From IMG/VR virus record IMGVR_UViG_3300035180_001680: a stretch of DNA of 64,000 nucleotides. The stretch is one strand, 5' to 3'. Below, piece by piece: positions 1-64,000 of the stretch (positions within the stretch are counted from its first letter, which is position 1; the number at the start of each line of letters is the position of its first letter). The stretch comes from a virus. Lineage: Duplodnaviria > Caudoviricetes. Both the position numbers and the translations under genes were made by a program. The notes under the pieces are model-generated. The model was not told where the DNA came from and did no database searches. It saw nothing but the letters and a program-made list of their open reading frames with translations.

Positions 1-287
1 GAAGCCCCATCGTCCACATATACCGTAAATTGTAAGTTTGAGTTGTTTAAATTATGATTAATAGACCATGAAGAAGAAGGTGTTGTTACGGTCCCCACAA
101 ATCCAGTAGTGTTTCCTGAAACGACTTGATTCCAGTTTGTTCCGTCGTGGAAATATAATCCAGCACCGCTTCCAGTCTTGAAAAATAATTCCCCAACATT
201 TGGTGTTCCAGGGAAAGCTGAATTGTGGTCAATCGTTAAATTGACAACGTCCGACCCTTCAGCAATTTCAATACCATAATGTTTCAT
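1..287 (-). CDS. Virion structural/tail-associated protein (partial, runs off window start)
   Basis: ORF MKHYGIEIAEGSDVVNLTIDHNSAFPGTPNVGELFFKTG... read by hand; ATAAATA late-promoter motif upstream. Confidence 0.6.
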   Translation of the reverse strand, partial: MKHYGIEIAEGSDVVNLTIDHNSAFPGTPNVGELFFKTGSGAGLYFHDGTNWNQVVSGNTTGFVGTVTTPSSSWSINHNLNNSNLQFTVYVDDGA

Positions 288-361
288 ATAATAACCCCAA
301 TATTAAAGTTATTTATGAAAATAGTGAAATCCCCGAAGGGATTTCACTATTTTGTGAAACA

Positions 362-571
362 TCAATACAATTTTTTGATTAACTGGTGTTTTTGGAGTTC
401 ACGAAGTTGTCTGCTTACCGCCGCCGCTTTTTTTCGTTTACGTTCAACTGTTGGTTTTTCATAAGATTCTCTCGCTCGAAGTTCTTTGAGTAAACCAGAT
501 TGATCTACAACTCTCTTAAAACGTTGAATGGCGCGATCGATGTTTTCATTTTCTTTTACATAAACTTTCAT
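362..571 (-). CDS. rpsU: 30S ribosomal protein bS21
   Basis: RAIQRFKR...[24 protein letters not shown] is the bS21 signature. Confidence 0.95.
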
Positions 572-593
572 ACTGTTTCCTTTTTATTAGTTG

Positions 594-1169
594 TTAAACT
601 TCTTTTTCGAATGGAAATACCACCCATCCAAAATCTTTGGGGATTATGTGTCCTACATAATCTGGGGCGAATACTGCTGATTCTTTATGATACAAAGCAG
701 CTGTAGTAACTTCAAATTTTTGTGACTTTAAAATATCAACGATTTCTTTAAACGTGTGTCCACTATCAACAATATCATCAACCAGAAGAACTTTTGTTGG
801 TTTGAGATTATATTTATTGTGTAATATCCATTTTGGTATATTATTTAATGACTGTTTTCCACCTTGTCCTTTTTTTGATGAGTATTCCAGTGGTTTAAAT
901 GGGATACCAAATTGATGAGAAATTATAACACCTGGAAGTAGTCCTCCTCTTGATAACCCAACAATCAAATCAAAATTCGTTTTTTGTGTTTGAATATCAT
1001 CCCATATTTTAATACTTAATGCGTGAATGTAATCATATGTTGGATGAGATAGAATTAAAGGTACATTTTCATTCTGTTTTCTTTTGTGATATGCCAATGC
1101 ACCTTCATACTTACCATCATTAACCAAAGTACAGTTCCCAGGTTTTTTATCTTGATATATTTTTTCCAT
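594..1169 (-). CDS. Type I phosphoribosyltransferase (Gpt/Hpt-like)
   Basis: IVGLSRGGLLPG and PRPP-binding VLLVDDIVDSGHT motifs. Confidence 0.9.
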   Translation of the reverse strand: MEKIYQDKKPGNCTLVNDGKYEGALAYHKRKQNENVPLILSHPTYDYIHALSIKIWDDIQTQKTNFDLIVGLSRGGLLPGVIISHQFGIPFKPLEYSSKKGQGGKQSLNNIPKWILHNKYNLKPTKVLLVDDIVDSGHTFKEIVDILKSQKFEVTTAALYHKESAVFAPDYVGHIIPKDFGWVVFPFEKEV

Positions 1170-1172
1170 ATG

Positions 1173-1787
1173 TTAATCTTCCAAAAATGATCTACATAGT
1201 GTTTTTGCTGTTCTCACTACAGCCAGTGAAGCTTTTGCATCTTCAAGAGCGTTGTGTGCTGCTCTTTGAACACCTACAAGTTCAAACACGTCATCAGAAT
1301 TAAAACAATCAAATACTGTCCATCCCACTGTACTGGTATCAATAAACCTGTTTCCACTTGTAAATTCAAGATCAAATTTTCGGAATAGTTGACGCATAAA
1401 CCAAATATCAAATGTAGCTACATTATGCCCCAAACATCTAACAGATCGCTGAGAACTGAATTCGGATTTGGGGTCCCAATATTTATAAACGAAATTTGCA
1501 ATTTGAACAAGTGCATCTTCTTCAGATAGTCCGAAAGTATCTAAATGTTGTTTCGTTAAACCGTGAATGGCTTCCGCCGTTTTGTTCCACTTTGATTCAC
1601 CATTCCACTTGATTTCAACATAGAGTTCGTCAATTTGTTTCAGCGTGGAAGCATCTGCTACTACCAATCCCCAAGACACAGCTTGATAGCCTATTGACGG
1701 GTCATCGCTATTAACAGCTAACCCACTTGTTTCACAGTCCATTGCAAGAACTTTTCCAAAATATCCTTTTGTTGATGCGTTACTCAT
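1173..1787 (-). CDS. DEDDh 3'-5' exonuclease (DnaQ/RNase T-like)
   Basis: ExoI DCETSG, ExoII GHNVATFD, ExoIII HNALEDA. Confidence 0.9.
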   Translation of the reverse strand: MSNASTKGYFGKVLAMDCETSGLAVNSDDPSIGYQAVSWGLVVADASTLKQIDELYVEIKWNGESKWNKTAEAIHGLTKQHLDTFGLSEEDALVQIANFVYKYWDPKSEFSSQRSVRCLGHNVATFDIWFMRQLFRKFDLEFTSGNRFIDTSTVGWTVFDCFNSDDVFELVGVQRAAHNALEDAKASLAVVRTAKTLCRSFLED

Positions 1788-1805
1788 TCCTTGTGTCCTT
1801 TATAA

Positions 1806-2966
1806 TTATACACCTATGTGTGGAGTATATATTTCTCCACCAATTTTTACATTAATTTGATGAATTTCTTCTACACTTAAGTCCATTGATTCACTGTGAT
1901 CCCAATAATTTTGGACACCTCGTGATATAACAACCAGTTTAGTTTTTTCAACATTCGTGGTGTTTATTGATACTAATTGAAATCTGGCTCCTGTATACCC
2001 AAATGCTGGTTTGATAGCGTAATATTGCCTTGTGATAAAAATAGGAATACGGAATTTTTCATAAAATTCTTGAACGCGTTCCTTTCCAACGGGTTGGAAT
2101 ATAACTTCTATATTATTTCGCTTAACTGGTTTATCCGTGATAAAATACACAAGTGTATAACGATCTTTTTCAATAAAAAGGTTTAATTCTTTTAAGGGAG
2201 GCTGCTTTGGTGTTTGGATTTTTGTAATAATTTCTGAAACGCTTAAATCAGAATAAAATTCAAAAACCGGATCACCCTTTTTAATGTTATTATAGTTCCA
2301 TACGTTAGTTGGGTCAACGATTCGTTTTATACAGAACTTTCGTTTTACGTTACACAAATCTGTGGTGGACATACGGCCTGATTTCTCGTCTGTGGAAACC
2401 AAATTATATGCACCGACGTATTCACATTCTAATCCACTGTGAAGTAAAATAATATCACCGATGTTAATATCTTTAATTGGGACTCGCGTCTTAACACGTT
2501 TTGTGTTCACTATAGCTTGTTCGTATGGTTCTGAATTAATTGGAAGTAAAACATTTTGAGCTTTATCTCTACCCCAAACACACTCCATCTTGATTTCACC
2601 GTTTTCTATGGTCGTGCAGTCAATAATTTTTGCAAAGTTTGACGAAGAAATTTCTAATTCGAATCCACGAGGGTCGACGATTCTCCAAACAACATTTCCT
2701 CCACCCCAATAAACACGGCGAACACTTTCTGCAATCTTAAAACCTGCTACAGGTGTGTTGTTAATAATAACGGGGTTTATAGAATCAGGTGTGGTTCCCC
2801 GGGTATTGAAGTTTGCCCACCTGTCAACAGTCTCTTTTCTTTTTTCGTATGCTTTCGTTCCTGGTTCGTGTGGAGTAGCAAATCCAAGAGGCAAAGACGA
2901 TTCGGCTTTATGTTGTTGTTTTAAACCTACATAAAATTGGTCGGGAATTTTAATTGAGATGCTCAT
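1806..2966 (-). CDS. Hypothetical phage protein
   Basis: 386-aa ORF in the co-oriented gene run. Confidence 0.6.
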   Translation of the reverse strand: MSISIKIPDQFYVGLKQQHKAESSLPLGFATPHEPGTKAYEKRKETVDRWANFNTRGTTPDSINPVIINNTPVAGFKIAESVRRVYWGGGNVVWRIVDPRGFELEISSSNFAKIIDCTTIENGEIKMECVWGRDKAQNVLLPINSEPYEQAIVNTKRVKTRVPIKDINIGDIILLHSGLECEYVGAYNLVSTDEKSGRMSTTDLCNVKRKFCIKRIVDPTNVWNYNNIKKGDPVFEFYSDLSVSEIITKIQTPKQPPLKELNLFIEKDRYTLVYFITDKPVKRNNIEVIFQPVGKERVQEFYEKFRIPIFITRQYYAIKPAFGYTGARFQLVSINTTNVEKTKLVVISRGVQNYWDHSESMDLSVEEIHQINVKIGGEIYTPHIGV

Positions 2967-3029
2967 TTAATATCATTCAGATGTCAGTATATTTTATATA
3001 TTACACTATATGTTTGTTGAAATCAACGC

Positions 3030-3305
3030 TCATTCATCTTCATCAACAATTCCAATGTGTTTTCGTCGAATAATTGCTCTTAAAGCGACTCCAAACGTGA
3101 AGCCTTTCATGAATTCTTCTTGTCTGTTTTGATCTTCATCAGGACAAGCTTCTGGGGGATTCGGCTTTTTGTTCGCTTCTCGGAATGCCGAATTGAACCC
3201 ATCTATATAATAATCAGAAGCTTTTGATAACAACTGTTGAAGTTCATCATGAAGTTGAGTTGCAATGAGAAAAATTTCCGTTTGGGAGGCTGTTGAATAT
3301 TTCAT
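3030..3305 (-). CDS. Hypothetical protein
   Basis: ORF tightly packed in operon. Confidence 0.5.
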   Translation of the reverse strand: MKYSTASQTEIFLIATQLHDELQQLLSKASDYYIDGFNSAFREANKKPNPPEACPDEDQNRQEEFMKGFTFGVALRAIIRRKHIGIVDEDE

Positions 3306-3307
3306 AT

Positions 3308-3823
3308 TTATTTGTGGTATTTCTGTTCCATGGTTTTTGGAGTTCCGTCTTCGTTGAAACCGTAATCTCCATTATATTGAGATAATGCTTCTGCTTCCCA
3401 TAATAACATTTGACCTACTCTTGTTCCCGGTTTGATTTTCATTGGTCCACCATGAACATGTAAACATCCAGCCATTGAACCATTGTACCCACTATCATAA
3501 TTTCCTGATGTAATGAATACACCATTACGGTTTAGTGTTGATCGTGTAATAACAAAACCGGCTTCTGTTTCACCCATTTTGATAATATGATTGGTTGTAA
3601 TTTCGTAAGTTCCAGGTTCAAGAAACCAATAACCTTCTTCATCCAACGCTACTTCTTCTGTCTCACGATGTATTTTTGATTCTTCGTCAATTACGAATAA
3701 CGTCGGCTTGATTCGGCGAACTGTTTTTAATCGAAGATCAACAGCGTTTTGTTGAATACAATCTGCGTCTAAATTTGTTAATTCCGTTTTACTTTTTGAT
3801 GATGCAGCATGAACCATACTCAT
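3308..3823 (-). CDS. dCTP deaminase/dUTPase family protein
   Basis: VDLRL, RSTLNRNG, DSGYNG, GTRVGQ motifs of the trimeric dUTPase/Dcd fold. Confidence 0.85.
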   Translation of the reverse strand: MSMVHAASSKSKTELTNLDADCIQQNAVDLRLKTVRRIKPTLFVIDEESKIHRETEEVALDEEGYWFLEPGTYEITTNHIIKMGETEAGFVITRSTLNRNGVFITSGNYDSGYNGSMAGCLHVHGGPMKIKPGTRVGQMLLWEAEALSQYNGDYGFNEDGTPKTMEQKYHK

Positions 3824-3874
3824 AACTTAACTCCTTTTTATTATTGTTATTATACTTCTGTAAACCTTTTCTTA

Positions 3875-4039
3875 TTATTCTCGAATCCAGGTCATAAGTG
3901 TCCACATACTTATAGATCCAAGAAAGACCCCTAAAGCATACACAACTGACGTTTCTGTATTTAACGGCCCACCATACAACCCAAAGAACCCCACACTCCC
4001 GAATACCAAAGAAACACCAAGTGCAGTTAAACCACACAT
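3875..4039 (-). CDS. Small two-TM membrane protein
   Basis: Two hydrophobic stretches; start position uncertain. Confidence 0.4.
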   Translation of the reverse strand: MCGLTALGVSLVFGSVGFFGLYGGPLNTETSVVYALGVFLGSISMWTLMTWIRE

Positions 4040-4040
4040 A

Positions 4041-4895
4041 TCATTCTTGTGCATACCAAACTCCACTGTCTTGCACTGTATCAAATAAACCAATAGTCAT
4101 TTTTACATTATGTTCAATTCTTTTTAAAGTTTCTTTGTCTTTTGTTAAAGGATAATCAAATTTAACAGGCATCTTTAACTTCTTTGTTGCCATATAACTA
4201 TCGGAATTTGTTGTATATTCATGACCGAGAATTGCAGCCCACACAGGTCCAGACGAATCAATCGTATCTAATGCTTGCATTCTCATTAGTGTGGGAATTT
4301 CCAATGCTGGTCCAGAATTTAATCCAAGATAATGGTGGTGTTTGTTGAAATTAAACAACCCTCTGTCAATCAACATTTGAGTCATTACGACTCTTGAGTA
4401 AGATGGGTCACACCAAGGAATAGCGTTTGGAACACCAAGAATAGACATTCCAATAATGTCAACATCGGAATTGTTAGCAGCCCAATCATATGAGGCGATC
4501 CAATCCGCCGTATCTCCGGTTACAGATTGTGGAACGAAGAAAGTTCCAAATCCAGCATCTTTGAATAATGGAATAAATTCTCTTGCAGCATCAATCGTTT
4601 TCGAAGAATGTTGAAAAGGATAATCTGGAAGAACTATAACATCAGCCCCACACTCGTGTCCCAATTCAATTAATTTTTCAGGTGAATATGGTTCTTTGAG
4701 TTCATAGGCTGAGTTGTCCATGATAATTAAGTCGTCTGATTCACTGAAATTTTTGTAGATTGATGCATACGTTTTGTCTTTTTCTACGAGATGAGCTAAC
4801 ACCAAATGTGTAGATGACAAAGCTGACATTTCAATATAATTAGTTGGAGCTATAAAACAGAATGATGGGGTGTAATCTTTTAATTGTTTTTTCAT
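4041..4895 (-). CDS. TGT-fold base-exchange enzyme (DpdA-like)
   Basis: IMDNSAYE, ADVIVLPD, HHYLG, TIDSS resemble TGT/DpdA motifs; adjacent to a QueD-like gene. Confidence 0.6.
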   Translation of the reverse strand: MKKQLKDYTPSFCFIAPTNYIEMSALSSTHLVLAHLVEKDKTYASIYKNFSESDDLIIMDNSAYELKEPYSPEKLIELGHECGADVIVLPDYPFQHSSKTIDAAREFIPLFKDAGFGTFFVPQSVTGDTADWIASYDWAANNSDVDIIGMSILGVPNAIPWCDPSYSRVVMTQMLIDRGLFNFNKHHHYLGLNSGPALEIPTLMRMQALDTIDSSGPVWAAILGHEYTTNSDSYMATKKLKMPVKFDYPLTKDKETLKRIEHNVKMTIGLFDTVQDSGVWYAQE

Positions 4896-4904
4896 GTATA
4901 ATCC

Positions 4905-5309
4905 TTATATGGAGTCTCGAACGTATTTAATAATTGCCCCATTTTCGTTATCTTCACTTACATTAACATGCACGGTTCGATCAAATCCGTACTCATTTTG
5001 AATGTGTTTTAGTAATTCGTGGGCGAGCATCTCACAACTTTTATAATCCAAATCAAGTGTTTTCTGGTCATAAAGTCTTTCAATCCAACGTTTAAATTGG
5101 ATAAATTCGATATCCCTGTCTGCGTGGTAAACTTCTATGGTTACTTCAATATGGAAAATGTGCCTATGTAAGTGTCCTAAAAAACTTACATCTTTCCAAG
5201 CATTCTCGGGGTCATCCTTTGTGTTGAGTAAAGGATCTGTTAACGCTGCTGGATAACAGTGTATTCCTTCTTTTTGAGTTTTTACATAGATGAATGATTT
5301 TATTCCCAT
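4905..5309 (-). CDS. QueD-like T-fold protein (6-carboxytetrahydropterin synthase-like)
   Basis: EGIHCYP...HLHRHIFH...DIEFIQFKR...SCEM...VSEDNENGA. Confidence 0.75.
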   Translation of the reverse strand: MGIKSFIYVKTQKEGIHCYPAALTDPLLNTKDDPENAWKDVSFLGHLHRHIFHIEVTIEVYHADRDIEFIQFKRWIERLYDQKTLDLDYKSCEMLAHELLKHIQNEYGFDRTVHVNVSEDNENGAIIKYVRDSI

Positions 5310-5364
5310 ATAATATCCTTTACATTTTAGATAGTATATGGGATTTTGAATAAAAATTCAACTA

Positions 5365-5859
5365 TTAATTTGTTGATAAGGAAAGACTGGTTTCGACGGG
5401 AATAAGAGAACCAACTGGAATATTTTCTGTAGATGTAACTGTATTTAATTTCCCATGTGAACGAACTGTTAGCACATAACCAATAATAACTGTATCTCCA
5501 GGAATCATGTTACAATGAACAACTGGTTGGGGTGAGTAAGGAGTTTGTGGACTTGCCAGTTCTTGCCCAGTGACTGTTCCAACGGCAGCACCAACACCCG
5601 TTGCAATCAATTTTCCACTACCTCCACCAATTGAGTGTCCAATAACACCACCAGCAATTGCTCCAAGAACTGCTCCAATATTTGAATTTTGTTGGATGTA
5701 TTGTTGTGGTGCTTTTCCTGTTTGATAATCATTGACGCATACTTGTCTCATACCTGTAGTTCCAAATTGAGGTTTTGAGGCGAGAACGTGAACGTATTCT
5801 GTTTCCGCATAACACAAACTACTCGACAGTAACAACACGCTTAATAGAATACTTTTCAT
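5365..5859 (-). CDS. Secreted glycine-zipper 2TM protein
   Basis: Signal peptide plus GAVLGAIAGGVIGHSIGGGSGK. Confidence 0.8.
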   Translation of the reverse strand: MKSILLSVLLLSSSLCYAETEYVHVLASKPQFGTTGMRQVCVNDYQTGKAPQQYIQQNSNIGAVLGAIAGGVIGHSIGGGSGKLIATGVGAAVGTVTGQELASPQTPYSPQPVVHCNMIPGDTVIIGYVLTVRSHGKLNTVTSTENIPVGSLIPVETSLSLSTN

Positions 5860-5930
5860 TTTTCAATCTCCTAATAGAAAATGGGGTTAATAACCCCATT
5901 ATCCCACTTTACCTTAAAAAGTCAACCGAA

Positions 5931-6917
5931 TTATAAGTCCAGATATTGCTTTAACGTCTCAACTCGCGAGGAAGATTCGTTTTCAAGTTCCGCCCAGCGT
6001 AGTATTCTTTTAATACCAGTTGCTTTATCTCTAAATTTCACCAAATGTGAACTTGTTAAGTCGTTGAACAATTTAACAAGTTCACCATTGGTTAAATTAT
6101 TCAGTTTGTTTTCAATTTGTTTAATATCTCTACGGTCTCCAGATTGTTTAGTTGGATACACACTTTTTTCAAAAACATCTTGTTTGTGGGCTGTTACAGA
6201 ATCAACTTCTCCATAAACTTCATATTTCCAACAACGTCCTTTAGTGTTGTTGTAGTCCCTCGGAATAGATACGACATCTGCTGGGTTGATTTTAACTAAA
6301 ACAACTCTTGTATAATTAGGATTACCACCGTAATTTTCGAGGTATGATTGAGAACAGAAGTGTAATCCTTTTGAGCAGGTATTATTTCGATTGTCGTCAA
6401 CTTGGTCCCTTGACATCTCACATATACTTCCTACAGAATTGTCAAAAGTTCCAGAGTATATATCTTTATAATCTAATCCAACTTTTTTGTAAGCAAGAAA
6501 ACAACCATCTTCAGTAATTGGCATATTTCCAGATTCCAAAAAATCATATAATTCATTAACGGCCGTTGAACTTGGATTTTGTAATAAATTTGCTAAAAAC
6601 TCCACCATTGGTTTAACATCAAAACCATCTTTCCACATTTTAAAAATTCGGGAAGTGAGTGTATTGTGAATCGTTTTACCACCATACGTAACGACTTCAT
6701 AGTCAAAATCTATGTAAAGTAAATTATTTTGTTGTTGGTTCATTTGTTTGTCAAACCAAGTTTTAATATTAAGAAGTGATTCAATGTTTTCCCAATCTTG
6801 GTTGCGAATAGCGTTATAGACTTCAGTGAAATTCCGGTGAGTCTGGTCAATTGTGTACGCTTTTGAATCAATCGTAATTGATATAAACGTGTCTGTCATA
6901 ATATAAGGGTAAGCCAT
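5931..6917 (-). CDS. rIIB: rIIB-like protein
   Basis: PITEDGCFLAYKKV, TCSKGLHFCS, VKINPADVVSIP; directly downstream of rIIA. Confidence 0.9.
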   Translation of the reverse strand: MAYPYIMTDTFISITIDSKAYTIDQTHRNFTEVYNAIRNQDWENIESLLNIKTWFDKQMNQQQNNLLYIDFDYEVVTYGGKTIHNTLTSRIFKMWKDGFDVKPMVEFLANLLQNPSSTAVNELYDFLESGNMPITEDGCFLAYKKVGLDYKDIYSGTFDNSVGSICEMSRDQVDDNRNNTCSKGLHFCSQSYLENYGGNPNYTRVVLVKINPADVVSIPRDYNNTKGRCWKYEVYGEVDSVTAHKQDVFEKSVYPTKQSGDRRDIKQIENKLNNLTNGELVKLFNDLTSSHLVKFRDKATGIKRILRWAELENESSSRVETLKQYLDL

Positions 6918-6919
6918 TT

Positions 6920-9064
6920 TTAATCTCCGTTAATAAATTGTATGAAATCATTATCAAAATTCTCATTTATCATTTGTTCAAAATCTAAATATTTTAATAT
7001 TGGGTATTTAATGATAATATTATCCCATAATTTTTGGTAAAAGTCTACTTTGGATTTTCCCACTTTATAAATATTTTCCTTTGAATCAGTTTTTGCTTGA
7101 ACTGTATTTCCCAACCGGCTCCAATAAGATATTGTATCATAGTTATATTGATGTTCTTGTGATAAAGATGTAAAGAATTCTTTTACATTTTCATCCTTTA
7201 TATCCACTGAAAACTGTTTGAAAGATTTTTGTTTTTCGACAAGACCAAGTCTTAAAAAGAGTTTGAGTAGGGGAAGTGACTGTGCCCTGAGTTGATCATA
7301 CACCATCTTGGTGTATATCATTTTTTTAGCACTTGGATCTTCACAAGATCGTTGGGCTAATTCGACTAAATTGACCCAATGTTTTTCTTTCTTGAGTTGT
7401 TTCAAAACTCTTGGCCCTACACCATAGACTGTTATGTTTGGTTTAATGAGGTTAAGGCGTGACATTAATTGCACTAGGTCATCAATGTTAGCTGTTGAAC
7501 CAGAATCTTTGATTGCAACACCAAACCTATCTAGTTCAACATAATACCCACCATCCTTTATATCAACAGAAACAGAATTCCACATGTCCCGTTTGGTAAC
7601 CCGCATTCTGCCATTCCGTTGATAACAATTTATCGTTCCTGGCTGATTAACAACTCTAACCTTCGTCGTTTGTGTGACAACGGGGAGCGGCAACTCATCA
7701 ACGTTTTTTATTGGAGGGTTTCCTAGTAAATCAATTAATTCATCATATGCTCGTTTTGCCTCGTCTGAATTCGAATCCAGAGAAATTAGATACAGTTCTC
7801 CTGGTTGTTTCTTTGCGTGTTCTTTAATTCGAATTCCCGCACCCTTTGAACTATTATTAAGAAAAAAGTGAGAATTGGAATATTCTCCGCGTACTTCATT
7901 TGATAAATATTTTCCAGTTCGGTGTCCTCGTCGGTTTGCAAACACTTTTATTGTAATATGTGTCGTTATAGTTAAAGATTGTTTAAAATTAAACTGAACA
8001 TCTAATGCTTTACCATTTTTCCATTTTAAGTTGTGGGGGAGAATGCTTCCAAACGAACGGAAAAGTGCAGTGAACTGTTTGCAGGCTTCCCAAAAGGTGG
8101 GTAGAGCGTCTAAATCTTTAACCATTTTGTCGACAATTTCATTTTGAGTTGAAACGAGAGTCTTTTTTAATTGTTCGCACGTGTAAGCATCATAAGAAAG
8201 TGCTTCACGTGACAATGCAACGTCTAGATTTCCACGTTCATTGTTATCATCAAACATATCAAAATAAAAATCTATTGGAGAATTTATCAGTGAGCTAACA
8301 CAGTCTGGAATATCTTGTTTGTATACTGAATTAAAATTAACTGGGTAAAAAACCCCACCTTGAATTACTCGTGGACCTCCAAATCGTTTTGTTCTCAATC
8401 CCCAGTTTGTTCCTCTTATAAGATATTCATGACTGTCGAACGCAACTCGTTCAGGTGCAAGTCCCTTTATGTTTGGTAAAGGAGTAAAATATTGTAATAC
8501 AGAAAAAACCTTGAGTTGAAATACATTAAAATCGTATTGTTTAATTGGAACGATTACTTCCAAACCAGAAGGTTCGTCGTTCGGTTCTTCGTTTATTAGA
8601 GCAAGAACCGGGATTCCTTCTTCGCCAATATAAGCAGTGTATGTTCGTTTAAATTGTTCGATTCGGGACACGATTGTAAAATTATCTGTATACGCAAACG
8701 GACTCTTCGCACCAACCCCAAAAGCTCCAATTTCTCTGTTGGATGAATTTTTAGTACTCTCCGAATATGTAGTATAGATGTCAAACATTTCCGTGTGAGT
8801 TAAACCTTTTCCATAATCACGAACAGAGAAGTGAGGATACATTTCATTCGGAACATGAATGTCAAAAGGAATATTTTCTTTTCCTGCTACTGTATGAGCA
8901 TCTTTTGCGTTACTTGCAAGCTCTCGTATTACAGCTCCTGTTTTATCGGCATATATTTTATCTGATAAAAGGTTAAACATTTTAGCGTCAGCTTTAATAG
9001 TAAAAGCTTTTTCAGTAAAATTGCCGCCACGTTCAACAGTTTTCTGAATTACTTCCTGTTTCAT
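6920..9064 (-). CDS. rIIA: rIIA-like protein (GHKL/Hsp90-type ATPase N-terminus)
   Basis: IRELASNAKDAH, VRDYGKGL, IGAFGVGAKSPFAYTD. Confidence 0.9.
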   Translation of the reverse strand: MKQEVIQKTVERGGNFTEKAFTIKADAKMFNLLSDKIYADKTGAVIRELASNAKDAHTVAGKENIPFDIHVPNEMYPHFSVRDYGKGLTHTEMFDIYTTYSESTKNSSNREIGAFGVGAKSPFAYTDNFTIVSRIEQFKRTYTAYIGEEGIPVLALINEEPNDEPSGLEVIVPIKQYDFNVFQLKVFSVLQYFTPLPNIKGLAPERVAFDSHEYLIRGTNWGLRTKRFGGPRVIQGGVFYPVNFNSVYKQDIPDCVSSLINSPIDFYFDMFDDNNERGNLDVALSREALSYDAYTCEQLKKTLVSTQNEIVDKMVKDLDALPTFWEACKQFTALFRSFGSILPHNLKWKNGKALDVQFNFKQSLTITTHITIKVFANRRGHRTGKYLSNEVRGEYSNSHFFLNNSSKGAGIRIKEHAKKQPGELYLISLDSNSDEAKRAYDELIDLLGNPPIKNVDELPLPVVTQTTKVRVVNQPGTINCYQRNGRMRVTKRDMWNSVSVDIKDGGYYVELDRFGVAIKDSGSTANIDDLVQLMSRLNLIKPNITVYGVGPRVLKQLKKEKHWVNLVELAQRSCEDPSAKKMIYTKMVYDQLRAQSLPLLKLFLRLGLVEKQKSFKQFSVDIKDENVKEFFTSLSQEHQYNYDTISYWSRLGNTVQAKTDSKENIYKVGKSKVDFYQKLWDNIIIKYPILKYLDFEQMINENFDNDFIQFINGD

Positions 9065-9227
9065 TTATTCTCCAATTCTTTAAGTTCTTTATCTTTCAAC
9101 CTTTTGTAGTCAACCTTTTATAGTCAAGCACAACATCTATAGGTAAAGCGTAATATCGTTCTTTGTAGATAATACAACCCCTACCCATTCTCGTTTTTTT
9201 TCGTAATAAAGTCAACTTTTATGTCGT

Positions 9228-9641
9228 TCACACCATTCTCCCAAAAGTAATATGCATATTGTTAATTGGTTTGAATCCAAGTTCTTTTCTATAGTCGTTT
9301 AATTTTTTGCTACGAACAGGAAGTGCGAAGAATTTCCAATGTTGTTCAAATTCAACATTGTATTCGAACGTGATGATTTCACCAGCATGAGCTTTCCACG
9401 TGTTTCGAAATTCAGGCTTAACTGGATACCGTCCATCAAGAACTGTGACATGAGCTTTCCACGCTGGAAGTTGAAGTCGAAGCCCCCACATTCTTTCAAC
9501 CCACCAATTGTAATAATTTGCAATACGGGGGTCCGTTTCGACGATTAACCACCAATCATCGTTTTGGCGAGTTTTCCGAAGTTCTGGACGTTTTGGTTCA
9601 TATACAAGTTTCCCTGTTGCTTTAACCCAATTAGTCGTCAT
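9228..9641 (-). CDS. 2H phosphoesterase family protein
   Basis: Two HxT motifs (AHVTV, MHITF) about 65 aa apart. Confidence 0.7.
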   Translation of the reverse strand: MTTNWVKATGKLVYEPKRPELRKTRQNDDWWLIVETDPRIANYYNWWVERMWGLRLQLPAWKAHVTVLDGRYPVKPEFRNTWKAHAGEIITFEYNVEFEQHWKFFALPVRSKKLNDYRKELGFKPINNMHITFGRMV

Positions 9642-9704
9642 GATGTAAACCCCAAATTTTATATCAAATATAATTATACATCATGAAGACATAAGGGTCA
9701 ACAA

Positions 9705-9917
9705 CTACATTACTAGTTTTTTTGGAAACTTCTTTTTTCGTAATTTTTCCACGACCGCCCAACATGTAATAGCTTGTTCTTCACTTACAGTTACATCATC
9801 AGGCCACAGACCAAATTCATCCATCGCATATAACGCTTCGGAGAGATCACCGACTAACTCGGGGTCATCTTGTTCAAAAAACTTTGATACTTGTTCTCGG
9901 TGTTCTTCATATTCCAT
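9705..9917 (-). CDS. Hypothetical protein
   Basis: Acidic small ORF in operon. Confidence 0.45.
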   Translation of the reverse strand: MEYEEHREQVSKFFEQDDPELVGDLSEALYAMDEFGLWPDDVTVSEEQAITCWAVVEKLRKKKFPKKLVM

Positions 9918-9918
9918 T

Positions 9919-10095
9919 TTATTTCCCTTCATCTAAATCAATACCGTCGTCAATTGAAACAGGTATTTGATATCTGTGGTAACAGATTGGACATTTAATG
10001 ATAACATTAATAGATTGTTCATCTGTTGTATACGTATTAACTGTTAAGTTATTGTTCCTAAAAACAAACGCAGCTCCACAATTAGGACATTTCAT
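9919..10095 (-). CDS. Small zinc-ribbon protein
   Basis: MKCPNCG...KCPICYH, 58 aa, read by hand. Confidence 0.55.
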   Translation of the reverse strand: MKCPNCGAAFVFRNNNLTVNTYTTDEQSINVIIKCPICYHRYQIPVSIDDGIDLDEGK

Positions 10096-10139
10096 TTTAT
10101 TCGGTTAATACTAAATTTGTGTTTTTTTCATTATTCTTC

Positions 10140-10784
10140 CTAATCAATCCCAACGATTTTTTCAATTTCAACCCGAACGCGTTCGGCTGCGACACTGGTG
10201 TATGCTTCGTTGAACATTTCTCGACAAGCCTTTAAAGATTTCGGGTCTGGAGTAAATCCACGGCCAACAAATCTGTAAAAACGGATTACCCTCAAGTAGT
10301 CTTCTTTGATACGGTCTTTGGGTTTTCCAACAAAACGTAACGTTCTCGTTTTAATATCGTCCATTCCCATACCAGTTGGGTCAATAAGCTCCATCGTTTT
10401 GGTGTTAATGTATAATGCGTTTACGGTAAAATCGCGACGGTGAGCATCATCATCGATTGTTCCCAATTCAACTTCCGCGTGGCGACCATCACATACCACA
10501 TCTTTTCGGAAATTGCTGACTTCAACGGTATAACTACTGAAATGGACGTTAAGCACAAAGTGTGCGACACCAGTCAAAGACACTTCAAATCCACCGTCTT
10601 CAAACAGTTCGATTAACCGTTTCATTGGGATATCCGTAACGATGTCGTAATCATTTGGAGTTTTTTCCATCAACAAATCACGAGTCGCTCCCCCCACAAC
10701 GTAATTGTTGTCAGAAAATGCGTTTAGTACTGTAATAATTGGGAATAACTTAATTGGGCACGTTCTTTTAAAATCAATTTTCAT
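10140..10784 (-). CDS. tRNA nucleotidyltransferase (CCA-adding/poly(A) polymerase class II), head domain only
   Basis: VVGGATRDLL, DYDIVT, RRDFTVNAL, EDYLRVIRFYRF; ends at about 214 aa. Confidence 0.9.
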   Translation of the reverse strand: MKIDFKRTCPIKLFPIITVLNAFSDNNYVVGGATRDLLMEKTPNDYDIVTDIPMKRLIELFEDGGFEVSLTGVAHFVLNVHFSSYTVEVSNFRKDVVCDGRHAEVELGTIDDDAHRRDFTVNALYINTKTMELIDPTGMGMDDIKTRTLRFVGKPKDRIKEDYLRVIRFYRFVGRGFTPDPKSLKACREMFNEAYTSVAAERVRVEIEKIVGID

Positions 10785-11115
10785 CAAAGATCCTTTTTGC
10801 AGCAAAATCCAGTGTTGATAATAAAACTGGTAATGTAGTATCAAGAACACGTATACCTTGTTGTAACCAGTGTAGTATCGTGTGTTGTTCGTAAGATGTT
10901 GTGGGTATTGGTTTAATTCGTTCTGTTAATAAAAGTTGTTGATCCATATCAAGAGACGCGTTAGTCTCTTTGAGAACACAACCAATAAAGGCCCGTGCTG
11001 CCCAAGGATGGGCTTCAACGATTGTTTCTACAAAACCGGGTGTGAACGTAAGAATTTTACGCCCTGGTGTTTTTGATTTTCGTAATGTGTGGGTTTTCAT
11101 AAAGAGTATTATCAT
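10774..11115 (-). CDS. Hypothetical protein
   Basis: ORF in operon. Confidence 0.45.
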   Translation of the reverse strand: MIILFMKTHTLRKSKTPGRKILTFTPGFVETIVEAHPWAARAFIGCVLKETNASLDMDQQLLLTERIKPIPTTSYEQHTILHWLQQGIRVLDTTLPVLLSTLDFAAKRIFDEN

Positions 11116-11158
11116 AGTTAATAATGCGATAATACCTTACCCCTCAAACGAAGAAATG

Positions 11159-11407
11159 TCAACTGCTAATTTGTATACCCTTATATTTTTGGAGGAGATA
11201 ATCGAAAGTGTCGTCAAACGCATATGAATATACCATAGAACTTGGAGCTTCAAAGTATCCCCATGCTTCACGAAGACCGTTTAACTCAACTGGACCAATA
11301 TATCGTGCCAGTTCATTGAACTTTCGTGATTTTGTCATATAATCGTCGTTGTTCTTGATAGACTCAATTAAGTCTGTGATTAAGTCTGTTAATAGGCGTG
11401 TGTTCAT
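11159..11407 (-). CDS. Hypothetical protein
   Basis: ORF in operon. Confidence 0.45.
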   Translation of the reverse strand: MNTRLLTDLITDLIESIKNNDDYMTKSRKFNELARYIGPVELNGLREAWGYFEAPSSMVYSYAFDDTFDYLLQKYKGIQISS

Positions 11408-11455
11408 GTTTGCTTTGTTTGTCGTTGAATGTATTTACAAACAAAAAATGAACAG

Positions 11456-12241
11456 TTAACTATTCATTTTTTGTTCATGTTGTGCAATTTTCTTTTTGAT
11501 TATTTCGTGAGCAGGAGTTCCAGGCTTTGTTTTTGATAAAGCCGTTTTGTGAACTTCTAATTCCTTTTTGAGTCGTTCTTGTTCCGCCGCTCTTCTACTG
11601 TCTTGCATTTGTTTAATTACACGTTGTTCTACTTCTTCTCTTGATTCTTTCCGGCGTAGTGTTACTCTATCGTTCATATCAGACCAAGCACGGTATTCTG
11701 AATTTCGTTGTTCGATTAGCATAGATGATTGTAATTTCATAAATGTGTCTTCATTAGCTAATTGCATAGGCATTAACTGTATATATTCTTCGAAATTATT
11801 TGTCCGAATTGCTTCTCTTACATCTGTTGCGGATGTAATTCGGGGTGTTTGTTTTACTTGAATATTCAATCCTGTCTTTTTGTTACTCTCTTCAACAATT
11901 TCTCTATATCGCTTAATTCTGTCTTCACCAGCATAAATTGCACGAATTTGTTTTCCTTCGTTTTTTAAATGAAACAACATTCCATTTAAGTTAGCGTTCA
12001 TTACTTCGATTACAATTGCAGAAGGAAATACTTCATGTATTAACGATTTTTGTTGTTTAAACGATAATGGATTGTTAACTTTATCTTCTGAAGAGTTTTT
12101 GCCTTTAACAACTGCGATTATAGGATTCTTCATAGATTCAATTATAGAAGCGTGCCCTTTGTGGAACGGTTGGAATCGTCCCACAAATAAATCATATTCT
12201 TGTCCTTCTTCAATGAGATACTGTTTAAACGTCTTTGTCAT
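11456..12241 (-). CDS. Cytidylyltransferase/NMNAT-like HIGH nucleotidyltransferase
   Basis: FVGRFQPFHKGH; N-terminus MTKTFKQYLIEE. Confidence 0.8.
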   Translation of the reverse strand: MTKTFKQYLIEEGQEYDLFVGRFQPFHKGHASIIESMKNPIIAVVKGKNSSEDKVNNPLSFKQQKSLIHEVFPSAIVIEVMNANLNGMLFHLKNEGKQIRAIYAGEDRIKRYREIVEESNKKTGLNIQVKQTPRITSATDVREAIRTNNFEEYIQLMPMQLANEDTFMKLQSSMLIEQRNSEYRAWSDMNDRVTLRRKESREEVEQRVIKQMQDSRRAAEQERLKKELEVHKTALSKTKPGTPAHEIIKKKIAQHEQKMNS

Positions 12242-13359
12242 TTCACTATTCCTTGTTCACGAAGCACTGAAACTATTCTATTAATAGTTTCTTTTCGCTC
12301 TTGTGTTAACCCTTGTTTTATATTTATTCTTTTCTTTTCTTTTTGTAAAAGATTGGCAAGAGTGATGTATAATTCTTCAGCCCACCAATGATAATTATTA
12401 ATTAATGGACCCATAAACAACGGAAGAAGTGAATACGTTATGTTAGAAAAACGTTGCTCTTTTTGAACTAACATAAATTGGTTAAGGTTTTTAAGTTCTT
12501 CACTGTGTATCATACACATTAACAATGTTAATCTTGATATAAAGTAAATGAAAGTGTCATCTGTGGTTTCGTCTAGTGAGAATGTGGTATGTTTTATATA
12601 TAGATCCACGTCCTCTTCTAAATGTTGAAATATAATATCCGTTAACAGTTTCTTAAAGTCACTCATTTCATTATATCGTTCTTCTTGTTTATCTGAAGTA
12701 AACAGTGGGTCCACAAGTTTTGCAGAACATTTATTGTTTTCAAAGTAAAATACAAGCCCCTCATATCCCCCTTCGTGTAACCAACTTAAGTGTTCTGGTG
12801 TTTTGAATATAGACATAATATATTCAATAAACTCTTTTCCGCCATATTTGTGTTTTCGTTCTTCTGCTGACGTTATAACAAATGATTTAATTTGTTTTTT
12901 CTGGTTTTCTGATAATTTTCCACTGAACAACACAGGAGGTTCAGAAATGTCTAATAGAGATGCAATACGTTTATTTTCAGGGTTAGTTGGTAATAGTGTA
13001 GAACCACTCTGATTAATATATGACAATATTAAGTTGTTTTTGGGTTTAGTTGAATATTGGACTTTAGTTTTTAGTTTTTCGTTAAACAATTCCAAATATA
13101 TTTCAGAATTATCTGGAATTTTGTTGGATAAAAGAGGCTCAATATGATGAATGCAATCTTCATAAATGTCCATCGTTGAACGTTTTATGTTATTAATTTC
13201 CCCACGACCTTCTCTTCCGTGGTAAGAAAATATTCCATCATTCTTCTTAATTACAAATGCACACTGGTCAATCTTCACGTTGATAACCACAGTATCATTC
13301 AAAAGATTATCCAAATAGGTGTCACCTTTTTTGGTATAAATGTCGTGTAAATGTTCCAC
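12238..13359 (-). CDS. RNA-ligase-like nucleotidyltransferase-fold protein
   Basis: VKIDQ (motif I-like), PVLFSG, YEGLV (IV), AKLV (V); motif I is non-canonical. Confidence 0.45.
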   Translation of the reverse strand: MEHLHDIYTKKGDTYLDNLLNDTVVINVKIDQCAFVIKKNDGIFSYHGREGRGEINNIKRSTMDIYEDCIHHIEPLLSNKIPDNSEIYLELFNEKLKTKVQYSTKPKNNLILSYINQSGSTLLPTNPENKRIASLLDISEPPVLFSGKLSENQKKQIKSFVITSAEERKHKYGGKEFIEYIMSIFKTPEHLSWLHEGGYEGLVFYFENNKCSAKLVDPLFTSDKQEERYNEMSDFKKLLTDIIFQHLEEDVDLYIKHTTFSLDETTDDTFIYFISRLTLLMCMIHSEELKNLNQFMLVQKEQRFSNITYSLLPLFMGPLINNYHWWAEELYITLANLLQKEKKRINIKQGLTQERKETINRIVSVLREQGIVK

Positions 13360-13366
13360 TTTTAAT

Positions 13367-13936
13367 TTATATTTGATATGTTAATTTTGGTAATCCTTGA
13401 TGGGAAAAATCCACGTTTAGTAGGTTACAAGCCCGAGCGTGGTGTTCCAATGTCAAGCCAATCTCATACTGTATATAAAGTAGATGTGATTCAATATCAG
13501 GTATTAATATGGAAGCAGACGGACTTATTAAGTCAGGGTCATCATCAACGATGATGAAATTGTCAACATAATGAACATCCAACCAACGTTTTATTTCTTC
13601 AGTTCTCCCACCATCACCGGCTCTTGGTGTGTGCCAATTTTGGTGTAACTGAATTTTCAAATTGTTGTTTTTGAATGTCAGTTCAATTTGTTCTCGAGAC
13701 GCATAATGAAACCAGTTTGATGAAATAACTCCAACAACATCATTGTTCTCTGTCCACACGTTAAAGAAACTGACGGCAATTGGGTCAAATTTAACAATGT
13801 TGTGTAAATCCTTGTGTCCAAAGGGATGATTTCCAGATTTTCGGGATTCATTTAAAAGTTGAATATTTTCAGGTAGACACCAAGCTCTACGTGGAAGTAG
13901 TGGTCCGTCGATGTCTATAAATATGATTTGTGACAT
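13367..13936 (-). CDS. HAD phosphatase (Swiss-Army-Knife RNA-repair-like)
   Basis: IFIDIDG, ISSNW, RTEEIKRWL, FIIVDD. Confidence 0.85.
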   Translation of the reverse strand: MSQIIFIDIDGPLLPRRAWCLPENIQLLNESRKSGNHPFGHKDLHNIVKFDPIAVSFFNVWTENNDVVGVISSNWFHYASREQIELTFKNNNLKIQLHQNWHTPRAGDGGRTEEIKRWLDVHYVDNFIIVDDDPDLISPSASILIPDIESHLLYIQYEIGLTLEHHARACNLLNVDFSHQGLPKLTYQI

Positions 13937-14224
13937 TTACGATTGAGCTTTCCTAATAGCTTTATCTTCAATCCATGTAACTTCTTTGCTGTTCAATTCT
14001 TTTTTCCAATTGAATTTTTTTGCGTGGTTGTTTTTATAAAAAGCGTCTGTAATGTGGACTTGATAATCTGTGGGACTATCACCAGTACCATAACCATCGG
14101 GGGTAATTGTTACTTCAAGTTCAAAAGTAATCTTATCGTTTTCATTTTCAGTTTCGTGGGTGTAATCAATTTCAACTGGTACAGTTTCTGCTCTGTTATT
14201 TTCAAAAAGTTGTTTTAGTTTCAT
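13937..14224 (-). CDS. Hypothetical late protein, MKLKQLFE N-terminus
   Basis: ATAAATA upstream; shared N-terminal motif. Confidence 0.6.
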   Translation of the reverse strand: MKLKQLFENNRAETVPVEIDYTHETENENDKITFELEVTITPDGYGTGDSPTDYQVHITDAFYKNNHAKKFNWKKELNSKEVTWIEDKAIRKAQS

Positions 14225-14257
14225 GGTAGTTTCCTTTGTATGGATAATATATTTATC

Positions 14258-14506
14258 TTACCACGAATCGTAATCTGTGAGATCAATTTCTTCTCCAGTT
14301 ACTGCCTCTTGAACTTTCACAATTATCCCAAGACTGGTTGGAGTAAACTTGTAAGTTAACCCACCTCCAATCGCCCCATAATATGGAGCTCCTTTCATTG
14401 AAAGTCCAGGAGGTAGGTCTGATTGAGAGTTAAAAGCTTTTTCGTACACTTCATCCTGCCACACGTAAAGTCTTTCTAGTTGTTTTTGATCAAGCGCAAA
14501 CATCAT
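14258..14506 (-). CDS. Hypothetical phage protein
   Basis: YYGAIGGGLTYKFTPTSLG; overlapping stop/start with neighbour. Confidence 0.6.
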   Translation of the reverse strand: MMFALDQKQLERLYVWQDEVYEKAFNSQSDLPPGLSMKGAPYYGAIGGGLTYKFTPTSLGIIVKVQEAVTGEEIDLTDYDSW

Positions 14507-14724
14507 TCTTCATCCTCTTCGAACCAATTTGGGTGTAATTCTTTGAACACTTCTCGAACTAGTGGATTTTCCCAATAATTGCTGTCACTTTCACAGTCCC
14601 AATCCATATCTTCAAGTTCGCTAATTAAATGTCGTAAAAACTGTTTTTTGTCTGTAACAGGATTTTCACCTATTAAAATGTCACAAACCTTATCAAACAC
14701 GATTGTTCCGCCACACCACCCCAT
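14503..14724 (-). CDS. Hypothetical phage protein
   Basis: MGWCGGT...DWDCESDS; operon packing. Confidence 0.6.
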   Translation of the reverse strand: MGWCGGTIVFDKVCDILIGENPVTDKKQFLRHLISELEDMDWDCESDSNYWENPLVREVFKELHPNWFEEDEE

Positions 14725-15210
14725 ATTAATTCTCCTTGTTCACCAATCGCTGTTAAGCAACTGTTTACTGATAAACACAGGAGAATTTAAAGAACATGAA
14801 TTTCTTGGGTCTTCTGTGTCTGTTGATATCACAGCTTGTATATCATCTTCACCAATTTCTGTTCCTCGAGTTTTGTCGGAAGTCGTAACATATCCTGAAA
14901 AATAGAAAAGGTATTTTGGTTGTTTCATCTATACACATCCTGTTGGTTTTGGTGTTCCAGCATATCTTCCAGCTTGTTTCGCTGGACCAAAAGGGAACAA
15001 ATCAAACAAAAATTTCTTCTCTCCCCACTCATCTCCAATTAAGGCTCCGTACAACCCACCCAGTATCTTATCAGATTGATTAAACCATTCTTCTCGTATC
15101 AATTTAACATCCTCTCGTGAATATTACTAACATTTAACATTCCTTACATATAAATTATTTTGTTACAATTCAATAAATATTATACACTATTTAAACATTA
15201 AAGTCAACTT

Positions 15211-15783
15211 ATGAAGAAAACAGTTTTGGACACGACTGTCCACAGTTTATCATTAGCATTAAAGGAACGGGACATCGTTACAGGACTTCATTCTGAACGA
15301 GTGTGTGAACTTGCGAGATTATTAGCACAAGAACTTAAGATTACAAACAAGGATTTTCATGTTCTTAAAATGGGGGCATGTTTTCATGACATTGGAAAAA
15401 TAGGGATACCTGATAGTATTTTATTAAAAACATCTTCATTAACTGAAAAAGAGTGGGAGAAGATGAAAACCCATACAGTTATTGGTCAACAGATTGTCAA
15501 TGCTTTGGGTGTTGAAGGGTGTATTGAAGCAGGAACAATTGTTCGGCATCATCACGAATGGTTTAACGGGGAAGGATACCCCGACCAACTCGTTGGTAAG
15601 GATATCCCGCTAAATTCCCGAATTGTTAGTATAGTTGACGCATATGATGCTTTAGTATCTCATAGAACGTACCATTGTTCATTGACACACGAAGAAGCAA
15701 TTGAAACCTTAAAAACAGAAACTGGAACTAAATTCGATCCTGAAATAATGAAGGTGTTTTTATCAATTACAAAACCGTCTTAA
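15211..15783 (+). CDS. HD-GYP domain phosphodiesterase
   Basis: HSERV, FHDIGKIGIPDSIL, HHEWFNGEGYP, RIVSIVDAYDAL; ATAAATA at about 15173. Confidence 0.92.
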   Translation: MKKTVLDTTVHSLSLALKERDIVTGLHSERVCELARLLAQELKITNKDFHVLKMGACFHDIGKIGIPDSILLKTSSLTEKEWEKMKTHTVIGQQIVNALGVEGCIEAGTIVRHHHEWFNGEGYPDQLVGKDIPLNSRIVSIVDAYDALVSHRTYHCSLTHEEAIETLKTETGTKFDPEIMKVFLSITKPS

Positions 15784-15960
15784 TTACCATCCTCCTGAAG
15801 AACCGCCAACGTCAGTCAAATGACGCACTACTGGAATCCGAATCAAAAGAAGACCAACTACCAGAACTACAAAATTAGTTAGTAGTTGTTGATTTTTACC
15901 TATATCTCAAAATAGTTTCACTGCTGACCTTATAAACGATTAAAGGGTCAACAGATATTT

Positions 15961-16599
15961 TTAATCAGGTTTCCAAATAGGGTCAATTAGAACTAACTGG
16001 GGACCAACAGAAGTTAACCTTGCCATAATGTTTCCTGAATGTAAGTCTAAATCTGCTATAGTACCATACGTGCGTAAGAAATTAACAACTTCTTCAAATT
16101 GAGCATTGCGCTCAATTTTTTTGTTAACAATAGCATCATGATAATAATTAATCAATTGACTCGTTGCAAGACTTTTGGCAAACTGTTCACTCATTCCGAG
16201 TGCCTGAAGTTGGTGAGAAATAGCATCTTTAATTTTAGGAGAATTTAATGGTAATAATTTTTCCATGTCAACAACTCCTGTATTATCATAAACAGAATCT
16301 ATTCTGTTGATGTATATATCAAACTCTTTCCGATACAGACGAATTTTATAAATTCGAGGTAAAAAGGGGTTATTTTGGTGTTTTTGAATAAACCGCAGGA
16401 ATTGAAGATACCCATCTTCTTCTGTGTTAAAACCAAAGACTTTTGTTACCACTCCAGGCTTCTTTATTCTATCAACTACAACAGCCTGAAGGCCAGCTCC
16501 AAGGCGTTTTAATGAATCTGTGTCTGTGTAACCATTTCTAACTTTAACACTATCAGATTTTCGAAGAGCTTCTCCTCCGATAATTTCAAATAACTTCAT
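15961..16599 (-). CDS. Ser/Thr protein kinase, T7 gp0.7-like
   Basis: LGAGLQAVV, VTKV, LPRIYKI, DLHSGNIM, LIDP parallel T7 0.7 (LGNGHFS...DMHSGNIM...ITDP). Confidence 0.8.
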   Translation of the reverse strand: MKLFEIIGGEALRKSDSVKVRNGYTDTDSLKRLGAGLQAVVVDRIKKPGVVTKVFGFNTEEDGYLQFLRFIQKHQNNPFLPRIYKIRLYRKEFDIYINRIDSVYDNTGVVDMEKLLPLNSPKIKDAISHQLQALGMSEQFAKSLATSQLINYYHDAIVNKKIERNAQFEEVVNFLRTYGTIADLDLHSGNIMARLTSVGPQLVLIDPIWKPD

Positions 16600-16625
16600 A
16601 CAATACTCCGATTTTGAGTATTTAT

Positions 16626-16658
16626 CAACCTCTCAACTAAGAAAACCCCAGATGCTTC
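16626..16658 (+). mobile_element. Remnant of the IS left end
   Basis: TTTAT|CAACCTCTCAACTAAGAAAACCCCAGATGCTTC nearly identical to the element start at 52697. Confidence 0.75.
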
Positions 16659-16720
16659 TTAAAATATTATAGTTAGAATCGTTTTGATAGTCAACTACCT
16701 CGTTTCCTTGTTATATATGT

Positions 16721-16805
16721 TGGTCCACCCGGAGGGATTCGAACCCTCATAGTCAAAGACGCGAGATTAAAAGTCTCGTACCGTACCAGTTCGGTGTCGG
16801 ATGGA
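16721..16805 (-). tRNA. tRNA-Lys(UUU), long variable arm
   Basis: CGAGA-CTTTTAA-TCTCG anticodon arm, T-arm, CCA. Confidence 0.85.
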
Positions 16806-16809
16806 AATA

Positions 16810-16883
16810 TGGTACACCGCCACGGTATTGAGCCGTGTTCTACAGGGTAAGAGCCTATTGCATCACCTTAATGCTTGCGGTGC
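16810..16883 (-). tRNA. tRNA-Lys(CUU)
   Basis: ATAGG-CTCTTAC-CCTGT; CCA. Confidence 0.85.
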
Positions 16884-16892
16884 ATTATATTT

Positions 16893-16967
16893 TGGTAGGG
16901 CGCCTGGAATTCGAATCCAGCCTAAAAGATTAAAAGTCTTCTGTGCTTCCGCTGACACTAACACCCC
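16893..16967 (-). tRNA. tRNA-Lys(UUU)
   Basis: GAAGA-CTTTTAA-TCTTT; CCA. Confidence 0.85.
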
Positions 16968-16980
16968 ATTAAATTCCACT

Positions 16981-17069
16981 TGCTCCGGTCCGAGGAATCG
17001 AACCTCGCCTCCTTTCGGAGCCTTCGCATTAACAGTGCGAGACCTTCACCAAGCCAGTCCGACCGGAGC
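16981..17069 (-). tRNA. tRNA-Asn(GUU), long variable arm, no encoded CCA
   Basis: TCGCA-CTGTTAA-TGCGA; V-arm CTCC-GAAA-GGAG. Confidence 0.85.
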
Positions 17070-17080
17070 AAGTGAAACTT

Positions 17081-17154
17081 TGGTAGTCCCTAGAAGAATT
17101 GAACTTCTGTATCTGCCATGTCACGACAGCACTCTACCATTGAGTTAAGGGACT
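17081..17154 (-). tRNA. tRNA-Val(GAC)
   Basis: CTGTC-GTGACAT-GGCAG; CCA. Confidence 0.8.
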
Positions 17155-17160
17155 ATTAAA

Positions 17161-17173
17161 TTTTTAAAGAACA
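17161..17173 (-). promoter_or_regulatory. boxA-like element
   Basis: TGTTCTTTAAAAA between terminator and first tRNA; rrn boxA consensus TGCTCTTTAACA. Confidence 0.65.
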
Positions 17174-17174
17174 T

Positions 17175-17207
17175 AAAAAAAGCCTCGGGAGATTTCTCTG
17201 CCGAGGC
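17175..17207 (-). terminator. Intrinsic terminator of attenuator 1
   Basis: GCCTCGGCAGAG-AAAT-CTCCCGAGGC followed by T7. Confidence 0.9.
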
Positions 17208-17227
17208 CTATTAACTTTTGTTTACTT

Positions 17228-17329
17228 TCAGATGATTAGTTTGATTTCAACAGTCAATGCCTCGGCGTGTGAACGTTTATTATTAACGTTTACATTATTG
17301 ATAAAAATTGGTTTAGTTGAATCGAACAT
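17228..17329 (-). CDS. Leader peptide 1 (Asn/Val/Lys): MFDSTKPIFINNVNVNNKRSHAEALTVEIKLII
   Basis: 33 codons; contains antiterminator GCCGAGGC (17259-17266) complementary to the terminator 5' arm. Confidence 0.85.
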   Translation of the reverse strand: MFDSTKPIFINNVNVNNKRSHAEALTVEIKLII

Positions 17330-17365
17330 TTGTAAATTCTTTAAGTTTGTTAAGTTAGTGTTATA

Positions 17366-17394
17366 AGTATATATGACTTATTTATGAAAGTCAA
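17366..17394 (-). promoter_or_regulatory. tRNA-operon promoter 1 (sigma70 plus embedded late ATAAATA)
   Basis: TTGACT-N17-TATACT with ATAAATA in the spacer; same block at 23326, 36623, 60373. Confidence 0.9.
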
Positions 17395-17592
17395 CAAAAG
17401 TTTACAGATAACTGTTGCAACTTCATAATCTTTAGATTTTTTTCAAATCTTCGTCATCTTTTTCATATCCTTTTTTGAAATCCCTCATACCTCTGTCAAA
17501 TTGTTTTTCAAGCGTACGAAGTCGGCGTGGTTCCTATGTTTTTTTGATAGTTCAGTAAATTCGTCTACTAAATCCGCTTGTGTATCTTCCAC

Positions 17593-17868
17593 TCATTCAG
17601 ACATTAAATGGGTTGCATCTTCACGCAACTGTTTTGTCTTACCTTTTGTGATTTCACTTTCATTCAACTTTTCCATACCACTCTTCGTAATCTTTCCAAC
17701 AATCTTTCCATCTTTCTTTACTTCGACAGGGTATCCCGTCTTTTCAGAATGTTTCTTCATTGTCGAAATCACTTCTGGTGTAAGATTAGCAGCACTCGTG
17801 ATAAATCCATTGGACTTTGAACAATAAAACTTATATAATTCAGTTTCAAATAATTGTTTTAATTTCAT
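17593..17868 (-). CDS. Hypothetical late protein, MKLKQLFETE N-terminus
   Basis: ATAAATA upstream; shared N-terminal motif. Confidence 0.55.
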   Translation of the reverse strand: MKLKQLFETELYKFYCSKSNGFITSAANLTPEVISTMKKHSEKTGYPVEVKKDGKIVGKITKSGMEKLNESEITKGKTKQLREDATHLMSE

Positions 17869-18018
17869 TATTTTTCTCGGTTATTCGAGTTATTTATTAT
17901 TAAGCGTGTTGGTTTCCAATAATCATAAAGTGATTGTATAAAACATGATTTTTACCACGTAAAAACCAAATCACGGTTGCCATTGCTCTCAAAGACGTTG
18001 TTTTAATTACCATTTGAC

Positions 18019-18237
18019 TTATCCTTGAAGGCTTTCATGGGCCTTTTCATTTAAAATATACCCATATTTATCGGAAAACTCATTCAATTCATCATCAGAC
18101 ATATTTGACCCATCTTCAAACGTACCTGAACAAAAATAAGCATCACAGAAATCAGGATAATCTAAAGAATCAACTCCATCAACCTCCAACGAATTAACAT
18201 TTACTTCTTTATCATTGATAATAAATTGTTCAGTCAT
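18019..18237 (-). CDS. Hypothetical phage protein
   Basis: VDGVDSLDYPDFCDAYF; operon packing. Confidence 0.6.
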   Translation of the reverse strand: MTEQFIINDKEVNVNSLEVDGVDSLDYPDFCDAYFCSGTFEDGSNMSDDELNEFSDKYGYILNEKAHESLQG

Positions 18238-18521
18238 AGTTTTTCATTCCTTTCCAAGATTGGATTAATAGTTACACCAGAAGGGCAATCGTTATTTTCA
18301 AAAAGTTTAAAATTTGTGTATGGGTTACCACAAACAACACATTTTGTATATGGAGTTATTGAAGATCTTTGTCCATTATATAATGTTTGTTGGTCTTCAA
18401 TTGATAGTGTATCGAAATATTCATTAAAAGTGTTAACAATATTTTGAACATATGCCAATGATACACCAAAATGAACCTGTCCACATTTTTTACACGTCGT
18501 ATATCTGATATCGTTGTTCAT
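18234..18521 (-). CDS. Zn-finger hypothetical protein
   Basis: CKKCG...CVVCG. Confidence 0.6.
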   Translation of the reverse strand: MNNDIRYTTCKKCGQVHFGVSLAYVQNIVNTFNEYFDTLSIEDQQTLYNGQRSSITPYTKCVVCGNPYTNFKLFENNDCPSGVTINPILERNEKL

Positions 18522-18538
18522 TTTTCATCTCCATAAAT

Positions 18539-18614
18539 TGGTCCCGTCGGTCAGATTCGAACTGACAAAATAATAGTTTAGGAAACTATTGCCTTTCCCT
18601 TTGGCTTCGACGAG
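18539..18614 (-). tRNA. tRNA-Arg(CCU)
   Basis: ATAGT-TTCCTAA-ACTAT; CCA. Confidence 0.85.
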
Positions 18615-18622
18615 AAAGAGTC

Positions 18623-18829
18623 TTACTTCTTAACCCTTTTTAAAGCATCTTTGCGCATTAACACTGTTCTATCATTTCCATATTTGTGAACTTGAAGAAA
18701 CTCAACTCCGTCGATTGAACGAATGTCATAGATGTCGTTGCATTCCCACCGCTCCTGATTTATCGGGTTTTCAAAAATCCCTGGAACTGGTACTGGTTTT
18801 ACTGCTTGTTTTACTTTTCGCTTATCCAT
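18623..18829 (-). CDS. Hypothetical phage protein
   Basis: ORF with RBS. Confidence 0.55.
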   Translation of the reverse strand: MDKRKVKQAVKPVPVPGIFENPINQERWECNDIYDIRSIDGVEFLQVHKYGNDRTVLMRKDALKRVKK

Positions 18830-18984
18830 TTTTATTCCTTTTTGGTGTCAACTTCAAATTCTTTTTGAAGTTGTTCTAACAATAAACGCCTAGATTCTTT
18901 ATCTTTTCTAAGTTTTTGTAACTTTCGTTCTTTTGCCTTTTGAGCTCGAAGTTGTGCTTTTTTACCCGTTCTACTTCTGCCTCA

Positions 18985-19272
18985 TCACTCAATCTGAATT
19001 TCTTTGAAAATTTGTAATCGTTGTTTTGTGTCCGTTAACCATTCTTTTGATGTAGTATGAGCACCTTCATCGTAATCTTTATCGCCATTGTAAATGCACA
19101 CAACACAATTAGTTGTGACTAATAAAATTTCCCGATGTTCTTCATCGATCTTAATTTCATCAAACGATTCTCCATCAAAAAACACAAAGCAGTCTTCATT
19201 TTCAGAAATAATAGAAATAACCTTTTCAGTGAATTTGCGTGCATTTAACCAACGTTTATCAAAAATGTTCAT
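18985..19272 (-). CDS. Hypothetical protein
   Basis: ORF in operon. Confidence 0.5.
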   Translation of the reverse strand: MNIFDKRWLNARKFTEKVISIISENEDCFVFFDGESFDEIKIDEEHREILLVTTNCVVCIYNGDKDYDEGAHTTSKEWLTDTKQRLQIFKEIQIE

Positions 19273-19371
19273 TCTGGGTCACCTGTTATAGTTAACATAT
19301 CGGTTGTACTTTTGAGCACCATTTAAATTTTCTTTAAGTGTATATTAATACTCTATACTTTCAAGGCGGTC

Positions 19372-19731
19372 TCAAGATGTAATACCTCGAGGCTTTGAAT
19401 TGATATATACAACTCGTTTGCTGCTATATCGTTTTTCAGCAATATCCTTGTCAGTAACGTATGCATCGTCTTCCCAATCAACATATCTTTTGTAAGAATT
19501 TTTCAGTTCTTTAACCTCTTCAGGTGTAAATTGAAAGTTCATGTTATTTTGGTGTCTACCTTCTTCAGATTGACACTGTTTCATGTAATTTTCGAATGTC
19601 ATTCTAACTAAACTTCCTTCAATGAATTTGGAATCGATGTGCATATAATCGCCGACCATGCTATTCCACAACACGACTTCAGGATTACCTTCAAGTTCTG
19701 TTAACATTTTAATCAAGTCATTCTTTCTCAT
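19372..19731 (-). CDS. Hypothetical protein
   Basis: ORF in operon. Confidence 0.5.
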   Translation of the reverse strand: MRKNDLIKMLTELEGNPEVVLWNSMVGDYMHIDSKFIEGSLVRMTFENYMKQCQSEEGRHQNNMNFQFTPEEVKELKNSYKRYVDWEDDAYVTDKDIAEKRYSSKRVVYINSKPRGITS

Positions 19732-20078
19732 TTGATTTTTCCTGGCGTAATAATTATTGTTGCAATGCAGTGTTGGTTCCTTGGAAGGTCTTTTTCACAC
19801 TGAATCACATTCTTGTGAAGCTGCCGCGCCATGGTGTTCAGTGTTGTATTATACACATATAAGTTATATCCAAGCCATCCCAAAGAAAAACTTATCACAC
19901 CAGTCTAGGTATAAAATTCCATAATTACGTAATGGTCACCGACAGGCATCTTTGTCTTTGTACTAACTCACGTTTTAGTTCCTTAGTTCATGATTTATCC
20001 TAAAATTGCTATATCGACATCATACTTACACTAATGTTAAAAGACAACATAAATATTAAATAACGACTGGGACATGAA

Positions 20079-20510
20079 ATGAGATTGAATGAGATTTTTA
20101 ATTCGAGTGTAGAAATACATGTTGACGTTAAAACATATGAGGAATGTAAAATGTTTTTCGTGGTTGGGGAGATGGAATATGTTTTCCATGCTTATGAGAC
20201 ACAAACGAATGATGACAAAGGAAATCAGGTTTGGAACGTTGCATTCCGTGCTCAAAAAGGAAATCAAACGTCACACGGAATAACAGGTTCCGGAAATGCT
20301 TCTCAAGTTATGGCTGCTGTTATCCAGTGTATTAAAAAATGGATTGAATTATATCCAAAAGTTGTTACGTTCTTCTTTTCTGCAAAATTAGATGAACCAT
20401 CCAGAGTAAAATTATACAACCGAATGGCTCAATCTATTAAAGTTCCAGGGTGGAAAATGTATAAGGAAACGTTCAAAACCAAAGAACTATATTATTTTAC
20501 AAAAGGTTAA
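20079..20510 (+). CDS. Hypothetical late protein, MRLNEIFN N-terminus
   Basis: ATAAATA at about 20049; shared N-terminal motif. Confidence 0.65.
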   Translation: MRLNEIFNSSVEIHVDVKTYEECKMFFVVGEMEYVFHAYETQTNDDKGNQVWNVAFRAQKGNQTSHGITGSGNASQVMAAVIQCIKKWIELYPKVVTFFFSAKLDEPSRVKLYNRMAQSIKVPGWKMYKETFKTKELYYFTKG

Positions 20511-20722
20511 TTGTTAATTTTCCCTTGTTCAATATTATCTAAATGTTTTCTAATGTAACGCATAAACAATATTGCTTTGTCAGAATCGTTGAATACTCCA
20601 TCCCCTGTGTCTGATACTGGAACAGGAAATTCAAATCCATTACTTGTTTTATACCATAATTCATTTTGTCTATAAAACTGAAAATGTACAGTTTGGTCTT
20701 TCACTAACTCTTTAACGTTCAT
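20507..20722 (-). CDS. Hypothetical phage protein
   Basis: FEFPVPVSDTGDGVF...KAILFMRYIRK. Confidence 0.6.
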   Translation of the reverse strand: MNVKELVKDQTVHFQFYRQNELWYKTSNGFEFPVPVSDTGDGVFNDSDKAILFMRYIRKHLDNIEQGKINN

Positions 20723-20855
20723 GATAAAATTCCTTTTTTGAGGTGGGATATAAAAAGTTGTGGACTTTTTTCTTCGTCTGTTGACTCGTGCTTTCACGTT
20801 TACACTAAAATCCCATTGTTGTATTTGTACTACAGAAATACACAGAATTGTGTAT

Positions 20856-20927
20856 TGGTCCCCTTGGCCTGAATCGAACAGGCATAAGGTCGCTTAGAAG
20901 GCGTCCCACCACTCCATTGGCAAGGGG
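20856..20927 (-). tRNA. tRNA-Arg(UCU)
   Basis: GACGC-CTTCTAA-GCGAC; CCA. Confidence 0.75.
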
Positions 20928-21081
20928 GAATAAAAGTGCATTACTTTAAAGTGTTTTAATTAAACGAATATTTATAATTTGGCGGCGCAAAAGTTAATGA
21001 AAACGTGTTACTATATTTATGCACAAATATTTTTCACATCATTTCCAACTAGAGACAACCGGTATATCTATCTTGTGTGCC

Positions 21082-21168
21082 AGGCGGAAGACGGAGGAAT
21101 CGGACCCCACCCCTTGCGGAGCGTTTCGTTTAGCAAACGAACCTGAACACCAGAACAGTTCATCTTCC
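21082..21168 (-). tRNA. tRNA-Ser(GCU)
   Basis: TTCGT-TTGCTAA-ACGAA; long V-arm. Confidence 0.85.
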
Positions 21169-21173
21169 AATAA

Positions 21174-21443
21174 TTATTCTATTTCATCAACCAATTTGTT
21201 TAACTTAATTCTTTGTTTCTTTCGTTCTTTCCACTTCATGTATGCTTCAAAGCGTCTTTTGTTTCCATGCCGAGTCCCTGGTTTATTCAAAAAATCGTAT
21301 AATATGTTTAACAGTTCAGGGTTTTCCAATTCTTCTTTACCTATCCAAAACGGGTGTTCGGTAGAGCAATCTGTATCTTCCCGATATTGACGTATTGCTC
21401 TTTTGGATTTATTCTTCTCTTTGTGTCTTAATGTGTTAGACAT
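21174..21443 (-). CDS. Hypothetical basic protein
   Basis: ORF between tRNAs. Confidence 0.5.
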   Translation of the reverse strand: MSNTLRHKEKNKSKRAIRQYREDTDCSTEHPFWIGKEELENPELLNILYDFLNKPGTRHGNKRRFEAYMKWKERKKQRIKLNKLVDEIE

Positions 21444-21518
21444 AGTTAATAATCTTTAAAAGTTTGTTCTCTCATTGTATTGAATACAAAGACTAATATC
21501 AACATTTGTTTATGATGT

Positions 21519-21590
21519 TGGCCTCCCATGATCGAGTTGAACGATCCAGAATTGATTCGTAGTCAATAAGCTAGTTCCCCTAGATGAGAG
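21519..21590 (-). tRNA. tRNA-Arg(ACG)
   Basis: ATTGA-CTACGAA-TCAAT; CCA. Confidence 0.8.
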
Positions 21591-21598
21591 ATAATTTT

Positions 21599-21678
21599 TG
21601 GCGGGTGTGAAGGGAATTGAACCCTCCTGATTTTCCGAAGTGACAGTCCGGTGACCACGCCATGCAGTCCCCACACCC
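21599..21678 (-). tRNA. tRNA-Asp(GUC)
   Basis: CCGGA-CTGTCAC-TTCGG; CCA. Confidence 0.85.
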
Positions 21679-21773
21679 AAAAGTTAAAACAACACACTAC
21701 TACTGTCAGGTTGTTACACACCCTTTCGTCGTCTTCGGTATAGCAGACCGAATGCTATTTGACGGTGTTGATT

Positions 21774-21858
21774 TGGTACCACCGGTTGGAATCGAACCAA
21801 CTTTGAGGTTTCCCTCCAGGATTATCGGTCCTGTGCCTAACCTATCGGCCACAGTGGT
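21774..21858 (-). tRNA. tRNA-Ile(GAU), long variable arm, C33
   Basis: CAGGA-CCGATAA-TCCTG; V-arm GAGG-GAAA-CCTC. Confidence 0.8.
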
Positions 21859-21864
21859 GTTGTT

Positions 21865-21940
21865 TGGTAGGACCAACCGGGTTCGAACCGATGACAGTCT
21901 GCTTGTAGGGCAGATACTCTACCAACTGAGCTATGGTCCC
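21865..21940 (-). tRNA. tRNA-Val(UAC), C33
   Basis: TCTGC-CCTACAA-GCAGA; CCA. Confidence 0.85.
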
Positions 21941-21964
21941 ATTGAACGATTTCTCGTCCGTTTG

Positions 21965-22342
21965 TTACTTTCTGTGCCTTCGTTTATATAATCGCAATAC
22001 ATCACGCAATTCATTTTTGAAGGAACCATTTTCGCTGTAATATACACAACGACCCAAAGTACCTTTATTCATTCTATATTCCAACGCTTCTACTGACGTT
22101 TCTTCTGGTTGGAACTGTTCCTCCAAACCATAACACGAACAGTGTGATCCATTAACCTCATACAGTATACCGTTTTTCTCATACAACACAAACGCGGATC
22201 CACTATAATCTTCGTACGAATACCAAGCTAATAAGATCTTTTCACCATCATTCAGTTCTATCTGAAATTTGTGTTCAACGTCTTCTACATCACCAAAATT
22301 TCCTAAAAAGTATTGTTTCATCATCATCTCCTTTGTGGTCAA
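21965..22342 (-). CDS. Hypothetical phage protein
   Basis: YEDYSGSAFVL...GSHCSCYGLE. Confidence 0.65.
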   Translation of the reverse strand: MTTKEMMMKQYFLGNFGDVEDVEHKFQIELNDGEKILLAWYSYEDYSGSAFVLYEKNGILYEVNGSHCSCYGLEEQFQPEETSVEALEYRMNKGTLGRCVYYSENGSFKNELRDVLRLYKRRHRK

Positions 22343-22383
22343 AAAATCGTTTAACTCATATTAGAGTTCTGTTATTACAATAC

Positions 22384-22460
22384 TGGTACCCTTGGAGAGA
22401 TTCGAACTCCCGACCTTCTCGTTCGAAGCGAGACAATCTAGTCCACTGATATACAAGGGC
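22384..22460 (-). tRNA. tRNA-Arg(UCG)
   Basis: TCTCG-CTTCGAA-CGAGA; CCA. Confidence 0.88.
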
Positions 22461-22651
22461 ATATCAAATCATTATATCCTCAATTTCTTTCTTAAATCTT
22501 GAATCCTTCTATTATACTCAGAAACGTTAATTTCAGCAACGTTGGAAGACTTTTTTATTAGGGCCATTTTTAATTCTGTTTCTAATCTATTCAACTGCCC
22601 ACGCATTTTTGCTACTTTTTATCTTCTTTGCTCATTTTACTTCGTCCTTTT

Positions 22652-22728
22652 TGGCAACCCCGTCGAGAATCGGACTCGAAAAATCAACAAGGGTCAAAAC
22701 CTTGCGTCATCACTAGATGAACGGGGCA
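22652..22728 (-). tRNA. tRNA-Gln(UUG)
   Basis: CAAGG-TTTTGAC-CCTTG; CCA. Confidence 0.75.
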
Positions 22729-22735
22729 TCTGTTT

Positions 22736-22810
22736 TGGCACCGCCGATGGGACTCGAACCCACCTGAATCTCATAGACAGTGAGATGCTCTCCCCGAGAG
22801 CTACGACGGT
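22736..22810 (-). tRNA. tRNA-Asp(GUC)
   Basis: TCTCA-CTGTCTA-TGAGA; CCA. Confidence 0.85.
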
Positions 22811-22823
22811 ATTATACTTCAAA

Positions 22824-22897
22824 TGGCAAGCCCACCAAGAGTTGAACTTGGACTAGAAGATTCAAAATCTTCTGTGCTACCGCTACACCACGGGCCA
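22824..22897 (-). tRNA. tRNA-Gln(UUG)
   Basis: GAAGA-TTTTGAA-TCTTC; CCA. Confidence 0.88.
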
Positions 22898-22903
22898 ATT
22901 AAA

Positions 22904-22978
22904 GGCTAGGAAGTAGAGAATCGAACTCTATACGAATGCGCTCAGAACGCACCACCTCGACCAATCGGCTTCTTCCCA
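22904..22978 (-). tRNA. tRNA-Gln(CUG)
   Basis: GTGCG-TTCTGAG-CGCAT. Confidence 0.8.
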
Positions 22979-22991
22979 ATATATTTTCAAA

Positions 22992-23004
22992 TTTTTAATG
23001 AACA
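22992..23004 (-). promoter_or_regulatory. boxA-like element
   Basis: TGTTCATTAAAAA after terminator 2. Confidence 0.6.
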
Positions 23005-23015
23005 GTTGTAAAACG

Positions 23016-23048
23016 AAAAACCCAGTCTCTTTTGGAAACTGGGTTTTT
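23016..23048 (-). terminator. Intrinsic terminator of attenuator 2
   Basis: AACCCAGTTTC-CAAAA-GAGACTGGGTT followed by a T-run. Confidence 0.9.
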
Positions 23049-23071
23049 CTTTTTAAGAATTTAGCTTTATG

Positions 23072-23167
23072 CTATACCCAGCCTCCAGACATAATAATAT
23101 CACTGTCGCGACGTACTTGGCGTCGGCGAATGATACTAATACTCTGTTGTTGTCTGGTTACGAACAT
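23072..23167 (-). CDS. Leader peptide 2 (Arg/Gln/Ile/Ser/Asp/Val): MFVTRQQQSISIIRRRQVRRDSDIIMSGGWV
   Basis: 31 codons, RBS AAGGAG; CTGGGT (23076-23081) can pair with terminator 5' arm ACCCAG. Confidence 0.9.
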   Translation of the reverse strand: MFVTRQQQSISIIRRRQVRRDSDIIMSGGWV

Positions 23168-23325
23168 TTGTAAAGCTCCTTAAATTAAATGGTGTTTACT
23201 ACTTTATCGTCTGCTTAATATACGCTTCTACGCACCCACATATTTCTATGTTTTGTTAGTACCGGGACGTCCTAGCTTTCAACACCTAACTATTTAGTTA
23301 AGCACTTTGCTCAACTGTTGATACA

Positions 23326-23354
23326 AGTATATATGACTTATTTATAAAAGTCAA
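23326..23354 (-). promoter_or_regulatory. tRNA-operon promoter 2
   Basis: TTGACT-TTTATAAATAAGTCATA-TATACT. Confidence 0.9.
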
Positions 23355-23459
23355 CATTTATTTATCAATCTCAAAAACACATCTGGTGCTTGGAACATCA
23401 TATACGTCGTTGACATCTTATGTCTCCTTAAAAGATATAGTATTTTTTAAACTAACGAT

Positions 23460-23762
23460 TTATCTTTTTCTTTTCTTTTTTCGTTCAATGCTTTCATTAG
23501 CACTTACATAATATTCAGGTGGTTTTTTTGTAATCCACTTAACAAACTTTTGGATGTTTTCATACTCCAATAAACGTTCAATCGTGTGATAATAATTAGC
23601 CAATTCACGTTCACTGAATGTGGCGTGGATATATCTATGGCAAACACGGTGGAGCATAACTCCATCTTTCCCTTTAAACGTCTTTGGAATTAAATGGTGG
23701 AAATCCACATTAATGTCACCCAGTGTTCTTCCACACAATGGACATAAATCATTTTCTGCCAT
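23460..23762 (-). CDS. HNH endonuclease
   Basis: CPLCGR...HHLIPK...HRVCHRYIH. Confidence 0.85.
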   Translation of the reverse strand: MAENDLCPLCGRTLGDINVDFHHLIPKTFKGKDGVMLHRVCHRYIHATFSERELANYYHTIERLLEYENIQKFVKWITKKPPEYYVSANESIERKKKRKR

Positions 23763-23905
23763 TTTTATATATTTCTTGAATTGATTTTTCTAATTTAGAA
23801 TAAGTTTCTGATTTCATACTCAACCAAATTTACTCGCCTGTCTTTTGTCTTTTACAGGAATCATTACTTTGTTTGGAAAATGACCATCGTCGCACATTGG
23901 GCAGC

Positions 23906-24217
23906 TCATATTACATCCCTTTTAAGAAATTCACTTCTTCGTCCTTGAACATAAAAAAACATTCTTTTCCTTGTTAACAAACGGTGCGCACTATCTTCAG
24001 AATATAAATGGAGAATTCCTGATGCGTCTCTTGAATATTCACAAGCATTCGGCACTGTTAGAGCTATTCGGAAAGAGAAATCTTTATCTCCGATAAAATC
24101 TTCTAACGCAATCCACAGGGCTACGTCTTTATGAGTTTTAATCAAATTATTACTCATTCTTATGGAATAGAGGAGACCTCTCAATAAAATCTGACGTTCA
24201 GTTTCAGTTATCTCCAT
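23906..24217 (-). CDS. Hypothetical protein
   Basis: ORF in operon. Confidence 0.5.
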   Translation of the reverse strand: MEITETERQILLRGLLYSIRMSNNLIKTHKDVALWIALEDFIGDKDFSFRIALTVPNACEYSRDASGILHLYSEDSAHRLLTRKRMFFYVQGRRSEFLKRDVI

Positions 24218-24358
24218 ATATCTCCGTTCAAGATTGTTAGCAACAAACGCGGATGCTATTGACAGAGATACTAAAAATTCGTTCCAAAACTCATCTGGTC
24301 ATCCCTCATTGTTTAGTTTAACTTTGAACTCATCAATAGCAGAACATGCTTTATTGTG

Positions 24359-24652
24359 TCAGGAGTTTGAGTCGGATACGTTGCTGTCTTGATCATCATC
24401 TCCATCTTCAAATTCATCATCCCACTTATCGTATACAAAATCTTTTTCAATAATGACTTCTTTAGAACACGCAACTTTCATTCGTTCTAGAGTCACAAGA
24501 ATTTCTTCAACACTGTATCCTCCAACTCCGATAGCGTCTTCGGTCATTGCTGTAACATTTCCAGTATTGTTGTAGTATACCTCACGAATTTCAAAGTAAA
24601 CTTCACCACCACTTTCACACTGAACCAATCGATGATTCCAATGACAACTCAT
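24359..24652 (-). CDS. Hypothetical phage protein
   Basis: WNHRL...IREVYY. Confidence 0.6.
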   Translation of the reverse strand: MSCHWNHRLVQCESGGEVYFEIREVYYNNTGNVTAMTEDAIGVGGYSVEEILVTLERMKVACSKEVIIEKDFVYDKWDDEFEDGDDDQDSNVSDSNS

Positions 24653-24954
24653 CCGAATACTCCCAAAACGTTAAATCCAGTTCCAGTCATACGACGTTTG
24701 CGTTCTTCTGCTGCATCGTGCCACTCTTGACAATCAACGCAAAATTTTGCTGTTGGATATGCCAACTGTCGTTCAACAGGAATTGGTAATTCACAGTCTT
24801 GACATAATTTGTTTGGGTCGGCCAATTTTGCTGCTTCTTCTTTCGTTCCCTGGAACACCTTTGATCGAATTTCATTTACACCAGACTCGCGTTCTGCTCG
24901 TTCTGTAAATTCAGCCAATTCAGCTTCATCATATACTTCTGTGTTTGTCGTCAT
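24649..24954 (-). CDS. DksA/TraR C4 zinc-finger protein
   Basis: CQDCELPIPVERQLAYPTAKFCVDCQE. Confidence 0.85.
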   Translation of the reverse strand: MTTNTEVYDEAELAEFTERAERESGVNEIRSKVFQGTKEEAAKLADPNKLCQDCELPIPVERQLAYPTAKFCVDCQEWHDAAEERKRRMTGTGFNVLGVFG

Positions 24955-25147
24955 ACATTTTCCTTATTAAATCTTAATTCGAGTGAGTGAATCATACACA
25001 TTCCCCTAATGAAAGTCAACATATTTATTAGTTGTATAAATATAAAATATAAAATATAATTACCATATACTTCAACAGAGGGCTCCAACAAGCCCCTTCT
25101 CATCATCAGATTTTGTGATGATACATTTTCTTAATTAAGGAGAAAAC

Positions 25148-25684
25148 ATGAGAGGGATACTATTGTCCATTTTTTTGTTAGTTACATCTACAGTTTACGC
25201 GGGTTCTGAATACCAAGAAAAACAGAACAATTTACAACAACTTATTGATACAAATAAAAGCTCTATCGATAAACAACGATACTGTTTAGCTGAAACAATA
25301 TATTTTGAAGCTGCAGATTATAAAAAATCACAACTTGCTGTTGCAAACGTAGTAATAAATCGTGTAATAGATTCAGACTATCCTAAAACAGTGTGTGCAG
25401 TTACACATCAAACAACCAAAACTCGGTCCGGAAAGCACGTGTGTCAATTCTCATATCAATGTGATGGGGATAAAGACATAAACACGGAATCTGATAAATG
25501 GGCCAGTGCTCAAGAAATTGCTGCAAGTATTATGCACGCATTTGTAATTCAACAACGTACAGATATAACACACGGTGCTACACATTTTCACGATGAACGA
25601 GTTACACCTTCTTGGGCAGTATCTCCAAGTTTTGTTGAAGTGTTAAAAACAAAGCACCTTACATTTTACAAAGAACGCGATTAA
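25148..25684 (+). CDS. SleB-like cell wall hydrolase (Hydrolase_2)
   Basis: CLAETIYFEA, AVANVVINRV, CQFSY, GATHFH; TATAAATA upstream. Confidence 0.9.
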   Translation: MRGILLSIFLLVTSTVYAGSEYQEKQNNLQQLIDTNKSSIDKQRYCLAETIYFEAADYKKSQLAVANVVINRVIDSDYPKTVCAVTHQTTKTRSGKHVCQFSYQCDGDKDINTESDKWASAQEIAASIMHAFVIQQRTDITHGATHFHDERVTPSWAVSPSFVEVLKTKHLTFYKERD

Positions 25685-25769
25685 CTACTTGTTTTTAAAG
25701 TCAGTTTCGTAATACCCTTCACCTTTTAGATGAAAGGGTATTCCTTGTGAGATAATTCTCAAAAACGTT
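25652..25769 (+). repeat. 118-bp direct repeat, copy 1
   Basis: Identical to 27056-27173. Confidence 0.9.
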
Positions 25770-26171
25770 TTGATGGAATCTGGCCTGGTTGCTGTTGCAT
25801 ACGCACCAGGAACTTGGGTACTGTTCACAGAAGAAGAGGTTACAGAGTAATGGCGCACGACGGTAAGAACGTCCACTGCTTATCGCGTGAACCTCTTGAG
25901 CGGAAGTTTCACGATGAGTGAAAAAAGCATCAGGAACAAAACCATACTCTGGAATACATCCTTTACCGTTGTGTTTTTACCGTTGAAAAAGTGATTGTTG
26001 ACTTTATGGGGTGAATGTGAGATGATTGCTTCATCCTATTATTTTATCTGGAGTATTTGTGATCAAACTTCAACACCTTTCTACACGCGCAATTGCAGAT
26101 GCCAACGTGTTTGCAAACGCATTCGCCACATCACACAGTGACGATTGAAACTTCTTGGGATTGAATTCTAA

Positions 26172-26417
26172 ATGAATGTGTACACTGATAAAACGCTAAC
26201 AGACCTTGCTGAAGTAACGGCGCCTGGTCAGGACACATTAAAGCAATTGGTGAAAGAATTCTTCTACTACCTTGATATGACAGAAGAAAGTGATTCGGGT
26301 AGAGTATTTCACCCAACCATCATAACGTCGTGCAGAGTGCACGACCAACAAGCTATCAATAAAATTCTTAAACAGTTGAAGGCACACGTAACAGACGATC
26401 GGGATTCAACTGAATGA
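26172..26417 (+). CDS. Hypothetical phage protein in inserted segment
   Basis: YLDMTEESDSGRVFHPTIITSCR; higher-GC block. Confidence 0.55.
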   Translation: MNVYTDKTLTDLAEVTAPGQDTLKQLVKEFFYYLDMTEESDSGRVFHPTIITSCRVHDQQAINKILKQLKAHVTDDRDSTE

Positions 26418-26704
26418 CAAAAGACATACGATATAACACGATCTCCGGATTGTTCGAAGATGACACAAGCCTCGTCCCCGTTAGCGTTCACTTTTCTGAA
26501 TGGTGGAACGGCGAAGGATTGACATTCAACTTTGATGATCAAAAACATATTTCACTGCACTCAGATGAAATCCGGGCACTGTGCGTGATTGCGATTGCAA
26601 CGGGTATGGTCAGCGTTGACGATTGCATAGAAGCTGCATACCAGATGAAGAAAGAATCATCTGACCGAGACGAAGCAATTCGCAAGACCAGAGAAGGTGG
26701 TTGA
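26414..26704 (+). CDS. Hypothetical phage protein in inserted segment
   Basis: Overlapping ATGA with upstream ORF. Confidence 0.55.
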   Translation: MTKDIRYNTISGLFEDDTSLVPVSVHFSEWWNGEGLTFNFDDQKHISLHSDEIRALCVIAIATGMVSVDDCIEAAYQMKKESSDRDEAIRKTREGG

Positions 26705-26736
26705 CTTTCGCCATCAGTTGGTGGTATAATGACCAC

Positions 26737-26945
26737 ATGAAATTAACAGAATTGAATGAATACTTTGAACCATCTCTGTATGAGATGTCAAACTTTTCCT
26801 CCCGCAATACAGGCCTCCCACCAGGAACTGTTCTCTGAGAACCGAGCCTACAGTATTACCTCACTCAAAATACAGAATCAAAATTAGTCACCCACAGAAT
26901 GGTACCGCGGTATTTGCTATTTGGGGAAACCACTTGGACAATTGA
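26737..26945 (+). pseudogene. Decayed MKLTELNE-type gene
   Basis: MKLTELNEYFEPSLYEMSNFSSRNTGLPP then frame break; TTGACT...TATAAT at 26701-26730. Confidence 0.5.
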
Positions 26946-27055
26946 TTGTGCTGATATTTTAGACAAACCAGCCCACTAAAAACAACGGTAGTAATGGTGT
27001 ATGATCCGACAGAGTATACGGAGTTGATCACGTTCATCTCCGAAGCCATTGAACC

Positions 27056-27173
27056 AAGCACCTTACATTTTACAAAGAACGCGATTAACTACTTGTTTTT
27101 AAAGTCAGTTTCGTAATACCCTTCACCTTTTAGATGAAAGGGTATTCCTTGTGAGATAATTCTCAAAAACGTT
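27056..27173 (+). repeat. 118-bp direct repeat, copy 2
   Basis: Identical to 25652-25769. Confidence 0.9.
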
Positions 27174-27280
27174 GGTTTTCCACAAGATGGACAAATTTTT
27201 GGTTCATTGGATTCTTGGACTTTTTCGAGCACATCTTCTTTCGAATGACACGATGAACATTGATAAGTATAAAGAGGCAT
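27089..27280 (-). CDS. FmdB-family zinc-ribbon protein
   Basis: MPLYTYQCSSC...CPSCG...FHLKGEGYYETDFK. Confidence 0.88.
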   Translation of the reverse strand: MPLYTYQCSSCHSKEDVLEKVQESNEPKICPSCGKPTFLRIISQGIPFHLKGEGYYETDFKNK

Positions 27281-27461
27281 TTAACTTTCTTCGTCTTTCT
27301 CAAACCTTAATTTGGGTGCAATTAACCGTATAAATAATAGAAATACCACAATTACCATTCCTTCAGTTTCAAATATGAGAAGTAGTAGTTTTAAGAATTC
27401 CATACGATCACTTCACAAACCATCAAACACATTAGATATTTGAAGATTTTAACTGTCATAA

Positions 27462-28424
27462 TTATAGATGTTCAACAGCACCTTTGGAAAGTCCTTCGCT
27501 AACATAAATTTCTCGTGCTCCAAGGACTTTCAATTTCGTACTATAATATTGCTTAATATACGCAGCTAAAAACTCAACGGTTGTTTCAGTAGGAAGAACT
27601 ACAACTTTATGATAATCAGTGTTCAGTGTCATTTTGAAACGTCCACGCTGTTCGGTTGAATAACCAATCACTATTTCGTTGGGTGTAATTGATAATACGT
27701 TATCTTTACGAACAAACACTGTGTTGTCCAACTCTTTAGCAATTTCACACAATTCATCATATACCAAACTATTATAACTTACGTTATCGGTATGGATAAA
27801 CGAACGATGACCATGAGCAATGTTTTGACAACCAAACGATGTTGAATCTTTTAATCCGTGAACGTAGTGAAATGTGGCTGTAGCAACCATAATGTCAATT
27901 AAATGTTTATCCACATTATTAAAACATTGAACCTTTACATTAATATCTGGATACTTTGTTTGTAGATATGTTTGAACGTGTCGTCGAAAAGCATCACCAA
28001 TATAGTAGACACTGTATTCTGAATTTGTGTTCATTTTTTGTTCTATGACTCGAACAGCGTCTTTTGCCAAAATTAAAGTCATATTTGGTGTTACAATTGT
28101 AACAACATCGTCGGAACTATCATCAATAGAGACAACGTTCGAATATCCTTCAATTATCCACAATTTATGATCAAAACCATTTTTGTGTATATCAAATTCG
28201 TGTTTATCAATAGCAGTTTTAATATCTTTTTTAATAGTGGAAAAGTCTACAACGACTTTTTCTGTTGGGTCAGGACGACCAGATACGATAAAACTGGGAT
28301 TGAAAGACCCACCTTTAACACAGCCTTCGTTATCAATATAGGCGTGATCAACAACGGTTAAATTGTTGAGAAACATTGTTGATGATTCTGGTTCTTTGAA
28401 ACTATCTGGGATTTGTGTTATCAT
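27462..28424 (-). CDS. Tandem T-fold QueD2-like protein
   Basis: VVDFSTIKK...DHKLW; FHYVHGLK...CQNIAHGHRS. Confidence 0.75.
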   Translation of the reverse strand: MITQIPDSFKEPESSTMFLNNLTVVDHAYIDNEGCVKGGSFNPSFIVSGRPDPTEKVVVDFSTIKKDIKTAIDKHEFDIHKNGFDHKLWIIEGYSNVVSIDDSSDDVVTIVTPNMTLILAKDAVRVIEQKMNTNSEYSVYYIGDAFRRHVQTYLQTKYPDINVKVQCFNNVDKHLIDIMVATATFHYVHGLKDSTSFGCQNIAHGHRSFIHTDNVSYNSLVYDELCEIAKELDNTVFVRKDNVLSITPNEIVIGYSTEQRGRFKMTLNTDYHKVVVLPTETTVEFLAAYIKQYYSTKLKVLGAREIYVSEGLSKGAVEHL

Positions 28425-28474
28425 TTTTTCTCCAATTTAATTGTTGTAGAATTATACAACAATTTTAAAATATT

Positions 28475-36908: not shown

Positions 36909-36986
36909 TAAAATATTATATATCTTTTTAATCAAAGAGTCAACTTGATACATCCGTTGATATCCAGTTCACTATAATAATATAAG

Positions 36987-37538
36987 TTACAGGTTGTACT
37001 TCTTTATAAATGTAGGATAAGTCATACTGTCCAAATCTTTTTTAACTTGAGCTTCTAATTTTTTATCTGTTCCAACAAGATCTCTCAGTCTCTTAGTATC
37101 ATACACACATTCTTCAGGAAAATTCTTCATGGCTCCTCTTGCAGTCTCGTCATTAATACTAGCTCCTAATTTCCATCCACTAACCCGTTTTGGATTTTCT
37201 TTTAGGGCACGTTCGAACATTCCTGATGGTAAACGTGATGGCCCTGTGATTGAATCTGGATCTTTTGAACGAAGATCGTTTCGTTCCATAAAAGCTTCAT
37301 ATTCGTTATCAAAAATTTCCATCTCTTTAAATTTGCAATTATCAATTCCACCTGCTGCGTTCACATATTTTGCTTCTGTTCTATCGGCAGCGTTCCGATT
37401 AGCACCAGCTAAGAACGTCTGTCTTAAATTACCCTTTCCATACCCATAATAAGTGCTGTGGTTGTTAGAGTTGGTAACTTTATACACAACCCAGTCTGTA
37501 GTATTTTCTGTTAGAGGAATTAGGTCTTTTAATTTCAT
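36987..37538 (-). CDS. Late protein, MKLKDLIPLTE N-terminus, GIY-YIG-like start
   Basis: WVVYKVTN...YYGYG; ATAAATA upstream. Confidence 0.55.
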   Translation of the reverse strand: MKLKDLIPLTENTTDWVVYKVTNSNNHSTYYGYGKGNLRQTFLAGANRNAADRTEAKYVNAAGGIDNCKFKEMEIFDNEYEAFMERNDLRSKDPDSITGPSRLPSGMFERALKENPKRVSGWKLGASINDETARGAMKNFPEECVYDTKRLRDLVGTDKKLEAQVKKDLDSMTYPTFIKKYNL

Positions 37539-37810
37539 TTGATTGTTCCTTTTAAGTTTGTTGTTTATACCTTTATATTTATTATTAAGTTTTAAGAAAA
37601 ATACATCATGCCAGCAATAAACACAACCCCACTCCAAACATTTGGTACTATTCCAACATATACATCCGTATCCAGATATTATGTTAATGGGACACCATCG
37701 GTCGTTTTTGCTGTGTACCGTAGGGTCAATTACCACATCTGGATTTAGGGTATTGCATTATGAAAATCAAGTAACAACCGACGCCGGTCCAAGGTCTTCA
37801 TTCTTGGTGT

Positions 37811-38188
37811 TCAGTTAACATTAAATTGTTGTAACGCTCTTTCAGTTCCCACACCAATAAGATATTTTGTATCTCTATAGTGTGGGTTCTTTTCGAGTAA
37901 TTCTGTTGTTTCTTCACGCGCCGTATTTAATACAGCCACAATATCATCAATAAGGTATTGCGCGTGAACTTCACCGTTTTCATTTAAAATATCAAAAGCC
38001 CAAATTGTGTTATCAAATTTGGTGTCTGCTAATGAACACCTTGCAGACCAGTTTTCTGGATACAGATATACTATAGCCGTTAAAATAACGGTTCGTGCTT
38101 TGTTAAATGCTTGTATAAAACGTTGAATGTTTAAATCTATATCTTCGACGTTTTCGGTATTCAAATTTTGTTCAAGAATATCAGACAC
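37811..38188 (-). CDS. Hypothetical protein
   Basis: ORF with RBS. Confidence 0.5.
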   Translation of the reverse strand: MSDILEQNLNTENVEDIDLNIQRFIQAFNKARTVILTAIVYLYPENWSARCSLADTKFDNTIWAFDILNENGEVHAQYLIDDIVAVLNTAREETTELLEKNPHYRDTKYLIGVGTERALQQFNVN

Positions 38189-38248
38189 ATCAATTCGGTC
38201 CTATAAAATTTTTAATATTGTACTCGTTTTATAGTTATCTGTCAACGA

Positions 38249-38884
38249 TTAATTTTTGGAAGGTCCAAGAACTTGTCTCTTGAATTCTGTCAAATGTTGT
38301 TTATCTTTTGGAGAGTTGGTTTTTACATGGTGTCCGGTTTTAAAATCTCTCCATGCGTATCCGTATTTTTTTCCAAGAAATTTAAAATCTCCTTCTCGAG
38401 CCATCAACGCAAAAAGATATTGTTCTGTACGAAATTCTAACCCACGTTCTAAATATTCGTCTTTCACTTTATCGAACACAGAACGTCTCATTATGCATAA
38501 TTGATGAACAGGGATTGGTGTTTGAATGTGATACTCTCTTGTCCACTCTGTTGTTTCACTGTAAAATTGTCTTCTTATGTTTTTATACGGATTGACTATA
38601 AAAGAGTTAGTATATACACCTGAAAGTGTTTTATCTTTTTCCATTTCTTCCAAACACGCATGAAATGCTTCTGGAAACACATAATCGTCGTGGTCTACGT
38701 GACAAATGTATTCAGCCGAACCTGTACCATAGCCTACGCATCGGGCTTTTTTGAGAGGTGATATATCATCAACGAAATGTATGTTTATTAAATGTGAAGC
38801 AGGTTCTATAGATTTTAGACACTGTTCATATAGTTTTTTATCATAATCACCAAACCTACATATGTGAACGTCTATTTTATTCAT
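38249..38884 (-). CDS. GT2-family glycosyltransferase
   Basis: AEYICHVDHDD (DxD), downstream of fibre genes. Confidence 0.75.
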   Translation of the reverse strand: MNKIDVHICRFGDYDKKLYEQCLKSIEPASHLINIHFVDDISPLKKARCVGYGTGSAEYICHVDHDDYVFPEAFHACLEEMEKDKTLSGVYTNSFIVNPYKNIRRQFYSETTEWTREYHIQTPIPVHQLCIMRRSVFDKVKDEYLERGLEFRTEQYLFALMAREGDFKFLGKKYGYAWRDFKTGHHVKTNSPKDKQHLTEFKRQVLGPSKN

Positions 38885-38885
38885 T

Positions 38886-39206
38886 TTATTTTTTACCTTT
38901 TAAATAAGAACATGTTTGGCAGTATGGAGGAATAACATTAACGTTAAATGTGCTCGTATGAGTTTCATAATTAACATATTGGGTTCTATCTTTCATAAAT
39001 GGACAAGGATATTTATGTCCGTTTCCGTATGCAATAGAACTATATGTACTTGCAACAGGTAACCCAGATTGTGTCCAATTTATTCCATCAGGACTTACAG
39101 CTGAAACTTTTGTTGCTCCATAACCAACAGTTACAAATTTTCCATTTCCATAAACAATAGAAAACTTTGTTCCAAAGTTCACCACATGTTCCTGATTTTC
39201 CCCCAA
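38886..39206 (-). CDS. Fibre-associated repeat fragment
   Basis: YGNGKFV...SPDGINWT repeat. Confidence 0.5.
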   Translation of the reverse strand: MGENQEHVVNFGTKFSIVYGNGKFVTVGYGATKVSAVSPDGINWTQSGLPVASTYSSIAYGNGHKYPCPFMKDRTQYVNYETHTSTFNVNVIPPYCQTCSYLKGKK

Positions 39207-39228
39207 AGTGATACAAAAATTCCAGGTA

Positions 39229-40071
39229 TCATTTTATATCATTCAGAATTTGACAAATTGCAAAATTTCCTGATGGACTTACCATATAACTCAACACATC
39301 AACTGCGTTTGCTGTTGGTGTTAACGTTGGAGCAATACCACCAGCAAACTTCCAGTATGAATTAAAGGTTAAAGTTCTCGGAGTTGTTCCATTTTGAATT
39401 ACGATTATTCCACCCTGACCAGCACTAGAATTAACAGGAGAGTTGAGTGTTGAATTTTCTGTCATAACAACGGAGAAGTTGTTTCCTGAATCCATATCTA
39501 GACCGATAATTCCTCCAGAAGAAAACAAATAAACATATTGTCCACGTTGGCCTGCTGTCCATATATTAGATTGAGACGTTATCAAACTACTTGGATTTGC
39601 CCAATATTGATGTCCACCTGAATCAGATATTATAACTGTGTTTGGAGGACTTGTTGTATTTGTTCCAAAATTAATACCAGTAGTAACATTCAATTTATTA
39701 GTGCTTATAATTCCTGAATTGGTTATATTAGTAGATGTTATATTATCAGAAGTTAAAGTTCCATTAACAATAGTTGAAGAGTTAATTGTATCAACGGTTA
39801 ATGTATAAACCGTTGAAGAGAAAGGTAAAGTGTCAATCTCTAATGTGCTATATTGAGAAGAATCAATTGAATATGAGACTGCTGAAGGAGTTACAAAGGT
39901 TGTAGGTCCCGATGCTACAGCTGTTAATAACCACTCTTCACCCGATATTAATGAATTTATGTTATTGGAAAGTAGTGTATCTACACTTGTTTCAATAAAA
40001 TCATCTGGTAAAATGTGAAAAGAGCAAAAATTAAAAGATCCTACTATTGTACTTGTTGTTGGTGTTGGCAC
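39229..40071 (-). CDS. Tail fibre-related protein
   Basis: Ser/Thr-rich; C-terminal LTFNSYWKFAGGIAPTLTPTANAVDVLSY domain. Confidence 0.7.
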   Translation of the reverse strand: MPTPTTSTIVGSFNFCSFHILPDDFIETSVDTLLSNNINSLISGEEWLLTAVASGPTTFVTPSAVSYSIDSSQYSTLEIDTLPFSSTVYTLTVDTINSSTIVNGTLTSDNITSTNITNSGIISTNKLNVTTGINFGTNTTSPPNTVIISDSGGHQYWANPSSLITSQSNIWTAGQRGQYVYLFSSGGIIGLDMDSGNNFSVVMTENSTLNSPVNSSAGQGGIIVIQNGTTPRTLTFNSYWKFAGGIAPTLTPTANAVDVLSYMVSPSGNFAICQILNDIK

Positions 40072-40085
40072 TTGTCATTCTCCTT

Positions 40086-43000
40086 TTATAGATATCCACC
40101 GCCACCAACCGCACAATTCCCCACAGAAAATAGTACGTTGGCAACCGGTATTTTTACAGTCATCATTTGGCTAGTATTTGTTCCTGCTCCATTTTGGTGC
40201 GTGTATCCTGTAACTGCTATTTGATTATTACGAACATCCAAACAACGATTTGAGAAATTCCACAACAAACCTTCTGGACTTGCAAAACCTATATCGGAAG
40301 ACCAATCAAGAGTTAGACTTGGAAGACTTATTTTTAGTATTGACCAGTCACTACCAAATGTATTCGTTTGAGGATTTCCAACAGCTATTAATTCAGTTGG
40401 AGTTGCCACAATTTCATAGAGTTGACTATAATTTCCATGAGAATTGTCATATGTTCGAGATGTCACCAACTCACCTATCGTAGCTGTTATTCCTGCACCT
40501 TGTGTGGCAATATATTCACATATACAGAAGTTGGTCGATCTTTGAGTGAAAGCTTGTCCACACACATAAATTGAAGTTCCCCCAGAGTTGTGTAATGTAC
40601 TTCCAATCCCAAGAGTTATACCCGAAAATGTCTTATAGTTAACTAAGTTACCAGCCGCATCATACGCTTGATCATTTATGTGAGTAGCGTCTCCAGATAC
40701 ATCACTTAAGCTAATCCACTGTCTATTTCCTGCCGAATCATAAGCTGCAACAAAACCGTTGTTACTGGAATTGGACAATGAATCCTTAGTAAATAAATTT
40801 CCACACACATATATCTGATTCAGAGAAGGATTATATGTTATTCCTGTTAAACGACAATCACCCCTCGATGATGTTGAATCTTGAATCAACTGTTGCCATA
40901 TAACGGAACCATCGACACCCGACAGTTTTACAATTAAACCAGCGTTCATTTGAAGTCCTGTATTGTCTGGATTTTTAATTATTAAAAATCCACCAGCGTA
41001 AACGTCATTTACGGAATCGACTACAATGTCTGTGATTTGGGGTTGATACGTTCCTGGAGAAGAATTTATATCAATGTTTTGAGTAATACCCACCTGCCAC
41101 AAGACGTCACCATTTGAATTTAATTTGAGTATGGGTTGCGTATTCGATGTACCATAAGAATTAACATTTACTGCCATAATTATGTTATCTTGAGAGTCAA
41201 TCGCACTAGCATCTGCTGTTGCTGTTGATCCAGATGTCCCATTATTATCACTTATAAGTTGTTGCCATACAGTATTTCCTGCAGAATCGACCTTAATTAC
41301 CAATACACTTGTAAGAAAACCTTGATTTACAGAACCAAGAGTTATAATGTTTCCCAAACTGTCAATTTTTACAGTTGAACCTTCAGTTCCGTACGATGTC
41401 AATGCTCCACTTTCAACAACAGATACCCAAGAATCTGGTGTTCCACTGAAAAACCGAATATGTCTTGTATCAGTTGTCATAACGAGTCTACCATCAACAA
41501 CGTATGACATAGTTCCATTAGTTCCAGAATCTGTAATCGTTAATGATGTATCCTCTTGAAAAATCATGTTACTTGCACCGGATGAAAGTGTCCAAGTTCC
41601 TGGTCCGGTTTTTGTTAATACACCTGTTGTTCCAGTTGCGAGATTGGAAATTGCTGTTAAATTAACGTTGAGTGGTTGACCGTCGGTTATCCCATAACCA
41701 GCAAGAGTTGTAGGTTTCCATAATACAGAAGTCCAATCAGGAGTAATTGTAATAGGGGTTCCAGTTGCTGTTACACGTCCTTTCGCGTCGACGGTAAATG
41801 GGGTAGAAGTTAGAGCACTGTTGTTATATGTTCCAGCTGCAACTCCGCTGTTTGAAAGAGTAGTTGTAATACCACTTGTACCCGAACCACTAATATCACC
41901 CGACAAGGTAATTGTTTGATTAGCAGCACTATCGACGTACTGTTTTGTAGCAGCTTGTAGATTAGCAACTGGGTTTGCATTCAAAGTCAAGAAACCCGTC
42001 ATCGTGTCGCCAGATTTAGAGACCTTATCAGAGAGGTCTGACATAATTAGAGTTAACGTTGTATCTAAGGGGGTTCCTTGATAGAAAACATCAGTTGATT
42101 GGTGTGTGTGAGCCAGTGGTGTTCTCGCATCCGACATTCTTGGGTCATTATCTCCAACAGCGATTGGAGTGTTTAAATTAAGTGGATCTAGAGATAATTC
42201 AGTGATACCAATAACAGAACCAGAAGCTTTTTGAGTTACGACAGTATTGGTTACAGCACCCGCATCATTGAAATATCCTTGACCAAATATAATTGAGGTT
42301 GGTGATATCACTCTGGCAATTGGCTGTTGAAAACCTCTCGTAGGGGTGGCTATCCCGGGATTTACGTCAGTTAGTTGACCGTTAGAGTCAATCCATATTT
42401 TTGCATTTGGTGTTTGCCAATCCCAAGCAGGATTAGTAATCATTCCTTGGATTGTAACAAATAAACTTTCTCCGTATGTTGCACTATCAATAGCCATACC
42501 TATAAACCCAGCTGTTGTGTCTTCATAGTTAGCCAAATAATAATCATTGAAATATTCTAACTTCACTGCTGAATAAGAAGGAATACTTTCTCTTGCAATC
42601 CCGACAACAATAGAAGTTTCAAGTTCTGCCGTCCGAACATCAGAATTTTCTATAAAAAACCTATCTTCTGATGTGACGAAAGTCTTGTTAGCTTTTTTAA
42701 TTGGAGTTCCAGTACCGTCTCGTAAAATGCGTCCTGATTTAATAGGAGACGCAACCCCCACTTGTGTTCCAGTAGGATATGGAACAATGATAGAACCATT
42801 TTCAATTTTTGCAGCAAATACTCTAATCTTTGGAGTCCAAGACGAACCACTCCATACCTTCATTGTCATTGAAGAAGTATCAAACCAATGTTGTCCAGTT
42901 GCTGGAATTGTTGGGAACGGGATAGTGGTTTGAAATGGGTCAATAGGACCGAACACGGGAGCTACTGTCGTGAAACCATACGTTACGAGAGCTGTAAGAT

Positions 43001-43238
43001 TATCTATGTCCCAAAAAATCCAAAAATCGGAACTGTTTGAAACAGGAAGACCAGTCCAACGTACAGTCGCATTCTGGCCCAACGGTTCAACGAGAAAATA
43101 TTCTGAACTTTGTTGAGAAAATGTTACGGTTACAGGTTTGTTCGTTGTCGAAAGAGAGATACTATCACTTCCAACAGATGACCAAGATAAAAAATTTGAT
43201 TGATATTGAACCAACCCCTGTCTAAAAGATAACTGCAT
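40086..43238 (-). CDS. Large tail fibre/virion structural protein (1050 aa)
   Basis: SKSGDTMTGFLTL..NP...AATKQYVD, LSGDISGSG, VDAKGRVT fibre motifs; TATAAATA upstream. Confidence 0.75.
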   Translation of the reverse strand: MQLSFRQGLVQYQSNFLSWSSVGSDSISLSTTNKPVTVTFSQQSSEYFLVEPLGQNATVRWTGLPVSNSSDFWIFWDIDNLTALVTYGFTTVAPVFGPIDPFQTTIPFPTIPATGQHWFDTSSMTMKVWSGSSWTPKIRVFAAKIENGSIIVPYPTGTQVGVASPIKSGRILRDGTGTPIKKANKTFVTSEDRFFIENSDVRTAELETSIVVGIARESIPSYSAVKLEYFNDYYLANYEDTTAGFIGMAIDSATYGESLFVTIQGMITNPAWDWQTPNAKIWIDSNGQLTDVNPGIATPTRGFQQPIARVISPTSIIFGQGYFNDAGAVTNTVVTQKASGSVIGITELSLDPLNLNTPIAVGDNDPRMSDARTPLAHTHQSTDVFYQGTPLDTTLTLIMSDLSDKVSKSGDTMTGFLTLNANPVANLQAATKQYVDSAANQTITLSGDISGSGTSGITTTLSNSGVAAGTYNNSALTSTPFTVDAKGRVTATGTPITITPDWTSVLWKPTTLAGYGITDGQPLNVNLTAISNLATGTTGVLTKTGPGTWTLSSGASNMIFQEDTSLTITDSGTNGTMSYVVDGRLVMTTDTRHIRFFSGTPDSWVSVVESGALTSYGTEGSTVKIDSLGNIITLGSVNQGFLTSVLVIKVDSAGNTVWQQLISDNNGTSGSTATADASAIDSQDNIIMAVNVNSYGTSNTQPILKLNSNGDVLWQVGITQNIDINSSPGTYQPQITDIVVDSVNDVYAGGFLIIKNPDNTGLQMNAGLIVKLSGVDGSVIWQQLIQDSTSSRGDCRLTGITYNPSLNQIYVCGNLFTKDSLSNSSNNGFVAAYDSAGNRQWISLSDVSGDATHINDQAYDAAGNLVNYKTFSGITLGIGSTLHNSGGTSIYVCGQAFTQRSTNFCICEYIATQGAGITATIGELVTSRTYDNSHGNYSQLYEIVATPTELIAVGNPQTNTFGSDWSILKISLPSLTLDWSSDIGFASPEGLLWNFSNRCLDVRNNQIAVTGYTHQNGAGTNTSQMMTVKIPVANVLFSVGNCAVGGGGYL

Positions 43239-43335
43239 ATACGGCTCCTAATCATTATACTTCACATAAGATATTTATAAAATTATGTTGACGTTTTAAT
43301 TTATATGTTTTATCATTTAATTTGACATTTAGGAG

Positions 43336-43692
43336 TTGTGTATGGCTAGACCAAAAGGTAGCAAGAACAGAAATAAAGAAAATGTTATCGAAGCAGTTCA
43401 AACAGAAAAACGTCCTCGGGGGCGTCCTCGTAAAATACCAACAGAGTTAGTTGAAGTTAAAGAAAAGCGTCCTCGAGGACGTCCTCGTAAGAATCAAATT
43501 AATTCAAAAGTTCAACCTAATACAAATTTAGAAGAATTCCCTGAAAAGAGTATATCAAAAAATTCTTTACCTGAAATAGAAGAAGATTATAGTTCCGTGA
43601 TGGATAGTTATTCAACAACTCGTTGGACGTCTGATGATTGGAGTGGAAGTAATTTTGATAATTTTTCGATTGGTTCTGATTACATGTATTAA
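43336..43692 (+). CDS. AT-hook DNA-binding protein
   Basis: RPKGSKN and two KRPRGRPRK. Confidence 0.7.
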   Translation: MCMARPKGSKNRNKENVIEAVQTEKRPRGRPRKIPTELVEVKEKRPRGRPRKNQINSKVQPNTNLEEFPEKSISKNSLPEIEEDYSSVMDSYSTTRWTSDDWSGSNFDNFSIGSDYMY

Positions 43693-43877
43693 CCGTGTTT
43701 GGTTTTCATGTTATAACTATCAAGTAAAGCAATAGGGACTGGTGAAACCAGTCCCTTTCTATGTAAAAAACATATTTGGTTAAGAAAATCAGAGTAATAC
43801 GTTGGATGAAGAGCAATTCCCTTCGCGAGGTATAGCTGTAAAATATCACAACTTACCCTATCCCGCATATAAACTCC

Positions 43878-44114
43878 TTAATGAATAGAATCGTAGTATC
43901 GTTTCTTTATGTTAGAAATACATTTCTTTTGAGCAGATGTAGATAGGTGTTCGAATTTAGGATCATTGTCAAGCATTACGTCTATCGCTTCGTCGAAGGA
44001 CATTTTATCATTCTCGATCATGTCCGCTAATGTCTCGACCCATAACTTATAGTCTGCTTCTGATACATTTGAGTATTCATCTTTGGTGGTTTCGAGGAGT
44101 TGGTTTAATTTCAT
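43878..44114 (-). CDS. Hypothetical late protein, MKLNQLLE N-terminus
   Basis: TATAAATA upstream. Confidence 0.6.
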   Translation of the reverse strand: MKLNQLLETTKDEYSNVSEADYKLWVETLADMIENDKMSFDEAIDVMLDNDPKFEHLSTSAQKKCISNIKKRYYDSIH

Positions 44115-44200
44115 TTTGTTTCCAGTATAGAGAGTGAACGTATTTATACTAAAGTCAAACAGTTGTTTAAAATAAATCCACTCTCCAACATAACGCTTGG

Positions 44201-44686
44201 TTACGTTTGTGTTTCGGGTGTTGGATCCACGCTGCGCCAAACCATTAAAACACCTTCCTGTTTTCGAACGTTTACGTGCCCTGGAAGTCCTGTTTTATCA
44301 AACCGTTTGAATTGGCGAAGAACAGGCATCGAAATTCCATATTTTTCGATGAATTGTTCTGCAGGAACAGGAGTTTCGGTGATGGCTAAGAACGCTGTTT
44401 GAATTTTATCACCCTTACGCCCGCGCTTTTTTTCGGTAGTCGTGGAAGCTATGTTTTTGATTTTTGGTTTATTGGAACTTACACGCCCAAACAAAACTCC
44501 ATAAGGTTCAACGTTTAAAGTTGTATCTACTTGAAAAACGCCCTTTGAAATTAGTGCTTTTGCAGTATTAAGTTCTTGAGAAGTAACCCCAAGAACCGTA
44601 CACGCTTGATCGTCAGATGGATGGTATGCGTTAATTAGGGCAAAACGCTGACCCCAAGAGAGATTTGTAATTGAAATGTTCGTCAT
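44201..44686 (-). CDS. Hypothetical basic protein
   Basis: ORF behind a TTGACC promoter. Confidence 0.55.
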   Translation of the reverse strand: MTNISITNLSWGQRFALINAYHPSDDQACTVLGVTSQELNTAKALISKGVFQVDTTLNVEPYGVLFGRVSSNKPKIKNIASTTTEKKRGRKGDKIQTAFLAITETPVPAEQFIEKYGISMPVLRQFKRFDKTGLPGHVNVRKQEGVLMVWRSVDPTPETQT

Positions 44687-44779
44687 AATTTGTTTTCCTT
44701 TCGTTGCTGGTTAAATGAGGTTAGTTCTCATTGTTAATATAATATATCAAAAAATATTTAAGGTCAACACAGTGATCAA

Positions 44780-44806
44780 CAAAAAAGGCGCCAAAGCGCC
44801 TTTTTT
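44780..44806. terminator. Bidirectional intrinsic terminator
   Basis: AAAAAAGGCG-CCAAAG-CGCCTTTTTT. Confidence 0.75.
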
Positions 44807-44825
44807 GTGTGAGTAATGTTATATT

Positions 44826-45420
44826 TTATTTGGTTATTGTCCACAAATCGCTTGCTAAATTTCGATCTACCACGTATTGATATGGCATTGTAAAGTATCC
44901 ACCCTGCCCCCCAACTTGCCCCCCAAAAAATTGCGGACGATTACTCGTTGAGTAGTATTATCATATCCCACCATAAGAACAGCGTGTCCTCCTTGACATT
45001 GTTCACCATCAACAGGCATTATTCAGTATTCCCGTTTGGGCTACTTGATCACTTTCAAAACTACCGAAAACTGTAAACCCGAATATGATAGGATAACCTG
45101 AAGTCAAAACTTGTTTAATACCGTTTACACCGTTTGAACGATCTACACGAGCATAAGCTGAAATTTTTTCTTGAGAGTGCATCAGAATAAGCGGAATCAA
45201 CAGGTTTAATGGCGAAACGATAAGTTAAGTATGGACAAACATCTTCTGAACACACACCAAATGTTGCTAACGTTTGGATTCCACCACAAATTCTTGCACC
45301 AGCATCTTTAGTAATTGTTCCTTCCATGTTGCGTTCATTGTAATAAACAAATAACCTACTTAAGTCAGCAAATTTATTATTTAATTCAAATTCGTTTGTC
45401 TTATTTTCAAGAAACTCCAT
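44826..45420 (-). pseudogene. Frameshifted papain-like (C1) cysteine protease
   Basis: SRLFVYYNER, GYPIIFGFTVF, GGHAVLMVGYD and NxWG segments spread over different frames. Confidence 0.75.
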
Positions 45421-45455
45421 AAAAAATTACATTTTAAACTAACACCGCAAACCTT

Positions 45456-46244
45456 TCAACGATTGATTGAGTAATCATATAAGGCTGAAAATATTTTTGA
45501 TACGTTATGATTGTAAAAACCTGATGAGTTAATACAGTTAAATTCTATAACCTTTATTTTGTCATCGACAAGAGCTGTGTCCATAACACAACACGGACTT
45601 GGTACCCACTTATCGGCGAATTTTTGTGCTTCTTTTATAACGCCAGTTTCCGTTTCATGATTTTTAATTAATCGTCCATTTGCACGGTACATGGAACCGT
45701 CAACAATTTCCCCTCCAACAACAAACCAACGCCATTCAGCTTGAATCGTCTGTGGTTCAGCAAGAACAATCATCGTTTCCGGTTCCATTTTATAAGTACC
45801 AGACATGTCACATTCCATTGCATCTTTGAGCCATTCTCTACATTCTTTCGCTTCAATAATTTGTCCAGAAAATTGTTTCAGATCTTCTGAAGGACGAATA
45901 AACCAAAGTTCGTTATCTGGTCTCGTGTGTAAAAACTCAATCGTCACGTTCAATGGTTTAATGAACTGTGCATTCATCATATCGTCACGGTTGGATGCAG
46001 CAGCTTCGTAATTGAATTTAGCTAAATCAAAATAGAGACCTTCCCATTTTAATTCATAATCAAGGTTTGTTAATAGTGTTGAACCATAAGGAATGTATTT
46101 GGTTCCTGTTAATGGTTCGGTTGAAGTTATTTCTCGAGAGAAAGGAATTAATCCAACAAATTCATGTGGGTAGTGTTCAACAGCAGCTTTTGTTAACTGA
46201 AGTTGTTCTTTATCCATTAAATTGTGTTGAATAAGAAATTTCAT
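45456..46244 (-). CDS. ATP-grasp domain protein (DUF4343-like)
   Basis: FIRP..DLKQFSG, EWRWFVVGG, VMDTA, VIEFNCINSSGFY. Confidence 0.8.
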   Translation of the reverse strand: MKFLIQHNLMDKEQLQLTKAAVEHYPHEFVGLIPFSREITSTEPLTGTKYIPYGSTLLTNLDYELKWEGLYFDLAKFNYEAAASNRDDMMNAQFIKPLNVTIEFLHTRPDNELWFIRPSEDLKQFSGQIIEAKECREWLKDAMECDMSGTYKMEPETMIVLAEPQTIQAEWRWFVVGGEIVDGSMYRANGRLIKNHETETGVIKEAQKFADKWVPSPCCVMDTALVDDKIKVIEFNCINSSGFYNHNVSKIFSALYDYSINR

Positions 46245-46450
46245 TTATTTAACTCCTCTCACTATAATATAACCAATCGCGCCGTCCGCACACATCACAT
46301 TTATACCCTTCTGTGTCCATGTCTTTATCTTTTGGGTCTCTTTTCATATTTGGACAATCGTGAATTTCGTATCCAGGGCGAATTTTGTCTTTGTTGATAC
46401 ATCAAGGACGACAATCTTGATTTATTTGCACGATTTACTTCTATTGTGTT

Positions 46451-46538
46451 TGGCGGAAGTAGTAGGATTTGAACCCACGTGCCCTTTCGGACCATCTGCT
46501 TTCAAGGCAGCGCCAATAAACCGCTCTGGCATACTTCC
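46451..46538 (-). tRNA. tRNA-Ser(UGA)
   Basis: CTGC-CTTGAAA-GCAG; long V-arm; CCA. Confidence 0.9.
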
Positions 46539-46626
46539 AATACTATTTACTCGAACAACTTTGTCCCCAATAACAAATTCTTTCTCCAACACACCGACCA
46601 GTTTCTTTCCAAACCAATCTCCCTCT

Positions 46627-46980
46627 TTAACTCGTTACAACATCGCTGTCTCCTGTTACAGGAATAATTTCCATTAAAGTTTTGTTCGTTGAGTTTTGTT
46701 CATTTGCTTCTCGAATCTGTTCCGCAAATGACGCATACACACTACCCATTAAACCACTCATACGTTCAGACCCCTTATAACAAACATACACGGAACCAGA
46801 AGAATTTGTAAATTCATAACGGTCATCGAATTCTTCTTGTTGTGTAATACCTGAACTTAACTTCCAACTGTCACCATTAAGGTATCCACCATACCAACCT
46901 GCAAAAATCTTTTCTATTTCTCCAAATTCATCATTTGTGAATTTGACCTTAACCCAACAATCTGGTGTATATTTACTCAT
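46627..46980 (-). CDS. Hypothetical phage protein
   Basis: KIFAGWYGGYLNGDSWKLSSG. Confidence 0.65.
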   Translation of the reverse strand: MSKYTPDCWVKVKFTNDEFGEIEKIFAGWYGGYLNGDSWKLSSGITQQEEFDDRYEFTNSSGSVYVCYKGSERMSGLMGSVYASFAEQIREANEQNSTNKTLMEIIPVTGDSDVVTS

Positions 46981-46995
46981 ATTATATTCCAAAAG

Positions 46996-48498
46996 TTAAA
47001 TTGTAACGAGTTGATAACGTTCACTGTTAATAACATCAAGCATCAAATCATAAGCAGACAAAAATTCTCCACCTATTGTATGCTTAAAGATAGACGGACT
47101 ACATCCACTAACCATTTGAAAACCACGCTCATCCATACTCATTGGAAACTGTTGGTTCTGAGCATCAACATTCCAAAACACCAAATTGGGCATTGTATAT
47201 CCACACTCACCAAATTCTTTAGAAATTGTTTGGAATAATTTTTCGTCAACCATACCCCGACCTTGATGCTCATAAGAATATCTAGCGTTGCTTGTAGCGG
47301 CATCAAATTCCATGTCAGAAATGATATACAACTTCTGTGGTAATTCAGATTGTGCTAACTTGTTTTGTTTGGCAACAGTAAGAATCAAACGGAACACAGC
47401 TTGAATATCTGTATTCATTTCCCATGCAGAACTATTCATATTGGCTATTTTTTCAACAAGGTCAGCTCCCTGAATTTTAAGTAGTTGAGGTGTAGAGCTA
47501 AAAGTAATGAACTTGTTATGATAAGCTTCACAAGTGTTACGTTCAGCCAAATACATTCCAACCGAAATGGCAACTTCCAATGGAAGACCAGCCATAGAAC
47601 CAGACACATCAACTACAGCAAGAGCATTTTCTTGTTTATCTCCAATATAGTTTGGAAGAGCGTCCCACAACGCATCCATGAGTTGGCGTTCGTGTTGTGG
47701 TGTGTTCCTGCCCATCGTAAATGCTTTGCGGACGATTTCATATGGAAAAAGAACACTCGCATTGATTTTCTTTTCGCCAGTCTTTAAAGAATCCAAGAAT
47801 TTCTTACGGCGTTCAGCATCGTGCGCGAAAAAAGCTTTCCCATATAACAAGTTAGCTTGAGAGGGAACGGCACTGTATTCAATACTATCCCACTGATTGG
47901 CAGACACCAACCGTTCAACAATGTTAATTTTCTTACGAAGAGTGCTCAACATCAAGCGATATGCTTTGGATCTTAATTTAAGACCCTTACGAGTTTTTGT
48001 TGCAAGTCGTTTCGTTTCTTTTGAAGAAGCGTTTTCACTTTTCAACCATTTTGCAAGCAACGAGGGATGTTCAGATGCCACGTCTTCGGTAATCTGTGTA
48101 AAGATTAGTGCAATCGCATCTGTTTCAAGTTCTGTATCAAATAACACATACAAATCATCCCAACGTCCAAAGTATGGAATAAGTTTAATGTTTTTACGGA
48201 CAGCGTCAGGGTTAACGTTAATCAACCACTTTAATTGCTTTCTAAACGTATCACGTTCACCTTGACCACCACGAGCGTCCCTGAAATAGAACATAGCACG
48301 AGTGGCTAACAATGCATTTTCTGCATAAGCTTTTGAAAACAAATGAAGAATTTCATCATCATCACGATTGCGGAGTGCACCACCCTGTGCAAACAAATCC
48401 AACATAGCTGATTTGGTTGTATCAAATGCAACAGCACCATTTTCCGTGTGTGCTACATTGGTTGTAATAGAAAGGGCATCCACAAATTCTTTGCTCAC
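46996..48498 (-). CDS. TROVE/Ro60-like plus vWA protein (DUF2828-like)
   Basis: TENGA, RDARGGQGER, GRWDDL, AKWL, VVDVSGSM (MIDAS), SDMEFD. Confidence 0.8.
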   Translation of the reverse strand: MSKEFVDALSITTNVAHTENGAVAFDTTKSAMLDLFAQGGALRNRDDDEILHLFSKAYAENALLATRAMFYFRDARGGQGERDTFRKQLKWLINVNPDAVRKNIKLIPYFGRWDDLYVLFDTELETDAIALIFTQITEDVASEHPSLLAKWLKSENASSKETKRLATKTRKGLKLRSKAYRLMLSTLRKKINIVERLVSANQWDSIEYSAVPSQANLLYGKAFFAHDAERRKKFLDSLKTGEKKINASVLFPYEIVRKAFTMGRNTPQHERQLMDALWDALPNYIGDKQENALAVVDVSGSMAGLPLEVAISVGMYLAERNTCEAYHNKFITFSSTPQLLKIQGADLVEKIANMNSSAWEMNTDIQAVFRLILTVAKQNKLAQSELPQKLYIISDMEFDAATSNARYSYEHQGRGMVDEKLFQTISKEFGECGYTMPNLVFWNVDAQNQQFPMSMDERGFQMVSGCSPSIFKHTIGGEFLSAYDLMLDVINSERYQLVTI

Positions 48499-48584
48499 TT
48501 GTTTCTCCTTTTATCAAGACACATTTTACTGGTTAGATTAAATGTCTAGTGTATTATGCGATTGCTGTTAGTGTCTTTAAACTA

Positions 48585-48809
48585 TTAAAGATTTCTTATA
48601 ACTTGAAATTCATATTGTGGTGGAACTATAACTGCTTTTACGTCTTTAGGCAACGCTTTGTCAAGTGCGTTCGAAATTTCTATTATTTTACTCTTCTTAA
48701 ATAGAGAATCGTCATGAACTTTTATGACTAAAACATCACCTGGATTAAGTTCCAGTTTTGAAATTTCCACCAATACGGTGTTAAAATTAATAACTGGTTG
48801 AGAATCCAT
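48585..48809 (-). CDS. Hypothetical protein
   Basis: LELNPGDVLVIK. Confidence 0.5.
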   Translation of the reverse strand: MDSQPVINFNTVLVEISKLELNPGDVLVIKVHDDSLFKKSKIIEISNALDKALPKDVKAVIVPPQYEFQVIRNL

Positions 48810-49030
48810 TATTCGTCTTTACTAGTATCAGTTCGTTCAACACGCTTCTTTTTGTTTGCTTGGTATGTCAATTCAGCTGAAATCATAGCACGTTTGTATG
48901 CATCACGTGCATGCTTATCTTCAATTGAAGCCATCATACGCTTAATTGATCCCGGTAACTTAAAATGCCGGTTGGGTTTTCCAATAATCACTGCAACCGC
49001 TTGATCTTTCTTTGCTTTTTTGGTAGTCAT
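48809..49030 (-). CDS. Small basic phage protein
   Basis: FKLPGSIKRMMA...RDAYKRAMISAE. Confidence 0.6.
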   Translation of the reverse strand: MTTKKAKKDQAVAVIIGKPNRHFKLPGSIKRMMASIEDKHARDAYKRAMISAELTYQANKKKRVERTDTSKDE

Positions 49031-49449
49031 TTTGGTCCTTTTCGTTAATTTAACAAGACGCCAACCGAAGCTCGGTCAACACCTACCGTATTGAAACACG
49101 GTAGCACGTTTTTGTTGTAGTCTCCATTGGGAAGCTTCACAAGAGCAATCTCCTCCACTTCCCAGATTCTCCACAACTCAAGTCAAAAGATTGCTGTGTG
49201 CGTCTTAAACTTCAATAAAGACATTTTACGGTGATTAAAATCAAAAATCAACGATATTATTCGCAGTTATCGGAAAATTTTTCCCAATGGTCTGGCCCAT
49301 TGACACGATTTATCAAGAGCGTGTACTCTCTTTTTTCAAAGTGACAGTTCACAAGTATGCTTTAAACAATCTGCATTACCAACTCTCTAACCCCTTTTAC
49401 AAGGGAGGTTCTACACAGATTGTTTAAAGCAGACACCTCAATCGAGGCA

Positions 49450-50370
49450 TTTACTTTGTATAAGGTTGAGATTAAACCTATACTATTGATACCTTCGAGA
49501 CATTATCTCATCACCTGCTACAGCTAGAGTTCTTCTCTTATCCACATAATCAGCTTTCGCACAACTATGTCTATCAACATGACTGCATTTTTTAAGTGGT
49601 TGCTTTTCCACCAACATGTAAAGCTACTCGATTATCTGTCTACCGCCAACCTTGCGAGCTGTACAAGAGCGCTAACTCTCTGCGTGCGACTTTCTTTCAA
49701 CATCCTCGACCTTGCGAGTTTTGGACGCCTTCATTACCTTGCGGCTGAAGGATTAAGCCATTTTCACTTTACACTGGAAACGTCTTTGCGTTTTATGTAA
49801 TATAATCCAAATTTATATGGGCTGTTAACCCTAACATTGTTAAACCTACCAAGAAGTGCGTTTCCAGTGGATTTCATACCTTTTGAGTATAAAAATACCA
49901 CACTCCTCATGTTTTTCATCTGCCGACTACTCAACCAGTTTTCAGGAATCGTGACACCCTATTACAGGTACCAAAACCCCCTCAACTTGCACAACAGCCC
50001 TTACTTGCGGGTTCGGACCACTGTACTACCCTTTACCTTTTGAGATGGCTAGTTTGTGTAGGCGTGAGGTCGGCACAACCCGTTACTCTCCAAATGCCCA
50101 AGTTCCCTGCAGAGCAGGCTTGTAAACATTCGTTCTTTCCACACCCCTAACTTCCCTCATATGACTACCGTTGGCGATAATCAGCTCCTTTCGGAGTAGG
50201 TCAGGCTTGCTTGTTTGTACCCCTTACAGGGCGCGGTAGTTGTAGGACCTACCGCTTTCACAACATCGCTGTTGGTTACTTTGCACAAGCGCGTAATTCT
50301 TTATCTTTTAAATTGTTTCTGATGAAACGTTCTGAATTCACAGAACTAATTAAAAGAGTGACTTTCTTAA
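49450..50370 (-). ncRNA. Giant structured ncRNA, GOLLD/ROOL-like
   Basis: About 900 nt without a credible ORF; many GCAA/GAAA-capped hairpins on the minus strand; downstream of a tRNA; TTGACT promoter near 50410. Confidence 0.6.
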
Positions 50371-50657
50371 TACTATCTGTATACTTTATACTAACTTCTT
50401 CATTAAGTCAACAGATATTTAAATTATTTTTGTTGTATTGTTTACTCCTCATGTAACCACCTTGCCTTCTCCTGGTTGATTTCGAAGAACAATCCAAACC
50501 AACCTGGGTGAGCTCCTTGCGAGAGCACAACACAACAAAAACAACTCAAAGTCTATTTTACTACTTTTATTTCGTATCGTCAACAACTAATTTTGTACTA
50601 ACTTCAAAATCACATTCAGTACAAAACACCTTCTTTGACCGCCTAACAATATAATCT

Positions 50658-50733
50658 TGGTAGCGGGGGTCAGACTTGCACTGACCTATTTCGGCTTATG
50701 AGACCGGTGATGAACTACCTCCTCTACCCCGCA
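50658..50733 (-). tRNA. tRNA-fMet(CAU)
   Basis: CTCATAA loop, 1-72 mismatch, CCA. Confidence 0.8.
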
Positions 50734-50906
50734 ATTAATACAAAAGTGTAGACGGTCTGTTTTTCACTAAAGAATGGCGTACCAGTCCTGATCATTGATG
50801 TTATCTCCAATTTACTACACTTTTAATCATCGTTAGAAACGCTCGGTCCTTTATAGAGCTTCGGATCCCTTCCTGTGGAATTGAACCACACCCTTTTCTA
50901 ACTTCT

Positions 50907-50981
50907 CGGTGCCCAATGTCGGAATCGAACCGACGGTCAAGTGTTTTAGAAGCACCTGCTTTACCATTAAGCCAATTGAGC
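50907..50981 (-). tRNA. Amber suppressor candidate tRNA(CUA)
   Basis: GGTGC-TTCTAAA-ACACT in canonical register. Confidence 0.65.
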
Positions 50982-51072
50982 AATCATTTGCTAATATTAC
51001 TTGTTCTTTTAAATAATGTCAACAAATGTTTCTCATTGAATTTATTTACTATAAACAAGGAGTTCGCTGACT

Positions 51073-51330
51073 TTAAATACCAATTCCCGCATGAATAGTG
51101 GGTTCATTTTTGGAAAAATTAAACTCGTTTTTCATGTAATAGTCAGCCAATTTTTCTGTAATCATGCGGATTACATCCGAATAGGAACGTTCCAACACAA
51201 AACGAACATTTGTGTGCCGCCAGGATTTCGTTCGTAAAAATTCATAAACAATTGTCCTATGTTCACGATTAGAAGGGTCGAATATGGTATATTGAGCCGC
51301 AAATTTAAAAATTTCTGTATTCATCATATT
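51073..51330 (-). CDS. Hypothetical phage protein
   Basis: FDPSNREHR...VRFVLE. Confidence 0.55.
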   Translation of the reverse strand, partial: NMMNTEIFKFAAQYTIFDPSNREHRTIVYEFLRTKSWRHTNVRFVLERSYSDVIRMITEKLADYYMKNEFNFSKNEPTIHAGIGI

Positions 51331-51811
51331 AGACCCTATTAAAAGCAATACAACTGTTAGTGTATTGGTGGTCGTTCGTAACTTCTTCACCGACCCAATC
51401 TGGTAAAATTAAACTATCAATTTCTAGCTGAGATTTGTTTTGATTAAACTCGATTTCGGCTACGATAAGCCCCTCGTGTTTTCCCCCAAACACATCAACT
51501 TCCCACAAGTGATAATTATTTTTAACAATGTAACGAACCTTCTCTATGGAATTATGTTCAAAAGCTGAAAATAACTCTTTAGCTAACGTTGGTTCGATAT
51601 CAAATTCGAATTCCTCCCGCCTCAACATATCACCAGTGTCTTTTTTAATAGTCATTCTGTACCAAGACAGGACCTGGGGAACAGATTCAGTCTTTATCCG
51701 AACTCGAGTATTCGGAGCAATGTATGCTTGTTTAATATGAAAAGTTCGAACGATATTGTTCCTCCAATTATCGTTTTTTACTAGAAACTTTCGTTCGATT
51801 TCAAGATTCAT
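51329..51811 (-). CDS. CYTH domain protein (triphosphate tunnel metalloenzyme)
   Basis: EIERKFLV, EKVRY, WEVDVF, VAEIE, PDWVGEEVT. Confidence 0.92.
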   Translation of the reverse strand: MNLEIERKFLVKNDNWRNNIVRTFHIKQAYIAPNTRVRIKTESVPQVLSWYRMTIKKDTGDMLRREEFEFDIEPTLAKELFSAFEHNSIEKVRYIVKNNYHLWEVDVFGGKHEGLIVAEIEFNQNKSQLEIDSLILPDWVGEEVTNDHQYTNSCIAFNRV

Positions 51812-52097
51812 TTTTGTTTCTTTGTTTATAATCAATCGTTAACACTACTTCATCTTTTCCAGTCCAAACTTCACAAAGTCCGTGTTCACCCCATTCACTC
51901 AACACACTCATTTCACCATCACGCCAAAGCTCAGGACTAGCACAAACATAACCTCTTGGAGTAGTAACGCTAGTTTTGTTTGTCCAGGGGTGACCATAAT
52001 CTGTCCATCGCCAGAAACAGTTACAACAACAGCGATCGTGCCACTCTTCTTTCATACATTTGTGATTAATCATCATTAGTTCATCATTCATTAAATG
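51801..52097 (-). CDS. Cys-rich hypothetical protein
   Basis: CCCNC...CASP...HGLCEVW; start uncertain. Confidence 0.45.
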   Translation of the reverse strand, partial: HLMNDELMMINHKCMKEEWHDRCCCNCFWRWTDYGHPWTNKTSVTTPRGYVCASPELWRDGEMSVLSEWGEHGLCEVWTGKDEVVLTIDYKQRNKNES

Positions 52098-52453
52098 AAA
52101 TTTGTCGTCAGGACAAATTGCTTCAACGGGAACAACCTCGACGTTTGTATACCACTGGGGGTGTTGTTGAATAATACCTAACTTTGTCGTTAGCGAGTTT
52201 GGAGTTTGTGTAAAGGTGAGCATCTTGGCGGTTCTCTGATGAACCCTTACCAATAGACTCATAACAAATCTTATTTGAGGAAGTGTGCGTATATTGAACG
52301 GCGTAACGAATCATCAGATTATCTCTGTAATTTTGAACATAACTGAATTTTACACTTAAATTACTGTGATGTCAACAGATAACAAAAAACGGACCGAAGC
52401 CCGTTTAAAGTCAACCCACCACTTAATGTTTATCTCCATTAAGAAAGAATTTT

Positions 52454-52530
52454 TGGAGCGGGAAAAGAGACTTGAACTCTCGACCTCAACTTTGGCAAAG
52501 TTGCGCTCTAACCAACTGAGCTACTCCCGC
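52454..52530 (-). tRNA. tRNA-Gly(GCC)
   Basis: CAACT-TTGCCAA-AGTTG; CCA; TATAAATA just upstream. Confidence 0.92.
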
Positions 52531-52696
52531 ATGTTAGTGTATTTATAAACCCACTCAAACAATCTAACAATCAACACCAAGGGTAATAGAATCGTTCGAA
52601 TCGTTTGTCCCCAAATCCAATATAACCAAGGCGGCCAGTTATACATTGAAACTGTTATATTACTTTGTACGAAATATCAAAAATATTGCTTTTTAT

Positions 52697-54033
52697 CAAT
52701 CTCTCAACTAAGAAAACCCCAGATGCTTCAACATCGGGGATGAATTAGTTGATCTCTCTTCTAACTTCCCCCATAAATACTCTTATACAAAGGGAGAACA
52801 CCACTTGCATAAAGCATACACGTTCCGATTAAATCCGACAACAGATCAGGAAACCGCGCTGAAACAGACAGGTGGATCAGTTCGTTGGTTGTGGAACCAA
52901 ATGTTAAAAGCAAATATTGACAAATATGCTGCTGAGGGGAAGTTTAATTTTCAGTTCGATATGAACCGGATGACAACGAAGTTGAGGGCCGAGATTCCGT
53001 GGCTTGAAGAGGTGAATAGCCAGGTTTTGCAGCAGAAAAACAGGGATTTAGATAAATCAATCAAAGCAAAAATCGCAAGGAAAACCAAACAGACTGGATT
53101 TCCTAAATTTAAGAAAAAGACAGAAAACAATGATTCATTTCGAGTTCCTGGTGGTTTTAAGTTATCGAATAAAGGCGTAAAATTGCCTAAAATCGGATGG
53201 ATTTCGTGGAAAATCAATAGAAAACTTCAGGGGAAAGCGAAAAATATTACATTTAAACAAGTAGGTGATAAGTGGAACGCAGTTGTTTTGTGCGAGATTG
53301 CTGATGTAGAACCAAGAACATTGTTTTCTGATGCCGAAGTTATCGGAATTGATGTTGGAATTAAAGATTTTGCTGTGTTGAGCAATGGAAAGAAGATTGC
53401 TAATCCCAAGGACCTTGAGAAGAGTTCTCGGTTGTTAAAGAGAAAACAACAATCACTCTCTAAGAAGGTTAAAGGATCTTCCAATCGAATCAAAGCAAGA
53501 AAATCTGTTGCTAAGTTGCACAGATCTGTAGCAAATAAAAGAAAAGACTTCCAGTGGAAACTAGTTGATTTGATAACCAAAAATCACTCAGTTGTTTGCA
53601 TGGAAGACCTGAATATTAGCGGAATGGTCAAGAACAGAAAGTTGGCTAAATCAATCGAATCTGCTGGATGGAGAATGTTTAAAGAAAAACTTAAACATAA
53701 ACTAGCAGAGACAGGTGGTTTGGTTGTCAATATCCCTAGATTTGCTCCATCTTCTAAAATGTGCTCATCGTGTGGAGCATTAAATCATTCTCTGACTCTA
53801 AAAGATAGAGAGTGGAAATGTGATTGCAATGCTGAACACGATAGAGACATTAACGCTGCGATTAATATTCGGAATATTGGTTTAAATACGCTGGGAACTA
53901 GCGGAATTTACGCCTGTGGAGTTGCCTCTGATGGGGATATAGCATATGATATATCTAGTTATGCAATGATGAAGCAGGAAAATCTGGGCGTTGGCCTGGA
54001 AGCCCCAAATGCTTTAGCATTGGGGTAGTTCAC
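52697..54033 (+). mobile_element. IS200/IS605-family (IS1341-type, tnpB-only) element
   Basis: TAM TTTAT, left-end hairpin CCCCAGATGCT..CATCGGGG, right-end hairpin ending TTCAC; excision restores the host reading frame. Confidence 0.92.
52805..54028 (+). CDS. tnpB: TnpB RNA-guided endonuclease
   Basis: HTH N-terminus; RuvC GIDVG, MEDL, DRDINAA; CSSCG/CDC zinc finger. Confidence 0.95.
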   Translation: MHKAYTFRLNPTTDQETALKQTGGSVRWLWNQMLKANIDKYAAEGKFNFQFDMNRMTTKLRAEIPWLEEVNSQVLQQKNRDLDKSIKAKIARKTKQTGFPKFKKKTENNDSFRVPGGFKLSNKGVKLPKIGWISWKINRKLQGKAKNITFKQVGDKWNAVVLCEIADVEPRTLFSDAEVIGIDVGIKDFAVLSNGKKIANPKDLEKSSRLLKRKQQSLSKKVKGSSNRIKARKSVAKLHRSVANKRKDFQWKLVDLITKNHSVVCMEDLNISGMVKNRKLAKSIESAGWRMFKEKLKHKLAETGGLVVNIPRFAPSSKMCSSCGALNHSLTLKDREWKCDCNAEHDRDINAAINIRNIGLNTLGTSGIYACGVASDGDIAYDISSYAMMKQENLGVGLEAPNALALG

Positions 54034-54456
54034 AACTCGGTAGTCTTCATTGCTTACATTTGCAACCAGATAATCACCTGGAATACTTTCCAAAACACTA
54101 CCATTCCAAATAGAACACCTAAATGTGTCTTCTTTGAATTGTTTGGAAAGATAAATCGCAGTATCTCTTTTTGTTGCTGTTCCAGGGTTTGTTCCATTCG
54201 AATCGTTCATAATTTCATATTTGTCAAAAGAGCTTTGGCCAACAGGATAACCGGTCATCGTATTAAAATCGTCAAACATAACGACACAATCATCAACAAC
54301 TGTTTGAACACCTTCAAGTGAAATTACTGTAGTTCCGTATAGGCGAATATAATCACGACCCCGCATGAACTGTCGAACAATGGGGAGTGCTTCGGTTAAT
54401 TTAAAGCCGTTTGATATTGAAACTTCGATTGGTGAGCCATCTTTCATTTCAAGCAT
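53959..54456 (-). CDS. Hypothetical phage protein with C-terminus disrupted by the IS
   Basis: PGDYLV...EDYRV then IS sequence; native end IKSNIFDISYKVI lies at about 52655-52696. Confidence 0.7.
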   Translation of the reverse strand: MLEMKDGSPIEVSISNGFKLTEALPIVRQFMRGRDYIRLYGTTVISLEGVQTVVDDCVVMFDDFNTMTGYPVGQSSFDKYEIMNDSNGTNPGTATKRDTAIYLSKQFKEDTFRCSIWNGSVLESIPGDYLVANVSNEDYRVVNYPNAKAFGASRPTPRFSCFIIA

Positions 54457-54465
54457 GATTTTCCT

Positions 54466-54798
54466 TTACTGTTTTGTGTTGTCAACAACAATCCTTAATC
54501 TTGACTGTTCTACATTGGAGCGAATTTCCCCACTAAACACTTGCAGCTCATACTGAAACGCATAGAATTGGGTCCAAAATATAGATTGAACCTTATTGAA
54601 CCGTTCTGTTGAATCATGAATACGGTCTAATCGGAGGTTCATGTTGAATATTTTAGCTTCCATTTGTTTCTGTTTATCGGGGTCTTCTTGCCACCTCATA
54701 ACAGCATCATGAATTGCTTCATTACGTTGTTTGTTGAACTCTGTTGGATTATCCTTGAATAGATTCATCCAATAGTCAAAGGTTTTTTCTTCATTCAT
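54466..54798 (-). CDS. DUF3135-like protein
   Basis: FDYWMNLFKDNPTEFNKQR. Confidence 0.55.
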   Translation of the reverse strand: MNEEKTFDYWMNLFKDNPTEFNKQRNEAIHDAVMRWQEDPDKQKQMEAKIFNMNLRLDRIHDSTERFNKVQSIFWTQFYAFQYELQVFSGEIRSNVEQSRLRIVVDNTKQ

Positions 54799-54804
54799 CA
54801 GAAT

Positions 54805-55074
54805 TCAGTGTGAAAGCCACTGGAGTGCCATATCAATATCGTTATCTAATATATCAACAAGACGTTTTTCCCAGTCATAAGTTGAACTAATATTTACCAT
54901 TCCTGGGACGTTTATATCCATTGGTTCAAATAACACAATAGCCATTTCACAATCAGAAACAAAATCAACGAAACCGACGATTTTATCATCAGAATCGTCT
55001 AGGACGAAACATCCAGGATATCCATGCTCAATATTCTCTTGAGTTGCTTTTATTTTGTAATATTGAGTTATCAT
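54805..55074 (-). CDS. Hypothetical protein
   Basis: Operon packing. Confidence 0.5.
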   Translation of the reverse strand: MITQYYKIKATQENIEHGYPGCFVLDDSDDKIVGFVDFVSDCEMAIVLFEPMDINVPGMVNISSTYDWEKRLVDILDNDIDMALQWLSH

Positions 55075-55520
55075 TGTTTTAGTAATCCTTTAATAATATC
55101 AGATGCAACTTTCCCGTCATACATGCCCCCGTGTGTATTTTTTAGATATTGCATAATAAGACCTGTTCCGTTTGATGTTGCAATCCCACCATTTAAAATA
55201 AATTTAGTAATAACAGAAGTCAATTCTTCAACGGAAAGTTGTTTCGGAAGGTAATATTCCAAAATTTCTCGTTCAATTTCTAACGCGTCACGCCAGTCAG
55301 CATCCTGTCGGTCACCAGCGTAAGATATATTTTCGTTGACACCTTTAAGGAATTTTTTAATTGTGTTTATAACTTCTGCATCGGTTGGGTCTCTAGGTGG
55401 TGTAGCATTTTTTCCAACCATCAACGCTTCACTGTAAAGTGTGGTCAACAAACTTACAGCGTCGGATTTAGATTTACGTGCAACAATTTGGTCAGTTTTA
55501 ATTTGTTCAATAAGAGACAT
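55071..55520 (-). CDS. GatB/YqeY domain protein
   Basis: IKTDQIVARK...EILEYYLPKQLSVEEL...GLIMQYLK...DGKVAS. Confidence 0.85.
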   Translation of the reverse strand: MSLIEQIKTDQIVARKSKSDAVSLLTTLYSEALMVGKNATPPRDPTDAEVINTIKKFLKGVNENISYAGDRQDADWRDALEIEREILEYYLPKQLSVEELTSVITKFILNGGIATSNGTGLIMQYLKNTHGGMYDGKVASDIIKGLLKQ

Positions 55521-55994
55521 TTATTTTTACCTTTAAAGTTAAGAATTCTTGCTCGTGGTTTGGTGAACCTTTGTGTTTTGTGAACACATGGAACAAAAGA
55601 TATCCCATTATCTATTAAACATCAGTTGGTGTCAACATTTATTATTAATTTTCACTTTAGCCGTTTCAGCATCAGTGTCGATAATAATAGTTAAATATTC
55701 TCCATATCTAACCCACTGTGATATGATATCATAAAGTTCTTCACTTCGGTCATCACGTATTGATTCAATTTCTTGTGACGAAAGACCTGTTACGTCTACC
55801 ATACTCTGTTTAACAGCGTTAGCAATACTTTCAGATACACCATCGGGGGGTCTTTAAATGTTAAATTAAATTTCATGATTATTCCCCATTAGTTGGAGTC
55901 TTCAAATTGCCCACAGCAGACTGATATATACGTTCATACACCTGCCTGAACACTGTGTGGTCAGATTAACTTAAAAGTGAATAAACGTCAATAA

Positions 55995-56624
55995 CTATTT
56001 AAATAAAGAGGGTAATGCAACTGAACCACGTTGAACAACAACTGCGTCATCATTATTATCAGCATAAAAAAAGTATTGAGAGTTATCAGCATACACAATT
56101 TTCCAATATCCAGACGGAATTGGAAGACCATTAATTGTTTGTTTGTTTTCGTATACTGCTATCGTTACAACATAAACATCTGTTTTTGAAGAATCAAAAA
56201 TACTTCTTACTTTTTCTTCTAGTAACTTCCACTCAACTCTATTTAAAGTTGGAGATTGTGGAGTCATATTTGTCAATAAAAAAGTTTCTTTCATTTCTTC
56301 TAAAGAAGATGCATCATCAGCAGGTGCCATATGACCTTTGTCATAATGTGTTTTTAAATATTGGCGGTTGTTAGGAACAAAACCAACCCTATCATCAGAA
56401 TGAAAATTGTTTGTTCGTTTTACTGACCCTACTGGGGAATTGTGTTTCAATAATTCTGATACAGCAATTACCTTGTGGTTGATAGTGTCATAATCCGATA
56501 CGTAAAAACTATTACAAAGTTCAGTAGTATTAGGAATGTTAAACGGTTTATGATCTGGGTATAGTTGAGGACAGTCTGCAAACGCGAAAGAAGAAACTAA
56601 AAGAAGCCCAAATAGAAATTTCAT
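55995..56624 (-). CDS. Secreted DNA/RNA non-specific endonuclease
   Basis: Signal peptide; YDKGHMAPA, TFLLTNMTPQ, LNRVEWKLLE; TATAAATA upstream. Confidence 0.9.
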   Translation of the reverse strand: MKFLFGLLLVSSFAFADCPQLYPDHKPFNIPNTTELCNSFYVSDYDTINHKVIAVSELLKHNSPVGSVKRTNNFHSDDRVGFVPNNRQYLKTHYDKGHMAPADDASSLEEMKETFLLTNMTPQSPTLNRVEWKLLEEKVRSIFDSSKTDVYVVTIAVYENKQTINGLPIPSGYWKIVYADNSQYFFYADNNDDAVVVQRGSVALPSLFK

Positions 56625-56649
56625 ACAATAACTCCAAAAAGGGTATTTA

Positions 56650-56982
56650 TATTTTTGGCTTTATTGAGTTGGTCCTGTGTAATTAATTTGCCCAATATTT
56701 GTTTTTTGTGTTGTTGAACTGATTTAACTAGTCTATGAACCCCATCTAATACTACCAATTTACCTTTCGATTTGATAACAATTATAGGATGTGAAGTATC
56801 TGCCTTGATTGTTCGCTGTTTTTCTGTTTTAGTGTATGGGGGAATCCAAATTAAATCAGATACTTCAAACTCTTGGGGCTTGACGTTTTTAATTATTCAT
56901 AATAATTTATTAACGCTATAATCATTTCCTTCAGAGCGAATAATGCTCGAATCTTCTTCTTGATATTGTTCCCATAATAACA
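56650..56982 (-). pseudogene. Interrupted ParB-like fragment
   Basis: HPIIVI...VLDGVHRLVK with an in-frame stop upstream. Confidence 0.45.
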
Positions 56983-56984
56983 TA

Positions 56985-57236
56985 TTATTCCATTGAACTT
57001 ATTACACGTTGAAGTGCAGAACGGATTTTATTCATATTAGATAGAACAGCAGAGGCGTGTTTCTTCTTATCTACGGGGTTTTTCATCTTGTTAACAATTC
57101 CCAAACCACGTTTTGCAGCATCCATCATTGATGCAATTTGGTCCAAAGAAACGTTATCAGGAATCTCGACTGCTTCAATAAGCATTTCCGATTGACCAAT
57201 TCCAGCGAGTTCCATGAGTCTTGATGTTGTTGTCAT
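56985..57236 (-). CDS. Hypothetical late protein (RLMELAGI motif)
   Basis: ATAAATA about 30 nt upstream. Confidence 0.6.
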   Translation of the reverse strand: MTTTSRLMELAGIGQSEMLIEAVEIPDNVSLDQIASMMDAAKRGLGIVNKMKNPVDKKKHASAVLSNMNKIRSALQRVISSME

Positions 57237-57240
57237 AATA

Positions 57241-57516
57241 TTATCCTTTAATTGTTGTAGTATTTATCCAAAGACTGTACGGATGTTCATATTTACAACT
57301 AAACATTACAGAATTAAAGGATTTTCCGGGGAACTCTTCAAGAAAGATATTTGTATGATAATCACTTATAATCATATATGATAGTGTATACTCTCCACCT
57401 TCAACCAATCCAAGTTTTCTAGCTTGAATGCGATTATAATCAAGACCGTGTTCATCAAGAAACCTTACTTTCGTTCCTGGTGGAGCATATAATAAATCAG
57501 TATGAGTCATATTCAA
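57241..57516 (-). CDS. Hypothetical protein
   Basis: ORF with RBS. Confidence 0.5.
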   Translation of the reverse strand: MNMTHTDLLYAPPGTKVRFLDEHGLDYNRIQARKLGLVEGGEYTLSYMIISDYHTNIFLEEFPGKSFNSVMFSCKYEHPYSLWINTTTIKG

Positions 57517-57730
57517 TCCTGTTTTTAATTTAAGTCCAAAAGAACGGGGTTTCCCCCTGTCCTATTACTTATAGCTGCAAGTTCTGCGCAACACTGTATT
57601 AGGTTGTAATCAACAAACTGGTTTGCGATTTTTCGAAGTTCTTTATAATCACGTTCCGACACAGTTCACCTTATCAACAAACATTTAAAGTAAAGATACT
57701 TTACACTAATGGAGAGTAAAAGTCAACAAT

Positions 57731-57853
57731 TGGTTGTTGTGGTAGGACTCGAACCTACACAAGCTGCTGGAAGGGTTACTATTTTAGTCTGTCTTCACAG
57801 AGCTCCCCACTATGATTCCACCGCCGGGGTATACCAATCCCCCTCACACAACA
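57731..57853 (-). ncRNA. tRNA-scaffold RNA with a branched insertion replacing the anticodon loop
   Basis: Intact acceptor, D and T arms and CCA; about 50 extra nt. Confidence 0.6.
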
Positions 57854-57856
57854 ATT

Positions 57857-57949
57857 TGGTAGTCCTGGTGGGTAACGCTCCCACTACTTGCCCTCATCTA
57901 GGACCTTGGATGTTTATAAATCATCTTGTTTTCTTTAAACTACAGGACC
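57857..57949 (-). tRNA. tRNA-Ile(UAU), long variable arm, atypical T-loop
   Basis: GATGA-TTTATAA-ACATC; CCA. Confidence 0.7.
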
Positions 57950-57957
57950 AATTTGTT

Positions 57958-58042
57958 TGGTGTCTCGAGGGAGACTCGAACTCCCACCTTTCGGTCAATT
58001 GTTTTTGAAACAATTCAGTCTACCAATTCCCTGCACCGAGAC
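57958..58042 (-). tRNA. tRNA-Leu(CAA)
   Basis: ATTGT-TTCAAAA-ACAAT; CCA. Confidence 0.88.
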
Positions 58043-58061
58043 AAATTTAAAACTTTAAAAC

Positions 58062-58152
58062 TGGCGGAAGGTACAGGAATCGAACCAGCGGCTCTACTTA
58101 GATGCCGGCGACTGCTTTCAAAACAGTTTGTCTGCCATAGACACTACCTTCC
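58062..58152 (-). tRNA. tRNA-Ser(UGA)
   Basis: ACTGT-TTTGAAA-GCAGT; CCA. Confidence 0.85.
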
Positions 58153-58157
58153 ATATA

Positions 58158-58661
58158 TCACTTTCTGTGTTTAATACACCGAGTTGAAATCCAACCCCGG
58201 CCACCCACAGTTCCTCGTGCACCACACACTTCACAAATCATTTTACTTTGATATTCAGCAAACTGAATTGCTGAATATTGTTCTTCGGTTGCGTTAGAAA
58301 CATAAAACCGAAGAGTTCCAAATTTTTCTTTCACTTGCCGAGCAACAGGAATCGAAAGTTCTGCATCATCCATCCTTACTTTGGTTGCGGCAATCAACTC
58401 AGTTGTGATAATAGGGTTAAAATCACTTTCAGGACTACCTGGATACAAAAGTTGACCAAGGTTAGGCACCATACGATCGTATGTGTATTTCTCATAGATC
58501 CAATCGCTGCACAAAAATTCAGACAATTGATTAATAAGATTAAACCAACCATCTCCACAAGTAACCCCCCAACACATACAAGTTTCACTCATCGGAAGAG
58601 TGTGTTCTTTATATAGAGCAGGATACTTCTTAAAAAGATAATTTTGATAATGTCTGTTCAT
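58158..58661 (-). CDS. Hypothetical phage protein
   Basis: CGDGWF...QVKEKFGTLRFY...CEVCG...WISTRC. Confidence 0.65.
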   Translation of the reverse strand: MNRHYQNYLFKKYPALYKEHTLPMSETCMCWGVTCGDGWFNLINQLSEFLCSDWIYEKYTYDRMVPNLGQLLYPGSPESDFNPIITTELIAATKVRMDDAELSIPVARQVKEKFGTLRFYVSNATEEQYSAIQFAEYQSKMICEVCGARGTVGGRGWISTRCIKHRK

Positions 58662-58717
58662 TTTTAGTCTCTCATCATATATTAAATGATATTTTAAAAT
58701 GACGAAAATGTCAACAC

Positions 58718-58805
58718 AGGTCCGAGTGACCGGATTCGAACCGGTACGACCTTTCGGCCGGCAGGGTTTAAGCCTGCTGCATCTACCTAATTACACCACA
58801 CTCGT
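58718..58805 (-). tRNA. tRNA-Leu(UAA)
   Basis: GCAGG-CTTAAAC-CCTGC. Confidence 0.85.
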
Positions 58806-58810
58806 AATTT

Positions 58811-58894
58811 TGGTGCCCCAGACGGGAGTCAAACCCGTAAAAACCTGCGTTCTTAGCGCAGTATCTGTACCAATTTGCATTTGTCACCGGGGGC
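58811..58894 (-). tRNA. tRNA-Leu(AAG), near-duplicate of 59545
   Basis: CTGCG-CTAAGAA-CGCAG; short V-loop. Confidence 0.75.
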
Positions 58895-58906
58895 AATTTA
58901 ACTGTC

Positions 58907-58990
58907 TGGTCCGCAGGGAGGGATTCGAACCCACAAAAGCACTACCGTTTGAAGATAGGGGCTGTACCAATTTACCTAAGCCACCTGCGG
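58907..58990 (-). tRNA. tRNA-Leu(CAA)
   Basis: CTATC-TTCAAAC-GGTAG; CCA. Confidence 0.78.
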
Positions 58991-58995
58991 AAATA

Positions 58996-59086
58996 TGGCG
59001 GAGAGTACAGGAATCGAACCAGCGGCTCTACTTAGATGCCGGCGACTGCTTTCTAGGCAGTTTGTCCACCATGGACGCTACTCTCC
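58996..59086 (-). tRNA. tRNA-Ser(AGA)
   Basis: ACTGC-CTAGAAA-GCAGT; body nearly identical to Ser(UGA) at 58062. Confidence 0.82.
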
Positions 59087-59092
59087 AATATT

Positions 59093-59179
59093 TGGTCGGC
59101 AAGGGGGGATTCGAACCCAACCAAGAGCACTGGAACTTAAATCCAGGGGCTGTACCAATTTACCTAAGCCACTTGCCGA
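59093..59179 (-). tRNA. tRNA-Leu(UAA)
   Basis: CTGGA-TTTAAGT-TCCAG; CCA. Confidence 0.75.
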
Positions 59180-59246
59180 ATAGTACCTAATGAGGGATTC
59201 AAACCCTCGCTCACCTTGTCATATAGATTAATGAGACAAACGTGGT

Positions 59247-59348
59247 TGGTGGCCACAGGATGGGAATTTAACCCACTTATCCAGAGGAATGGGAGCTACG
59301 CCTCGAGGAATCTCCCACAGTGCTGTTTCAACTACACCTATCTGCGCC
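59247..59348 (-). ncRNA. tRNA-like RNA with a 16-nt anticodon loop
   Basis: TGGGAG-ATTCCTCGAGGCGTAG-CTCCCA; T-arm; CCA. Confidence 0.5.
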
Positions 59349-59357
59349 ATAATATTT

Positions 59358-59430
59358 TGGAGCGGGCTATGAGATTCGAACTCACCTCTTTCGGCTTGGA
59401 AGGCCAAACGTACACCACTTGACAACCCGC
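59358..59430 (-). tRNA. tRNA-Gly(UCC)
   Basis: TTGGC-CTTCCAA-GCCGA; CCA. Confidence 0.88.
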
Positions 59431-59439
59431 ATTAAATTT

Positions 59440-59536
59440 TGGAACCGTATTGCAGTCACGCTCTGCCTGTGTTGCACCTGGACTCCAAGTACAACTCTTA
59501 TTGATTCTTACCAGCACCTACTGGAATGATACGGTA
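59440..59536 (-). ncRNA. tRNA-like RNA with non-canonical arms
   Basis: ACCGTAT/ATACGGT stem plus CCA; GCAG-AGCGTGA-CTGC in the T-arm position. Confidence 0.4.
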
Positions 59537-59544
59537 ATATTTTT

Positions 59545-59627
59545 TGGTGCCCCAGACGGGAGTCGAACCCGTAAAAACCTGCGTTCTTAGCGCAGTAGCT
59601 GTACCAATTTGCATTTGTCACCAGGGC
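59545..59627 (-). tRNA. tRNA-Leu(AAG)
   Basis: CTGCG-CTAAGAA-CGCAG; CCA. Confidence 0.8.
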
Positions 59628-59760
59628 AATATATCATGTTTTAATCTTTATAAATGTTCACGTTCTAACTGTTTTCTTGTGTATCGAATTGTGGTTCGTT
59701 TAAATAACCAGATACCACCAACAAAGCGATTGTTCCAAATAACACACAACAGGACAAACT

Positions 59761-59837
59761 TGGTACCCAACCTCAGATTCGAACTGAGAACCACAACGTT
59801 CTAAGCGTTGCCGCGTTACCAATTAGCGTAGAAGGGT
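59761..59837 (-). tRNA. tRNA-Leu(UAG), short variable loop
   Basis: CAACG-CTTAGAA-CGTTG; CCA. Confidence 0.85.
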
Positions 59838-59846
59838 ATTAAATTT

Positions 59847-59936
59847 TGGTGGGGAGAGGACAGAATCGAACTTCTTGCCACGAGGGACAGGGGCTACAAC
59901 CCTGCGCCAGGACCACCTAGCCTTATTTCACTCCCC
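59847..59936 (-). tRNA. tRNA-Tyr(GUA), divergent
   Basis: CAGGG-TTGTAGC-CCCTG; weak T-stem. Confidence 0.65.
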
Positions 59937-59943
59937 TTTATTT

Positions 59944-60029
59944 TGGAACGCTAGGTAGGATTTGCACCCACGTGGGCTTTCACCATCTGCTTTGCAGGCA
60001 GTTCCGTTCGTCTACTCCGGCACTAGCGC
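59944..60029 (-). tRNA. tRNA-Cys(GCA), long variable arm
   Basis: CTGC-CTGCAAA-GCAG; U73; CCA. Confidence 0.85.
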
Positions 60030-60035
60030 ATAAAT

Positions 60036-60154
60036 TGGTGGGCATGGTAGGAATCGAACCTACTCACCACGAGGGAACGGATTTAGTCGAGAACACTGGA
60101 AAACCAATGCTCTCTAGTCAGTCCGCCGCGACTCTCCAACTTCGCCGCATGCCC
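60036..60154 (-). tRNA. tRNA-Tyr with a 33-nt hairpin insertion in the anticodon
   Basis: GCGGA-CTG[33 nt]TAAA-TCCGT; Tyr-type body; CCA. Confidence 0.75.
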
Positions 60155-60169
60155 CAAAATATTTCAAAT

Positions 60170-60181
60170 TTTTAAATAACA
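60170..60181 (-). promoter_or_regulatory. boxA-like element
   Basis: TGTTATTTAAAA after terminator 4. Confidence 0.5.
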
Positions 60182-60190
60182 GTTTACAAC

Positions 60191-60222
60191 AAAAAAGCCT
60201 GGGTCTTTCGAGCCAGGCTTTC
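60191..60222 (-). terminator. Intrinsic terminator of attenuator 4
   Basis: AGCCTGGCTC-GAAA-GACCCAGGCT followed by a T-run. Confidence 0.9.
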
Positions 60223-60240
60223 TTTTGGGATTTTTTCTCT

Positions 60241-60336
60241 TTACATCTTGGTAATTCCCCAAACGGCGACCTGGCTCTTATCCAATATGGATAAAGACCC
60301 GAGTGATAGACAATAACCTAATCCGTTTGTGTTCAT
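60241..60336 (-). CDS. Leader peptide 4 (Leu/Ser/Gly/Tyr/Cys/Ile-AUA): MNTNGLGYCLSLGSLSILDKSQVAVWGITKM
   Basis: 31 codons, RBS AAGGA; GAGCCAGG (60270-60277) is an exact complement of terminator 5' arm CCTGGCTC. Confidence 0.9.
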   Translation of the reverse strand: MNTNGLGYCLSLGSLSILDKSQVAVWGITKM

Positions 60337-60372
60337 TTTGTAAATCCTTTAAGTAATTAATTCAGTGTTATA

Positions 60373-60401
60373 AGTATATATGACTTATTTATAAAAGTCA
60401 A
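60373..60401 (-). promoter_or_regulatory. tRNA-operon promoter 4
   Basis: TTGACT-TTTATAAATAAGTCATA-TATACT. Confidence 0.9.
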
Positions 60402-60485
60402 CGAATCATTCTATTCCATCAGAAATACCACCAACAAATTTCTGACATTCCGTGTTATTATCGATTAATTGTTCAATGATATCAT

Positions 60486-60567
60486 GTGAACTACCCAATT
60501 GTTTTAGCAATCGGGTAGTTCACCCCCGGTGCTGAAGCATCTGAGGGTTTTCTTAGTTGAGAGATTG
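60486..60567 (-). mobile_element. 82-bp non-autonomous mini-IS (left end fused to right end)
   Basis: TTTAT|CAATCTCTCAACTAAGAAAACCC...hairpin...GGGTAGTTCAC; both ends match the 52697-54033 element. Confidence 0.85.
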
Positions 60568-60574
60568 ATAAATG

Positions 60575-60850
60575 TCATTCGTCTTCCTCCGCGTCTGATA
60601 AACCCAAATCATACTTTTCGATATCAAAAGTTGCTCCACAGTGGGCACAATAATACCAAGTTGTTCCCAACCCATTATCCCAAAACTTCCCACGAACATG
60701 TCCAAGTTTTCCACATTCTTCTTGGAGAGATTTCATATCCTGTTGATATTGTTTATATTCAGGTGTATTGTGATATTGGTACATCCACCCTTTTCGTAAT
60801 TCTCTTTCATGTGTATCAAGGTTCGTACGACGTTTCCAAATTGTGTTTTC
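60575..60850 (-). CDS. Hypothetical protein (Zn-binding)
   Basis: ECGKLGH...YYCAHCG. Confidence 0.55.
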   Translation of the reverse strand, partial: ENTIWKRRTNLDTHERELRKGWMYQYHNTPEYKQYQQDMKSLQEECGKLGHVRGKFWDNGLGTTWYYCAHCGATFDIEKYDLGLSDAEEDE

Positions 60851-60851
60851 T

Positions 60852-61193
60852 TCACTCATCATTTACCACCTTTATTAATTTATAGTTGTACGCATCAACA
60901 TATCCAGTTTCCCAGTCATGACTTTCGTTACAAATAACTACTTCGTAAATTCCATCAGAACAACTGTTAAGGTTTGTGATATCAGAAACAACGAACTCAG
61001 GTCCAATATTACTAACATCTTCTTCTAAAATATTAAAACCAAAACTTTTTCTTCGGAGATACGTGATATCTTTTTTAATATGAATACCACGACTATCGTT
61101 CCATACAGATGTCTTTAAACGCACAACACACTTAGACGTTGGTTCAGATGATTGTGGATTCAGATTAAAATCAAACATTCTCGCCAACACCAA
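60852..61193 (-). CDS. Hypothetical phage protein
   Basis: DGIYEVVICNESHDWETGYVD. Confidence 0.6.
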   Translation of the reverse strand: MVLARMFDFNLNPQSSEPTSKCVVRLKTSVWNDSRGIHIKKDITYLRRKSFGFNILEEDVSNIGPEFVVSDITNLNSCSDGIYEVVICNESHDWETGYVDAYNYKLIKVVNDE

Positions 61194-61352
61194 TTCGTTC
61201 CAACGTGTTTTTCATGTCTGTCATTACTGTACCCAACATATGTTTCCACATAAACAAACCTGGTTGTGGGTCTTTGGTTAAATTATAAAGTTTGAAACTA
61301 AGTTCAGACAATATTTTCATATCTTCATCAAATGGGGTCATTTGTATCTTTT

Positions 61353-61856
61353 TTATCGGTTTTTTTCATTAACAAGTTCAGTAATTATTTGTTGTTGCGT
61401 CTGAAGCAATTTGAGTATTTTATCGTGCGAAGACACTGGGTTAGACTTAACAGGCTCCACTTTAATAGGTTCAGTGGAATCTATCTTCATGGGGTGTTCA
61501 GCTTGTTTTCCGAGAACTTCAATATCTGTCAAAAAGTGATTGTCGGAATCAGAACGACACAAAGTCATAGCTTCAGTTCGGTATGTGATTTTGACTTCTT
61601 GTTGAGAATCCATAAGTTCAGCAACTTTTTTAACCAGTTCAGGATTATTTTCGACAGTAAATTCGAATGGAGCTCCCATTACACCAGAACCATTACTAAA
61701 TCCACCACGAATGAGTTGACCTTCCCATGTTTTACAGAAAACTCCTTCCTGGGCTAACTTTGTGACTGAACCAACCTTATTGCCATTACCAGTATCAACA
61801 CAACCAGACAACATAACACCAACGGTTAAACCTATCACAACAGAATGTATTTTCAT
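61353..61856 (-). CDS. Lipoprotein
   Basis: Lipobox LSGC; GVFCKTWEG. Confidence 0.75.
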   Translation of the reverse strand: MKIHSVVIGLTVGVMLSGCVDTGNGNKVGSVTKLAQEGVFCKTWEGQLIRGGFSNGSGVMGAPFEFTVENNPELVKKVAELMDSQQEVKITYRTEAMTLCRSDSDNHFLTDIEVLGKQAEHPMKIDSTEPIKVEPVKSNPVSSHDKILKLLQTQQQIITELVNEKNR

Positions 61857-62066
61857 TGTGTGTTTCCTTTAAAATATTCAGAGTGAAATTATTATAAAAG
61901 TATTCAATGCTTTTAACAACTACTTTTTGATTATAATACCACTGTGATCCTCTACTATTTCGTATTCTTCAAGTTGAAACCATATGTGTCTGTTGACTCT
62001 ACCCATATGATCAATGGGAATATAGCAGACAAACAAAAAATCAAAATCACTGTTCCAACTAAAACA

Positions 62067-62492
62067 TCATTGCTGCTTATCACTTCTGTTGCTCCTTTTT
62101 TGTTGTGCTTCCATTTTTACCTGTTTGATTTGATTTAGAGACGCTTGAAGAGCATCAATGTAATCTTGGATAGCTTCTTCACCATTAAAAATAAAATCAT
62201 AAGACAATTTATTATATCCCTTGAATACACACTCCAATCGGAATTTAACACTTGCCCAAACGTCCTTAAACCAACCAAAAAATCCTGTTTGGTGGTTCCA
62301 ATAATTTGGAGTCCATGTTTTAAAATACAACGTCAAAGACAACAAATCAAACTCGTCATCATAATCGATAATCAATTCGTGTTGGTGTTCATCGCTATGA
62401 CATTGACACTGTGCATTCAGTGCTACCCAGTCGTGCATCCGTCCATTTCTAAAACGATGTGTGTAACTAATATTATTTGCTGGTAATGTCAT
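62067..62492 (-). CDS. Hypothetical phage protein
   Basis: CQCHSDEH. Confidence 0.55.
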   Translation of the reverse strand: MTLPANNISYTHRFRNGRMHDWVALNAQCQCHSDEHQHELIIDYDDEFDLLSLTLYFKTWTPNYWNHQTGFFGWFKDVWASVKFRLECVFKGYNKLSYDFIFNGEEAIQDYIDALQASLNQIKQVKMEAQQKRSNRSDKQQ

Positions 62493-62496
62493 TGTG

Positions 62497-62805
62497 TTAT
62501 TCCTCTAATTCAAAAAAGCCTTTGGGGTAAAAATCATCATACTTCCACTTTGTAAGTTCCCATATCATTTTATCAGCCGAATAACTACGAAACTTATCCC
62601 ACCTTTTATTCATACGGAGTTCCAACTCCCGAATGTCTCTTTGTGTATAACCAACATTAGCGTAAGTATTGTCAACGTCTTCGTGGTTCATCTCACTGAC
62701 TTTATCTATCGCTTGATCTCGATAACGATAAGCAACATTCAACCGATAATTATTAAAGAAAAAGAACCCATTAATTAAAATAACAATGGGAATAATATAA
62801 CACAT
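62497..62805 (-). CDS. Hypothetical protein with N-terminal TM
   Basis: Hydrophobic N-terminus. Confidence 0.5.
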   Translation of the reverse strand: MCYIIPIVILINGFFFFNNYRLNVAYRYRDQAIDKVSEMNHEDVDNTYANVGYTQRDIRELELRMNKRWDKFRSYSADKMIWELTKWKYDDFYPKGFFELEE

Positions 62806-62892
62806 TTGTTTCTCCAGTATGTTGTAAAGATAATTTAAGTTACGTATAGTATAATTAATAATTACATAAAAGACAACACAAAAGGGGATAAA

Positions 62893-64000: not shown

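Follow-up and report, generated by a model that had tools for sequence, protein, structure and literature searches.

The question raised by this locus is why unrelated proteins, scattered within 64,000 nucleotides of an uncultured giant T4-like phage (the whole stretch that was analysed, hereafter the window), should begin with nearly identical short peptides of one of two kinds. A preliminary description of this DNA took the shared start for a portable tag that loads a kinase, nucleases and a nucleotidyltransferase into the head for injection, and all of the N-termini that it quoted were found where it had placed them. Because both forms of the tag described below resemble the head-loading tag of T4, about a dozen unrelated late proteins of this phage are probably carried in the particle. 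The genes concerned are as follows, a slash marking the end of the tag where the next residue is given.

11456..12241, minus strand: 261-aa cytidylyltransferase-like nucleotidyltransferase, tag B MTKTFKQYLIE/E, quoted N-terminus MTKTFKQYLIEE; last gene of the late unit that starts at 14224
13937..14224, minus strand: protein of 95 aa without a known family, tag A MKLKQLFE/N; first gene of that unit, followed by a HAD_SAK_2 gene, a 373-aa gene and the nucleotidyltransferase
15961..16599, minus strand: 212-aa protein-kinase-like enzyme, T7 gp0.7-type PHROG, tag MKLFEIIGGE
17593..17868, minus strand: protein of 91 aa without a known family, tag A MKLKQLFE/T
20079..20510, plus strand: 143-aa DUF6934-like protein (phrog_16075/6387), tag MRLNEIFNSSVE
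26737..26838, plus strand: 33-codon ORF inside a plus-strand insert, MKLTELNE, a weak member
31404..31640, minus strand: 78-aa protein, tag MKLRDLLNE/T
32419..32787, minus strand: 122-aa NUMOD4 and HNH_3 nuclease, tag MKLEELME followed by a 3-residue linker
36987..37538, minus strand: protein of 183 aa, weakly GIY-YIG/SegE-like, tag MKLKDLIPLTE/N
43878..44114, minus strand: 78-aa protein, tag A MKLNQLLE/T
56985..57236, minus strand: 83-aa protein at the upper end of the range given in the preliminary description; its N-terminus, MTTTSRLMELAGIGQSE, is of a third type and not an MKL tag
genome position 26258, outside the window: further member, MKLADLFE
genome position 31683, outside the window: further member, MKLNEITE

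Two classes of tag had been merged in the preliminary description, which counted the cytidylyltransferase among the MKL proteins; its N-terminus belongs to a separate class, tag B, with the form (K/L)TFK(Q/E)(Y/F)L-x-E, while tag A has the form MKLxxL(F/L/M)E. The sequence MKLTELNE does occur at 26737, although what had been called a decayed copy is only a 33-codon ORF, which could be either a relic or a match by chance.

Among the 275 gene calls made for the phage genome in this study, with gene starts taken from the same calls, the pattern ^M[KR]L..[LIMF] matches 10 genes against 1.29 expected, and 20,000 column shuffles peaked at 7 matches; since the pattern was defined after the data had been seen, its P value is indicative only. 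Eight of the ten carriers lie inside the window. An all-against-all comparison of N-terminal 10-mers, which uses no preset pattern, yielded 43 pairs scoring at least 18 versus 8 for internal 10-mers, the majority of the 43 falling within the tagged set. More specifically, [KR]L..[LI][FLMI].{0,1}E is found six times directly after the initial Met and once among approximately 50,000 internal positions, and all ten tagged genes have [LI]-x-E within their first 12 residues, compared with 27 of 265 others (P=6e-10). Past residue 12 no similarity was found when the tagged proteins were compared with each other, in keeping with the earlier view of them as unrelated.

A second shared property lies upstream. 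ATAAATA had been reported about 20-45 nt before most of these genes, and this holds for eight of the ten genes that match the pattern (spacing 26-44 nt); between positions -50 and -20 the heptamer precedes 8 of 10 tagged genes versus 31 of 265 others (Fisher 3e-6). It does not hold for the HNH gene or the cytidylyltransferase, neither of which has a site of its own, and each of which is located downstream of another gene that has one. The sites in the window are listed here, in most cases with the gene start concerned and the distance to it.

14250..14256, minus strand: ATAAATA; gene start 14224, distance 32 nt
16619..16625, minus strand: ATAAATA; kinase gene start, distance 26 nt
17891..17897, minus strand: ATAAATA; gene start 17868, distance 29 nt
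20049..20055, plus strand: ATAAATA; gene start 20079, distance 30 nt
31662..31668, minus strand: ATAAATA; gene start 31640, distance 28 nt
33899..33924, minus strand: two ATAAATA (33899-33905 and 33918-33924) upstream of gene 32822-33868
37576..37582, minus strand: ATAAATA; gene start 37538, distance 44 nt
44141..44148, minus strand: TATAAATA, the complete late-promoter octamer of T4 type; gene start 44114, distance 33 nt
57261-57267: ATAAATA upstream of the 83-aa gene 56985..57236

The pair at 33899..33924 could also drive the HNH gene, which begins 34 nt downstream of gene 32822-33868. The heptamer, the core of the late promoter, is present upstream of the scaffold, tail and other structural genes of the phage as well, and the phage encodes a gp55-type late sigma factor (phrog_234, E=1e-26); these sequence signals are consistent with late synthesis of the tagged cargo. 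In the relative G001 the ortholog of 31404-31640 has the start MKLADIISE, likewise with an ATAAATA, at -31. Internal ATGs of longer ORFs serve as the starts of 36987-37538 and 43878-44114, and each of these two ATGs has a ribosome-binding site and a promoter-like site of its own. The PeSL cassette of T4-type phages, a mobile promoter element, consists of an early promoter and a stem-loop in repeated DNA conserved at the nucleotide level. It was rejected as an explanation because the upstream regions and first codons of the tagged loci differ in sequence and have nothing in common beyond the ATAAATA heptamer and the encoded residues.

The tags are additions in front of the folded domains, which begin further along the protein (NUMOD4 at residue 12, AAA_33 at residue 13 and CTP_transf_like, the Pfam domain of the nucleotidyltransferase, at residue 18). 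In the protein encoded at 15961-16599 (phrog_15752, E=1.9e-13), residues 1-38 are predicted to be disordered, yet MKLFE(I/L) is kept down to 28% overall identity. Its homologues have K53, D185, H187, N190 and D206 invariant, that is, the catalytic Lys and the D-x-H-x-x-N and D motifs, and its structural model matches APH, PknB and PINK1 kinases with Foldseek probabilities of 0.98-1.0 at low TM-score; it is predicted to be a T7 gp0.7-like protein kinase. Among HNH relatives, MKLxxLFE is confined to a short subfamily, and the wider family begins at an (E/I)W(K/R) motif. Similarly, LTFKQYL(I/L)E occurs only in close homologues of the nucleotidyltransferase, distant ones being without the tag.

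The predicted cargo encoded in or beside the window comprises the T7 gp0.7-like kinase, an AAA_33 polynucleotide-kinase-like P-loop kinase, the cytidylyltransferase-like nucleotidyltransferase in its RNA-repair-type gene unit, a minimal nuclease of HNH type, another that is probably of GIY-YIG type, the DUF6934-like protein and four small proteins of no assigned family. The HNH protein (32419-32787) was considered as a typical NUMOD4/HNH_3 homing endonuclease and rejected as such: both nuclease-side domains are present, but it has 122 aa, where typical relatives have 300-900, and the DNA-binding extension is absent. Judged by its sequence, it is a minimal nuclease and not a typical homing enzyme. 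A nuclease stored beside the genome calls for explanation, and to our knowledge no packaged homing-type nuclease is known in T4.

A destination for these proteins is suggested by the head machinery of the phage. The portal, protease and capsid protein genes are of T4 type and were recognised through PHROGs, while the scaffold gene was assigned from its place between the protease and capsid genes and from its N-terminus. The protease belongs to the gp21 family (phrog_207, E=1e-58), is 34% identical to T4 gp21, retains the GELxHP and GVSSRG blocks (His, Ser) and has an identical N-terminal QLLIE. The capsid protein is only 29% identical to T4 gp23, with VLTE/TA at the position of the gp23 maturation site FLTE/AE, and [LIMV]-x-E-[TSNA]-A is found there in nearly all of approximately 70 relatives, suggesting that the cleavage specificity of the protease is conserved. 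In T4, the capsid-targeting sequence is 10 residues long, residues 4 and 7 serving in targeting and 8 and 10 in processing; cleavage follows L/I-X-E and gp21 works inside the prohead (PMC9026906). The earlier statement that IPIII begins MKTYQEFIAE, a 10-residue targeting sequence cut after Glu, matches this source and the T4 record, in which IPII has the same start, IPI begins MKTFKEF, Alt MELITELFDE and gp22 MLKEQLIAE.

Tag B comes closest to these sequences. It agrees with T4 IPI in 5-6 of 7 residues, placed equally far from the initial Met, and has an aromatic pair (F and Y/F) three residues apart (TFKQY), as in T4. Tag A alone is only loosely like Alt and gp22 and resembles the phage's own scaffold N-terminus ELLKKLLE; its hydrophobic pair three apart is Leu3 and Leu6, kept in orthologs, and because these residues are aliphatic where those of T4 are aromatic, the T4 targeting spacing is matched by pattern only. 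With 8 residues against 10, and aliphatic against aromatic residues, tag A is therefore linked to T4 through intermediates and tag swapping. The cultured relative RsoM2USA, a Ralstonia phage with a 52% identical capsid protein, has seven DNA matches to T-F-K-(E/Q)-(Y/F), and every one of them lies 2-3 residues after an initial Met, in ORFs 89, 132, 254, 255, 385, 404 and 438. Ten proteins of purified RsoM2USA virions have been identified by LC-MS/MS (PMC8504454). ORFs 89, 132 and 438 are among them (hypergeometric P=2e-4), in a list that is a survey of a 10-band gel and reports neither head versus tail location nor tag removal; tag-A-like ORFs of RsoM2USA account for none of the 10. Direct virion detection is thus of tag B proteins and in another phage.

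On this evidence, the short N-terminal tags are rather likely to be T4-type propeptides that direct proteins to the capsid and are removed by the head protease, a reading that all of the computational tests run here fit. By analogy with T4, the tagged proteins would be made late from gp55-dependent (T)ATAAATA promoters, and the tag, in either of two interchangeable forms, would anchor them in the scaffold core while the prohead assembles. Cleavage after the Glu of the tag, by the gp21-family protease, would follow, and the mature enzyme would remain in the head with the DNA and enter the next host cell alongside it. Packaging, cleavage and injection in this manner may apply to the kinase, the nucleases and the nucleotidyltransferase.

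Two other explanations, about equally improbable, accept the tag as a functional peptide. The first is a propeptide cleaved by the prohead protease or another late factor that serves zymogen-like control of activity, or turnover, within the cell instead of loading. Every tag does close with an L/I-x-E site, the nucleases and kinase might need restraining, and retention of the tagged proteins in the head is something that we infer; however, T4 gp21 acts inside the prohead (PMC9026906), so that a substrate must be inside anyway, and tag B proteins of RsoM2USA are found in purified virions. In the second, the peptide would dock onto some other late hub (for example a host protein, a chaperone or an assembly factor of the tail or baseplate), and its T4 likeness would be convergent. 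Tag A is short and amphipathic, like many docking helices, and the RsoM2USA detection cannot separate head from tail, but this alternative is made doubtful by the match of tag B to IPI, by the likeness of tag A to the scaffold N-terminus and by a conserved head-module gene adjoining the capsid gene, which has tag B in all relatives.

The distribution of the tags in relatives also bears on capsid targeting. The codons differ between tags while the residues stay the same, and relatives keep the tag, including one with 49% GC, where its codons are G/C-rich; thus, selection on the tag appears to act at the peptide and not the DNA level. The tag DNA pattern has 26 matches in four genomes versus 1 control match, and the three large contigs (82-100% complete) with N-terminal MKLKQLFE all encode the protease clade of this phage. 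Strict tag A is absent in XacN1 (capsid protein 63% identical) and tag B in RaK2, and the tags are therefore patchy over the wider group. That the tags have no sorting role, reflecting an initiation preference of late mRNAs in an AT-rich genome (AAA as codon 2, an unstructured A/T-rich start) or chance convergence of helices, could draw on the frequency of Lys as second residue (33 of 275 genes) and on the post hoc pattern, but is very improbable in view of this conservation, of orthologs at 50% identity that keep Leu3, Leu6 and Glu8 while positions 4 and 5 vary, and of other late genes that have no tag, including a GIY-YIG gene behind ATAAATA.

Homologous cargo carries tag A or tag B in different phages, and the two tags therefore look interchangeable at the sequence level. 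The DUF6934-like protein, which carries tag A in this phage, has a homologue with tag B in relative G004 (BLASTP 6e-9), a repeat-array family has MKLKQLFE in IMG/VR contigs and MKTFKQFLSE in RsoM2USA ORF89 (BLASTP 3e-11), and hybrid tags such as MRLKQFLME connect the two. As a more tentative proposal, plausible but short of probable, the T4 targeting sequence may be an ancient, sequence-readable label extending from T4 to jumbo phages of the XacN1/RsoM2USA type in two interchangeable forms that mimic the scaffold N-terminus. If so, the packaged and injected protein sets of uncultured giant phages could be read straight from genome sequence, the set here being a host-directed kinase, RNA-repair-type enzymes, minimal nucleases and repeat-binder arrays.

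Among known systems, the phiKZ-like giant phages (gp175/gp245 proteases) cut many head-internal proteins after Glu with gp21-related proteases and eject the cargo. Their propeptides, in contrast, are long, their sites are S/A-X-E and no short portable N-terminal tag is defined for them; the present phage is not phiKZ-like. The internal protein loci of T-even phages are polymorphic, with diverse IP genes that have only the CTS in common (PMC3012670). They share with the genes described here a constant address peptide on fast-changing, unrelated cargo, presumably for counter-defence or host take-over, but they are grouped at one or two loci and code for small inhibitors, whereas the genes here are scattered, many with their own late promoter, and include recognisable enzymes. 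The closest parallel is the T4 capsid targeting sequence itself: an extreme N-terminal peptide of approximately 8-12 residues with hydrophobics three apart and an L/I-x-E end, on unrelated carriers in plastic genome regions near tRNA genes, with gp21, scaffold and gp23 machinery in the phage and, in tag B (KTFKQYLIE), nearly the IPI or IPIII sequence. Unlike T4, a single phage here has two tag forms, tag A being shorter, aliphatic and nearer to the scaffold N-terminus; enzymes (kinase, P-loop kinase, nucleotidyltransferase, nucleases) make up most of the predicted cargo, in place of small basic proteins; and at least 10 carriers, known here from their genes, are spread across more than 50 kb. 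Read in this way, the tags would be a variant of the known T4 mechanism.

All N-termini quoted in the preliminary description, which had proposed that a portable T4-like tag loads a kinase, nucleases and a nucleotidyltransferase into the head for injection, are present at their positions. The genome-wide motif scan that it called for (^M[KR]L..[LIMF], all ATG-started ORFs of at least 40 codons in the available genome record) returned 11 ORFs, 10 of them gene-like; eight of these lie in the window and two just outside it (MKLADLFE, and MKLNEITE on an AAA_33 P-loop kinase). For this pattern, tag A, which was defined after the data were seen and on gene starts as called here, 1.29 matches are expected among 275 gene calls, with a maximum of 7 in 20,000 column shuffles. 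A pattern-free comparison of all N-terminal 10-mers recovers the same set, and the motif stands directly after Met six times and internally once in about 50,000 positions. Past residue 12 the tagged proteins are mutually unrelated. Because the Leu codons vary among the tags (TTA, CTA, CTT), the likeness is one of peptide and not of DNA. The predicted cargo, including the carrier of a second tag (tag B, treated below), is as follows.

Predicted cargo of the tags
15961..16599 (-): protein-kinase-like enzyme (T7 gp0.7 PHROG; invariant Lys, D-x-H-x-x-N...D)
Outside the window: AAA_33 kinase
11456..12241 (-): cytidylyltransferase-like enzyme, encoded in one unit with a HAD_SAK_2 'RNA repair' domain gene
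32419..32787 (-): NUMOD4-HNH nuclease, 122 aa, without the DNA-binding part
Probable GIY-YIG protein (weak signal)
Several small proteins of no known family

The window corresponds, in reverse complement, to 33549-97548 of a 178,796-bp virus record (36.5% GC; about 52% complete by CheckV), the proteins of which are also carried by a 338-kb contig. PHROG matches show a T4-type portal, a head maturation protease of the gp21 type and a major head protein, and the phage also encodes a late sigma factor of the gp55 type. Identity to the T4 counterparts is 29% for the capsid protein (gp23) and 34% for the protease (gp21). By capsid protein the closest cultured phages are Xanthomonas XacN1 (63%) and Ralstonia RsoM2USA (52%), and this capsid clade is encoded by more than 350 IMG/VR stretches. 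A megablast search of the phage collection with 19.5 kb of the window gave no match. The sequencing runs listed as containing the phage include none of RNA; the DNA runs come from sediment and microbial-mat metagenomes. At 52805-54028 (+), on the opposite strand, a 407-aa ORF resembles an IS200/IS605-type TnpB by eye only. Across four genomes of the clade the MKLxxLxE DNA pattern gave 26 matches versus one control match, and all three large contigs (82-100% complete) with N-terminal MKLKQLFE encode this protease clade. Exact MKLKQLFE has 70 matches in IMG/VR, of which about 30, internal to one large ORF from one sample, were set aside as irrelevant. Strict tag A was not found in XacN1.

Domain boundaries and homologues indicate that the tag is an addition maintained by selection. 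The first residue of the Pfam domain is 12 (NUMOD4), 13 (AAA_33) or 18 (cytidylyltransferase-like), and kinase residues 1-38 are disordered in the AlphaFold model (seven homologues). Kinase homologues keep MKLFE(I/L) down to 28% identity, there as MKLFELLE or MKLFELIE. For the HNH protein a word-index search yielded just one close relative and an exhaustive search was needed; for most of its best 150 relatives the alignment opens only near query residue 10. Among the N-termini inspected, those of the wider HNH family begin directly at an (E/I)W(K/R) motif, and the tag is confined to a short subfamily of 50-89% identity (MKIEELME, MKLDTLFE, MKLQDLFE, MRLKDLFE), two members of which have ATAAATA upstream. 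In the closest large relative, orthologs retain both tag and promoter (MKLIDLFE on the HNH protein, MKLADIISE on a 78-aa protein).

Thirty-nine genes, among them the scaffold gene and many for the tail and head, have ATAAATA, often as TATAAATA, 20-50 nt upstream. Its reported presence before most tagged genes holds, at 8 of 10 compared with 31 of 265 others (Fisher 3e-6); within the early/plastic region alone the counts are 8/10 and 12/162. The HNH gene has no ATAAATA of its own, and the gene 34 nt upstream of it has two; the cytidylyltransferase gene closes a unit opened by the tagged gene at 14224. A nucleotide-level promoter/start cassette (PeSL-like) was rejected, since ATAAATA and the encoded residues are all that is held in common.

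A DNA/RNA non-specific endonuclease at 55995-56624 (-) (Pfam E=2e-32), with a signal-peptide-like N-terminus, full TATAAATA upstream and no tag, is probably a late, exported nuclease. A 131-aa protein running off the window start (258-287 (-); promoter-like ATAAATA at 310-316) begins MKHYGIEIAE (compare T4 MKTYQEFIAE) and weakly matches virion-structural and head-decoration PHROGs. A third N-terminal type, M-x(3-4)-RL-x-x-LAGI followed by (I/L)-x-E, occurs at 56985-57236 (-) and at 9461-10096 (+) of compared locus L001; the two genes are mutually unrelated, both have ATAAATA upstream, and one encodes a 211-aa protein in which Lys-rich runs alternate with Asp/Glu-rich runs. This motif was not seen in three relatives. 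A 122-nt direct repeat of 99% identity (25648-25769 and 27052-27173), the duplicated 3' end of a small zinc-ribbon (FmdB-like) gene, flanks a 1.3-kb insert with + strand genes (26172-26838), including the 33-codon MKLTELNE ORF; from its layout the insert looks like a recent cassette insertion.

Genes for T7 gp0.7-type kinases are normally early ones. Late synthesis of normally early-acting enzymes would be expected of packaged proteins, on the model of T4 Alt, which the T4 record annotates as carried in the particle. The four-gene late unit 11456-14224 (-) comprises the tagged 95-aa gene (13937..14224), the HAD_SAK_2 ('Swiss Army Knife RNA repair') gene, a 373-aa gene and the tagged nucleotidyltransferase gene, and is possibly an RNA-repair module. 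The 373-aa protein (12238-13359), of no family, has ligase-like KxD and EG(L/I)V motifs; that it shares these with the ligase-like ORF438 of RsoM2USA is a lead only, BLASTP between the two being not significant (E=1.5).

The gp21 protease of T4 cleaves after L/I-X-E, and the N-terminal propeptides removed from virion components range from 7 to 65 residues; for targeting, the first 10 residues of IPIII are enough, with residues 4 and 7 serving targeting and residues 8 and 10 processing (PMC9026906). An [LI]-x-E within 12 residues is found in 10 of 10 tags versus 27 of 265 other genes (P=6e-10). The phage capsid sequence VLTE|TA aligns to FLTE|AE of T4 gp23, and hydrophobic-x-Glu occupies that position in nearly all of about 70 relatives; the protease starts MSTQLLIEE, compared with MNEPQLLIE in T4 gp21. 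The scaffold protein of the clade begins M(D/N/E)ELLKKLLE, of which LKKLLE is close to the tag LKQLFE (rank 47 of 48,541 windows on the tag profile), just as T4 gp22 (MLKEQLIAEA) resembles the T4 targeting sequence MKTYQEFIAEA. A complex prediction for the gp21 alignment and the 95-aa tagged protein, run without controls, scored 0.00 and counts neither for nor against binding. The PA5oct paper does not mention propeptides.

The cytidylyltransferase N-terminus, MTKTFKQYLIEE, carries tag B, (K/L)TFK(Q/E)(Y/F)L-x-E; in the T4 record IPI begins MKTFKEF, and IPII and IPIII begin MKTYQEFIAE. Close homologues of the nucleotidyltransferase retain LTFKQYL(I/L)E, and distant ones start at the GRFQPFHKGH motif. 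In six-frame translations of four clade genomes the heptad (L/T)(T/S)FK(E/Q/D)(Y/F)(L/I) occurs 10 times, nine of them 2-3 residues past the start Met of ORFs longer than 100 codons; each genome has one on a conserved 110-aa gene adjoining the capsid gene and one or two on unrelated proteins. The tag-B DNA pattern was not found in phage RaK2, and the sole TFKEF match in XacN1 is internal. The published virion enzymes of XacN1 (chitinase, lipase) are without such a tag; for its head-module homologue ORF270 the main text of that paper is silent, and the supplement has an ORF-table entry without virion information.

Tags A and B look interchangeable on homologous cargo. The DUF6934-like protein (20079-20510 (+)) carries tag A, and its homologue in the related genome G004 starts MHITFKQFLIE (BLASTP 6e-9). 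Tandem repeat-protein arrays headed by exact MKLKQLFE occur in many IMG/VR contigs, and RsoM2USA ORF89, detected in virions, is a homologue that starts MKTFKQFLSE, with the alignment opening right past the tags (BLASTP 3e-11). Tag-A-like ORFs of RsoM2USA include 88, 258 and 405, and ORF258 bears a hybrid, MRLKQFLME. In six IMG/VR loci (L125, L128, L135, L138, L160, L161) the arrays hold 3-6 paralogous genes, each starting exactly MKLKQLFE and continuing into a conserved ..NYTINDDLSVDVDGDV.. segment.

All seven RsoM2USA DNA matches to T-F-K-(E/Q)-(Y/F) are N-terminal (ORFs 89, 132, 254, 255, 385, 404 and 438). LC-MS/MS of purified virions detected only ten proteins, from ORFs 38, 86, 89, 132, 257, 356, 359, 361, 383 and 438 (PMC8504454). 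Three of the seven tag-B ORFs are thus among ten of 486 ORFs (hypergeometric P=2e-4), in a survey that separates neither head from tail nor cleaved from intact tag. The ORF numbers correspond to locus tags, with predicted and published masses in agreement for ORFs 38, 89, 132 and 383 and in disagreement for 257 and 438. ORF438 (480-2162 of locus L189), virion-detected and with a tag-B start, has ATAAATA upstream and a ligase-like EKLDG motif; its likely real start lies 7 codons downstream of the annotated one, and its reported mass of 51.7 kDa (PMC8504454) falls about 10 kDa short of the predicted 62.4 kDa.

The tags are probably capsid-targeting propeptides, a reading held with moderate confidence. 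The lesser share of probability is divided among a protease-dependent control role, docking to another partner, and expression bias. If the tags do act as propeptides in the T4 manner, the proteins injected with DNA would be predictable from sequence in a large group of uncultured giant phages. A late-made, packed gp0.7-type kinase would then give the next infection a head start, like Alt in T4, and RNA-repair-type enzymes arriving with the DNA could pre-empt host defences that cut tRNA or mRNA. The tags are also new short candidates for packaging foreign proteins into phage heads. The T4 literature already suspected the targeting mechanism to be general (PMC9026906), and the tag idea is an extension of that known mechanism. 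Tag B is nearly identical to the T4 sequence while the capsid proteins are only 29% identical, which suggests that the mechanism is old.

Follow-up and report, generated by a model that had tools for sequence, protein, structure and literature searches.

Variable-arm class swapping in the tRNA genes of a giant T4-like phage and its recurrence in other phages

The window, a 64,000-nt stretch of viral DNA (IMGVR_UViG_3300035180_001680), originates from a giant T4-like phage. ARAGORN and the Rfam covariance models find a tRNA gene, always on the minus strand, wherever a preliminary description had reported an altered variable arm. The genes said to have gained an arm are given below with one ordinary paralogue.

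16721–16804, minus strand: tRNA-Lys(UUU), 84 nt (Lys84); ARAGORN; Rfam tRNA model, 50.5 bits
16893–16967, minus strand: ordinary tRNA-Lys(UUU) paralogue, 75 nt, variable loop of 3 nt; ARAGORN and Rfam
16982–17067, minus strand: tRNA-Asn(GUU), 86 nt (Asn86); variable arm with 4-bp stem and GAAA loop
21774–21858, minus strand: tRNA-Ile(GAU), 85 nt (Ile85); Rfam, 49.4 bits
35881–35967, minus strand: tRNA-Glu(UUC), 87 nt (Glu87); Rfam, 40.8 bits; ARAGORN
57857–57949, minus strand: tRNA-Ile(UAU), 93 nt; Rfam, 29.3 bits (borderline); ARAGORN at a lower threshold
59944–60029, minus strand: tRNA-Cys(GCA), 86 nt (Cys86); Rfam, 43.6 bits; ARAGORN

Variable regions of 13–23 nt with hairpins were confirmed by ARAGORN and Rfam in the Lys(UUU), Asn(GUU), Ile(GAU), Ile(UAU), Glu(UUC) and Cys(GCA) tRNAs, and all six are class II when this is defined as a variable region of at least 10 nt forming a stem-loop, Lys84 marginally with its 3 bp. 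The 13-nt variable region of Lys84 forms a mini-hairpin (3-bp stem, 3-nt loop) in a molecule with a class-I-type D stem of 4 bp, C1-G72, A73 and an encoded CCA; the ordinary Lys(UUU) gene lies two genes away, with a 74-nt Lys(CUU) gene in between. Asn86, matched by the tRNA-Sec model alone (33 bits, under the cut-off of that model), has U1-A72, G73, a single linker nucleotide ahead of the D stem and no encoded CCA, and its acceptor helix is lengthened to 14 bp by the flanks; its D arm is of a type of its own, conserved among orthologues. Ile85 carries a 4-bp variable stem with a GAAA loop, A73 and CCA, and C33 replaces U33. In Glu87 a Glu-type D arm is combined with a 16-nt variable region forming a GAAA-capped hairpin, with U73, and with an ambiguous acceptor/T fold, 7/5 and 8/4 both being possible. 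Cys86 has a class-II-type D arm, a hairpin variable arm, U73 and a T loop with UGC instead of UUC, and its 3' half is much like that of Ser(UGA) at 46451–46538. Ile(UAU) has non-canonical D and T loops, A73, CCA and a variable arm of about 21 nt. The class-II-type D arm (3-bp stem, enlarged loop) is shared by Cys86, Ile85 and a Lys(UUU) family in IMG/VR, but not by Lys84. On the 179 kb available, from a record about 52% complete, Asn, Ile(GAU), Glu and Cys are each represented by the long-arm gene only.

The preliminary account of these bodies was thus right as to the arms and incomplete otherwise, several genes being irregular in further ways (C33, the UGC T loop, missing CCA, mismatches). 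Tenants of the window's tRNA array are often irregular in several unrelated ways, including non-G starts, 8-nt variable loops, Sec-like D stems and 8/4 folds. The Sec-like 6-bp D stem is confined to Asp80 and Ala80, both without a hairpin arm, and the Ala tRNA retains G3-U70.

The reverse change, also claimed beforehand, was found in at least four Leu tRNAs with short, hairpin-free variable loops; ordinary long-arm Leu(CAA) and Leu(UAA) coexist with them.

59761–59837, minus strand: tRNA-Leu(UAG), 77 nt; Rfam, 48.1 bits; ARAGORN
59545–59627, minus strand: tRNA-Leu(AAG)-like, 83 nt; weak for the callers (Rfam, 20.9 bits, partial)
58811–58895, minus strand: tRNA-Leu(AAG)-like, near-duplicate of 59545–59627; weak for the callers
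58907–58990, minus strand: tRNA-Leu(CAA), unstructured variable region of 7–10 nt; ARAGORN
57958–58042, minus strand: tRNA-Leu(CAA), ordinary long arm; ARAGORN and Rfam
58719–58805, minus strand: tRNA-Leu(UAA), ordinary long arm; ARAGORN and Rfam
58996–59086, minus strand: tRNA-Ser(AGA), 91 nt, 8-bp acceptor and shortened T stem (8/4); tRNA-Sec model, 36.5 bits
58062–58152, minus strand: tRNA-Ser(UGA), 91 nt, 8/4 fold, paralogue of Ser(AGA) 58996–59086

Leu(UAG) is of class-I shape, with a variable loop of 4–5 nt, a Leu-type D loop, A73 and two U-U mismatches in the acceptor stem, and its T arm is that of a 77-nt tRNA-Leu in DU_PP_V and Kamaji, two T5-like phages. A 5-nt variable loop and an oversized D region mark both Leu(AAG)-like genes; in the one at 59545–59627 the D region measures 23 nt, with A73 and CCA. 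Short Leu(CAA) is mislabelled Lys(ctt) by ARAGORN through a misplaced loop, and a degenerate relative whose anticodon is UAA occupies about 59097–59172.

Among relatives of the phage, selected by major-capsid identity, long-arm Thr, Met, Trp, Glu, Asn, Lys and Ile(UAU) tRNAs and short Leu tRNAs are all present. Long-arm Glu recurs in G005, G010, L214 and others. More than 200 IMG/VR stretches contain arm-swapped tRNA genes. The long-arm Lys(UUU) pattern occurs in 111 IMG/VR stretches versus 28 in 596 Gb of prokaryote genomes, those being mostly tRNA arrays; long-arm Asn occurs in at least 118 IMG/VR stretches, and long-arm Cys is represented in IMG/VR loci by 16 additional unique sequences, all with U73. 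Cultured phages are included, with long Lys in phiCbK, CcrBL9 and XacN1 and short Leu in DU_PP_V and Kamaji. Lys84, with its class-I D arm, and the IMG/VR Lys family, with Ser/Tyr-like class-II D arms, evidently have independent origins. A paralogue origin is seen in G005, where a 91-nt Asn tRNA equals the adjacent 76-nt Asn tRNA plus a clean 15-nt insertion; since the anticodon arms of the two are identical, any benefit of the longer form must come from shape alone.

The added arms are structured. In 177 unique long-arm tRNAs with class-I anticodons, taken from the fetched phage loci, the mean folding energy of the variable region was −2.84 kcal/mol, compared with −0.75 kcal/mol in shuffles, and 71 of the 177 arms (40%) had GNRA loops. 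Compensatory changes were found in the variable, D, anticodon and acceptor stems of two Asn(GUU) orthologues (L384 and L344), which, unlike the window gene, end in G73-CCA after 7 bp. An Ile(GAU) orthologue (L214, 11386–11473) has U33 and a variable stem that differs in sequence and is still paired. Because the genes recur in relatives and throughout IMG/VR, their arms outfold shuffles and their stems covary, they are neither chance matches nor caller artefacts. Departures of this kind from the textbook tRNA body plan are widespread among phages and apparently undescribed so far; no paper describing arm-class swapping in phage tRNAs was found in the literature.

Most synthetases serving the arm-gaining tRNAs chiefly read the anticodon and acceptor end, the bacterial GluRS reading the core too. 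In pooled phage tRNAs, whose frequencies are biased by having been fetched with patterns selecting long-arm Lys or Asn, arms are missing from 93 of 220 Leu, 2 of 149 Ser and 3 of 93 Tyr tRNAs, and most gains are in Lys, Asn, Thr, Met, Ile, Trp, Cys and Glu. Gain of an arm is thus concentrated among tRNAs recognized through anticodon and acceptor end, which points to cognate charging, and the asymmetry of losses matches published identity rules, the E. coli LeuRS having no need of the arm (PMC9976931). That the tRNAs remain chargeable, as previously proposed, is supported indirectly: in the pooled sets the identity elements at the acceptor end of long-arm tRNAs vary in step with the anticodon, with G73 and U1-A72 in Asn (G in 17/17 and 95/105), G73 and A1-U72 in Trp (G in 7/7), U73 in Cys (4/4) and Gly, C73 in His and A73 in Ile (10/10 for Ile(UAU)), and 48 of 50 short Leu tRNAs keep A73. 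The window genes likewise have the discriminators of normal isoacceptors (A73 in Lys and both Ile, G73 with U1-A72 in Asn, U73 in Cys), while the U73 of Glu87 is the minority base among phage Glu tRNAs. Lys and Asn identity resides in the anticodon and base 73, and the E. coli GluRS recognizes a deletion-47 element in conflict with a long arm (PMC9976931). Taken together, the swapped-arm tRNAs are probably chargeable with the amino acid of their anticodon.

The premise that long arms occur only in Leu, Ser, Tyr and Sec tRNAs holds for ordinary bacterial tRNAs, but exceptions have been published in the form of allo-tRNAs (Mukai et al. 2017, PMC5389517), whose cloverleaves are irregular and whose long arms accompany anticodons, such as UAU and GUC, that do not belong to Ser, Leu or Tyr. 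Allo-tRNAs are defined by 8/4 or 9/3 branches and Sec-like D arms; by identity (G73/U73) they are Ser tRNAs, and they place Ser at codons other than its own (PMC5389517). The 8/4 or 9/3 split of a 12-bp acceptor branch is absent from Lys84, Ile85, Cys86 and Ile(UAU), folded as 7/5 by ARAGORN and Rfam, and from the Asn86 orthologues with G73-CCA after 7 bp; the exceptions are the two 91-nt Ser tRNAs, whose 8/4 fold has already been published for phage tRNA-Ser, bacterial and phage 8/4 tRNAs being known for both Ser and His (PMC5389517), and for Glu87 and its relatives an 8/4 fold is likewise possible. Neither is the combination of Sec-like D arm and Ser identity found, such a D stem occurring in Asp80 and Ala80 alone and the discriminators varying with the anticodon. 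The nematode nev-tRNAs and other eukaryotic V-arm-containing tRNAs likewise combine a class II body with a Gly or Ile anticodon; unlike the window's tRNAs, nev-tRNAs are eukaryotic, non-viral, Leu-type bodies charged with leucine (PMC3333845). For the short Leu tRNAs the parallel lies in animal mitochondrial tRNA-Leu and truncated E. coli tRNA-Leu, where A73 and D/T-loop tertiary contacts suffice for leucylation (PMC9976931). The phage genes similarly retain A73, and in many cases a D loop of Leu type, but they are natural, presumably bacterial-cytoplasmic, and stand beside normal long-arm Leu genes in the same array.

The earlier suggestion that swapped arms evade host tRNA nucleases or toxins may be right, given the precedent of T5 tRNA-Tyr, the strong enrichment in phage over cellular collections and the following genes of RNA repair or its context in the window.

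10140–10850, minus strand: CCA-adding-type nucleotidyltransferase (PolyA_pol head domain), context of tRNA maturation or repair
13367–13936, minus strand: HAD domain of Swiss-Army-Knife RNA-repair proteins, context only
9228–9641: 2H-SAK, weak match, RNA-repair context
45456–46244: R2K ATP-grasp, context

T5 tRNA-Tyr, set against retron-Eco7/Septu PtuAB, and T5 tRNA-Lys, set against PARIS AriB, are comparable in being phage isoacceptors of nuclease-targeted tRNAs (PMC13096335, PMC11555353, PMC11464382, PMC10264068). The changes in these resistant tRNAs sit at the nuclease recognition site, and it is the distinctive variable loop that protects T5 tRNA-Tyr from retron-Eco7 (PMC13096335). They differ from the window's tRNAs in keeping the normal class of the isoacceptor and carrying point substitutions, where here whole arms are added to class I bodies or removed from Leu. 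PrrC, AriB and a bacterial Schlafen all target Lys(UUU), and AriB cuts tRNA-Lys at 40/41, adjoining the variable region (PMC11464382). The extra arm of the phage Lys(UUU) adjoins this site.

The explanation we favour, with about an even chance of being correct, is that these are genuine phage tRNA genes of swapped class I/II body plan, charged according to their anticodons, whose shape evades host enzymes. Host synthetases, EF-Tu and the ribosome would accept them, but the altered silhouette would make them poor substrates for enzymes sensing tRNA shape or cutting in or near the variable region, candidates being defence anticodon nucleases, Septu/retron PtuAB and nucleotidyltransferase or Schlafen-type toxins. 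Phage genes could then still be translated once host tRNAs are destroyed, and the CCA-adding and RNA-repair genes may serve the same conflict. Against this explanation stand the T5 tRNA-Lys precedent, where escape is through the anticodon stem-loop and not an arm, the identical anticodon arms of the two Asn paralogues in G005, the long arm of Glu87 in view of the GluRS deletion-47 element, the minority U73 of the same gene, and possible marks of decay (C33, the UGC T loop, mismatched acceptor pairs, and the low scores that covariance models give Asn and Leu(AAG)).

Neutral structural drift, with hairpins coming and going in fast-evolving, relaxed tRNA arrays wherever the synthetase is indifferent, and with no adaptive benefit, is possible though on balance improbable: permissiveness alone predicts exactly the observed losses and gains, and the unrelated irregularities and independent origins fit it, but compensatory changes preserve the arms across diverged orthologues, stable GNRA caps are far more frequent than chance, class-II D arms are co-adapted in long-arm Lys, and the design is much commoner in viral than in cellular collections. 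It is decidedly unlikely that the genes are nuclease-soaking decoys, regulatory RNAs or pseudogenes. The possible decay marks, together with the odd D and T loops of Ile(UAU), would suit such copies, as would the decoy role suggested for T6 tRNA-Tyr and the judgement of Mukai et al. that most allo-tRNA(UAU) are unused in translation; yet four of the long-arm genes are the only copies on the partial record, most genes have intact stems and encoded CCA, and the blemishes are absent from orthologues (U33 in L214, a canonical T loop in the Ile(UAU) of G010).

A stabilizing role for the GNRA hairpin, in tRNAs whose anticodon arms are rich in A/U and which, late in infection, are produced in large amounts with too little modification, is very improbable; GNRA loops are stability elements and the arm-gaining anticodons are mostly A/U-rich (UUU, CUU, GUU, UGU, CAU, UAU, UUC), but Leu arm loss is left unexplained and Trp, Cys and Gly gain arms too. 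Recoding through mischarging, by which SerRS, LeuRS or TyrRS would place Ser, Leu or Tyr at Lys, Asn, Ile, Glu or Cys codons in the manner of allo-tRNAs and nematode nev-tRNAs, is extremely improbable. These enzymes read little or no anticodon, and the Ser-like 3' half of Cys86, the Ser/Tyr-like D arms of the IMG/VR Lys family, the long arm with G73 or U73 taken as Ser identity by Mukai et al., and the A73 of Lys and Ile, which fits Leu and Tyr too, could be read in that sense. A single synthetase, however, would not yield discriminators and 1-72 pairs varying with the anticodon as in normal isoacceptors, and these, with the Leu-specific loss and the pattern of gains, argue for cognate charging; moreover, the arms are short (3–5 bp) beside the 16–21-nt Ser arms of the same phages, and an AT-rich phage would pay dearly for missense across its whole proteome at the codons it uses most.

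Apart from the favoured explanation, the extra arm of the Ile(UAU) family, which mimics the anticodon arm of tRNA-Ile(GAU), may have a meaning of its own. Its 7-nt loop contains an invariant G-A-U-N-A (family alignment A1, pair counts), C-G pairs stand at stem positions matching 29-41 and 31-39, and an invariant loop base matches A38; the G, A, U and A38 match with the C-G pairs make up the identity set of the bacterial IleRS anticodon branch. That this likeness is deliberate, the arm having been copied from tRNA-Ile(GAU) so as to enable charging by IleRS, is unlikely. If true, a host IleRS unable to read U34 could charge an AUA-decoding tRNA without lysidine, one route being an arm-swapping conformer with the GAU hairpin in the anticodon-arm position, followed by a normal variable loop of 4–5 nt. 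More generally, phages would then rebuild tRNA bodies arm by arm, separating what the synthetase sees from what the nuclease or the ribosome sees.

The window corresponds to the minus strand, positions 33549-97548, of a 178,796-bp IMG/VR virus record that was judged to be about 52% complete and encodes a T4-type major capsid protein. The G+C content is 36.7%, and the tRNA genes predicted by ARAGORN, 38 for the window and 42-54 for the whole record, share one orientation. A GOLLD RNA was located at 49463-49908 (-) with a score of 198.8 bits (Rfam), and about 1 kb from it lies a tRNA with a CUA anticodon of the amber suppressor type (50908-50981, -); CUA tRNAs also occur in two relatives of the phage (G004 and G005). 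Recoding of TAG is unsupported, as open reading frames become only modestly longer when TAG is read as sense; TAG is still the stop codon of only 11 of the 131 long main-strand ORFs. Within the tRNA region the opposite strand carries an IS605-family OrfB/TnpB-like gene (52805-54028, +) with OrfB_IS605, Cas12f1-like TNB and RuvC matches.

Bacterial tRNAs are divided by a textbook rule into class I, with a short variable region, and class II (Leu, Ser, Tyr and Sec), with a long variable arm. Bracket structures and Rfam alignments confirmed every gene for which the preliminary description had reported a swapped arm. Six tRNAs with class-I anticodons have a long variable region, and several Leu tRNAs lack one, while ordinary long-arm Leu and Ser genes coexist with them in the window.

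Class-swapped tRNA genes of the window
16721-16804 (-), Lys(UUU), 13-nt variable region with a 3-bp mini-hairpin
16982-17067 (-), Asn(GUU), variable arm of 4 bp capped by GAAA
21774-21858 (-), Ile(GAU), variable arm of 4 bp capped by GAAA
35881-35967 (-), Glu(UUC), GAAA-capped arm
57857-57949 (-), Ile(UAU), arm of about 21 nt
59944-60029 (-), Cys(GCA), long variable region
59761-59837 (-), Leu(UAG), 77 nt, class-I shape
59545-59627 and 58811-58895 (-), near-identical Leu(AAG) pair, 5-nt variable loop and oversized D region
58907-58990 (-), Leu(CAA), short unstructured variable region, called Lys(ctt) by ARAGORN

Some of these genes have blemishes, namely C33 in Ile(GAU), a UGC T loop in Cys(GCA) and two acceptor mismatches in Leu(UAG). 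Asn(GUU) has no encoded CCA and was scored in Rfam by the tRNA-Sec model only, below threshold. The 9-bp Sec-like acceptor suggested by that model was rejected because the orthologues reach G73-CCA after 7 bp and because the surplus pairs run on into a 14-bp leader-trailer helix.

Other tRNA genes of the window are irregular in different ways. In a Tyr-like gene (60036-60150, -) the anticodon loop contains an insert of about 33 nt, which folds as its own hairpin, is below group I intron size and on excision would give back the Tyr GUA loop. Over its 3' part the gene is 87% identical to the tRNA-Tyr annotated in Alishewanella phages. Another irregular gene, Tyr(GUA), is at 59852-59935. Two 80-nt tRNAs, Asp(GUC) at 21599-21678 and Ala(UGC) at 36093-36172 (both -), are alike in having a Sec-like D stem of 6 bp with a loop of 5 nt and a variable loop of 8 nt; Ala(UGC) retains G3-U70. 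[quoted passage not shown] The pair and the Leu genes beside it look like a duplicated block whose anticodons have diversified. Anticodons with A34, here Leu AAG and Ser AGA, are unusual for bacteria.

BLAST disclosed no full-length relatives of the window's long-arm Lys(UUU) and Ile(GAU) tRNAs among GenBank phages, and relatives were found only through structure-aware patterns and through phages selected by capsid identity, whose tRNA clusters were then fetched. Among the tRNAs of the latter, Thr(UGU), Met(CAU), Trp, Glu, Asn, Lys(UUU) and Ile(UAU) occur with a long arm, often adjoining a normal-length paralogue, and there are Leu genes of 75-78 nt. The long-arm Lys(UUU) pattern matched 111 IMG/VR stretches; the gene was present in all 80 loci scanned first, and the remaining 31 loci yielded 30 genes. 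Prokaryote genomes (596 Gb) gave only 28 stretches with the same pattern, mostly dense tRNA arrays on MAG contigs, and a long-arm Asn pattern matched at least 118 stretches, with 105 unique genes among the matches listed. In 80 control loci, all from distant phages and fetched via a 167-aa ORF located between window tRNAs, long class-I arms were rare and almost half of the Leu genes were short. The variable regions of 177 unique long-arm tRNAs with class-I anticodons fold at -2.84 kcal/mol, versus -0.75 kcal/mol in shuffles, and 71 of the 177 contain GNRA tetraloops. Compensatory changes maintain the arm between the window Asn tRNA and its counterparts at two fetched loci (L384 and L344), and between the window Ile(GAU) and that of a third (L214). 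Class swapping is real, lawful and widespread.

The swapped bodies have multiple origins. In the complete 363.5-kb relative G005, a 91-nt Asn tRNA equals the adjoining 76-nt Asn tRNA plus a clean 15-nt insertion, with identical anticodon arms, and is a simple insertion derivative. Class-II D arms resembling those of Ser and Tyr occur in the large IMG/VR family of Lys(UUU); the long-arm Lys tRNA of the window retains a class-I D arm. The 3' half of the window Cys tRNA is common to Ser(UGA) at 46451-46538. Global pairwise identity, at 57-70% for all tRNA pairs, does not resolve the source body of each odd tRNA.

That the long-arm tRNAs would be charged by their cognate synthetases is well supported by the logic of their sequences, in three regularities. 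In the pooled phage sets, the discriminator and first base pair track the anticodon as in normal-length phage isoacceptors: long-arm Asn has G73 with U1-A72 in most, Trp G73 with A1-U72, Cys and Gly U73, His C73 and Ile A73, while Lys has A73 with a minority of U73 in the long and normal length classes alike. Such differences argue for the cognate enzyme, since a common Ser, Leu or Tyr identity would yield a single discriminator. Among unique genes, loss of the arm affected 93 of 220 for Leu, against only 2 of 149 for Ser and 3 of 93 for Tyr. E. coli LeuRS requires A73 and D/T tertiary contacts, not the arm, whereas for Ser the long arm serves as a determinant (PMC9976931; PMC7609411), so that the Leu bias also argues for cognate charging. 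Gain was mostly found in Lys, Asn, Thr, Met, Ile, Trp and Cys, whose identity resides chiefly in the anticodon and acceptor end (PMC9976931, Table 1), which points the same way. As caveats, the window Glu tRNA has U73, a long arm breaks deletion 47, an identity element for E. coli GluRS (PMC9976931), and the 2-71 and 3-70 pairs of E. coli are absent from the window Cys tRNA.

The long-arm Ile(UAU) tRNA represents a conserved family found in the window, in Acinetobacter phages Acj61 and P577 and in more than ten IMG/VR loci.

Examples of the Ile(UAU) family
57857-57949 (-), window
409-501, fetched locus L327
401-491, fetched locus L328

In alignment A1 of the family 94% of cells pair, and 19 of the 22 pairs have changed on both sides. 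The loop of the extra arm is 7 nt long and contains an invariant G-A-U-N-A, and the stem of the arm has C-G at the equivalents of 29-41 (12/13) and 31-39 (11/13); 13 of 14 further long members contain the motif. The same set forms the anticodon-branch determinants of bacterial IleRS (PMC9976931). C29-G41 occurs in 43% of phage Ile(GAU) arms, in 3 of 30 cases in the UAU arm itself, and rarely in other isoacceptors. From this match and distribution, the extra arm seems to mimic the anticodon arm of Ile(GAU) with its IleRS identity set. Because a linker of 4-5 nt follows the extra arm, a second fold is topologically possible, in which the GAU hairpin would serve as the anticodon arm.

As to motive, the preliminary description had proposed that swapped arms evade host tRNA nucleases or toxins while charging is retained, and evasion would be a reasonable explanation. 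Long-arm tRNAs are, in its favour, preferred by MenT3 (PMC7450476). AriB cuts tRNA-Lys(UUU) at 40/41, adjoining the variable region, and the same tRNA is a target of a bacterial Schlafen; the window further encodes a CCA-adding enzyme, Swiss-Army-Knife (SAK) repair domains, an R2K ATP-grasp and a DUF2828 protein. Against it, the proven escape of T5 tRNA-Lys consists of anticodon-stem changes and involves no arm, and synthetase permissiveness combined with drift would produce the identical pattern of loss and gain.

The RNA-repair and translation gene neighbourhood spans 9228-16599 and 45456-48498, and comprises a weak 2H-SAK match, the CCA-adding enzyme, a cytidylyltransferase-like protein, a SAK HAD domain, an HD phosphohydrolase, the R2K ATP-grasp and DUF2828/DUF7788. 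A 373-aa ORF adjoining the repair genes (12238-13359) had no match in Pfam or PDB. Genes elsewhere in the window are:
28475-29488, PRPP synthetase
30674-31105, peptide deformylase
55071-55520, YqeY-like protein

Phage (8/4) tRNA-Ser and allo-tRNAs have been published (PMC5389517), and the two 91-nt Ser tRNAs of the window fit the former. The long-arm tRNAs mostly fold 7/5 without Ser identity and therefore are not allo-tRNAs. No description of class-swapped phage tRNAs was found in the openly accessible literature searched, including a 2020 review of non-canonical tRNAs. Cultured phages contain examples annotated without comment: Caulobacter phage phiCbK (JX163858) has a long Lys(CUU) of 87 nt, annotated at 84 nt, long Lys genes adjoin normal ones in CcrBL9 and XacN1, and T5-like DU_PP_V and Kamaji have a 77-nt Leu. 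Directly after its Lys(CUU), phiCbK also has a 91-nt long-arm tRNA-Lys(UUU) (L326:668-758), which the GenBank record, as viewed, does not mark as a tRNA. A 12-gene array on a genome contig of the isolate Thalassospira xianhensis MCCC 1A02616 (NZ_JPWA01000001), probably a prophage or island, includes long-arm Lys(CUU) and Lys(UUU) of 88 nt each and is a possible culturable system.

Identity rules rest on the class rule, as do annotation software and synthetic-biology designs; phage tRNA arrays violate the class rule systematically and lawfully. Annotation pipelines may give class-swapped genes poor scores or labels, since the second long Lys of phiCbK is unannotated and the Ile(UAU) genes of Acinetobacter phages bear the labels 'similar to tRNA' or 'tRNA-OTHER'. 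Arms arise mostly where the synthetase reads the anticodon and acceptor end, and vanish almost solely where it disregards them, so phage arrays constitute a natural and very large mutational data set on the tRNA shapes tolerated by bacterial translation. They also offer a concrete, testable hypothesis, that phages may protect their tRNAs against the growing list of tRNA-cutting defences, with phiCbK/Caulobacter, XacN1/Xanthomonas and T5-like phages as cultured test systems.

Follow-up and report, generated by a model that had tools for sequence, protein, structure and literature searches.

Four tRNA arrays of an uncultured giant phage lie behind putative leader-peptide attenuators matched to their own codons

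Each of four tRNA arrays of the uncultured giant phage IMGVR_UViG_3300035180_001680 is preceded by a cassette which, judging from its sequence, is most likely a ribosome-mediated attenuator of the trp/his/ilv type that would sense decoding speed and feed back on tRNA supply; each tRNA set would probably be made only when its codons are read slowly. The direct basis for this reading is the anatomy of the cassettes, the match between leader codons and array anticodons, the alternative RNA pairings, and conservation and covariation across phages. The window, i.e., the whole stretch of DNA analysed, spans 64,000 nt (17161-60401 shown) of a 178.8-kb contig.

Cassette anatomy and tRNA arrays

The four minus-strand cassettes follow a common plan: promoter block, SD site and ATG, ORF, terminator, boxA-like site, tRNAs (Table 1). 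All elements claimed in the initial annotation were found on this strand and at the positions given there. The 30-nt promoter block, said to be the same ahead of every array, indeed occurs in exactly four copies in the window (expected number in shuffles, 0), with no further copy across the 178.8-kb contig, and was recognized by a promoter scan as TTGACT-17-TATACT with 10 of 12 matches. The leader ORF begins 30-152 nt farther on, and the TTTACAA(A)ATG starts and 31-33-codon ORFs are likewise seen in all four cassettes (33, 31, 32, and 31 codons). A GGAG/AGGA-like site lies 8-9 nt 5' of each ATG, although it is weak in cassette 1; thus, as in leader-peptide attenuators, the 5' leader carries a short ORF with a predicted ribosome-binding site and start codon. 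Cassette 2 has a 154-nt 5' UTR after the promoter block, whereas relatives are without such a UTR.

Between each leader ORF and the downstream genes lies the expected intrinsic terminator, strong in all four cases by folding energy against shuffles (-17.8 to -22.2 kcal/mol, z -4.6 to -6.5) and provided with a U-run. The minus strand of the 64 kb holds six strong terminators, four of which are those of the cassettes, placed at array starts rather than at array ends. One copy per cassette of TGTTCWTTAAMAATTT, which is close to the E. coli boxA consensus, is located 3-12 nt 5' of the first tRNA, in agreement with the boxA-like site noticed initially. The cassette-2 copy in the relative G001 reads GCTCTTTAAAAA, and the motif is absent from the cassettes of G003, G006, and G007. 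As with boxA/Nus antitermination in rrn operons, the motif belongs to a long stable-RNA operon that is for the most part not translated, and lies 3' of its promoter; unlike in rrn operons, it also stands 3' of the attenuator, so that only polymerases beyond this checkpoint would take up any complex. By analogy, a Nus-type complex probably loads at this site, with NusB/NusE as the presumed binding partners.

The partition of the tRNA set by amino acid is nearly clean, but not complete as had been proposed: Val, Ser, and possibly Lys are divided by isoacceptor. ORFs are interspersed among the tRNAs of array 3. Downstream of array 4 there is no strong terminator before 44785-44802, and hence a Gly(GCC) tRNA at 52454-52530 probably belongs to the same unit.

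Table 1 Coordinates of the cassette elements and tRNA arrays in the window
Cassette	Feature	Coordinates	Strand	Details
1	Promoter block	17365..17394	-	TTGACT-17-TATACT; motif count and promoter scan
1	Leader ORF	17228..17329	-	33 codons + stop; control run codons 11-18, NNVNVNNK, 17276-17299
1	Candidate antiterminator	17259..17266	-	GCCGAGGC, codons 22-24; pairs with 5' arm GCCUCGGC; 0/1000 shuffles
1	Predicted terminator (hairpin + U-run)	17174..17209	-	-18.5 kcal/mol, z -4.8
1	boxA-like site	17158..17173	-	
1	tRNA array	16721..17154	-	Val(GAC), Asn(GTT), Lys(TTT), Lys(CTT), Lys(TTT)
2	Promoter block	23325..23354	-	Motif count and promoter scan
2	Leader ORF	23072..23167	-	31 codons + TAG; control run codons 5-25, RQQQSISIIRRRQVRRDSDII, 23093-23155
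2	Candidate antiterminator	23076..23086	-	GGAGGCUGGGU, codons 28-31, adjoining stop; pairs with ACCCAGUUUCC; 0/1000 shuffles
2	Predicted terminator	23010..23049	-	-22.2 kcal/mol, z -6.5
2	boxA-like site	22989..23004	-	
2	tRNA array, first part	18539..22978	-	Gln(CTG), Gln(TTG), Asp, Gln(TTG, relaxed call), Arg(TCG), Val(TAC)
2	tRNA array, rest	18539..22978	-	Ile(GAT), Asp, Arg(ACG), Ser(GCT), Arg(TCT), Arg(CCT)
2	Ser(GCT) of array	21083-21168	-	Relaxed call
3	Promoter block	36622..36651	-	Motif count and promoter scan
3	Leader ORF	36470..36568	-	32 codons + stop; control run codons 3-22, FTTFFTAFTTPEAWHAPEMA, 36503-36562
3	Candidate antiterminator	36491..36498	-	GCGCUCUU, codons 24-26; pairs with AAGGGCGC
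3	Predicted terminator	36415..36451	-	-17.8 kcal/mol, z -4.6
3	boxA-like site	36370..36385	-	
3	tRNA array, first part	31177..36357	-	Pro(TGG), Pro(CGG), Ala(TGC), Glu(TTC), Phe(GAA), Thr(TGT)
3	tRNA array, rest	31177..36357	-	His(GTG), Thr(CGT), Trp, Met, Thr(GGT), Ala(TGC)
4	Promoter block	60372..60401	-	Motif count and promoter scan
4	Leader ORF	60241..60336	-	31 codons + stop; control run codons 5-18, GLGYCLSLGSLSIL, 60283-60324
4	Candidate antiterminator	60269..60277	-	GAGCCAGGU, codons 20-23; pairs with GCCUGGCUC; 6/1000 shuffles
4	Predicted terminator	60188..60224	-	-19.4 kcal/mol, z -5.5
4	boxA-like site	60166..60181	-	1 mismatch to motif
4	tRNA array, first part	57857..60154	-	Tyr(GTA, 33-nt insert), Cys, Leu(TAG), Gly(TCC), Ser(AGA)
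4	tRNA array, rest	57857..60154	-	tRNA of uncertain anticodon (Lys CTT by ARAGORN), Leu(TAA), Ser(TGA), Leu(CAA), type-II tRNA with anticodon TAT

Leaders contain runs of codons read mostly by their own arrays

The initial annotation held that each leader is built largely from the codons that its own array reads, and the counts bear this out. The control runs comprise 8, 21, 20, and 14 codons in leaders 1-4, respectively, and 58 of these 63 codons are read by the leader's own array under strict wobble rules (62 of 63 when U34 is allowed to read entire four-codon boxes). Array 2 reads all 21 run codons of leader 2; the match of leader 1 is limited to 8 codons, one of which (GTA) is read by the Val tRNA of array 2. 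The leaders sample 33 of the 36 anticodon species of their own arrays. At the amino-acid level, the diagonal of the match matrix (0.34, 0.67, 0.77, and 0.57) compares with off-diagonal values of 0.06-0.31, and the local log-odds of each leader are highest for its own array in all four cases (16.4, 22.3, 25.5, and 15.2); none of 4,272 control windows drawn from the phage's own proteins scores as high (maximum, 12.4-14.8). The codon match includes three tRNAs from relaxed-threshold calls. Each cassette thus contains a run of regulatory codons tied to the genes that it would regulate.

The leaders could also act as general translation-capacity sensors or infection timers opening all arrays, with no array-specific sensing. 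Consistent with such a role, a single leader samples up to 8-9 amino acids, with many synonymous codons, and the four cassettes share one promoter and hence would be co-transcribed in time. A general sensor, however, needs no array-specific composition, yet the own-array match is the best one, the other arrays read only 0-2 of the run codons, and the leaders vary with array content across phages. We therefore regard general sensing as unlikely and favor array-specific attenuation.

Alternative pairings and the proposed attenuation model

A segment complementary to the 5' arm of the terminator (region 2, the candidate antiterminator) is present in the 3' portion of all four leader ORFs, as claimed; the pairings of 8, 11, 8, and 9 bp somewhat exceed the 6-8 nt originally reported. 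The duplexes between ORF and terminator arm (-13.5 to -19.1 kcal/mol) stand above shuffles in cassettes 1, 2, and 4. The cassette 3 antiterminator taken alone is not significant (180/1000 and 28/500 shuffles); the equivalent pairing is significant in both G001 and G002, and across phages such pairing is significant in 12 of 15 leaders. G001 and G002 have kept the cassettes, with compensatory changes in the antiterminator, the 5' arm, and the 3' arm. Compared with G001, the antiterminator of cassette 2 displays three-way covariation and that of cassette 4 a compensatory change from G-C to A-U, and a strain variant at 17264 retains the antiterminator pair of cassette 1 as G.U.

Ribosome-mask folds were computed on transcripts cut before the 3' arm, with the ribosome footprint masked. 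The 5' arm is predicted to pair with region 2 when the control codons are masked, and no such pairing is predicted when region 2 is masked; the modeled antiterminator is thus mutually exclusive with the terminator and hidden or exposed by ribosome position, with masking from the stop codon in cassette 2 only. In that cassette, region 2 adjoins the stop codon, but it precedes the stop by 6-10 codons in cassettes 1, 3, and 4, where a ribosome at the stop codon would leave it uncovered. The OFF state of these three cassettes would accordingly rest on ribosome/polymerase timing or on a 1:2 helix, in which the control-codon region pairs with the antiterminator segment, a structure clearly predicted only in the free RNA of cassette 3. 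In these models, the OFF-state geometry is textbook in cassette 2 only.

The trp/his/thr-type attenuation initially suggested fits the own-array match and the terminator/antiterminator alternatives in all four cassettes, as well as the covariation in relatives. Under this model, the host sigma-70-type RNA polymerase would initiate at the conserved promoter. The leader ORF, once loaded with a ribosome, would call with its run of 8-21 control codons for the amino acids, mostly through the exact codons, of the downstream tRNAs. When cognate charged tRNA is scarce, slow decoding would cause the ribosome to lag on the control run, leaving region 2 (8-11 nt) free to pair with the 5' arm; the hairpin would not form and the polymerase would continue, probably gaining a Nus-type antitermination complex at the boxA-like site, as in rRNA operons, before transcribing the array. 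When decoding is fast, the ribosome would cover region 2 or the adjoining stop codon during synthesis of the terminator, which would then form, and no array transcript would be produced. Because its products are the very tRNAs tested, each array would represent an amino-acid-specific negative-feedback supply circuit. Translation of the leaders and the direction of the switch are what we infer from these features, and the trigger could be a host tRNA pool that matches poorly, decay of host tRNAs, or defences that cleave tRNA. A search for RNA runs containing this DNA gave none. Such a leader would sense charged tRNA, to which tRNA loss and amino-acid starvation would look alike; extra tRNA would give no help under starvation.

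The logic might be different or reversed, with leader translation needed for readthrough and good decoding switching the arrays ON in a positive feedback. Indeed, the untranslated truncated RNA of cassettes 1, 2, and 4 is predicted to fold into the antiterminator already, so that thermodynamics alone would set neither the default state nor the role of the ribosome. However, the stop codons are located 19-26 nt before the hairpins, so that a ribosome terminating there would be too distant to melt them, and in the model the antiterminator is lost only with the ribosome past the control run, which points to an OFF state under fast decoding. Reversed logic is thus quite improbable relative to attenuation as outlined above.

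Occurrence in other phages

The same design, with other tRNA groupings and matching leaders, was found in five other uncultured giant-phage contigs and in the cultured phages CcrColossus and Atu_ph07, with partial cases in XacN1; in KVP40 and T5, nothing rises above background, and hence the design is not universal. Leaders homologous to leader 3 are present in G001 and G002, and in G003, G006, and G007, the tRNAs are grouped otherwise and the leader content differs accordingly. Covariation of leader content with array anticodons in homologues had been set beforehand as a test of the model; it is observed, including in unrelated phages with other groupings. In a permutation test on structure-defined units, the true leader-array pairing beat 200,000 of 200,000 permutations, and for the six units outside the source phage's family, it was the best of 720. 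The GenBank record of CcrColossus independently annotates the terminator, and that of Atu_ph07 the leader ORF.

In Atu_ph07, the leader carries a hypothetical-protein annotation, and every unit is equipped with a promoter, ribosome-binding site, ORF, and terminator of its own, as would be the case for stand-alone micro-protein or small RNA genes; transcription of the tRNAs would then start elsewhere, and their agreement with the leader composition would be incidental. This is very unlikely, given that the match is reached by neither the control windows nor the permutations, and that no other promoter block or strong terminator lies between the units and the arrays. Moreover, the peptide tails are not conserved: those of cassette 4 are entirely different in the window and G001, whereas both the control runs and the RNA pairings have persisted. 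Strain variants are similarly confined to synonymous sites (both of the two in leader 1) or to the peptide tail (all three in leader 4, nonsynonymous, in codons 24, 27, and 31).

Relation to known systems

Enterobacterial attenuators include the multivalent leaders of ilvGMEDA (Ile/Leu/Val) and thr (Thr/Ile), as well as trpL, hisL, leuL, and pheL. The phage cassettes share with them the promoter, the short ORF with regulatory codons for several amino acids, the intrinsic terminator, and the upstream segment competing for the terminator 5' arm, with ribosome position as the presumed arbiter. They differ in being phage-borne and in number, with the code divided among four parallel copies; a single leader also covers as many as 8-9 amino acids, with many synonymous codons, and region 2 is farther from the stop codon in three of the four cassettes. 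Most importantly, the downstream genes encode tRNAs rather than biosynthetic enzymes or aminoacyl-tRNA synthetases, so that the product would be the sensed molecule, and it is in this respect that the element is new. The initial annotation considered such attenuators undescribed for phage tRNA operons, and our literature searches concur, having found no published description of such control for tRNA genes. Rfam matches to His_leader (17173-17304; 29.8 bits, below the threshold of 49) and Thr_leader (23012-23106; 27.1 bits, below the threshold of 55, E about 0.2) reflect a likeness of shape only, with no sequence or family relationship.

T-box riboswitches bind tRNA directly via one specifier codon, without translation. 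A T-box-like leader RNA, although it would likewise respond to tRNA status by a choice of terminator or antiterminator ahead of translation-related genes, is extremely unlikely here, considering that the leaders are in-frame multi-codon runs behind a ribosome-binding site and ATG and match no riboswitch family, the T-box covariance model giving no hit at the gathering threshold in the window and none at E <= 0.5 in 16500-37000.

Phage tRNAs are reported to serve as a counter-defence or replacement for degraded host tRNAs that sustains translation upon host tRNA loss (e.g., PMC11555353); that work reportedly deals with which tRNAs phages carry and is not known to describe demand-sensing control of their transcription. 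For the attenuators proposed here, counter-defence against tRNA nucleases, as opposed to plain supply-and-demand homeostasis, is plausible.

Attenuation of a translation-apparatus gene by a leader peptide is known from pheST of E. coli, where the pheM leader controls phenylalanyl-tRNA synthetase in response to charged tRNA-Phe. Unlike the phage cassettes, pheST is host-borne and has a protein target, the synthetase, and a single amino acid.

Architecture of the tRNA cassettes

The initial annotation had described four parallel cassettes, each leading into a tRNA array on the minus strand, and this layout is confirmed: the promoter block is present in four copies, together with the short ORFs, the terminators and the boxA-like sites. 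A scanning tool interprets the 30-nt promoter block as TTGACT-17-TATACT, and the contig contains exactly four copies of the block, all of them in the window. Each copy is followed by a GGAG/AGGA-like site and TTTACAA(A)ATG, a leader ORF of 33, 31, 32 or 31 codons (cassettes 1 to 4, respectively), a hairpin with a U-run, a boxA-like site and the first tRNA gene. The hairpins are located 19-26 nt past the leader ORFs (-17.8 to -22.2 kcal/mol, z -4.6 to -6.5), with a U-run after each, and the boxA-like motif TGTTCWTTAAMAATTT is found in every cassette, with the first tRNA 3-12 nt downstream. A simple terminator scan recovered only the cassette 3 hairpin, the other stems being bulged, and RNAfold-based detection was used instead; it yielded six strong terminators on the minus strand in 64 kb, four of which are those of the cassettes. 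Because these terminators stand at the entrances of the arrays and not at their ends, they bear the signature of regulatory terminators.

Cassette 2 has 154 nt between the promoter and the ribosome-binding site. This stretch is absent in G001, an IMG/VR contig related to the window phage, and in minor contigs of two metagenomes, where 31 nt similar to the short 5′ UTRs of cassettes 1, 3 and 4 take its place.

Leaders are built from the codons of their own arrays

When leader residues are scored by whether an array carries a tRNA for their amino acid, the own array serves a fraction of 0.34, 0.67, 0.77 and 0.57 for cassettes 1 to 4, compared with 0.06-0.31 for the other arrays, yielding a diagonal matrix. 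For each of the four leaders, the own array is also the best-scoring one by local log-odds (16.4, 22.3, 25.5 and 15.2, respectively), with maximum control values of 12.4-14.8 in 4,272 windows of 32 residues taken from the long ORFs of the phage. The matching residues are contiguous and form control runs, namely NNVNVNNK, RQQQSISIIRRRQVRRDSDII, FTTFFTAFTTPEAWHAPEMA and GLGYCLSLGSLSIL in leaders 1 to 4. Under strict wobble rules, 58 of the 63 control-run codons are decoded by the own array (62 if U34 decodes whole four-codon boxes), and 0-2 by the other arrays. The earlier claim that each leader consists largely of codons read by its own array is thus borne out.

The correspondence extends to the choice among synonymous codons. 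All three Ser codons of run 2 are AGT, decoded by the Ser(GCT) gene of array 2, and the Val codon is GTA in leader 2, where the array carries Val-TAC, and mostly GTT in leader 1, where it carries Val-GAC. Synonymous codons are used widely in the leaders, with the result that, of the 36 anticodon species in the four arrays, 33 are represented in the leader of the same array (P ~0.008, 0.002 and 0.0008 for cassettes 2, 3 and 4).

Alternative pairing between the leader ORF and the terminator

In each of the four cassettes, an ORF segment located 3′ of the control run is complementary to the 5′ arm of the terminator (Table). Duplexes as strong as those observed were obtained in 0, 0, 180 and 6 per 1,000 dinucleotide shuffles of the ORF for cassettes 1 to 4, respectively. 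When the transcript ending just before the 3′ arm was folded with a ribosome masking the control codons, the 5′ arm paired with the ORF segment; when the ribosome masked codons ~18-27 of the same transcript, this pairing was gone. In the free RNA of cassette 3, the control-codon region folds onto the ORF segment, as in the classic 1:2 helix. The antiterminator segment abuts the stop codon in cassette 2 only; in cassettes 1, 3 and 4, it would be left exposed by a ribosome waiting at the stop, so that the OFF state in these three must rest on ribosome-polymerase lag or on extra helices.

Table. Antiterminator pairings and locations of features in the window and in other phages
Feature	Sequence	Coordinates	Strand	ORF segment	Terminator 5′ arm
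Cassette 1 antiterminator pairing	window			GCCGAGGC	GCCUCGGC
Cassette 2 antiterminator pairing	window			GGAGGCUGGGU	ACCCAGUUUCC
Cassette 3 antiterminator pairing	window			GCGCUCUU	AAGGGCGC
Cassette 4 antiterminator pairing	window			GAGCCAGGU	GCCUGGCUC
His_leader match	window	17173-17304	-		
Thr_leader match	window	23012-23106	-		
Leader 2 stop codon	window	23072-23074	-		
154-nt stretch of cassette 2	window	23171-23324	-		
Structured stretch upstream of cassette 3	window	36652-36880	-		
TROVE/Ro-like protein	window	46996-48498			
GOLLD RNA	window	49463-49908	-		
tRNA(CTA)	window	50908-50981	-		
TnpB/IS605 OrfB-like gene	window	52805-54028	+		
Two odd tRNAs of array 4	window	57857-57949 and 58907-58990	-		
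tRNA-Tyr(GTA)	window	60036-60154	-		
Protein-coding region in Thr/Ser tRNA block	G007 segment	19330-19830			
CcrColossus leader	JX100810	68148-68243			
CcrColossus terminator	JX100810	68276-68301			
CcrColossus tRNA-like sequence	JX100810	~68360-68450			
Atu_ph07 leader	MF403008	339118-339246			

Conservation in close relatives

Two related contigs are informative: G001 contains three cassettes with the same promoter block, and G002, whose PRPP synthetase (Prs) is 78% identical, contains a homologue of cassette 3. In these relatives, the control runs are either conserved or substituted within the amino-acid set of the array, whereas the peptide tails diverge. Pairing covaries in relatives: in cassette 2, CUGGG is changed to CCGGG in the antiterminator and the 3′ arm together with CCCAG to CCCGG in the 5′ arm, and in cassette 4 a G-C pair is replaced by A-U. 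Near-identical strains from other metagenomes show two changes in cassette 1, both synonymous, one of which retains an antiterminator pair as G.U, and three changes in leader 4, each of which is nonsynonymous and falls within the tail, with the run, the switch and the terminator unchanged. The leaders might be read as stand-alone micro-proteins, a reading that we considered and rejected; conserved runs and pairing against divergent tails are consistent with selection for codon content and RNA pairing, not for the function of the peptide.

Beyond these relatives, direct homology searches reached little. The exact promoter block was found in one related contig only in IMG/VR and in none of the metagenome contigs, and a profile of the leader 3 peptide retrieved only the two known relatives. 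DNA searches of GenBank phages with two of the cassettes revealed no homologous cassette (one gave a match to tRNA-Tyr only, the other none), and tblastn with a 1,050-aa ORF gave short domain matches only. The best Prs match among sequences labelled as phages, Acinetobacter phage MD-2021a, was dropped, the sequence being that of a bacterial chromosome. A search for RNA-seq runs containing the window DNA listed none.

Leaders track array content in distant and cultured phages

More distant giant phages, in which the tRNAs are grouped differently from the window, were found through Prs (39-57% identical). In contig G003, Lys, Ala, Ile, Thr, Asn and Val tRNAs follow a leader with the run VTIKTNTIKTNAVAINAN; in G006, three Gln tRNAs come after QQQQSQSSQSSSS, and two Ser tRNAs lie ~2.8 kb beyond. 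A G007 leader rich in Thr, Ser, Gly and Met lies upstream of Gly, Thr, Met, Gln and Ser tRNAs, and a second one, with the run IIVHVGIVI, lies upstream of Val, His, Ile, Val and Met tRNAs. In an unbiased scan of all 598 ATG-initiated ORFs of 10-65 codons located up to 1.2 kb upstream of a tRNA on the same strand, the four leaders of the window ranked 3rd, 4th, 8th and 10th. For units chosen by structure alone (terminator, short ORF and downstream tRNA), the true leader-array pairing surpassed all 200,000 permutations, whether the close relative was included or left out, and for the six units outside the family of the window phage it was the single best of 720. Leader content hence covaries with array anticodons across homologues, where the initial annotation had named a lack of such covariation as grounds for refuting its reading, and a chance match of leaders to arrays is rejected by these permutations and by the 4,272 control windows.

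Another leader, rich in His, Gln, Pro and Phe, in segment A of G003 has an 11-bp antiterminator and a weak composition score (6.7, rank 4 of 13), and its status as a cassette is doubtful. A high-scoring ORF at segment position 19396 of G007 was rejected as an out-of-frame artefact within a longer protein-coding region. The latter, which by eye is seryl-tRNA synthetase-like, is located within the Thr/Ser tRNA block of this ~500-kb phage.

The short-ORF/tRNA scan was repeated on five isolates: CcrColossus, Atu_ph07, XacN1, KVP40 and T5. Caulobacter phage CcrColossus has a clear cassette, in which the run RNNVRQIRVRQ-N, with a textbook 1:2/2:3/3:4 pairing set after it, lies ahead of tRNAs for Val, Ile, Gln, Asn and Arg; its terminator is already annotated in GenBank. 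Agrobacterium phage Atu_ph07 also carries a clear cassette; its leader ORF, annotated as a hypothetical protein, is rich in Glu, Ile, Ala, Arg, Val, Phe, Met, Trp, Tyr and Pro, with matching tRNAs downstream, and its ribosome-binding region resembles that of the window. Xanthomonas phage XacN1 encodes two strongly matched ORFs with no U-tract terminators and is a partial carrier of the design. In KVP40 and T5, the same scan revealed nothing above background. CcrColossus also has an unannotated tRNA-like sequence, with the Tyr-like anticodon arm CTGTAAA, after the attenuator terminator and ahead of the first annotated tRNA; the leader has one Tyr codon.

Probable ribosome-mediated attenuation of tRNA arrays

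Ribosome-mediated attenuation is the best-supported reading of the cassettes, and the attenuator interpretation of the initial annotation is upheld as far as sequence reaches, the leaders matching their own arrays and the pairings covarying in relatives. Slow decoding of the control run would leave the antiterminator free, allowing the polymerase to enter the array, and fast decoding would permit terminator formation. As the tRNAs under test are the products of the arrays themselves, each array would constitute an amino-acid-specific negative-feedback supply loop. Past this checkpoint, the boxA-like site, judging by its motif, might provide rrn-style protection of the long untranslated transcript. 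Direct tRNA sensing of the T-box kind was rejected, none of the cassettes being a T-box by Rfam search.

On this reading, the cassettes would work in the manner of the pheST attenuator and of the multivalent leaders of ilv and thr; they differ from known leader-peptide attenuators in the class of genes controlled. None belongs to an Rfam leader family; cassettes 1 and 2 give sub-threshold matches in the correct orientation (His_leader, 29.8 bits; Thr_leader, 27.1 bits; E ~0.2), which are a likeness of shape, not membership. Leader-peptide attenuation has been a textbook case for decades, confined, to our knowledge, to amino-acid and synthetase genes, and full-text searches of PubMed Central and bioRxiv returned no account of tRNA genes, whether of phages or not, under the control of a leader peptide.

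Genes for tRNAs are the commonest translation genes in phages, and proposals in the debate on their carriage and control include a match to codon usage, substitution for host tRNAs that have been degraded, and evasion of defences that cleave tRNAs. Candidate natural triggers of the cassettes are a host tRNA pool poorly matched to phage codons, decay of host tRNAs during infection and tRNA-cleaving defence systems, which the sequence does not separate; a sensor of charged tRNA would respond to amino-acid starvation as well. Tentatively, and as a possibility rather than a probability, the tRNA genes of giant phages may be self-regulating supply circuits, in which a translated 'codon test strip' samples nearly every isoacceptor and opens only the tRNA set that is running short, thereby detecting and repairing, set by set, host tRNA depletion or cleavage by anticodon nucleases or host shut-off, with the design widespread and including the cultured CcrColossus and Atu_ph07. 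If such demand sensing is real, phages gauge decoding speed for each codon set and make tRNAs to order, the question of phage tRNA control becomes a testable circuit, and leader-peptide attenuation extends to stable-RNA genes and to viruses. The leaders would be natural, highly multiplexed codon sensors (8-9 amino acids), usable as ready-made reporters of tRNA availability, and the rule that leader composition equals array content could delimit tRNA operons in uncultured phage genomes. The two cultured carriers make the mechanism accessible to direct experiments.

Genome setting and tRNA inventory

The window (G+C ~36%) corresponds to positions 33549-97548, on the reverse strand, of a viral contig of 178.8 kb in IMG/VR, whose completeness is estimated at about one half. 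It encodes phage-family proteins, including a PHROG RNA-binding (TROVE-like) protein, a QueE-like protein, a head-decoration domain and PRPP synthetase. Default ARAGORN identified 38 tRNA genes, all on the minus strand; intron mode added tRNA-Tyr(GTA), and relaxed thresholds with Rfam added Ser(GCT), a third Gln(TTG) and a type-II tRNA with anticodon TAT. No Leu(AAG) gene was recovered by these means. The tRNA-Tyr(GTA) gene, missed by default, heads array 4 and has a 33-nt insert that adjoins the anticodon, is much below the length of a group I intron and is kept in a near-identical strain; its 3′ half resembles tRNA-Tyr of Alishewanella phages (87%). Two further tRNAs of array 4 are odd: one, of 93 nt with a long variable arm, has the anticodon TAT, matching an ATA codon in leader 4, and the other is Lys(CTT) according to ARAGORN, with a better-paired anticodon stem giving CAA (Leu).

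Immediately upstream of the cassette 3 promoter lies an apparently structured, G+C-richer stretch of ~230 nt with no ORF and no Rfam match, for which relaxed ARAGORN gave a doubtful call of tRNA-Phe with intron. A full-length GOLLD RNA (RF02032, 198.8 bits), in an apparent transcription unit shared with array 4, is located between an amber-suppressor-like tRNA(CTA) and a TROVE/Ro-like RNA-binding protein (PF11443, PF25043, phrog_850). The tRNA(CTA) would decode TAG, which is the stop codon of leader 2; if it suppresses, ribosomes on this leader would continue through the cassette 2 terminator. Finally, a TnpB/IS605 OrfB-like gene with OrfB_IS605, Cas12f1-like TNB and HTH domains, on the strand opposite to the tRNAs and cassettes, adjoins tRNA-Gly(GCC).

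Follow-up and report, generated by a model that had tools for sequence, protein, structure and literature searches.

Codon compensation has been one explanation for the tRNA genes of phages; more recently these genes have been seen as replacements for host tRNAs that defence nucleases destroy (PMC10264068, PMC11555353, PMC11464382). The control of their expression is little discussed. The locus described here raises the question of whether a virus can make the expression of tRNA genes depend on how readily particular codons are decoded. A sequence-only reading had proposed that a leader-peptide attenuator stands ahead of a five-gene tRNA array in this phage, and every prediction of that proposal that can be tested at the level of sequence holds. 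We consider it likely, rather than established, that this locus, one of four related units and here called unit 1, controls its phage tRNA array by ribosome-mediated (leader-peptide) transcription attenuation.

The window, by which we mean the whole 64,000-nt stretch of DNA that was analysed, is the minus strand of a 178,796-bp IMG/VR virus record (178.8 kb). CheckV estimates the completeness of this record at 52%, which at its present length implies a jumbo phage, and the G+C content of the phage is 36.5%. The DNA runs that contain the stretch come from sediment and microbial-mat metagenomes only, and no RNA run contains the unit 1 stretch. ARAGORN identifies 38 tRNA genes in the window, all 38 on the minus strand, and relaxed settings add further tRNAs, including Ser(GCU), a third Gln(UUG), Ile(UAU), and an intron-bearing Tyr(GUA). 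The tRNA region also holds a full-length GOLLD RNA (RF02032; 49463-49908, minus strand; 198.8 bits against a gathering threshold of 150), which sits between tRNA-Met/tRNA(CUA) and tRNA-Ser(UGA). The tRNA with the suppressor-type anticodon CUA (50908-50981, minus strand), named 'Pyl' by ARAGORN and scoring 63.9 bits with the Rfam tRNA model, has its own promoter-like site at 51022-50994 (TTGACA, 17 nt, TAATAT). This tRNA hinted at recoding of TAG, an idea we rejected when an ORF-length test gave no sign of it. Elsewhere in the window are a PRPP synthetase gene (28475-29488, minus strand), a short peptide-deformylase-like gene (30674-31105, minus strand), and an IMPDH/GMP-reductase-like gene (62893-63999, plus strand) whose match to a Hint module is below threshold (20.7 bits against a cut-off of 29.7) and which possibly carries an intein.

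What, then, lies between the promoter and the tRNA genes? The interval 17175-17394 spans exactly the distance from a -35 hexamer to a U-tract, and the elements below were read from the sequence in the order of transcription:

17366-17394, minus strand: sigma-70-type promoter (TTGACT, 17 nt, TATACT), from the promoter scan.
17327-17341, minus strand: translation start region, a weak Shine-Dalgarno-like AAGAA followed by TTTACAAATG; the motif TTTACAA(A)ATG is common to the four units.
17228-17329, minus strand: leader ORF of 33 codons plus UGA, from the ORF list and codon analysis.
17276-17299, minus strand: putative regulatory codon run, codons 11-18, encoding N N V N V N N K; seven of eight codons can be decoded by the array.
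17269-17293, minus strand: small hairpin AACGUU/AACGUU within codons 13-21, present in both the minimum free energy (MFE) and centroid folds and not overlapping region 2.
17252-17266, minus strand: region 2, the 5' strand of the antiterminator, codons 22-26, from folding and a duplex test.
17200-17216, minus strand: region 3, the 3' strand of the antiterminator and also the 5' arm of the terminator, from folding and the duplex test.
17175-17209, minus strand: intrinsic terminator, from folding; a 9+3 bp stem capped by a GAAA loop (-18.2 kcal/mol) and followed by U7 (17181-17175).
17157-17173, minus strand: rrn-type boxA-like element, TGTTCTTTAAAAATTTA, which shares 15 of 17 positions with boxA of E. 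coli rrnB.
16721-17154, minus strand: tRNA array Val(GAC), Asn(GUU), Lys(UUU), Lys(CUU), Lys(UUU), from ARAGORN.

The sequence-only reading had named the same five tRNAs behind the leader, and they are all there, at 17154-16721 on the minus strand; the other elements that it reported for unit 1 likewise lie where it placed them, on that strand. The leader ORF, whose start context is AAAGAATTTACAAATG, begins about 30 nt past the predicted transcription start, so that a short ORF near a promoter, one mark by which we judged membership of the attenuator class, is present; translation of the leader is itself inferred and not shown. A second mark, an intrinsic terminator between the leader and the tRNA genes, is also present, and our promoter/terminator scan missed it only because the loop limit of that scan was 8 nt. 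The gap from the U-tract to the first gene, tRNA-Val(gac) (17154-17081, minus strand), is about 20 nt. Within the array, tRNA-Asn(GUU) (16982-17067, minus strand) lacks an encoded CCA, and its long, class-II-like variable arm forms a separate stem; one tRNA-Lys(UUU) (16721-16804, minus strand) has a variable region of 13 nt; several more tRNAs in the window have lengths of 80-91 nt.

The cluster of cognate regulatory codons, a third mark of the class, is present in the run and weak over the leader as a whole. Codons 11-18 read AAT AAT GTA AAC GTT AAT AAT AAA in the ORF at 17329-17228, precisely as the sequence-only reading had given them. Under strict wobble the unit 1 array reads AAA, AAG, AAC, AAT, GTC, and GTT, codons that make up 16.8% of those in the long ORFs of the phage, and it can decode seven of the eight codons of the run, the exception being GTA, which Val(GAC) cannot read under these rules. 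No segment among 300,000 random 32-codon segments of the phage's long ORFs contained at least seven array-decodable codons in eight consecutive positions (P < 3.3e-6), and a stretch of eight Asn, Lys, or Val residues in eight was likewise found in none of 300,000 segments drawn from the phage's own ORFs. The codon run in unit 1 thus exceeds chance. Taken over its full length, the leader matches the array at only 10 of 32 codons (P about 0.04), and codons 1-10, as had been noticed, contain no match to the array apart from one Lys.

The leader RNA can adopt two mutually exclusive structures. An octamer at codons 22-24, GCCGAGGC (17266-17259), had been singled out as the complement of GCCUCGGC (17207-17200) in the 5' arm of the terminator, and the complementarity is exact. 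When the 3' arm of the terminator is left out of the fold, the pairing lengthens to 15 bp and joins 17266-17252 with 17216-17210 and 17207-17200. This antiterminator duplex has a free energy of -23.6 kcal/mol, compared with -9.0 +/- 2.1 kcal/mol in 300 dinucleotide shuffles of the leader, none of which paired as well, and it is the strongest among the 11 units examined in this phage and its relatives. Folding both conformers, a check proposed with the original reading, gave an MFE structure that is the terminator fold (-36.1 kcal/mol) or the antiterminator fold (-36.2 kcal/mol), depending on which of two slightly different transcript ends was used. The two folds are thus approximately isoenergetic, and in these folds unit 1 RNA is bistable. 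An antiterminator that excludes the terminator and that is left free when a ribosome stalls at the regulatory codons is a further mark of the class, and unit 1 has it. The unit lacks a classical 1:2 anti-antiterminator, since its sole upstream hairpin, at 17293-17269, misses region 2; this small hairpin may, by inference, be a pause hairpin for RNA polymerase.

Unit 1 is not isolated in this genome. The 29-nt promoter block occurs in only four copies in the 178.8-kb record (17394, 23354, 36651, and 60401), and each copy precedes a TTTACAA(A)ATG start, an ORF of 31-33 codons, a terminator, a boxA-like box, and a tRNA array, paralogues that are visible in the sequence itself. When the codons of each leader are scored against each array, the resulting matrix is sharply diagonal for units 2-4. 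The unit 2 leader matches its own array at 23 of 30 codons, including a matched run of 21 codons, and the other three arrays at 0, 4, and 2 codons; the unit 3 leader scores 20 of 31 against 2, 2, and 2; and the unit 4 leader scores 16 of 30 against 6, 4, and 4, so that units 2-4 match their own arrays at 16-23 codons and others at 0-6. Unit 1 scores 10 of 32 against 8, 9, and 4, which bears out the earlier judgement that its match is the least complete of the four. In units 2-4 the agreement extends to the level of isoacceptors: all three Ser codons in the matched run of unit 2 are AGT and its array has Ser(GCU), the unit 3 leader contains all four Thr codons and its array three Thr tRNAs, and the unit 4 leader contains ATA and its array Ile(UAU). 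The four leader peptides have no sequence in common, only a composition that matches their arrays.

Several features of the sister units deserve separate mention. The first gene of unit 4 is tRNA-Tyr(GUA) (60036-60154, minus strand), which has a 33-nt insertion in the anticodon loop and is found only when ARAGORN is run with introns enabled; the unit 4 leader includes a TAT codon. Two near-identical tRNA-like genes at 59545-59627 and 58806-58906 (minus strand), left unnamed by ARAGORN, have the anticodon loop CUAAGAA and would be Leu(AAG), which would decode the CTC codon of the unit 4 leader. Unit 2 has approximately 150 nt of additional, strongly structured 5' untranslated region between its promoter and its leader (23318-23170, minus strand), absent from the other units, and its leader ends in TAG, where suppression would send ribosomes into the unit 2 terminator. 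The common promoter contains a perfect inverted repeat, TGACTT-N8-AAGTCA, across the -35 hexamer and spacer (17393-17374, 23353-23334, 36650-36631, and 60400-60381, minus strand), which may be an operator for a dimeric regulator. This repeat is weakened in two promoters of a 56-kb relative and absent in a 122-kb relative.

How might ribosome position decide between the two structures? Equilibrium folding of the full terminator with a masked ribosome footprint favoured the terminator at almost every ribosome position, from which it follows that the switch must be kinetic, as it is in known attenuators. An equilibrium model cannot describe such a switch, so we replaced it with a model in which the footprint is placed on a transcript that ends just before the 3' arm of the terminator. 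In this model the antiterminator of unit 1 is predicted to form with P = 0.78 for an A site anywhere in codons 1-17; the value drops to 0.56 at codon 18 and to about 0.1 over codons 19-28. A ribosome stalled at Lys codon 18 would already begin to cover region 2. The codon run of unit 1 thereby ends at the edge of the zone in which the array is predicted to be ON, as in units 2-4, where the modelled ON zones stop at codons 23, 16, and 16, near the end of the matched run; for units 3 and 4 the limit falls a few codons before that end. The model ignores steric block by a ribosome within the antiterminator loop, and the ON values at codons 30-34 are an artefact.

These predictions suggest a sequence of events in which both the kinetic choice between structures and the response of read-through to charged tRNA are inferred. 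Host RNA polymerase would initiate at 17394-17366 and a ribosome would translate the 33-codon leader. Were codons 11-17 (Asn, Val, Lys) decoded quickly, the ribosome would move onto codons 19-28 and cover or unwind region 2, allowing the terminator hairpin (17209-17180) to form and transcription to stop at the U-tract. Were the matching charged tRNAs scarce, slow decoding would stall the ribosome upstream of region 2, which would then pair with the 5' arm of the terminator and let polymerase read through. The boxA RNA would then probably recruit host Nus factors, and tRNA-Val, tRNA-Asn, and tRNA-Lys would be made; as these restored decoding, the result would be negative feedback on tRNA supply.

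The same model exposes the main rival to this account. With no ribosome present at all, the antiterminator of unit 1 is still predicted at P = 0.78, and because the unit lacks a 1:2 hairpin, an untranslated leader is predicted to be read through and termination would need tight coupling of transcription and translation. Units 1, 2, and 4 are all predicted to be ON without translation; unit 3, which has a 1:2 hairpin, is predicted to be classical in this respect and OFF without a ribosome (P = 0.08). Unit 1 could therefore be a genuine translation-coupled attenuator that reports general translation capacity (ribosome availability, initiation, or coupling) instead of specific Asn, Val, and Lys tRNAs, such that any failure of leader translation turns the array ON. 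The missing hairpin makes this reading plausible for unit 1, and the first 10 codons, unmatched to the array, are what it would lead one to expect; against it, the run of seven decodable codons in eight is far beyond chance and is placed exactly where stalling leaves region 2 free, and the sister units match their own arrays, and not each other's, by codon and by isoacceptor. On balance we think it unlikely that general translation capacity is all that unit 1 reports.

Support for specific leader-peptide attenuation also comes from other phages. Using the promoter pattern and a common 293-aa protein, we found three related phage records with lengths of 56, 122, and 257 kb; the 257-kb one also occurs as a 342-kb metagenome contig. 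The marker protein (29552-30433) had been considered a QueE-like enzyme, an assignment we dropped in the absence of a Pfam match. Orthologues of units 2, 3, and 4 can be recognised in the sequences of the three relatives. A partner for the 5' arm of the terminator lies at codons 18-32 in all 11 units, eight of which have an antiterminator that is equalled in at most 1 in 300 shuffles, and the leader ORF has 31-35 codons in 10 units and 18 in the remaining one. The unit 3 pairing covaries, being GCGCUCUU/AAGGGCGC in the present phage and GCCCUUU/AAAGGGC, GCCCUUGG/CCAAGGGC, and GCCUUUUU/AAAAAGGC in the relatives, and the unit 2 pairing changes from CUGGG/CCCAG to CCGGG/CCCGG among phages. In the 257-kb relative, Lys tRNAs belong to a unit-4-type array whose leader has three Lys codons, one AAG and two AAA, which fit Lys(CUU) and Lys(UUU), and a unit-2-type array with Asn and Met tRNAs follows a leader that contains N and M. 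In the present phage, Asn, Lys(UUU), and Val(GAC) form a separate array behind their own N/K/V leader. Leader content, as read from these sequences, tracks array content between phages.

For unit 1 itself the comparison reaches less far. None of the three relatives carries a unit-1-type promoter and leader, so evolutionary support for unit 1 is limited to near-identical strains. Searches for orthologues with the promoter pattern returned one relative and one chance match among viral contigs, and only the 342-kb form of the known relative among metagenome contigs; the terminator pattern gave no match in metagenome contigs. With a neighbouring 212-aa protein as bait we recovered 17 loci, one of which has tRNAs, on the opposite strand, and a pattern for the tRNA-Asn anticodon arm recovered 15 unrelated phages, none with a similar unit.

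Natural variants of unit 1 are nonetheless present in contigs of three other metagenome runs. C17264U is synonymous (GCC to GCU) and turns a G-C pair of the antiterminator into G.U, while C17200U, on the opposite strand of the helix, also retains its pair as G.U; A17338G improves the Shine-Dalgarno sequence, which becomes AAGGA, as in unit 4. A divergent variant carries an in-frame +3 insertion after 17243 and retains the position of the stop (UGA to UAA), and its changes are mostly non-synonymous and confined to codons 29-32. Frame, stop, and pairings are thus preserved among the variants and the tail of the peptide is not, a pattern consistent with an ORF that is translated for regulation and not with a peptide that has a function of its own.

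These observations bear on the idea that unit 1 is a decayed or duplicated copy, with a hairpin that serves as a constitutive leaky terminator or insulator, an N/V/K run that results from AT-richness, and unregulated read-through into the array. The weakest codon match of the four units (10 of 32), the weak Shine-Dalgarno sequence, and the lack of an orthologue in the relatives are what decay would leave behind. Yet a decayed copy would not be expected to have the strongest antiterminator of all 11 units, to carry a run that is absent from 300,000 segments sampled from the AT-rich ORFs of this phage, or to preserve frame, stop, and pairs in natural variants, and we regard decay as quite an improbable explanation.

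The element between the terminator and the array provides a further clue. Five copies of the sequence TGTTC(T/A)TTAA(A/C)AATTT are present in the record, all of them a few nucleotides 5' of the first tRNA of a cluster, and the unit 1 copy agrees at 15 of 17 positions with the boxA of E. coli rrnB (TGCTCTTTAACAATTTA...) as printed in PMC2176067. The sequence mark of the boxA class, an TGCTCTTTAACAA-like consensus on the transcript upstream of an untranslated operon, is present. As in rrn antitermination, where boxA binds NusB/NusE, the element precedes a long untranslated operon of structured RNAs; unlike rrn boxA, it lies in a phage, 5' of a tRNA array and 3' of an attenuator, and its function, including any binding of NusB/NusE and any resistance to Rho, is inferred. 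In unit 1 it is 3' of the terminator and only 3 nt from the first tRNA. Because boxA acts on RNA made by a polymerase that started upstream, its position after the terminator speaks for transcription of the arrays by way of the attenuator. The fifth copy, outside the window (G000:C1:9274-9390, plus strand), precedes a tRNA cluster that has a different, TTGACT-type promoter, a 3-codon mini-ORF (M T Q K), and no terminator.

We had considered the box as a promoter and dropped this assignment in view of its match to rrn-type boxA. The same question underlies the possibility that the promoter, ORF, and terminator make up a stand-alone small gene, for a micropeptide or small RNA, with the tRNAs expressed from a separate start in or near the box. 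There are no transcript data to rule this out, and the box is AT-rich and near a tRNA. The U-tract, however, ends only about 20 nt before tRNA-Val, the box resembles rrn boxA and not a promoter, and a micropeptide gene would hardly be expected to yield four peptides with nothing in common except a composition matched to the array. In the 56-kb relative, moreover, the box stays with the tRNA despite an inserted endonuclease-type gene, which fits an RNA element that acts on transcripts arriving from upstream, without excluding a promoter. A stand-alone gene therefore seems to us very unlikely. The inserted ORF, between a unit-4-type terminator and the boxA/tRNA (L027:276-746, minus strand), is endonuclease-like, with Cys pairs and a His-rich motif.

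With respect to known regulatory systems, unit 1 is most readily compared with the multivalent attenuators of enterobacteria, such as the ilvGMEDA leader with its Ile, Leu, and Val codons, and with trpL, hisL, thrL, leuL, and pheL. Like these, it has a short promoter-proximal ORF rich in regulatory codons, an intrinsic terminator, and an exclusive antiterminator whose 5' strand lies just past those codons, and in both cases the position of the ribosome would decide the outcome and one leader would sense several amino acids. Unlike them, the phage unit would control tRNAs and not biosynthetic enzymes, with feedback on tRNA supply and not amino-acid supply, and its sister units match their arrays at the level of codon and isoacceptor; unit 1 also differs in having no 1:2 anti-antiterminator, a predicted untranslated default that is ON, and a boxA after the terminator. 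The attenuator of the E. coli phenylalanyl-tRNA synthetase operon, pheST, with its pheM leader, responds to the level of charged tRNA. It likewise applies leader-peptide attenuation to a gene of the translation apparatus; that gene is a cellular synthetase sensed through a single amino acid, whereas the phage units concern viral tRNA genes and several amino acids per leader.

T-box riboswitches resemble the phage units in that a conditional terminator/antiterminator reports on tRNA status and regulates translation-related genes, and differ in binding uncharged tRNA directly, with no need for an ORF. The output of unit 1 is tRNA and its codon run could in principle serve as a specifier, so one may ask whether the leader RNA senses uncharged tRNA in a T-box-like manner without translation. 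No T-box features (a stem I with specifier, the T-box motif) were found by Rfam at E <= 5 anywhere in the window, nor was any other riboswitch, and the start context, the ORF length (31-35 codons in all but one of the 11 units), and the in-frame indel all indicate translation, which leaves direct sensing an extremely remote prospect. The closest Rfam matches, His_leader at 17173-17304 (29.8 bits, far below the threshold of 49) and Thr_leader (27.1 bits on unit 2 and 25.6 bits on unit 4, with a threshold of 55), are sub-threshold, which places unit 1 outside all curated families. Full-text literature searches retrieved no paper describing leader-peptide attenuation of tRNA genes, and on the best reading, ribosome-stalling attenuation of tRNA genes, the mechanism is known while its target and its logic are new.

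Ribosome-mediated attenuation in unit 1 is supported, in the unit itself, by the promoter, the start context, an ORF of the usual length, the terminator, an antiterminator just past the codon run, and the tRNAs downstream, and, beyond it, by paralogues and orthologues built to the same plan, in which codons match far better and the pairings covary. Weighing against it are the absence of RNA or ribosome data, the weak match of the leader as a whole, the weak Shine-Dalgarno sequence (AAGAA), and the lack of a unit 1 orthologue.

The physiological signal to which such a unit would respond remains a matter of inference. The sequence-only reading had pointed out that tRNA-Lys and tRNA-Asn are targets of anticodon nucleases, which is correct as background: PrrC cleaves tRNA-Lys(ttt) (PMC10264068). 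No sequence feature ties unit 1 to anticodon nucleases, however, and the link, which is untested, is compatible with the data without being needed by a system that covers nearly all amino acids. That the four units jointly have this coverage favours a general sensor of decoding capacity. One possibility, which we put forward only tentatively, is that the four attenuators form a codon-resolved, demand-driven circuit for tRNA supply, in which unit 1 would be a dedicated Asn/Lys/Val channel and would replace host tRNAs, tRNA-Lys or tRNA-Asn for instance, once these became depleted by anticodon nucleases or by the phage's AT-rich codon demand. Such a circuit would be an inducible counter-defence that senses damage and not a defence protein.

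If our reading of the attenuator is true, the phage gauges how fast each codon is decoded and makes tRNAs as they are needed, and trp-type attenuation reaches beyond amino-acid and synthetase genes to include tRNA genes, and a virus. The reading makes a directly testable prediction from sequence to function, namely which codons switch on which array, and the units may offer a compact natural sensor for the availability of specific tRNAs. Should the supply-circuit reading also prove true, each leader would be a miniature test mRNA for the tRNAs encoded behind it.

Follow-up and report, generated by a model that had tools for sequence, protein, structure and literature searches.

A putative multivalent leader-peptide attenuator upstream of a tRNA gene array in a large uncultured phage

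Introduction

On the minus strand of a metagenomic virus sequence, a near-consensus sigma-70 promoter is separated from the 11–12 tRNA genes behind it by a 31-codon ORF with its ribosome-binding site (AAGGAG), then by a strong intrinsic terminator and finally by a boxA-like box. The question raised by this order is what a small ORF and a terminator are doing between a promoter and a set of tRNA genes. The window analysed here is a stretch of 64,000 nucleotides, corresponding to bases 33549–97548 (minus strand) of an IMG/VR virus record of 178,796 bp. The record has a completeness of ~52% (CheckV) and a GC content of ~36%; it carries ~41–47 tRNA genes, all in one strand; and the sequencing runs containing it are DNA only, from sediment and microbial-mat metagenomes. 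Record coordinates outside the window are labelled G000, and G001 is the label of a 56-kb IMG/VR contig from a relative.

A preliminary description of positions 23016–23354, a span that reaches from the promoter to the terminator stem (with the U-tract continuing to 23010), read this locus as a transcription attenuator. The reading is supported here, as all its defining sequence features are present and statistically unusual, and both the sister cassettes of the window and G001 agree with it. We propose that this large, uncultured phage probably makes its tRNA set only when ribosomes read the codons of the leader slowly.

Organization of the cassette

The features of the locus, the second of four similar cassettes in the window, are collected in Table 1.

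Table 1. Features of cassette 2, its tRNA array and the sister cassettes (window coordinates)
Feature	Position	Strand	Basis or remark
Sigma-70-type promoter, TTGACT-17-TATACT	23326..23354	-	Promoter scan and direct reading
Extra 5′-UTR segment, ~111-nt insertion	23192..23302	-	Alignment; without counterpart in the other three cassettes and the G001 homologue
Shine-Dalgarno AAGGAG, 8 nt ahead of ATG	23176..23181	-	Direct reading
Leader ORF, 31 codons and TAG stop, MFVTRQQQSISIIRRRQVRRDSDIIMSGGWV	23072..23167	-	ORF reading
Control run, codons 5–25 (Arg, Gln, Ser-AGT, Ile-ATY, Val-GTA, Asp), 21 consecutive array-read codons	23093..23155	-	Strict wobble rules
Hairpin within the control run, -18.2 kcal/mol, z -4.7	23091..23142	-	Folding; kept in G001
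Antiterminator 5′ strand UGGAGGCUGGGU, codons 27–31, ending 1 nt before the stop codon	23076..23087	-	Folding
Antiterminator 3′ strand ACCCAGUUUCCA, core of the terminator 5′ arm and first two loop bases	23033..23044	-	Folding
Intrinsic terminator, 15-bp stem (23049–23035 with 23029–23015), loop CAAAA, U-rich tail	23010..23049	-	Folding, stem -20.8 kcal/mol
boxA-like box TGTTCATTAAAAA, between terminator and first tRNA	22992..23004	-	Direct reading
Array 2: Gln-CUG, Gln-UUG, Asp, Gln-UUG, Arg-UCG, Val-UAC, Ile-GAU, Asp, Arg-ACG, Ser-GCU, Arg-UCU	20856..22978	-	ARAGORN, Rfam
Arg-CCU, 2.2 kb beyond the rest of array 2	18539–18614	-	ARAGORN default
Sister cassette 1, before Val/Asn/Lys array	17172–17394	-	Same 30-nt block
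Sister cassette 3, before Pro/Ala/Glu/Phe/Thr/His/Trp/Met array	36420–36653	-	Same 30-nt block
Sister cassette 4, before Tyr/Cys/Leu/Gly/Ser/Ile-UAU array	60186–60402	-	Same 30-nt block

A 30-nt block, shared by the four cassettes with few or no differences, contains the promoter; the whole record has these four copies and none elsewhere, and the block is also present in G001. Conservation of the block (23325–23355 and the three other copies) reaches far past the -35 and -10 hexamers, and an inverted repeat, TGACTT-N8-AAGTCA, is located between them. These properties could reflect an operator for a regulator, or be the sign of a recent duplication.

Transcription would start near 23319, and the 5′ UTR is ~150 nt long. 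The ~111-nt insertion found in it is peculiar to cassette 2, and metagenome contigs of a relative skip positions 23171–23324, a span that includes this insertion. The inserted segment folds modestly (z -2.2) and presented neither an Rfam match nor a further copy within the record. A mini-ORF of 8 codons (MWVRRSVY) is contained in it, with no clear ribosome-binding site ahead.

The leader of cassette 2 ends with TAG, and the other six leaders end with TAA or TGA. TAG is the rarest stop of the long ORFs (18/188), and a tRNA with the anticodon CUA, of the amber suppressor type, is encoded at 50908–50981 on the minus strand. A recoding of TAG in this genome was checked and found no support. As a speculation, suppression of TAG at this leader would take ribosomes through the terminator.

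The tRNA genes of array 2 have small ORFs interspersed among them, and the first one, Gln-CUG, begins at 22978. The tRNA list given in the preliminary description is correct: Gln-CUG, Gln-UUG, the two Asp, Arg-UCG, Arg-ACG, Arg-UCU, Arg-CCU, Val-UAC and Ile-GAU are detected at ARAGORN defaults, and the second Gln-UUG (22652–22728) and Ser-GCU (21083–21168) at relaxed thresholds only. Ser-GCU has an Rfam tRNA-clan match, most of the other tRNAs of the array are supported by Rfam, and the two genes of relaxed detection have counterparts in G001, which carries the same tRNA species as array 2. Promoter-like sites occur within the array, for example at 21502, and could allow a bypass of the switch. 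A 125-aa ORF is also encoded within the array, and its relatives have no tRNAs nearby.

Other unusual RNA genes were observed in the window. Several tRNA-like genes on the minus strand (60036–60154, 57731–57853 and 31259–31374) are modelled by ARAGORN only with insertions of 33–42 nt in the anticodon loop, among them the Tyr-GUA directly 3′ of cassette 4; several other tRNAs are 80–90 nt long. Such genes may contain introns or encode phage tRNAs of some other unusual kind. In addition, a full-length GOLLD RNA (Rfam RF02032, 198.8 bits) lies amid the tRNA genes at 49463–49908, minus strand, and a TROVE-like DUF2828/DUF7788 protein is encoded near it, at 46996–48498.

Codon content of the leader

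The codons quoted in the preliminary description are exactly codons 3–25 of the ORF at 23167..23072 (minus strand). Under strict wobble rules 22 of those 23 codons are decoded by array 2, as had been claimed, the exception being ACC.

No other stretch of array-read codons in the 178.8-kb record, searched in six frames (357,588 codon positions), is as long as the 21 consecutive ones of the control run; the runner-up has 9. The codon set of array 2 makes up 0.22 of the six-frame codons and 0.23 of the codons in long ORFs. The expectation for a 21-codon run is ~5e-14 per position, a value to be read with the fact that the control run is also a hairpin, so that its 21 codons are not fully independent; with the run count halved, the run is still very unlikely by chance. 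An origin of the run by chance is excluded.

The match extends to the level of isoacceptors. Those for Ser, Ile and Val are split between the arrays of this phage, and the 10 codons of the run for these amino acids are AGT (three), ATT or ATC (five) and GTA (two). All 10 use the isoacceptor of array 2 (P ~7e-4, computed from the phage's own codon usage), which bears out the earlier claim of an isoacceptor-level match and its two particulars, that the three Ser codons of the run are all AGT and that Val is GTA. ACC (Thr) adjoins the run although array 2 is without a Thr tRNA, and AGG, the codon of Arg-CCU, is absent from the leader run.

Terminator and antiterminator

A pairing of CTGGGT at the leader stop with ACCCAG in the terminator arm had been noted before. 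This pairing is real but was understated, since the helix comprises 12 bp (23087–23076 with 23044–23033). The antiterminator duplex reaches -21.3 kcal/mol, against -7.2 ± 1.9 kcal/mol for 1000 dinucleotide shuffles of the upstream RNA, none of which attains its value (0/1000). The corresponding duplexes of cassettes 1 and 4 and of the G001 homologue of cassette 2 are significant as well; that of cassette 3 is no better than its shuffles.

The terminator is located 32 nt ahead of the first tRNA, and its end lies 59 nt from the leader stop codon. A simple terminator scan did not list it, apparently due to the extension of its stem through A/U pairs. In all four metagenome runs there are contigs of high depth whose match is confined to the terminator hairpin (23016–23052), with a loop shorter by 7 nt; they probably represent an unrelated element with a similar terminator.

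The effect of the ribosome position was followed in a nascent-RNA model, in which the transcript ends before the terminator 3′ arm and the ribosome footprint is 28 nt. With the ribosomal A site at codons 2–26, ~0.8 of the terminator 5′ arm is paired with the end of the leader; with the A site at codons 27 to stop, this pairing drops to 0.03–0.38. In the model, then, the antiterminator strand is masked only by a ribosome at codons 27 to stop. At equilibrium the folding model of the full leader always favours the terminator, and for this reason the mechanism depends on an assumed kinetic competition, like the classical cases. In contrast to trp, cassette 2 has no strong predicted protector helix, and the control-run hairpin leaves the antiterminator strand unsequestered in the model, so that an untranslated leader is predicted to read through. 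Sister cassette 3 does show a protector. The control-run hairpin, for its part, may be a pause hairpin for RNA polymerase, a candidate role suggested by the folding, in which it would be melted by the translating ribosome.

Beyond the terminator, the box TGTTCATTAAAAA is identical in 10 of 13 positions to TGCTCTTTAACAA, which we take to be the rrn boxA. Boxes of this kind (TGTTCATTAAAAA, TGTTCTTTAAAAA, CGCTCTTTAAAAA and similar) occupy the same place in seven cassettes, including cassettes 1, 3 and 4 and those of G001. They suggest rrn-style processive antitermination on the arrays. The place after the terminator in every cassette is the one expected from the rrn-type boxA/Nus system, where processive antitermination acts on a long untranslated transcript; in this phage the likeness is one of sequence, and the box is a candidate site.

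Sister cassettes

Downstream of each of the four copies of the promoter block come a ribosome-binding site, an ORF of 31–33 codons and a terminator, and then the tRNA array, preceded by a boxA-like box. Every leader was compared with every array by strict wobble rules, counting the codons after the ATG. Leader 1 (32 codons) has 10 codons read by array 1, 8 by array 2, 9 by array 3 and 4 by array 4; for leader 2 (30 codons) the counts are 0, 23, 4 and 3; for leader 3 (31 codons), 2, 2, 20 and 3; and for leader 4 (30 codons), 6, 4, 4 and 15. The table is strongly diagonal, that is, the sister leaders fit their own arrays and not each other's. The own-array count of leader 3 rises to 24/31, with a run of 20, if a U34 anticodon reads the whole four-codon family box, and the own-array run of leader 4 has 11 to 14 codons. 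Leader 1 presents the weakest match, with the core NNVNVNNK ahead of Val, Asn and three Lys tRNAs.

The cassette does not accompany every tRNA gene of the record. A fifth array (Met, Gly, Gly, Pro, Thr; G000 9198–10763, outside the window) has ordinary ORFs upstream and no leader cassette, and none was found for the isolated tRNAs Gly-GCC, Met and Ser-UGA.

Comparison with a relative and with strain variants

The contig G001 has homologues of cassettes 2, 3 and 4. It was the sole relative recovered from IMG/VR with a strict promoter pattern; the same pattern gave no match in metagenome contigs, and a pattern made from the conserved RQVRRDSD codons found nothing beyond G001. The Gln tRNAs of G001 and of this phage have diverged too far from each other to seed pattern searches.

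With the covariation resting on this one close relative, the terminator stem of cassette 2 changes from CCCAG/CUGGG to CCCCGG/CCGGGG in G001, and the antiterminator from CUGGG to CCGGG. One position is thereby altered in each of the three strands, in a compensatory manner, and the pairing is kept. In cassette 4 a G-C to A-U exchange is also of the compensatory kind. G001 also maintains the control-run hairpin, whose apical stem shows compensatory changes.

The five amino-acid differences between the two control runs are all in-set, that is, both residues are read by the array: Ser-AGT/Gln, Ser-AGT/Ile, Ile/Asp, Arg/Gln and Ile/Ser-AGT. These swaps are chemically radical and yet stay in the set, and the synonymous changes retain the same tRNA. 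Strain variants from two other metagenomes show the same behaviour, with codon 18 changed from GTA to GTG and codon 15 from CGA to CAA (Arg to Gln), both in-set. In G001 the array includes Ser-UGA in addition, and the control run continues into a TCG codon, a single case that is suggestive.

Similar cassettes in other phages

A second family of cassettes, with a leader and an antiterminator/terminator before long tRNA arrays, surfaced by accident in a loose promoter scan of IMG/VR. It was observed in contigs L121 (13260–13700), L020, L069, L072, L074, L053 and L096; L077, L098 and L035; and L040. In this family the start codon is only ~6 nt after the -10 box, and behind the terminator come extra promoters, in tandem, and a boxA-like box. 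The leaders contain YELAYESD or DLYAYERED, and the arrays begin with Glu-Tyr-Asp-Leu or Leu-Leu-Glu-Asp-Tyr; the match between leader and array is partial and less clear. The leader of L040 has QHQH ahead of a tRNA-His.

Another case is LR745206.1 (L138), a 635-kb uncultured phage, in which a 31-codon ORF beginning with MTTNSTHKNFSKSHKWFSNQ and a terminator (6061–6217) stand directly before an array of His, Phe, His, Phe, Trp, four Lys, Arg and Ser tRNAs. The leader contains HKNFSKSHKWFS; its GTTCGG and the terminator arm CCGAAC are complementary. In the tRNA region of phage T5, small ORFs are present between the tRNAs, with no leader-to-array match.

Proposed mechanism and alternative explanations

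On the grounds of sequence and folding models, we consider it likely that cassette 2 acts as a multivalent transcription attenuator of the leader-peptide type, controlling the phage tRNA array and making transcription of the tRNAs respond to demand. Translation of the leader, the kinetic competition, the direction of regulation and the regulated read-through are parts of this proposal that we infer. Transcription would begin at the strong sigma-70-type promoter, and a ribosome would load on AAGGAG and translate the 31-codon leader, whose codons 5–25 would be read by the tRNAs of the array that follows (Gln, Arg, Ser-GCU, Ile-GAU, Val-UAC and Asp). When the aminoacyl-tRNAs are plentiful, the ribosome would reach codons 27 to stop and cover UGGAGGCUGGGU, the terminator would form, and transcription would end at ~23010. 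When any tRNA of the array is scarce, the ribosome would stall in the run and leave UGGAGGCUGGGU free to pair with the terminator 5′ arm. With the antiterminator formed, the polymerase would read through, pass the boxA-like site and transcribe the tRNA genes. The net effect would be a negative feedback, in which the array is made when its own codons are decoded slowly.

The same parts could be imagined to work without regard to codons. In a general switch of translation status, any slowing or loss of translation, such as host shut-off or ribosome shortage, would free the antiterminator, with codon content being secondary. The read-through that the model predicts without any ribosome agrees with this, as does the use of one promoter block and one design for four arrays. 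It leaves unexplained why each of the four leaders is written in the codons of its own array, why the choices are made at the level of isoacceptors, and why the substitutions between relatives stay in the set, and we judge it unlikely. Somewhat less probable still is an untranslated RNA element, a hairpin for pausing, processing or protein binding followed by a terminator, in which the ORF and its codon bias are by-products of the palindrome. The control run does fold as a significant and conserved hairpin. Against this stand the strong AAGGAG at the correct spacing, a frame open in both genomes despite many changes, and a stop codon placed exactly beside the antiterminator; moreover, the three sister leaders differ in sequence while each fits its own array, and a palindrome alone would not pick AGT over TCN.

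An ordinary gene for a small phage protein, followed by an ordinary terminator and resembling the array by chance, has in its favour that small ORFs are frequent in phage tRNA regions, as in T5, whose inter-tRNA ORFs are without such a pattern. The run-length statistic, the fourfold replication and the radical but in-set amino-acid swaps all oppose chance. Searches of INPHARED at the DNA level and by tblastn with the leader peptide, the cassette and the second-family leader returned no match, leaving the supposed protein without a homologue there. A terminator between a dedicated promoter and its genes would also be senseless without a switch. We find this explanation hardly credible, the least probable of those considered.

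Returning to the attenuator, the four cassettes taken together may have a wider role, which we put forward tentatively and with well under even confidence: a four-channel, on-demand tRNA homeostat and counter-defence sensor, in which each leader detects the loss of particular host tRNAs and switches on only the array that replaces them. Its triggers would be anticodon nucleases, phage-induced decay of host tRNAs, or a mismatch between the host tRNA pool and the codon usage of the phage.

Comparison with known systems

The enterobacterial attenuators (thrL, ilvL of ilvGMEDA, trpL, hisL, leuL and pheL) have the same layout, from the promoter and a short leader ORF with its run of regulatory codons to the mutually exclusive antiterminator and terminator helices, between which the position of a ribosome decides. 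As in the phage leader, several amino acids are sensed at once by the ilv and thr attenuators, and the phage spacing of 59 nt between leader stop and terminator end falls within the range usual for them. The differences are in the target and the breadth of sampling: the enterobacterial systems regulate biosynthetic enzymes, whereas the phage cassette precedes 11–12 tRNA genes and small ORFs, and its leader samples six amino acids and about ten anticodons with isoacceptor-specific codon choice. The Rfam model Thr_leader (RF00506) scores 27.1 bits on the terminator/antiterminator part, below its gathering score of 55, and there is no sequence homology of cassette 2 to Thr_leader or the other enterobacterial attenuators at this level (27 bits versus 55).

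The pheST operon of E. coli, with its leader pheM, is controlled by a leader-peptide attenuator in front of aminoacyl-tRNA synthetase genes and senses one amino acid. Like the phage cassette, it controls a component of the translation apparatus through the supply of charged tRNA for the leader codons; there the component is a synthetase and one amino acid is sensed, whereas here it is the tRNA genes, and many species are sensed. T-box riboswitches bind uncharged tRNA directly via a specifier codon and do not need translation. They too switch between terminator and antiterminator according to the state of a specific tRNA, while in the phage cassette the ribosome would be the sensor. Positions 22950–23420 presented no T-box features and no covariance-model match at E up to 1.

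A full-text search of the literature for leader-peptide attenuation of tRNA genes found no earlier account of it. To our knowledge, bacterial tRNA genes are controlled at their promoters, by growth rate and the stringent response, and not by attenuation. The mechanism itself is already known from trp, thr, ilv and pheST; what is new is the target, tRNA genes, and the matching of codons to many isoacceptors. Since here the tRNA genes themselves would be under a trp/ilv-type switch, the product would directly relieve the signal, which is the speed of decoding.

Conclusions

If the proposal is true, it would explain how large phages can carry dozens of tRNA genes without wasteful expression, and why they arrange them in arrays according to amino acid. 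It also suggests a phage answer to host defences that target tRNAs, or to a mismatched host tRNA pool. The leaders would in addition offer synthetic biology compact, codon-specific sensors of decoding capacity. Should the more tentative homeostat also hold, the tRNA supply of the phage would be self-tuning across hosts. As the design is found in distant phages too, it probably reflects a rule of phage tRNA biology that is general and has been overlooked.
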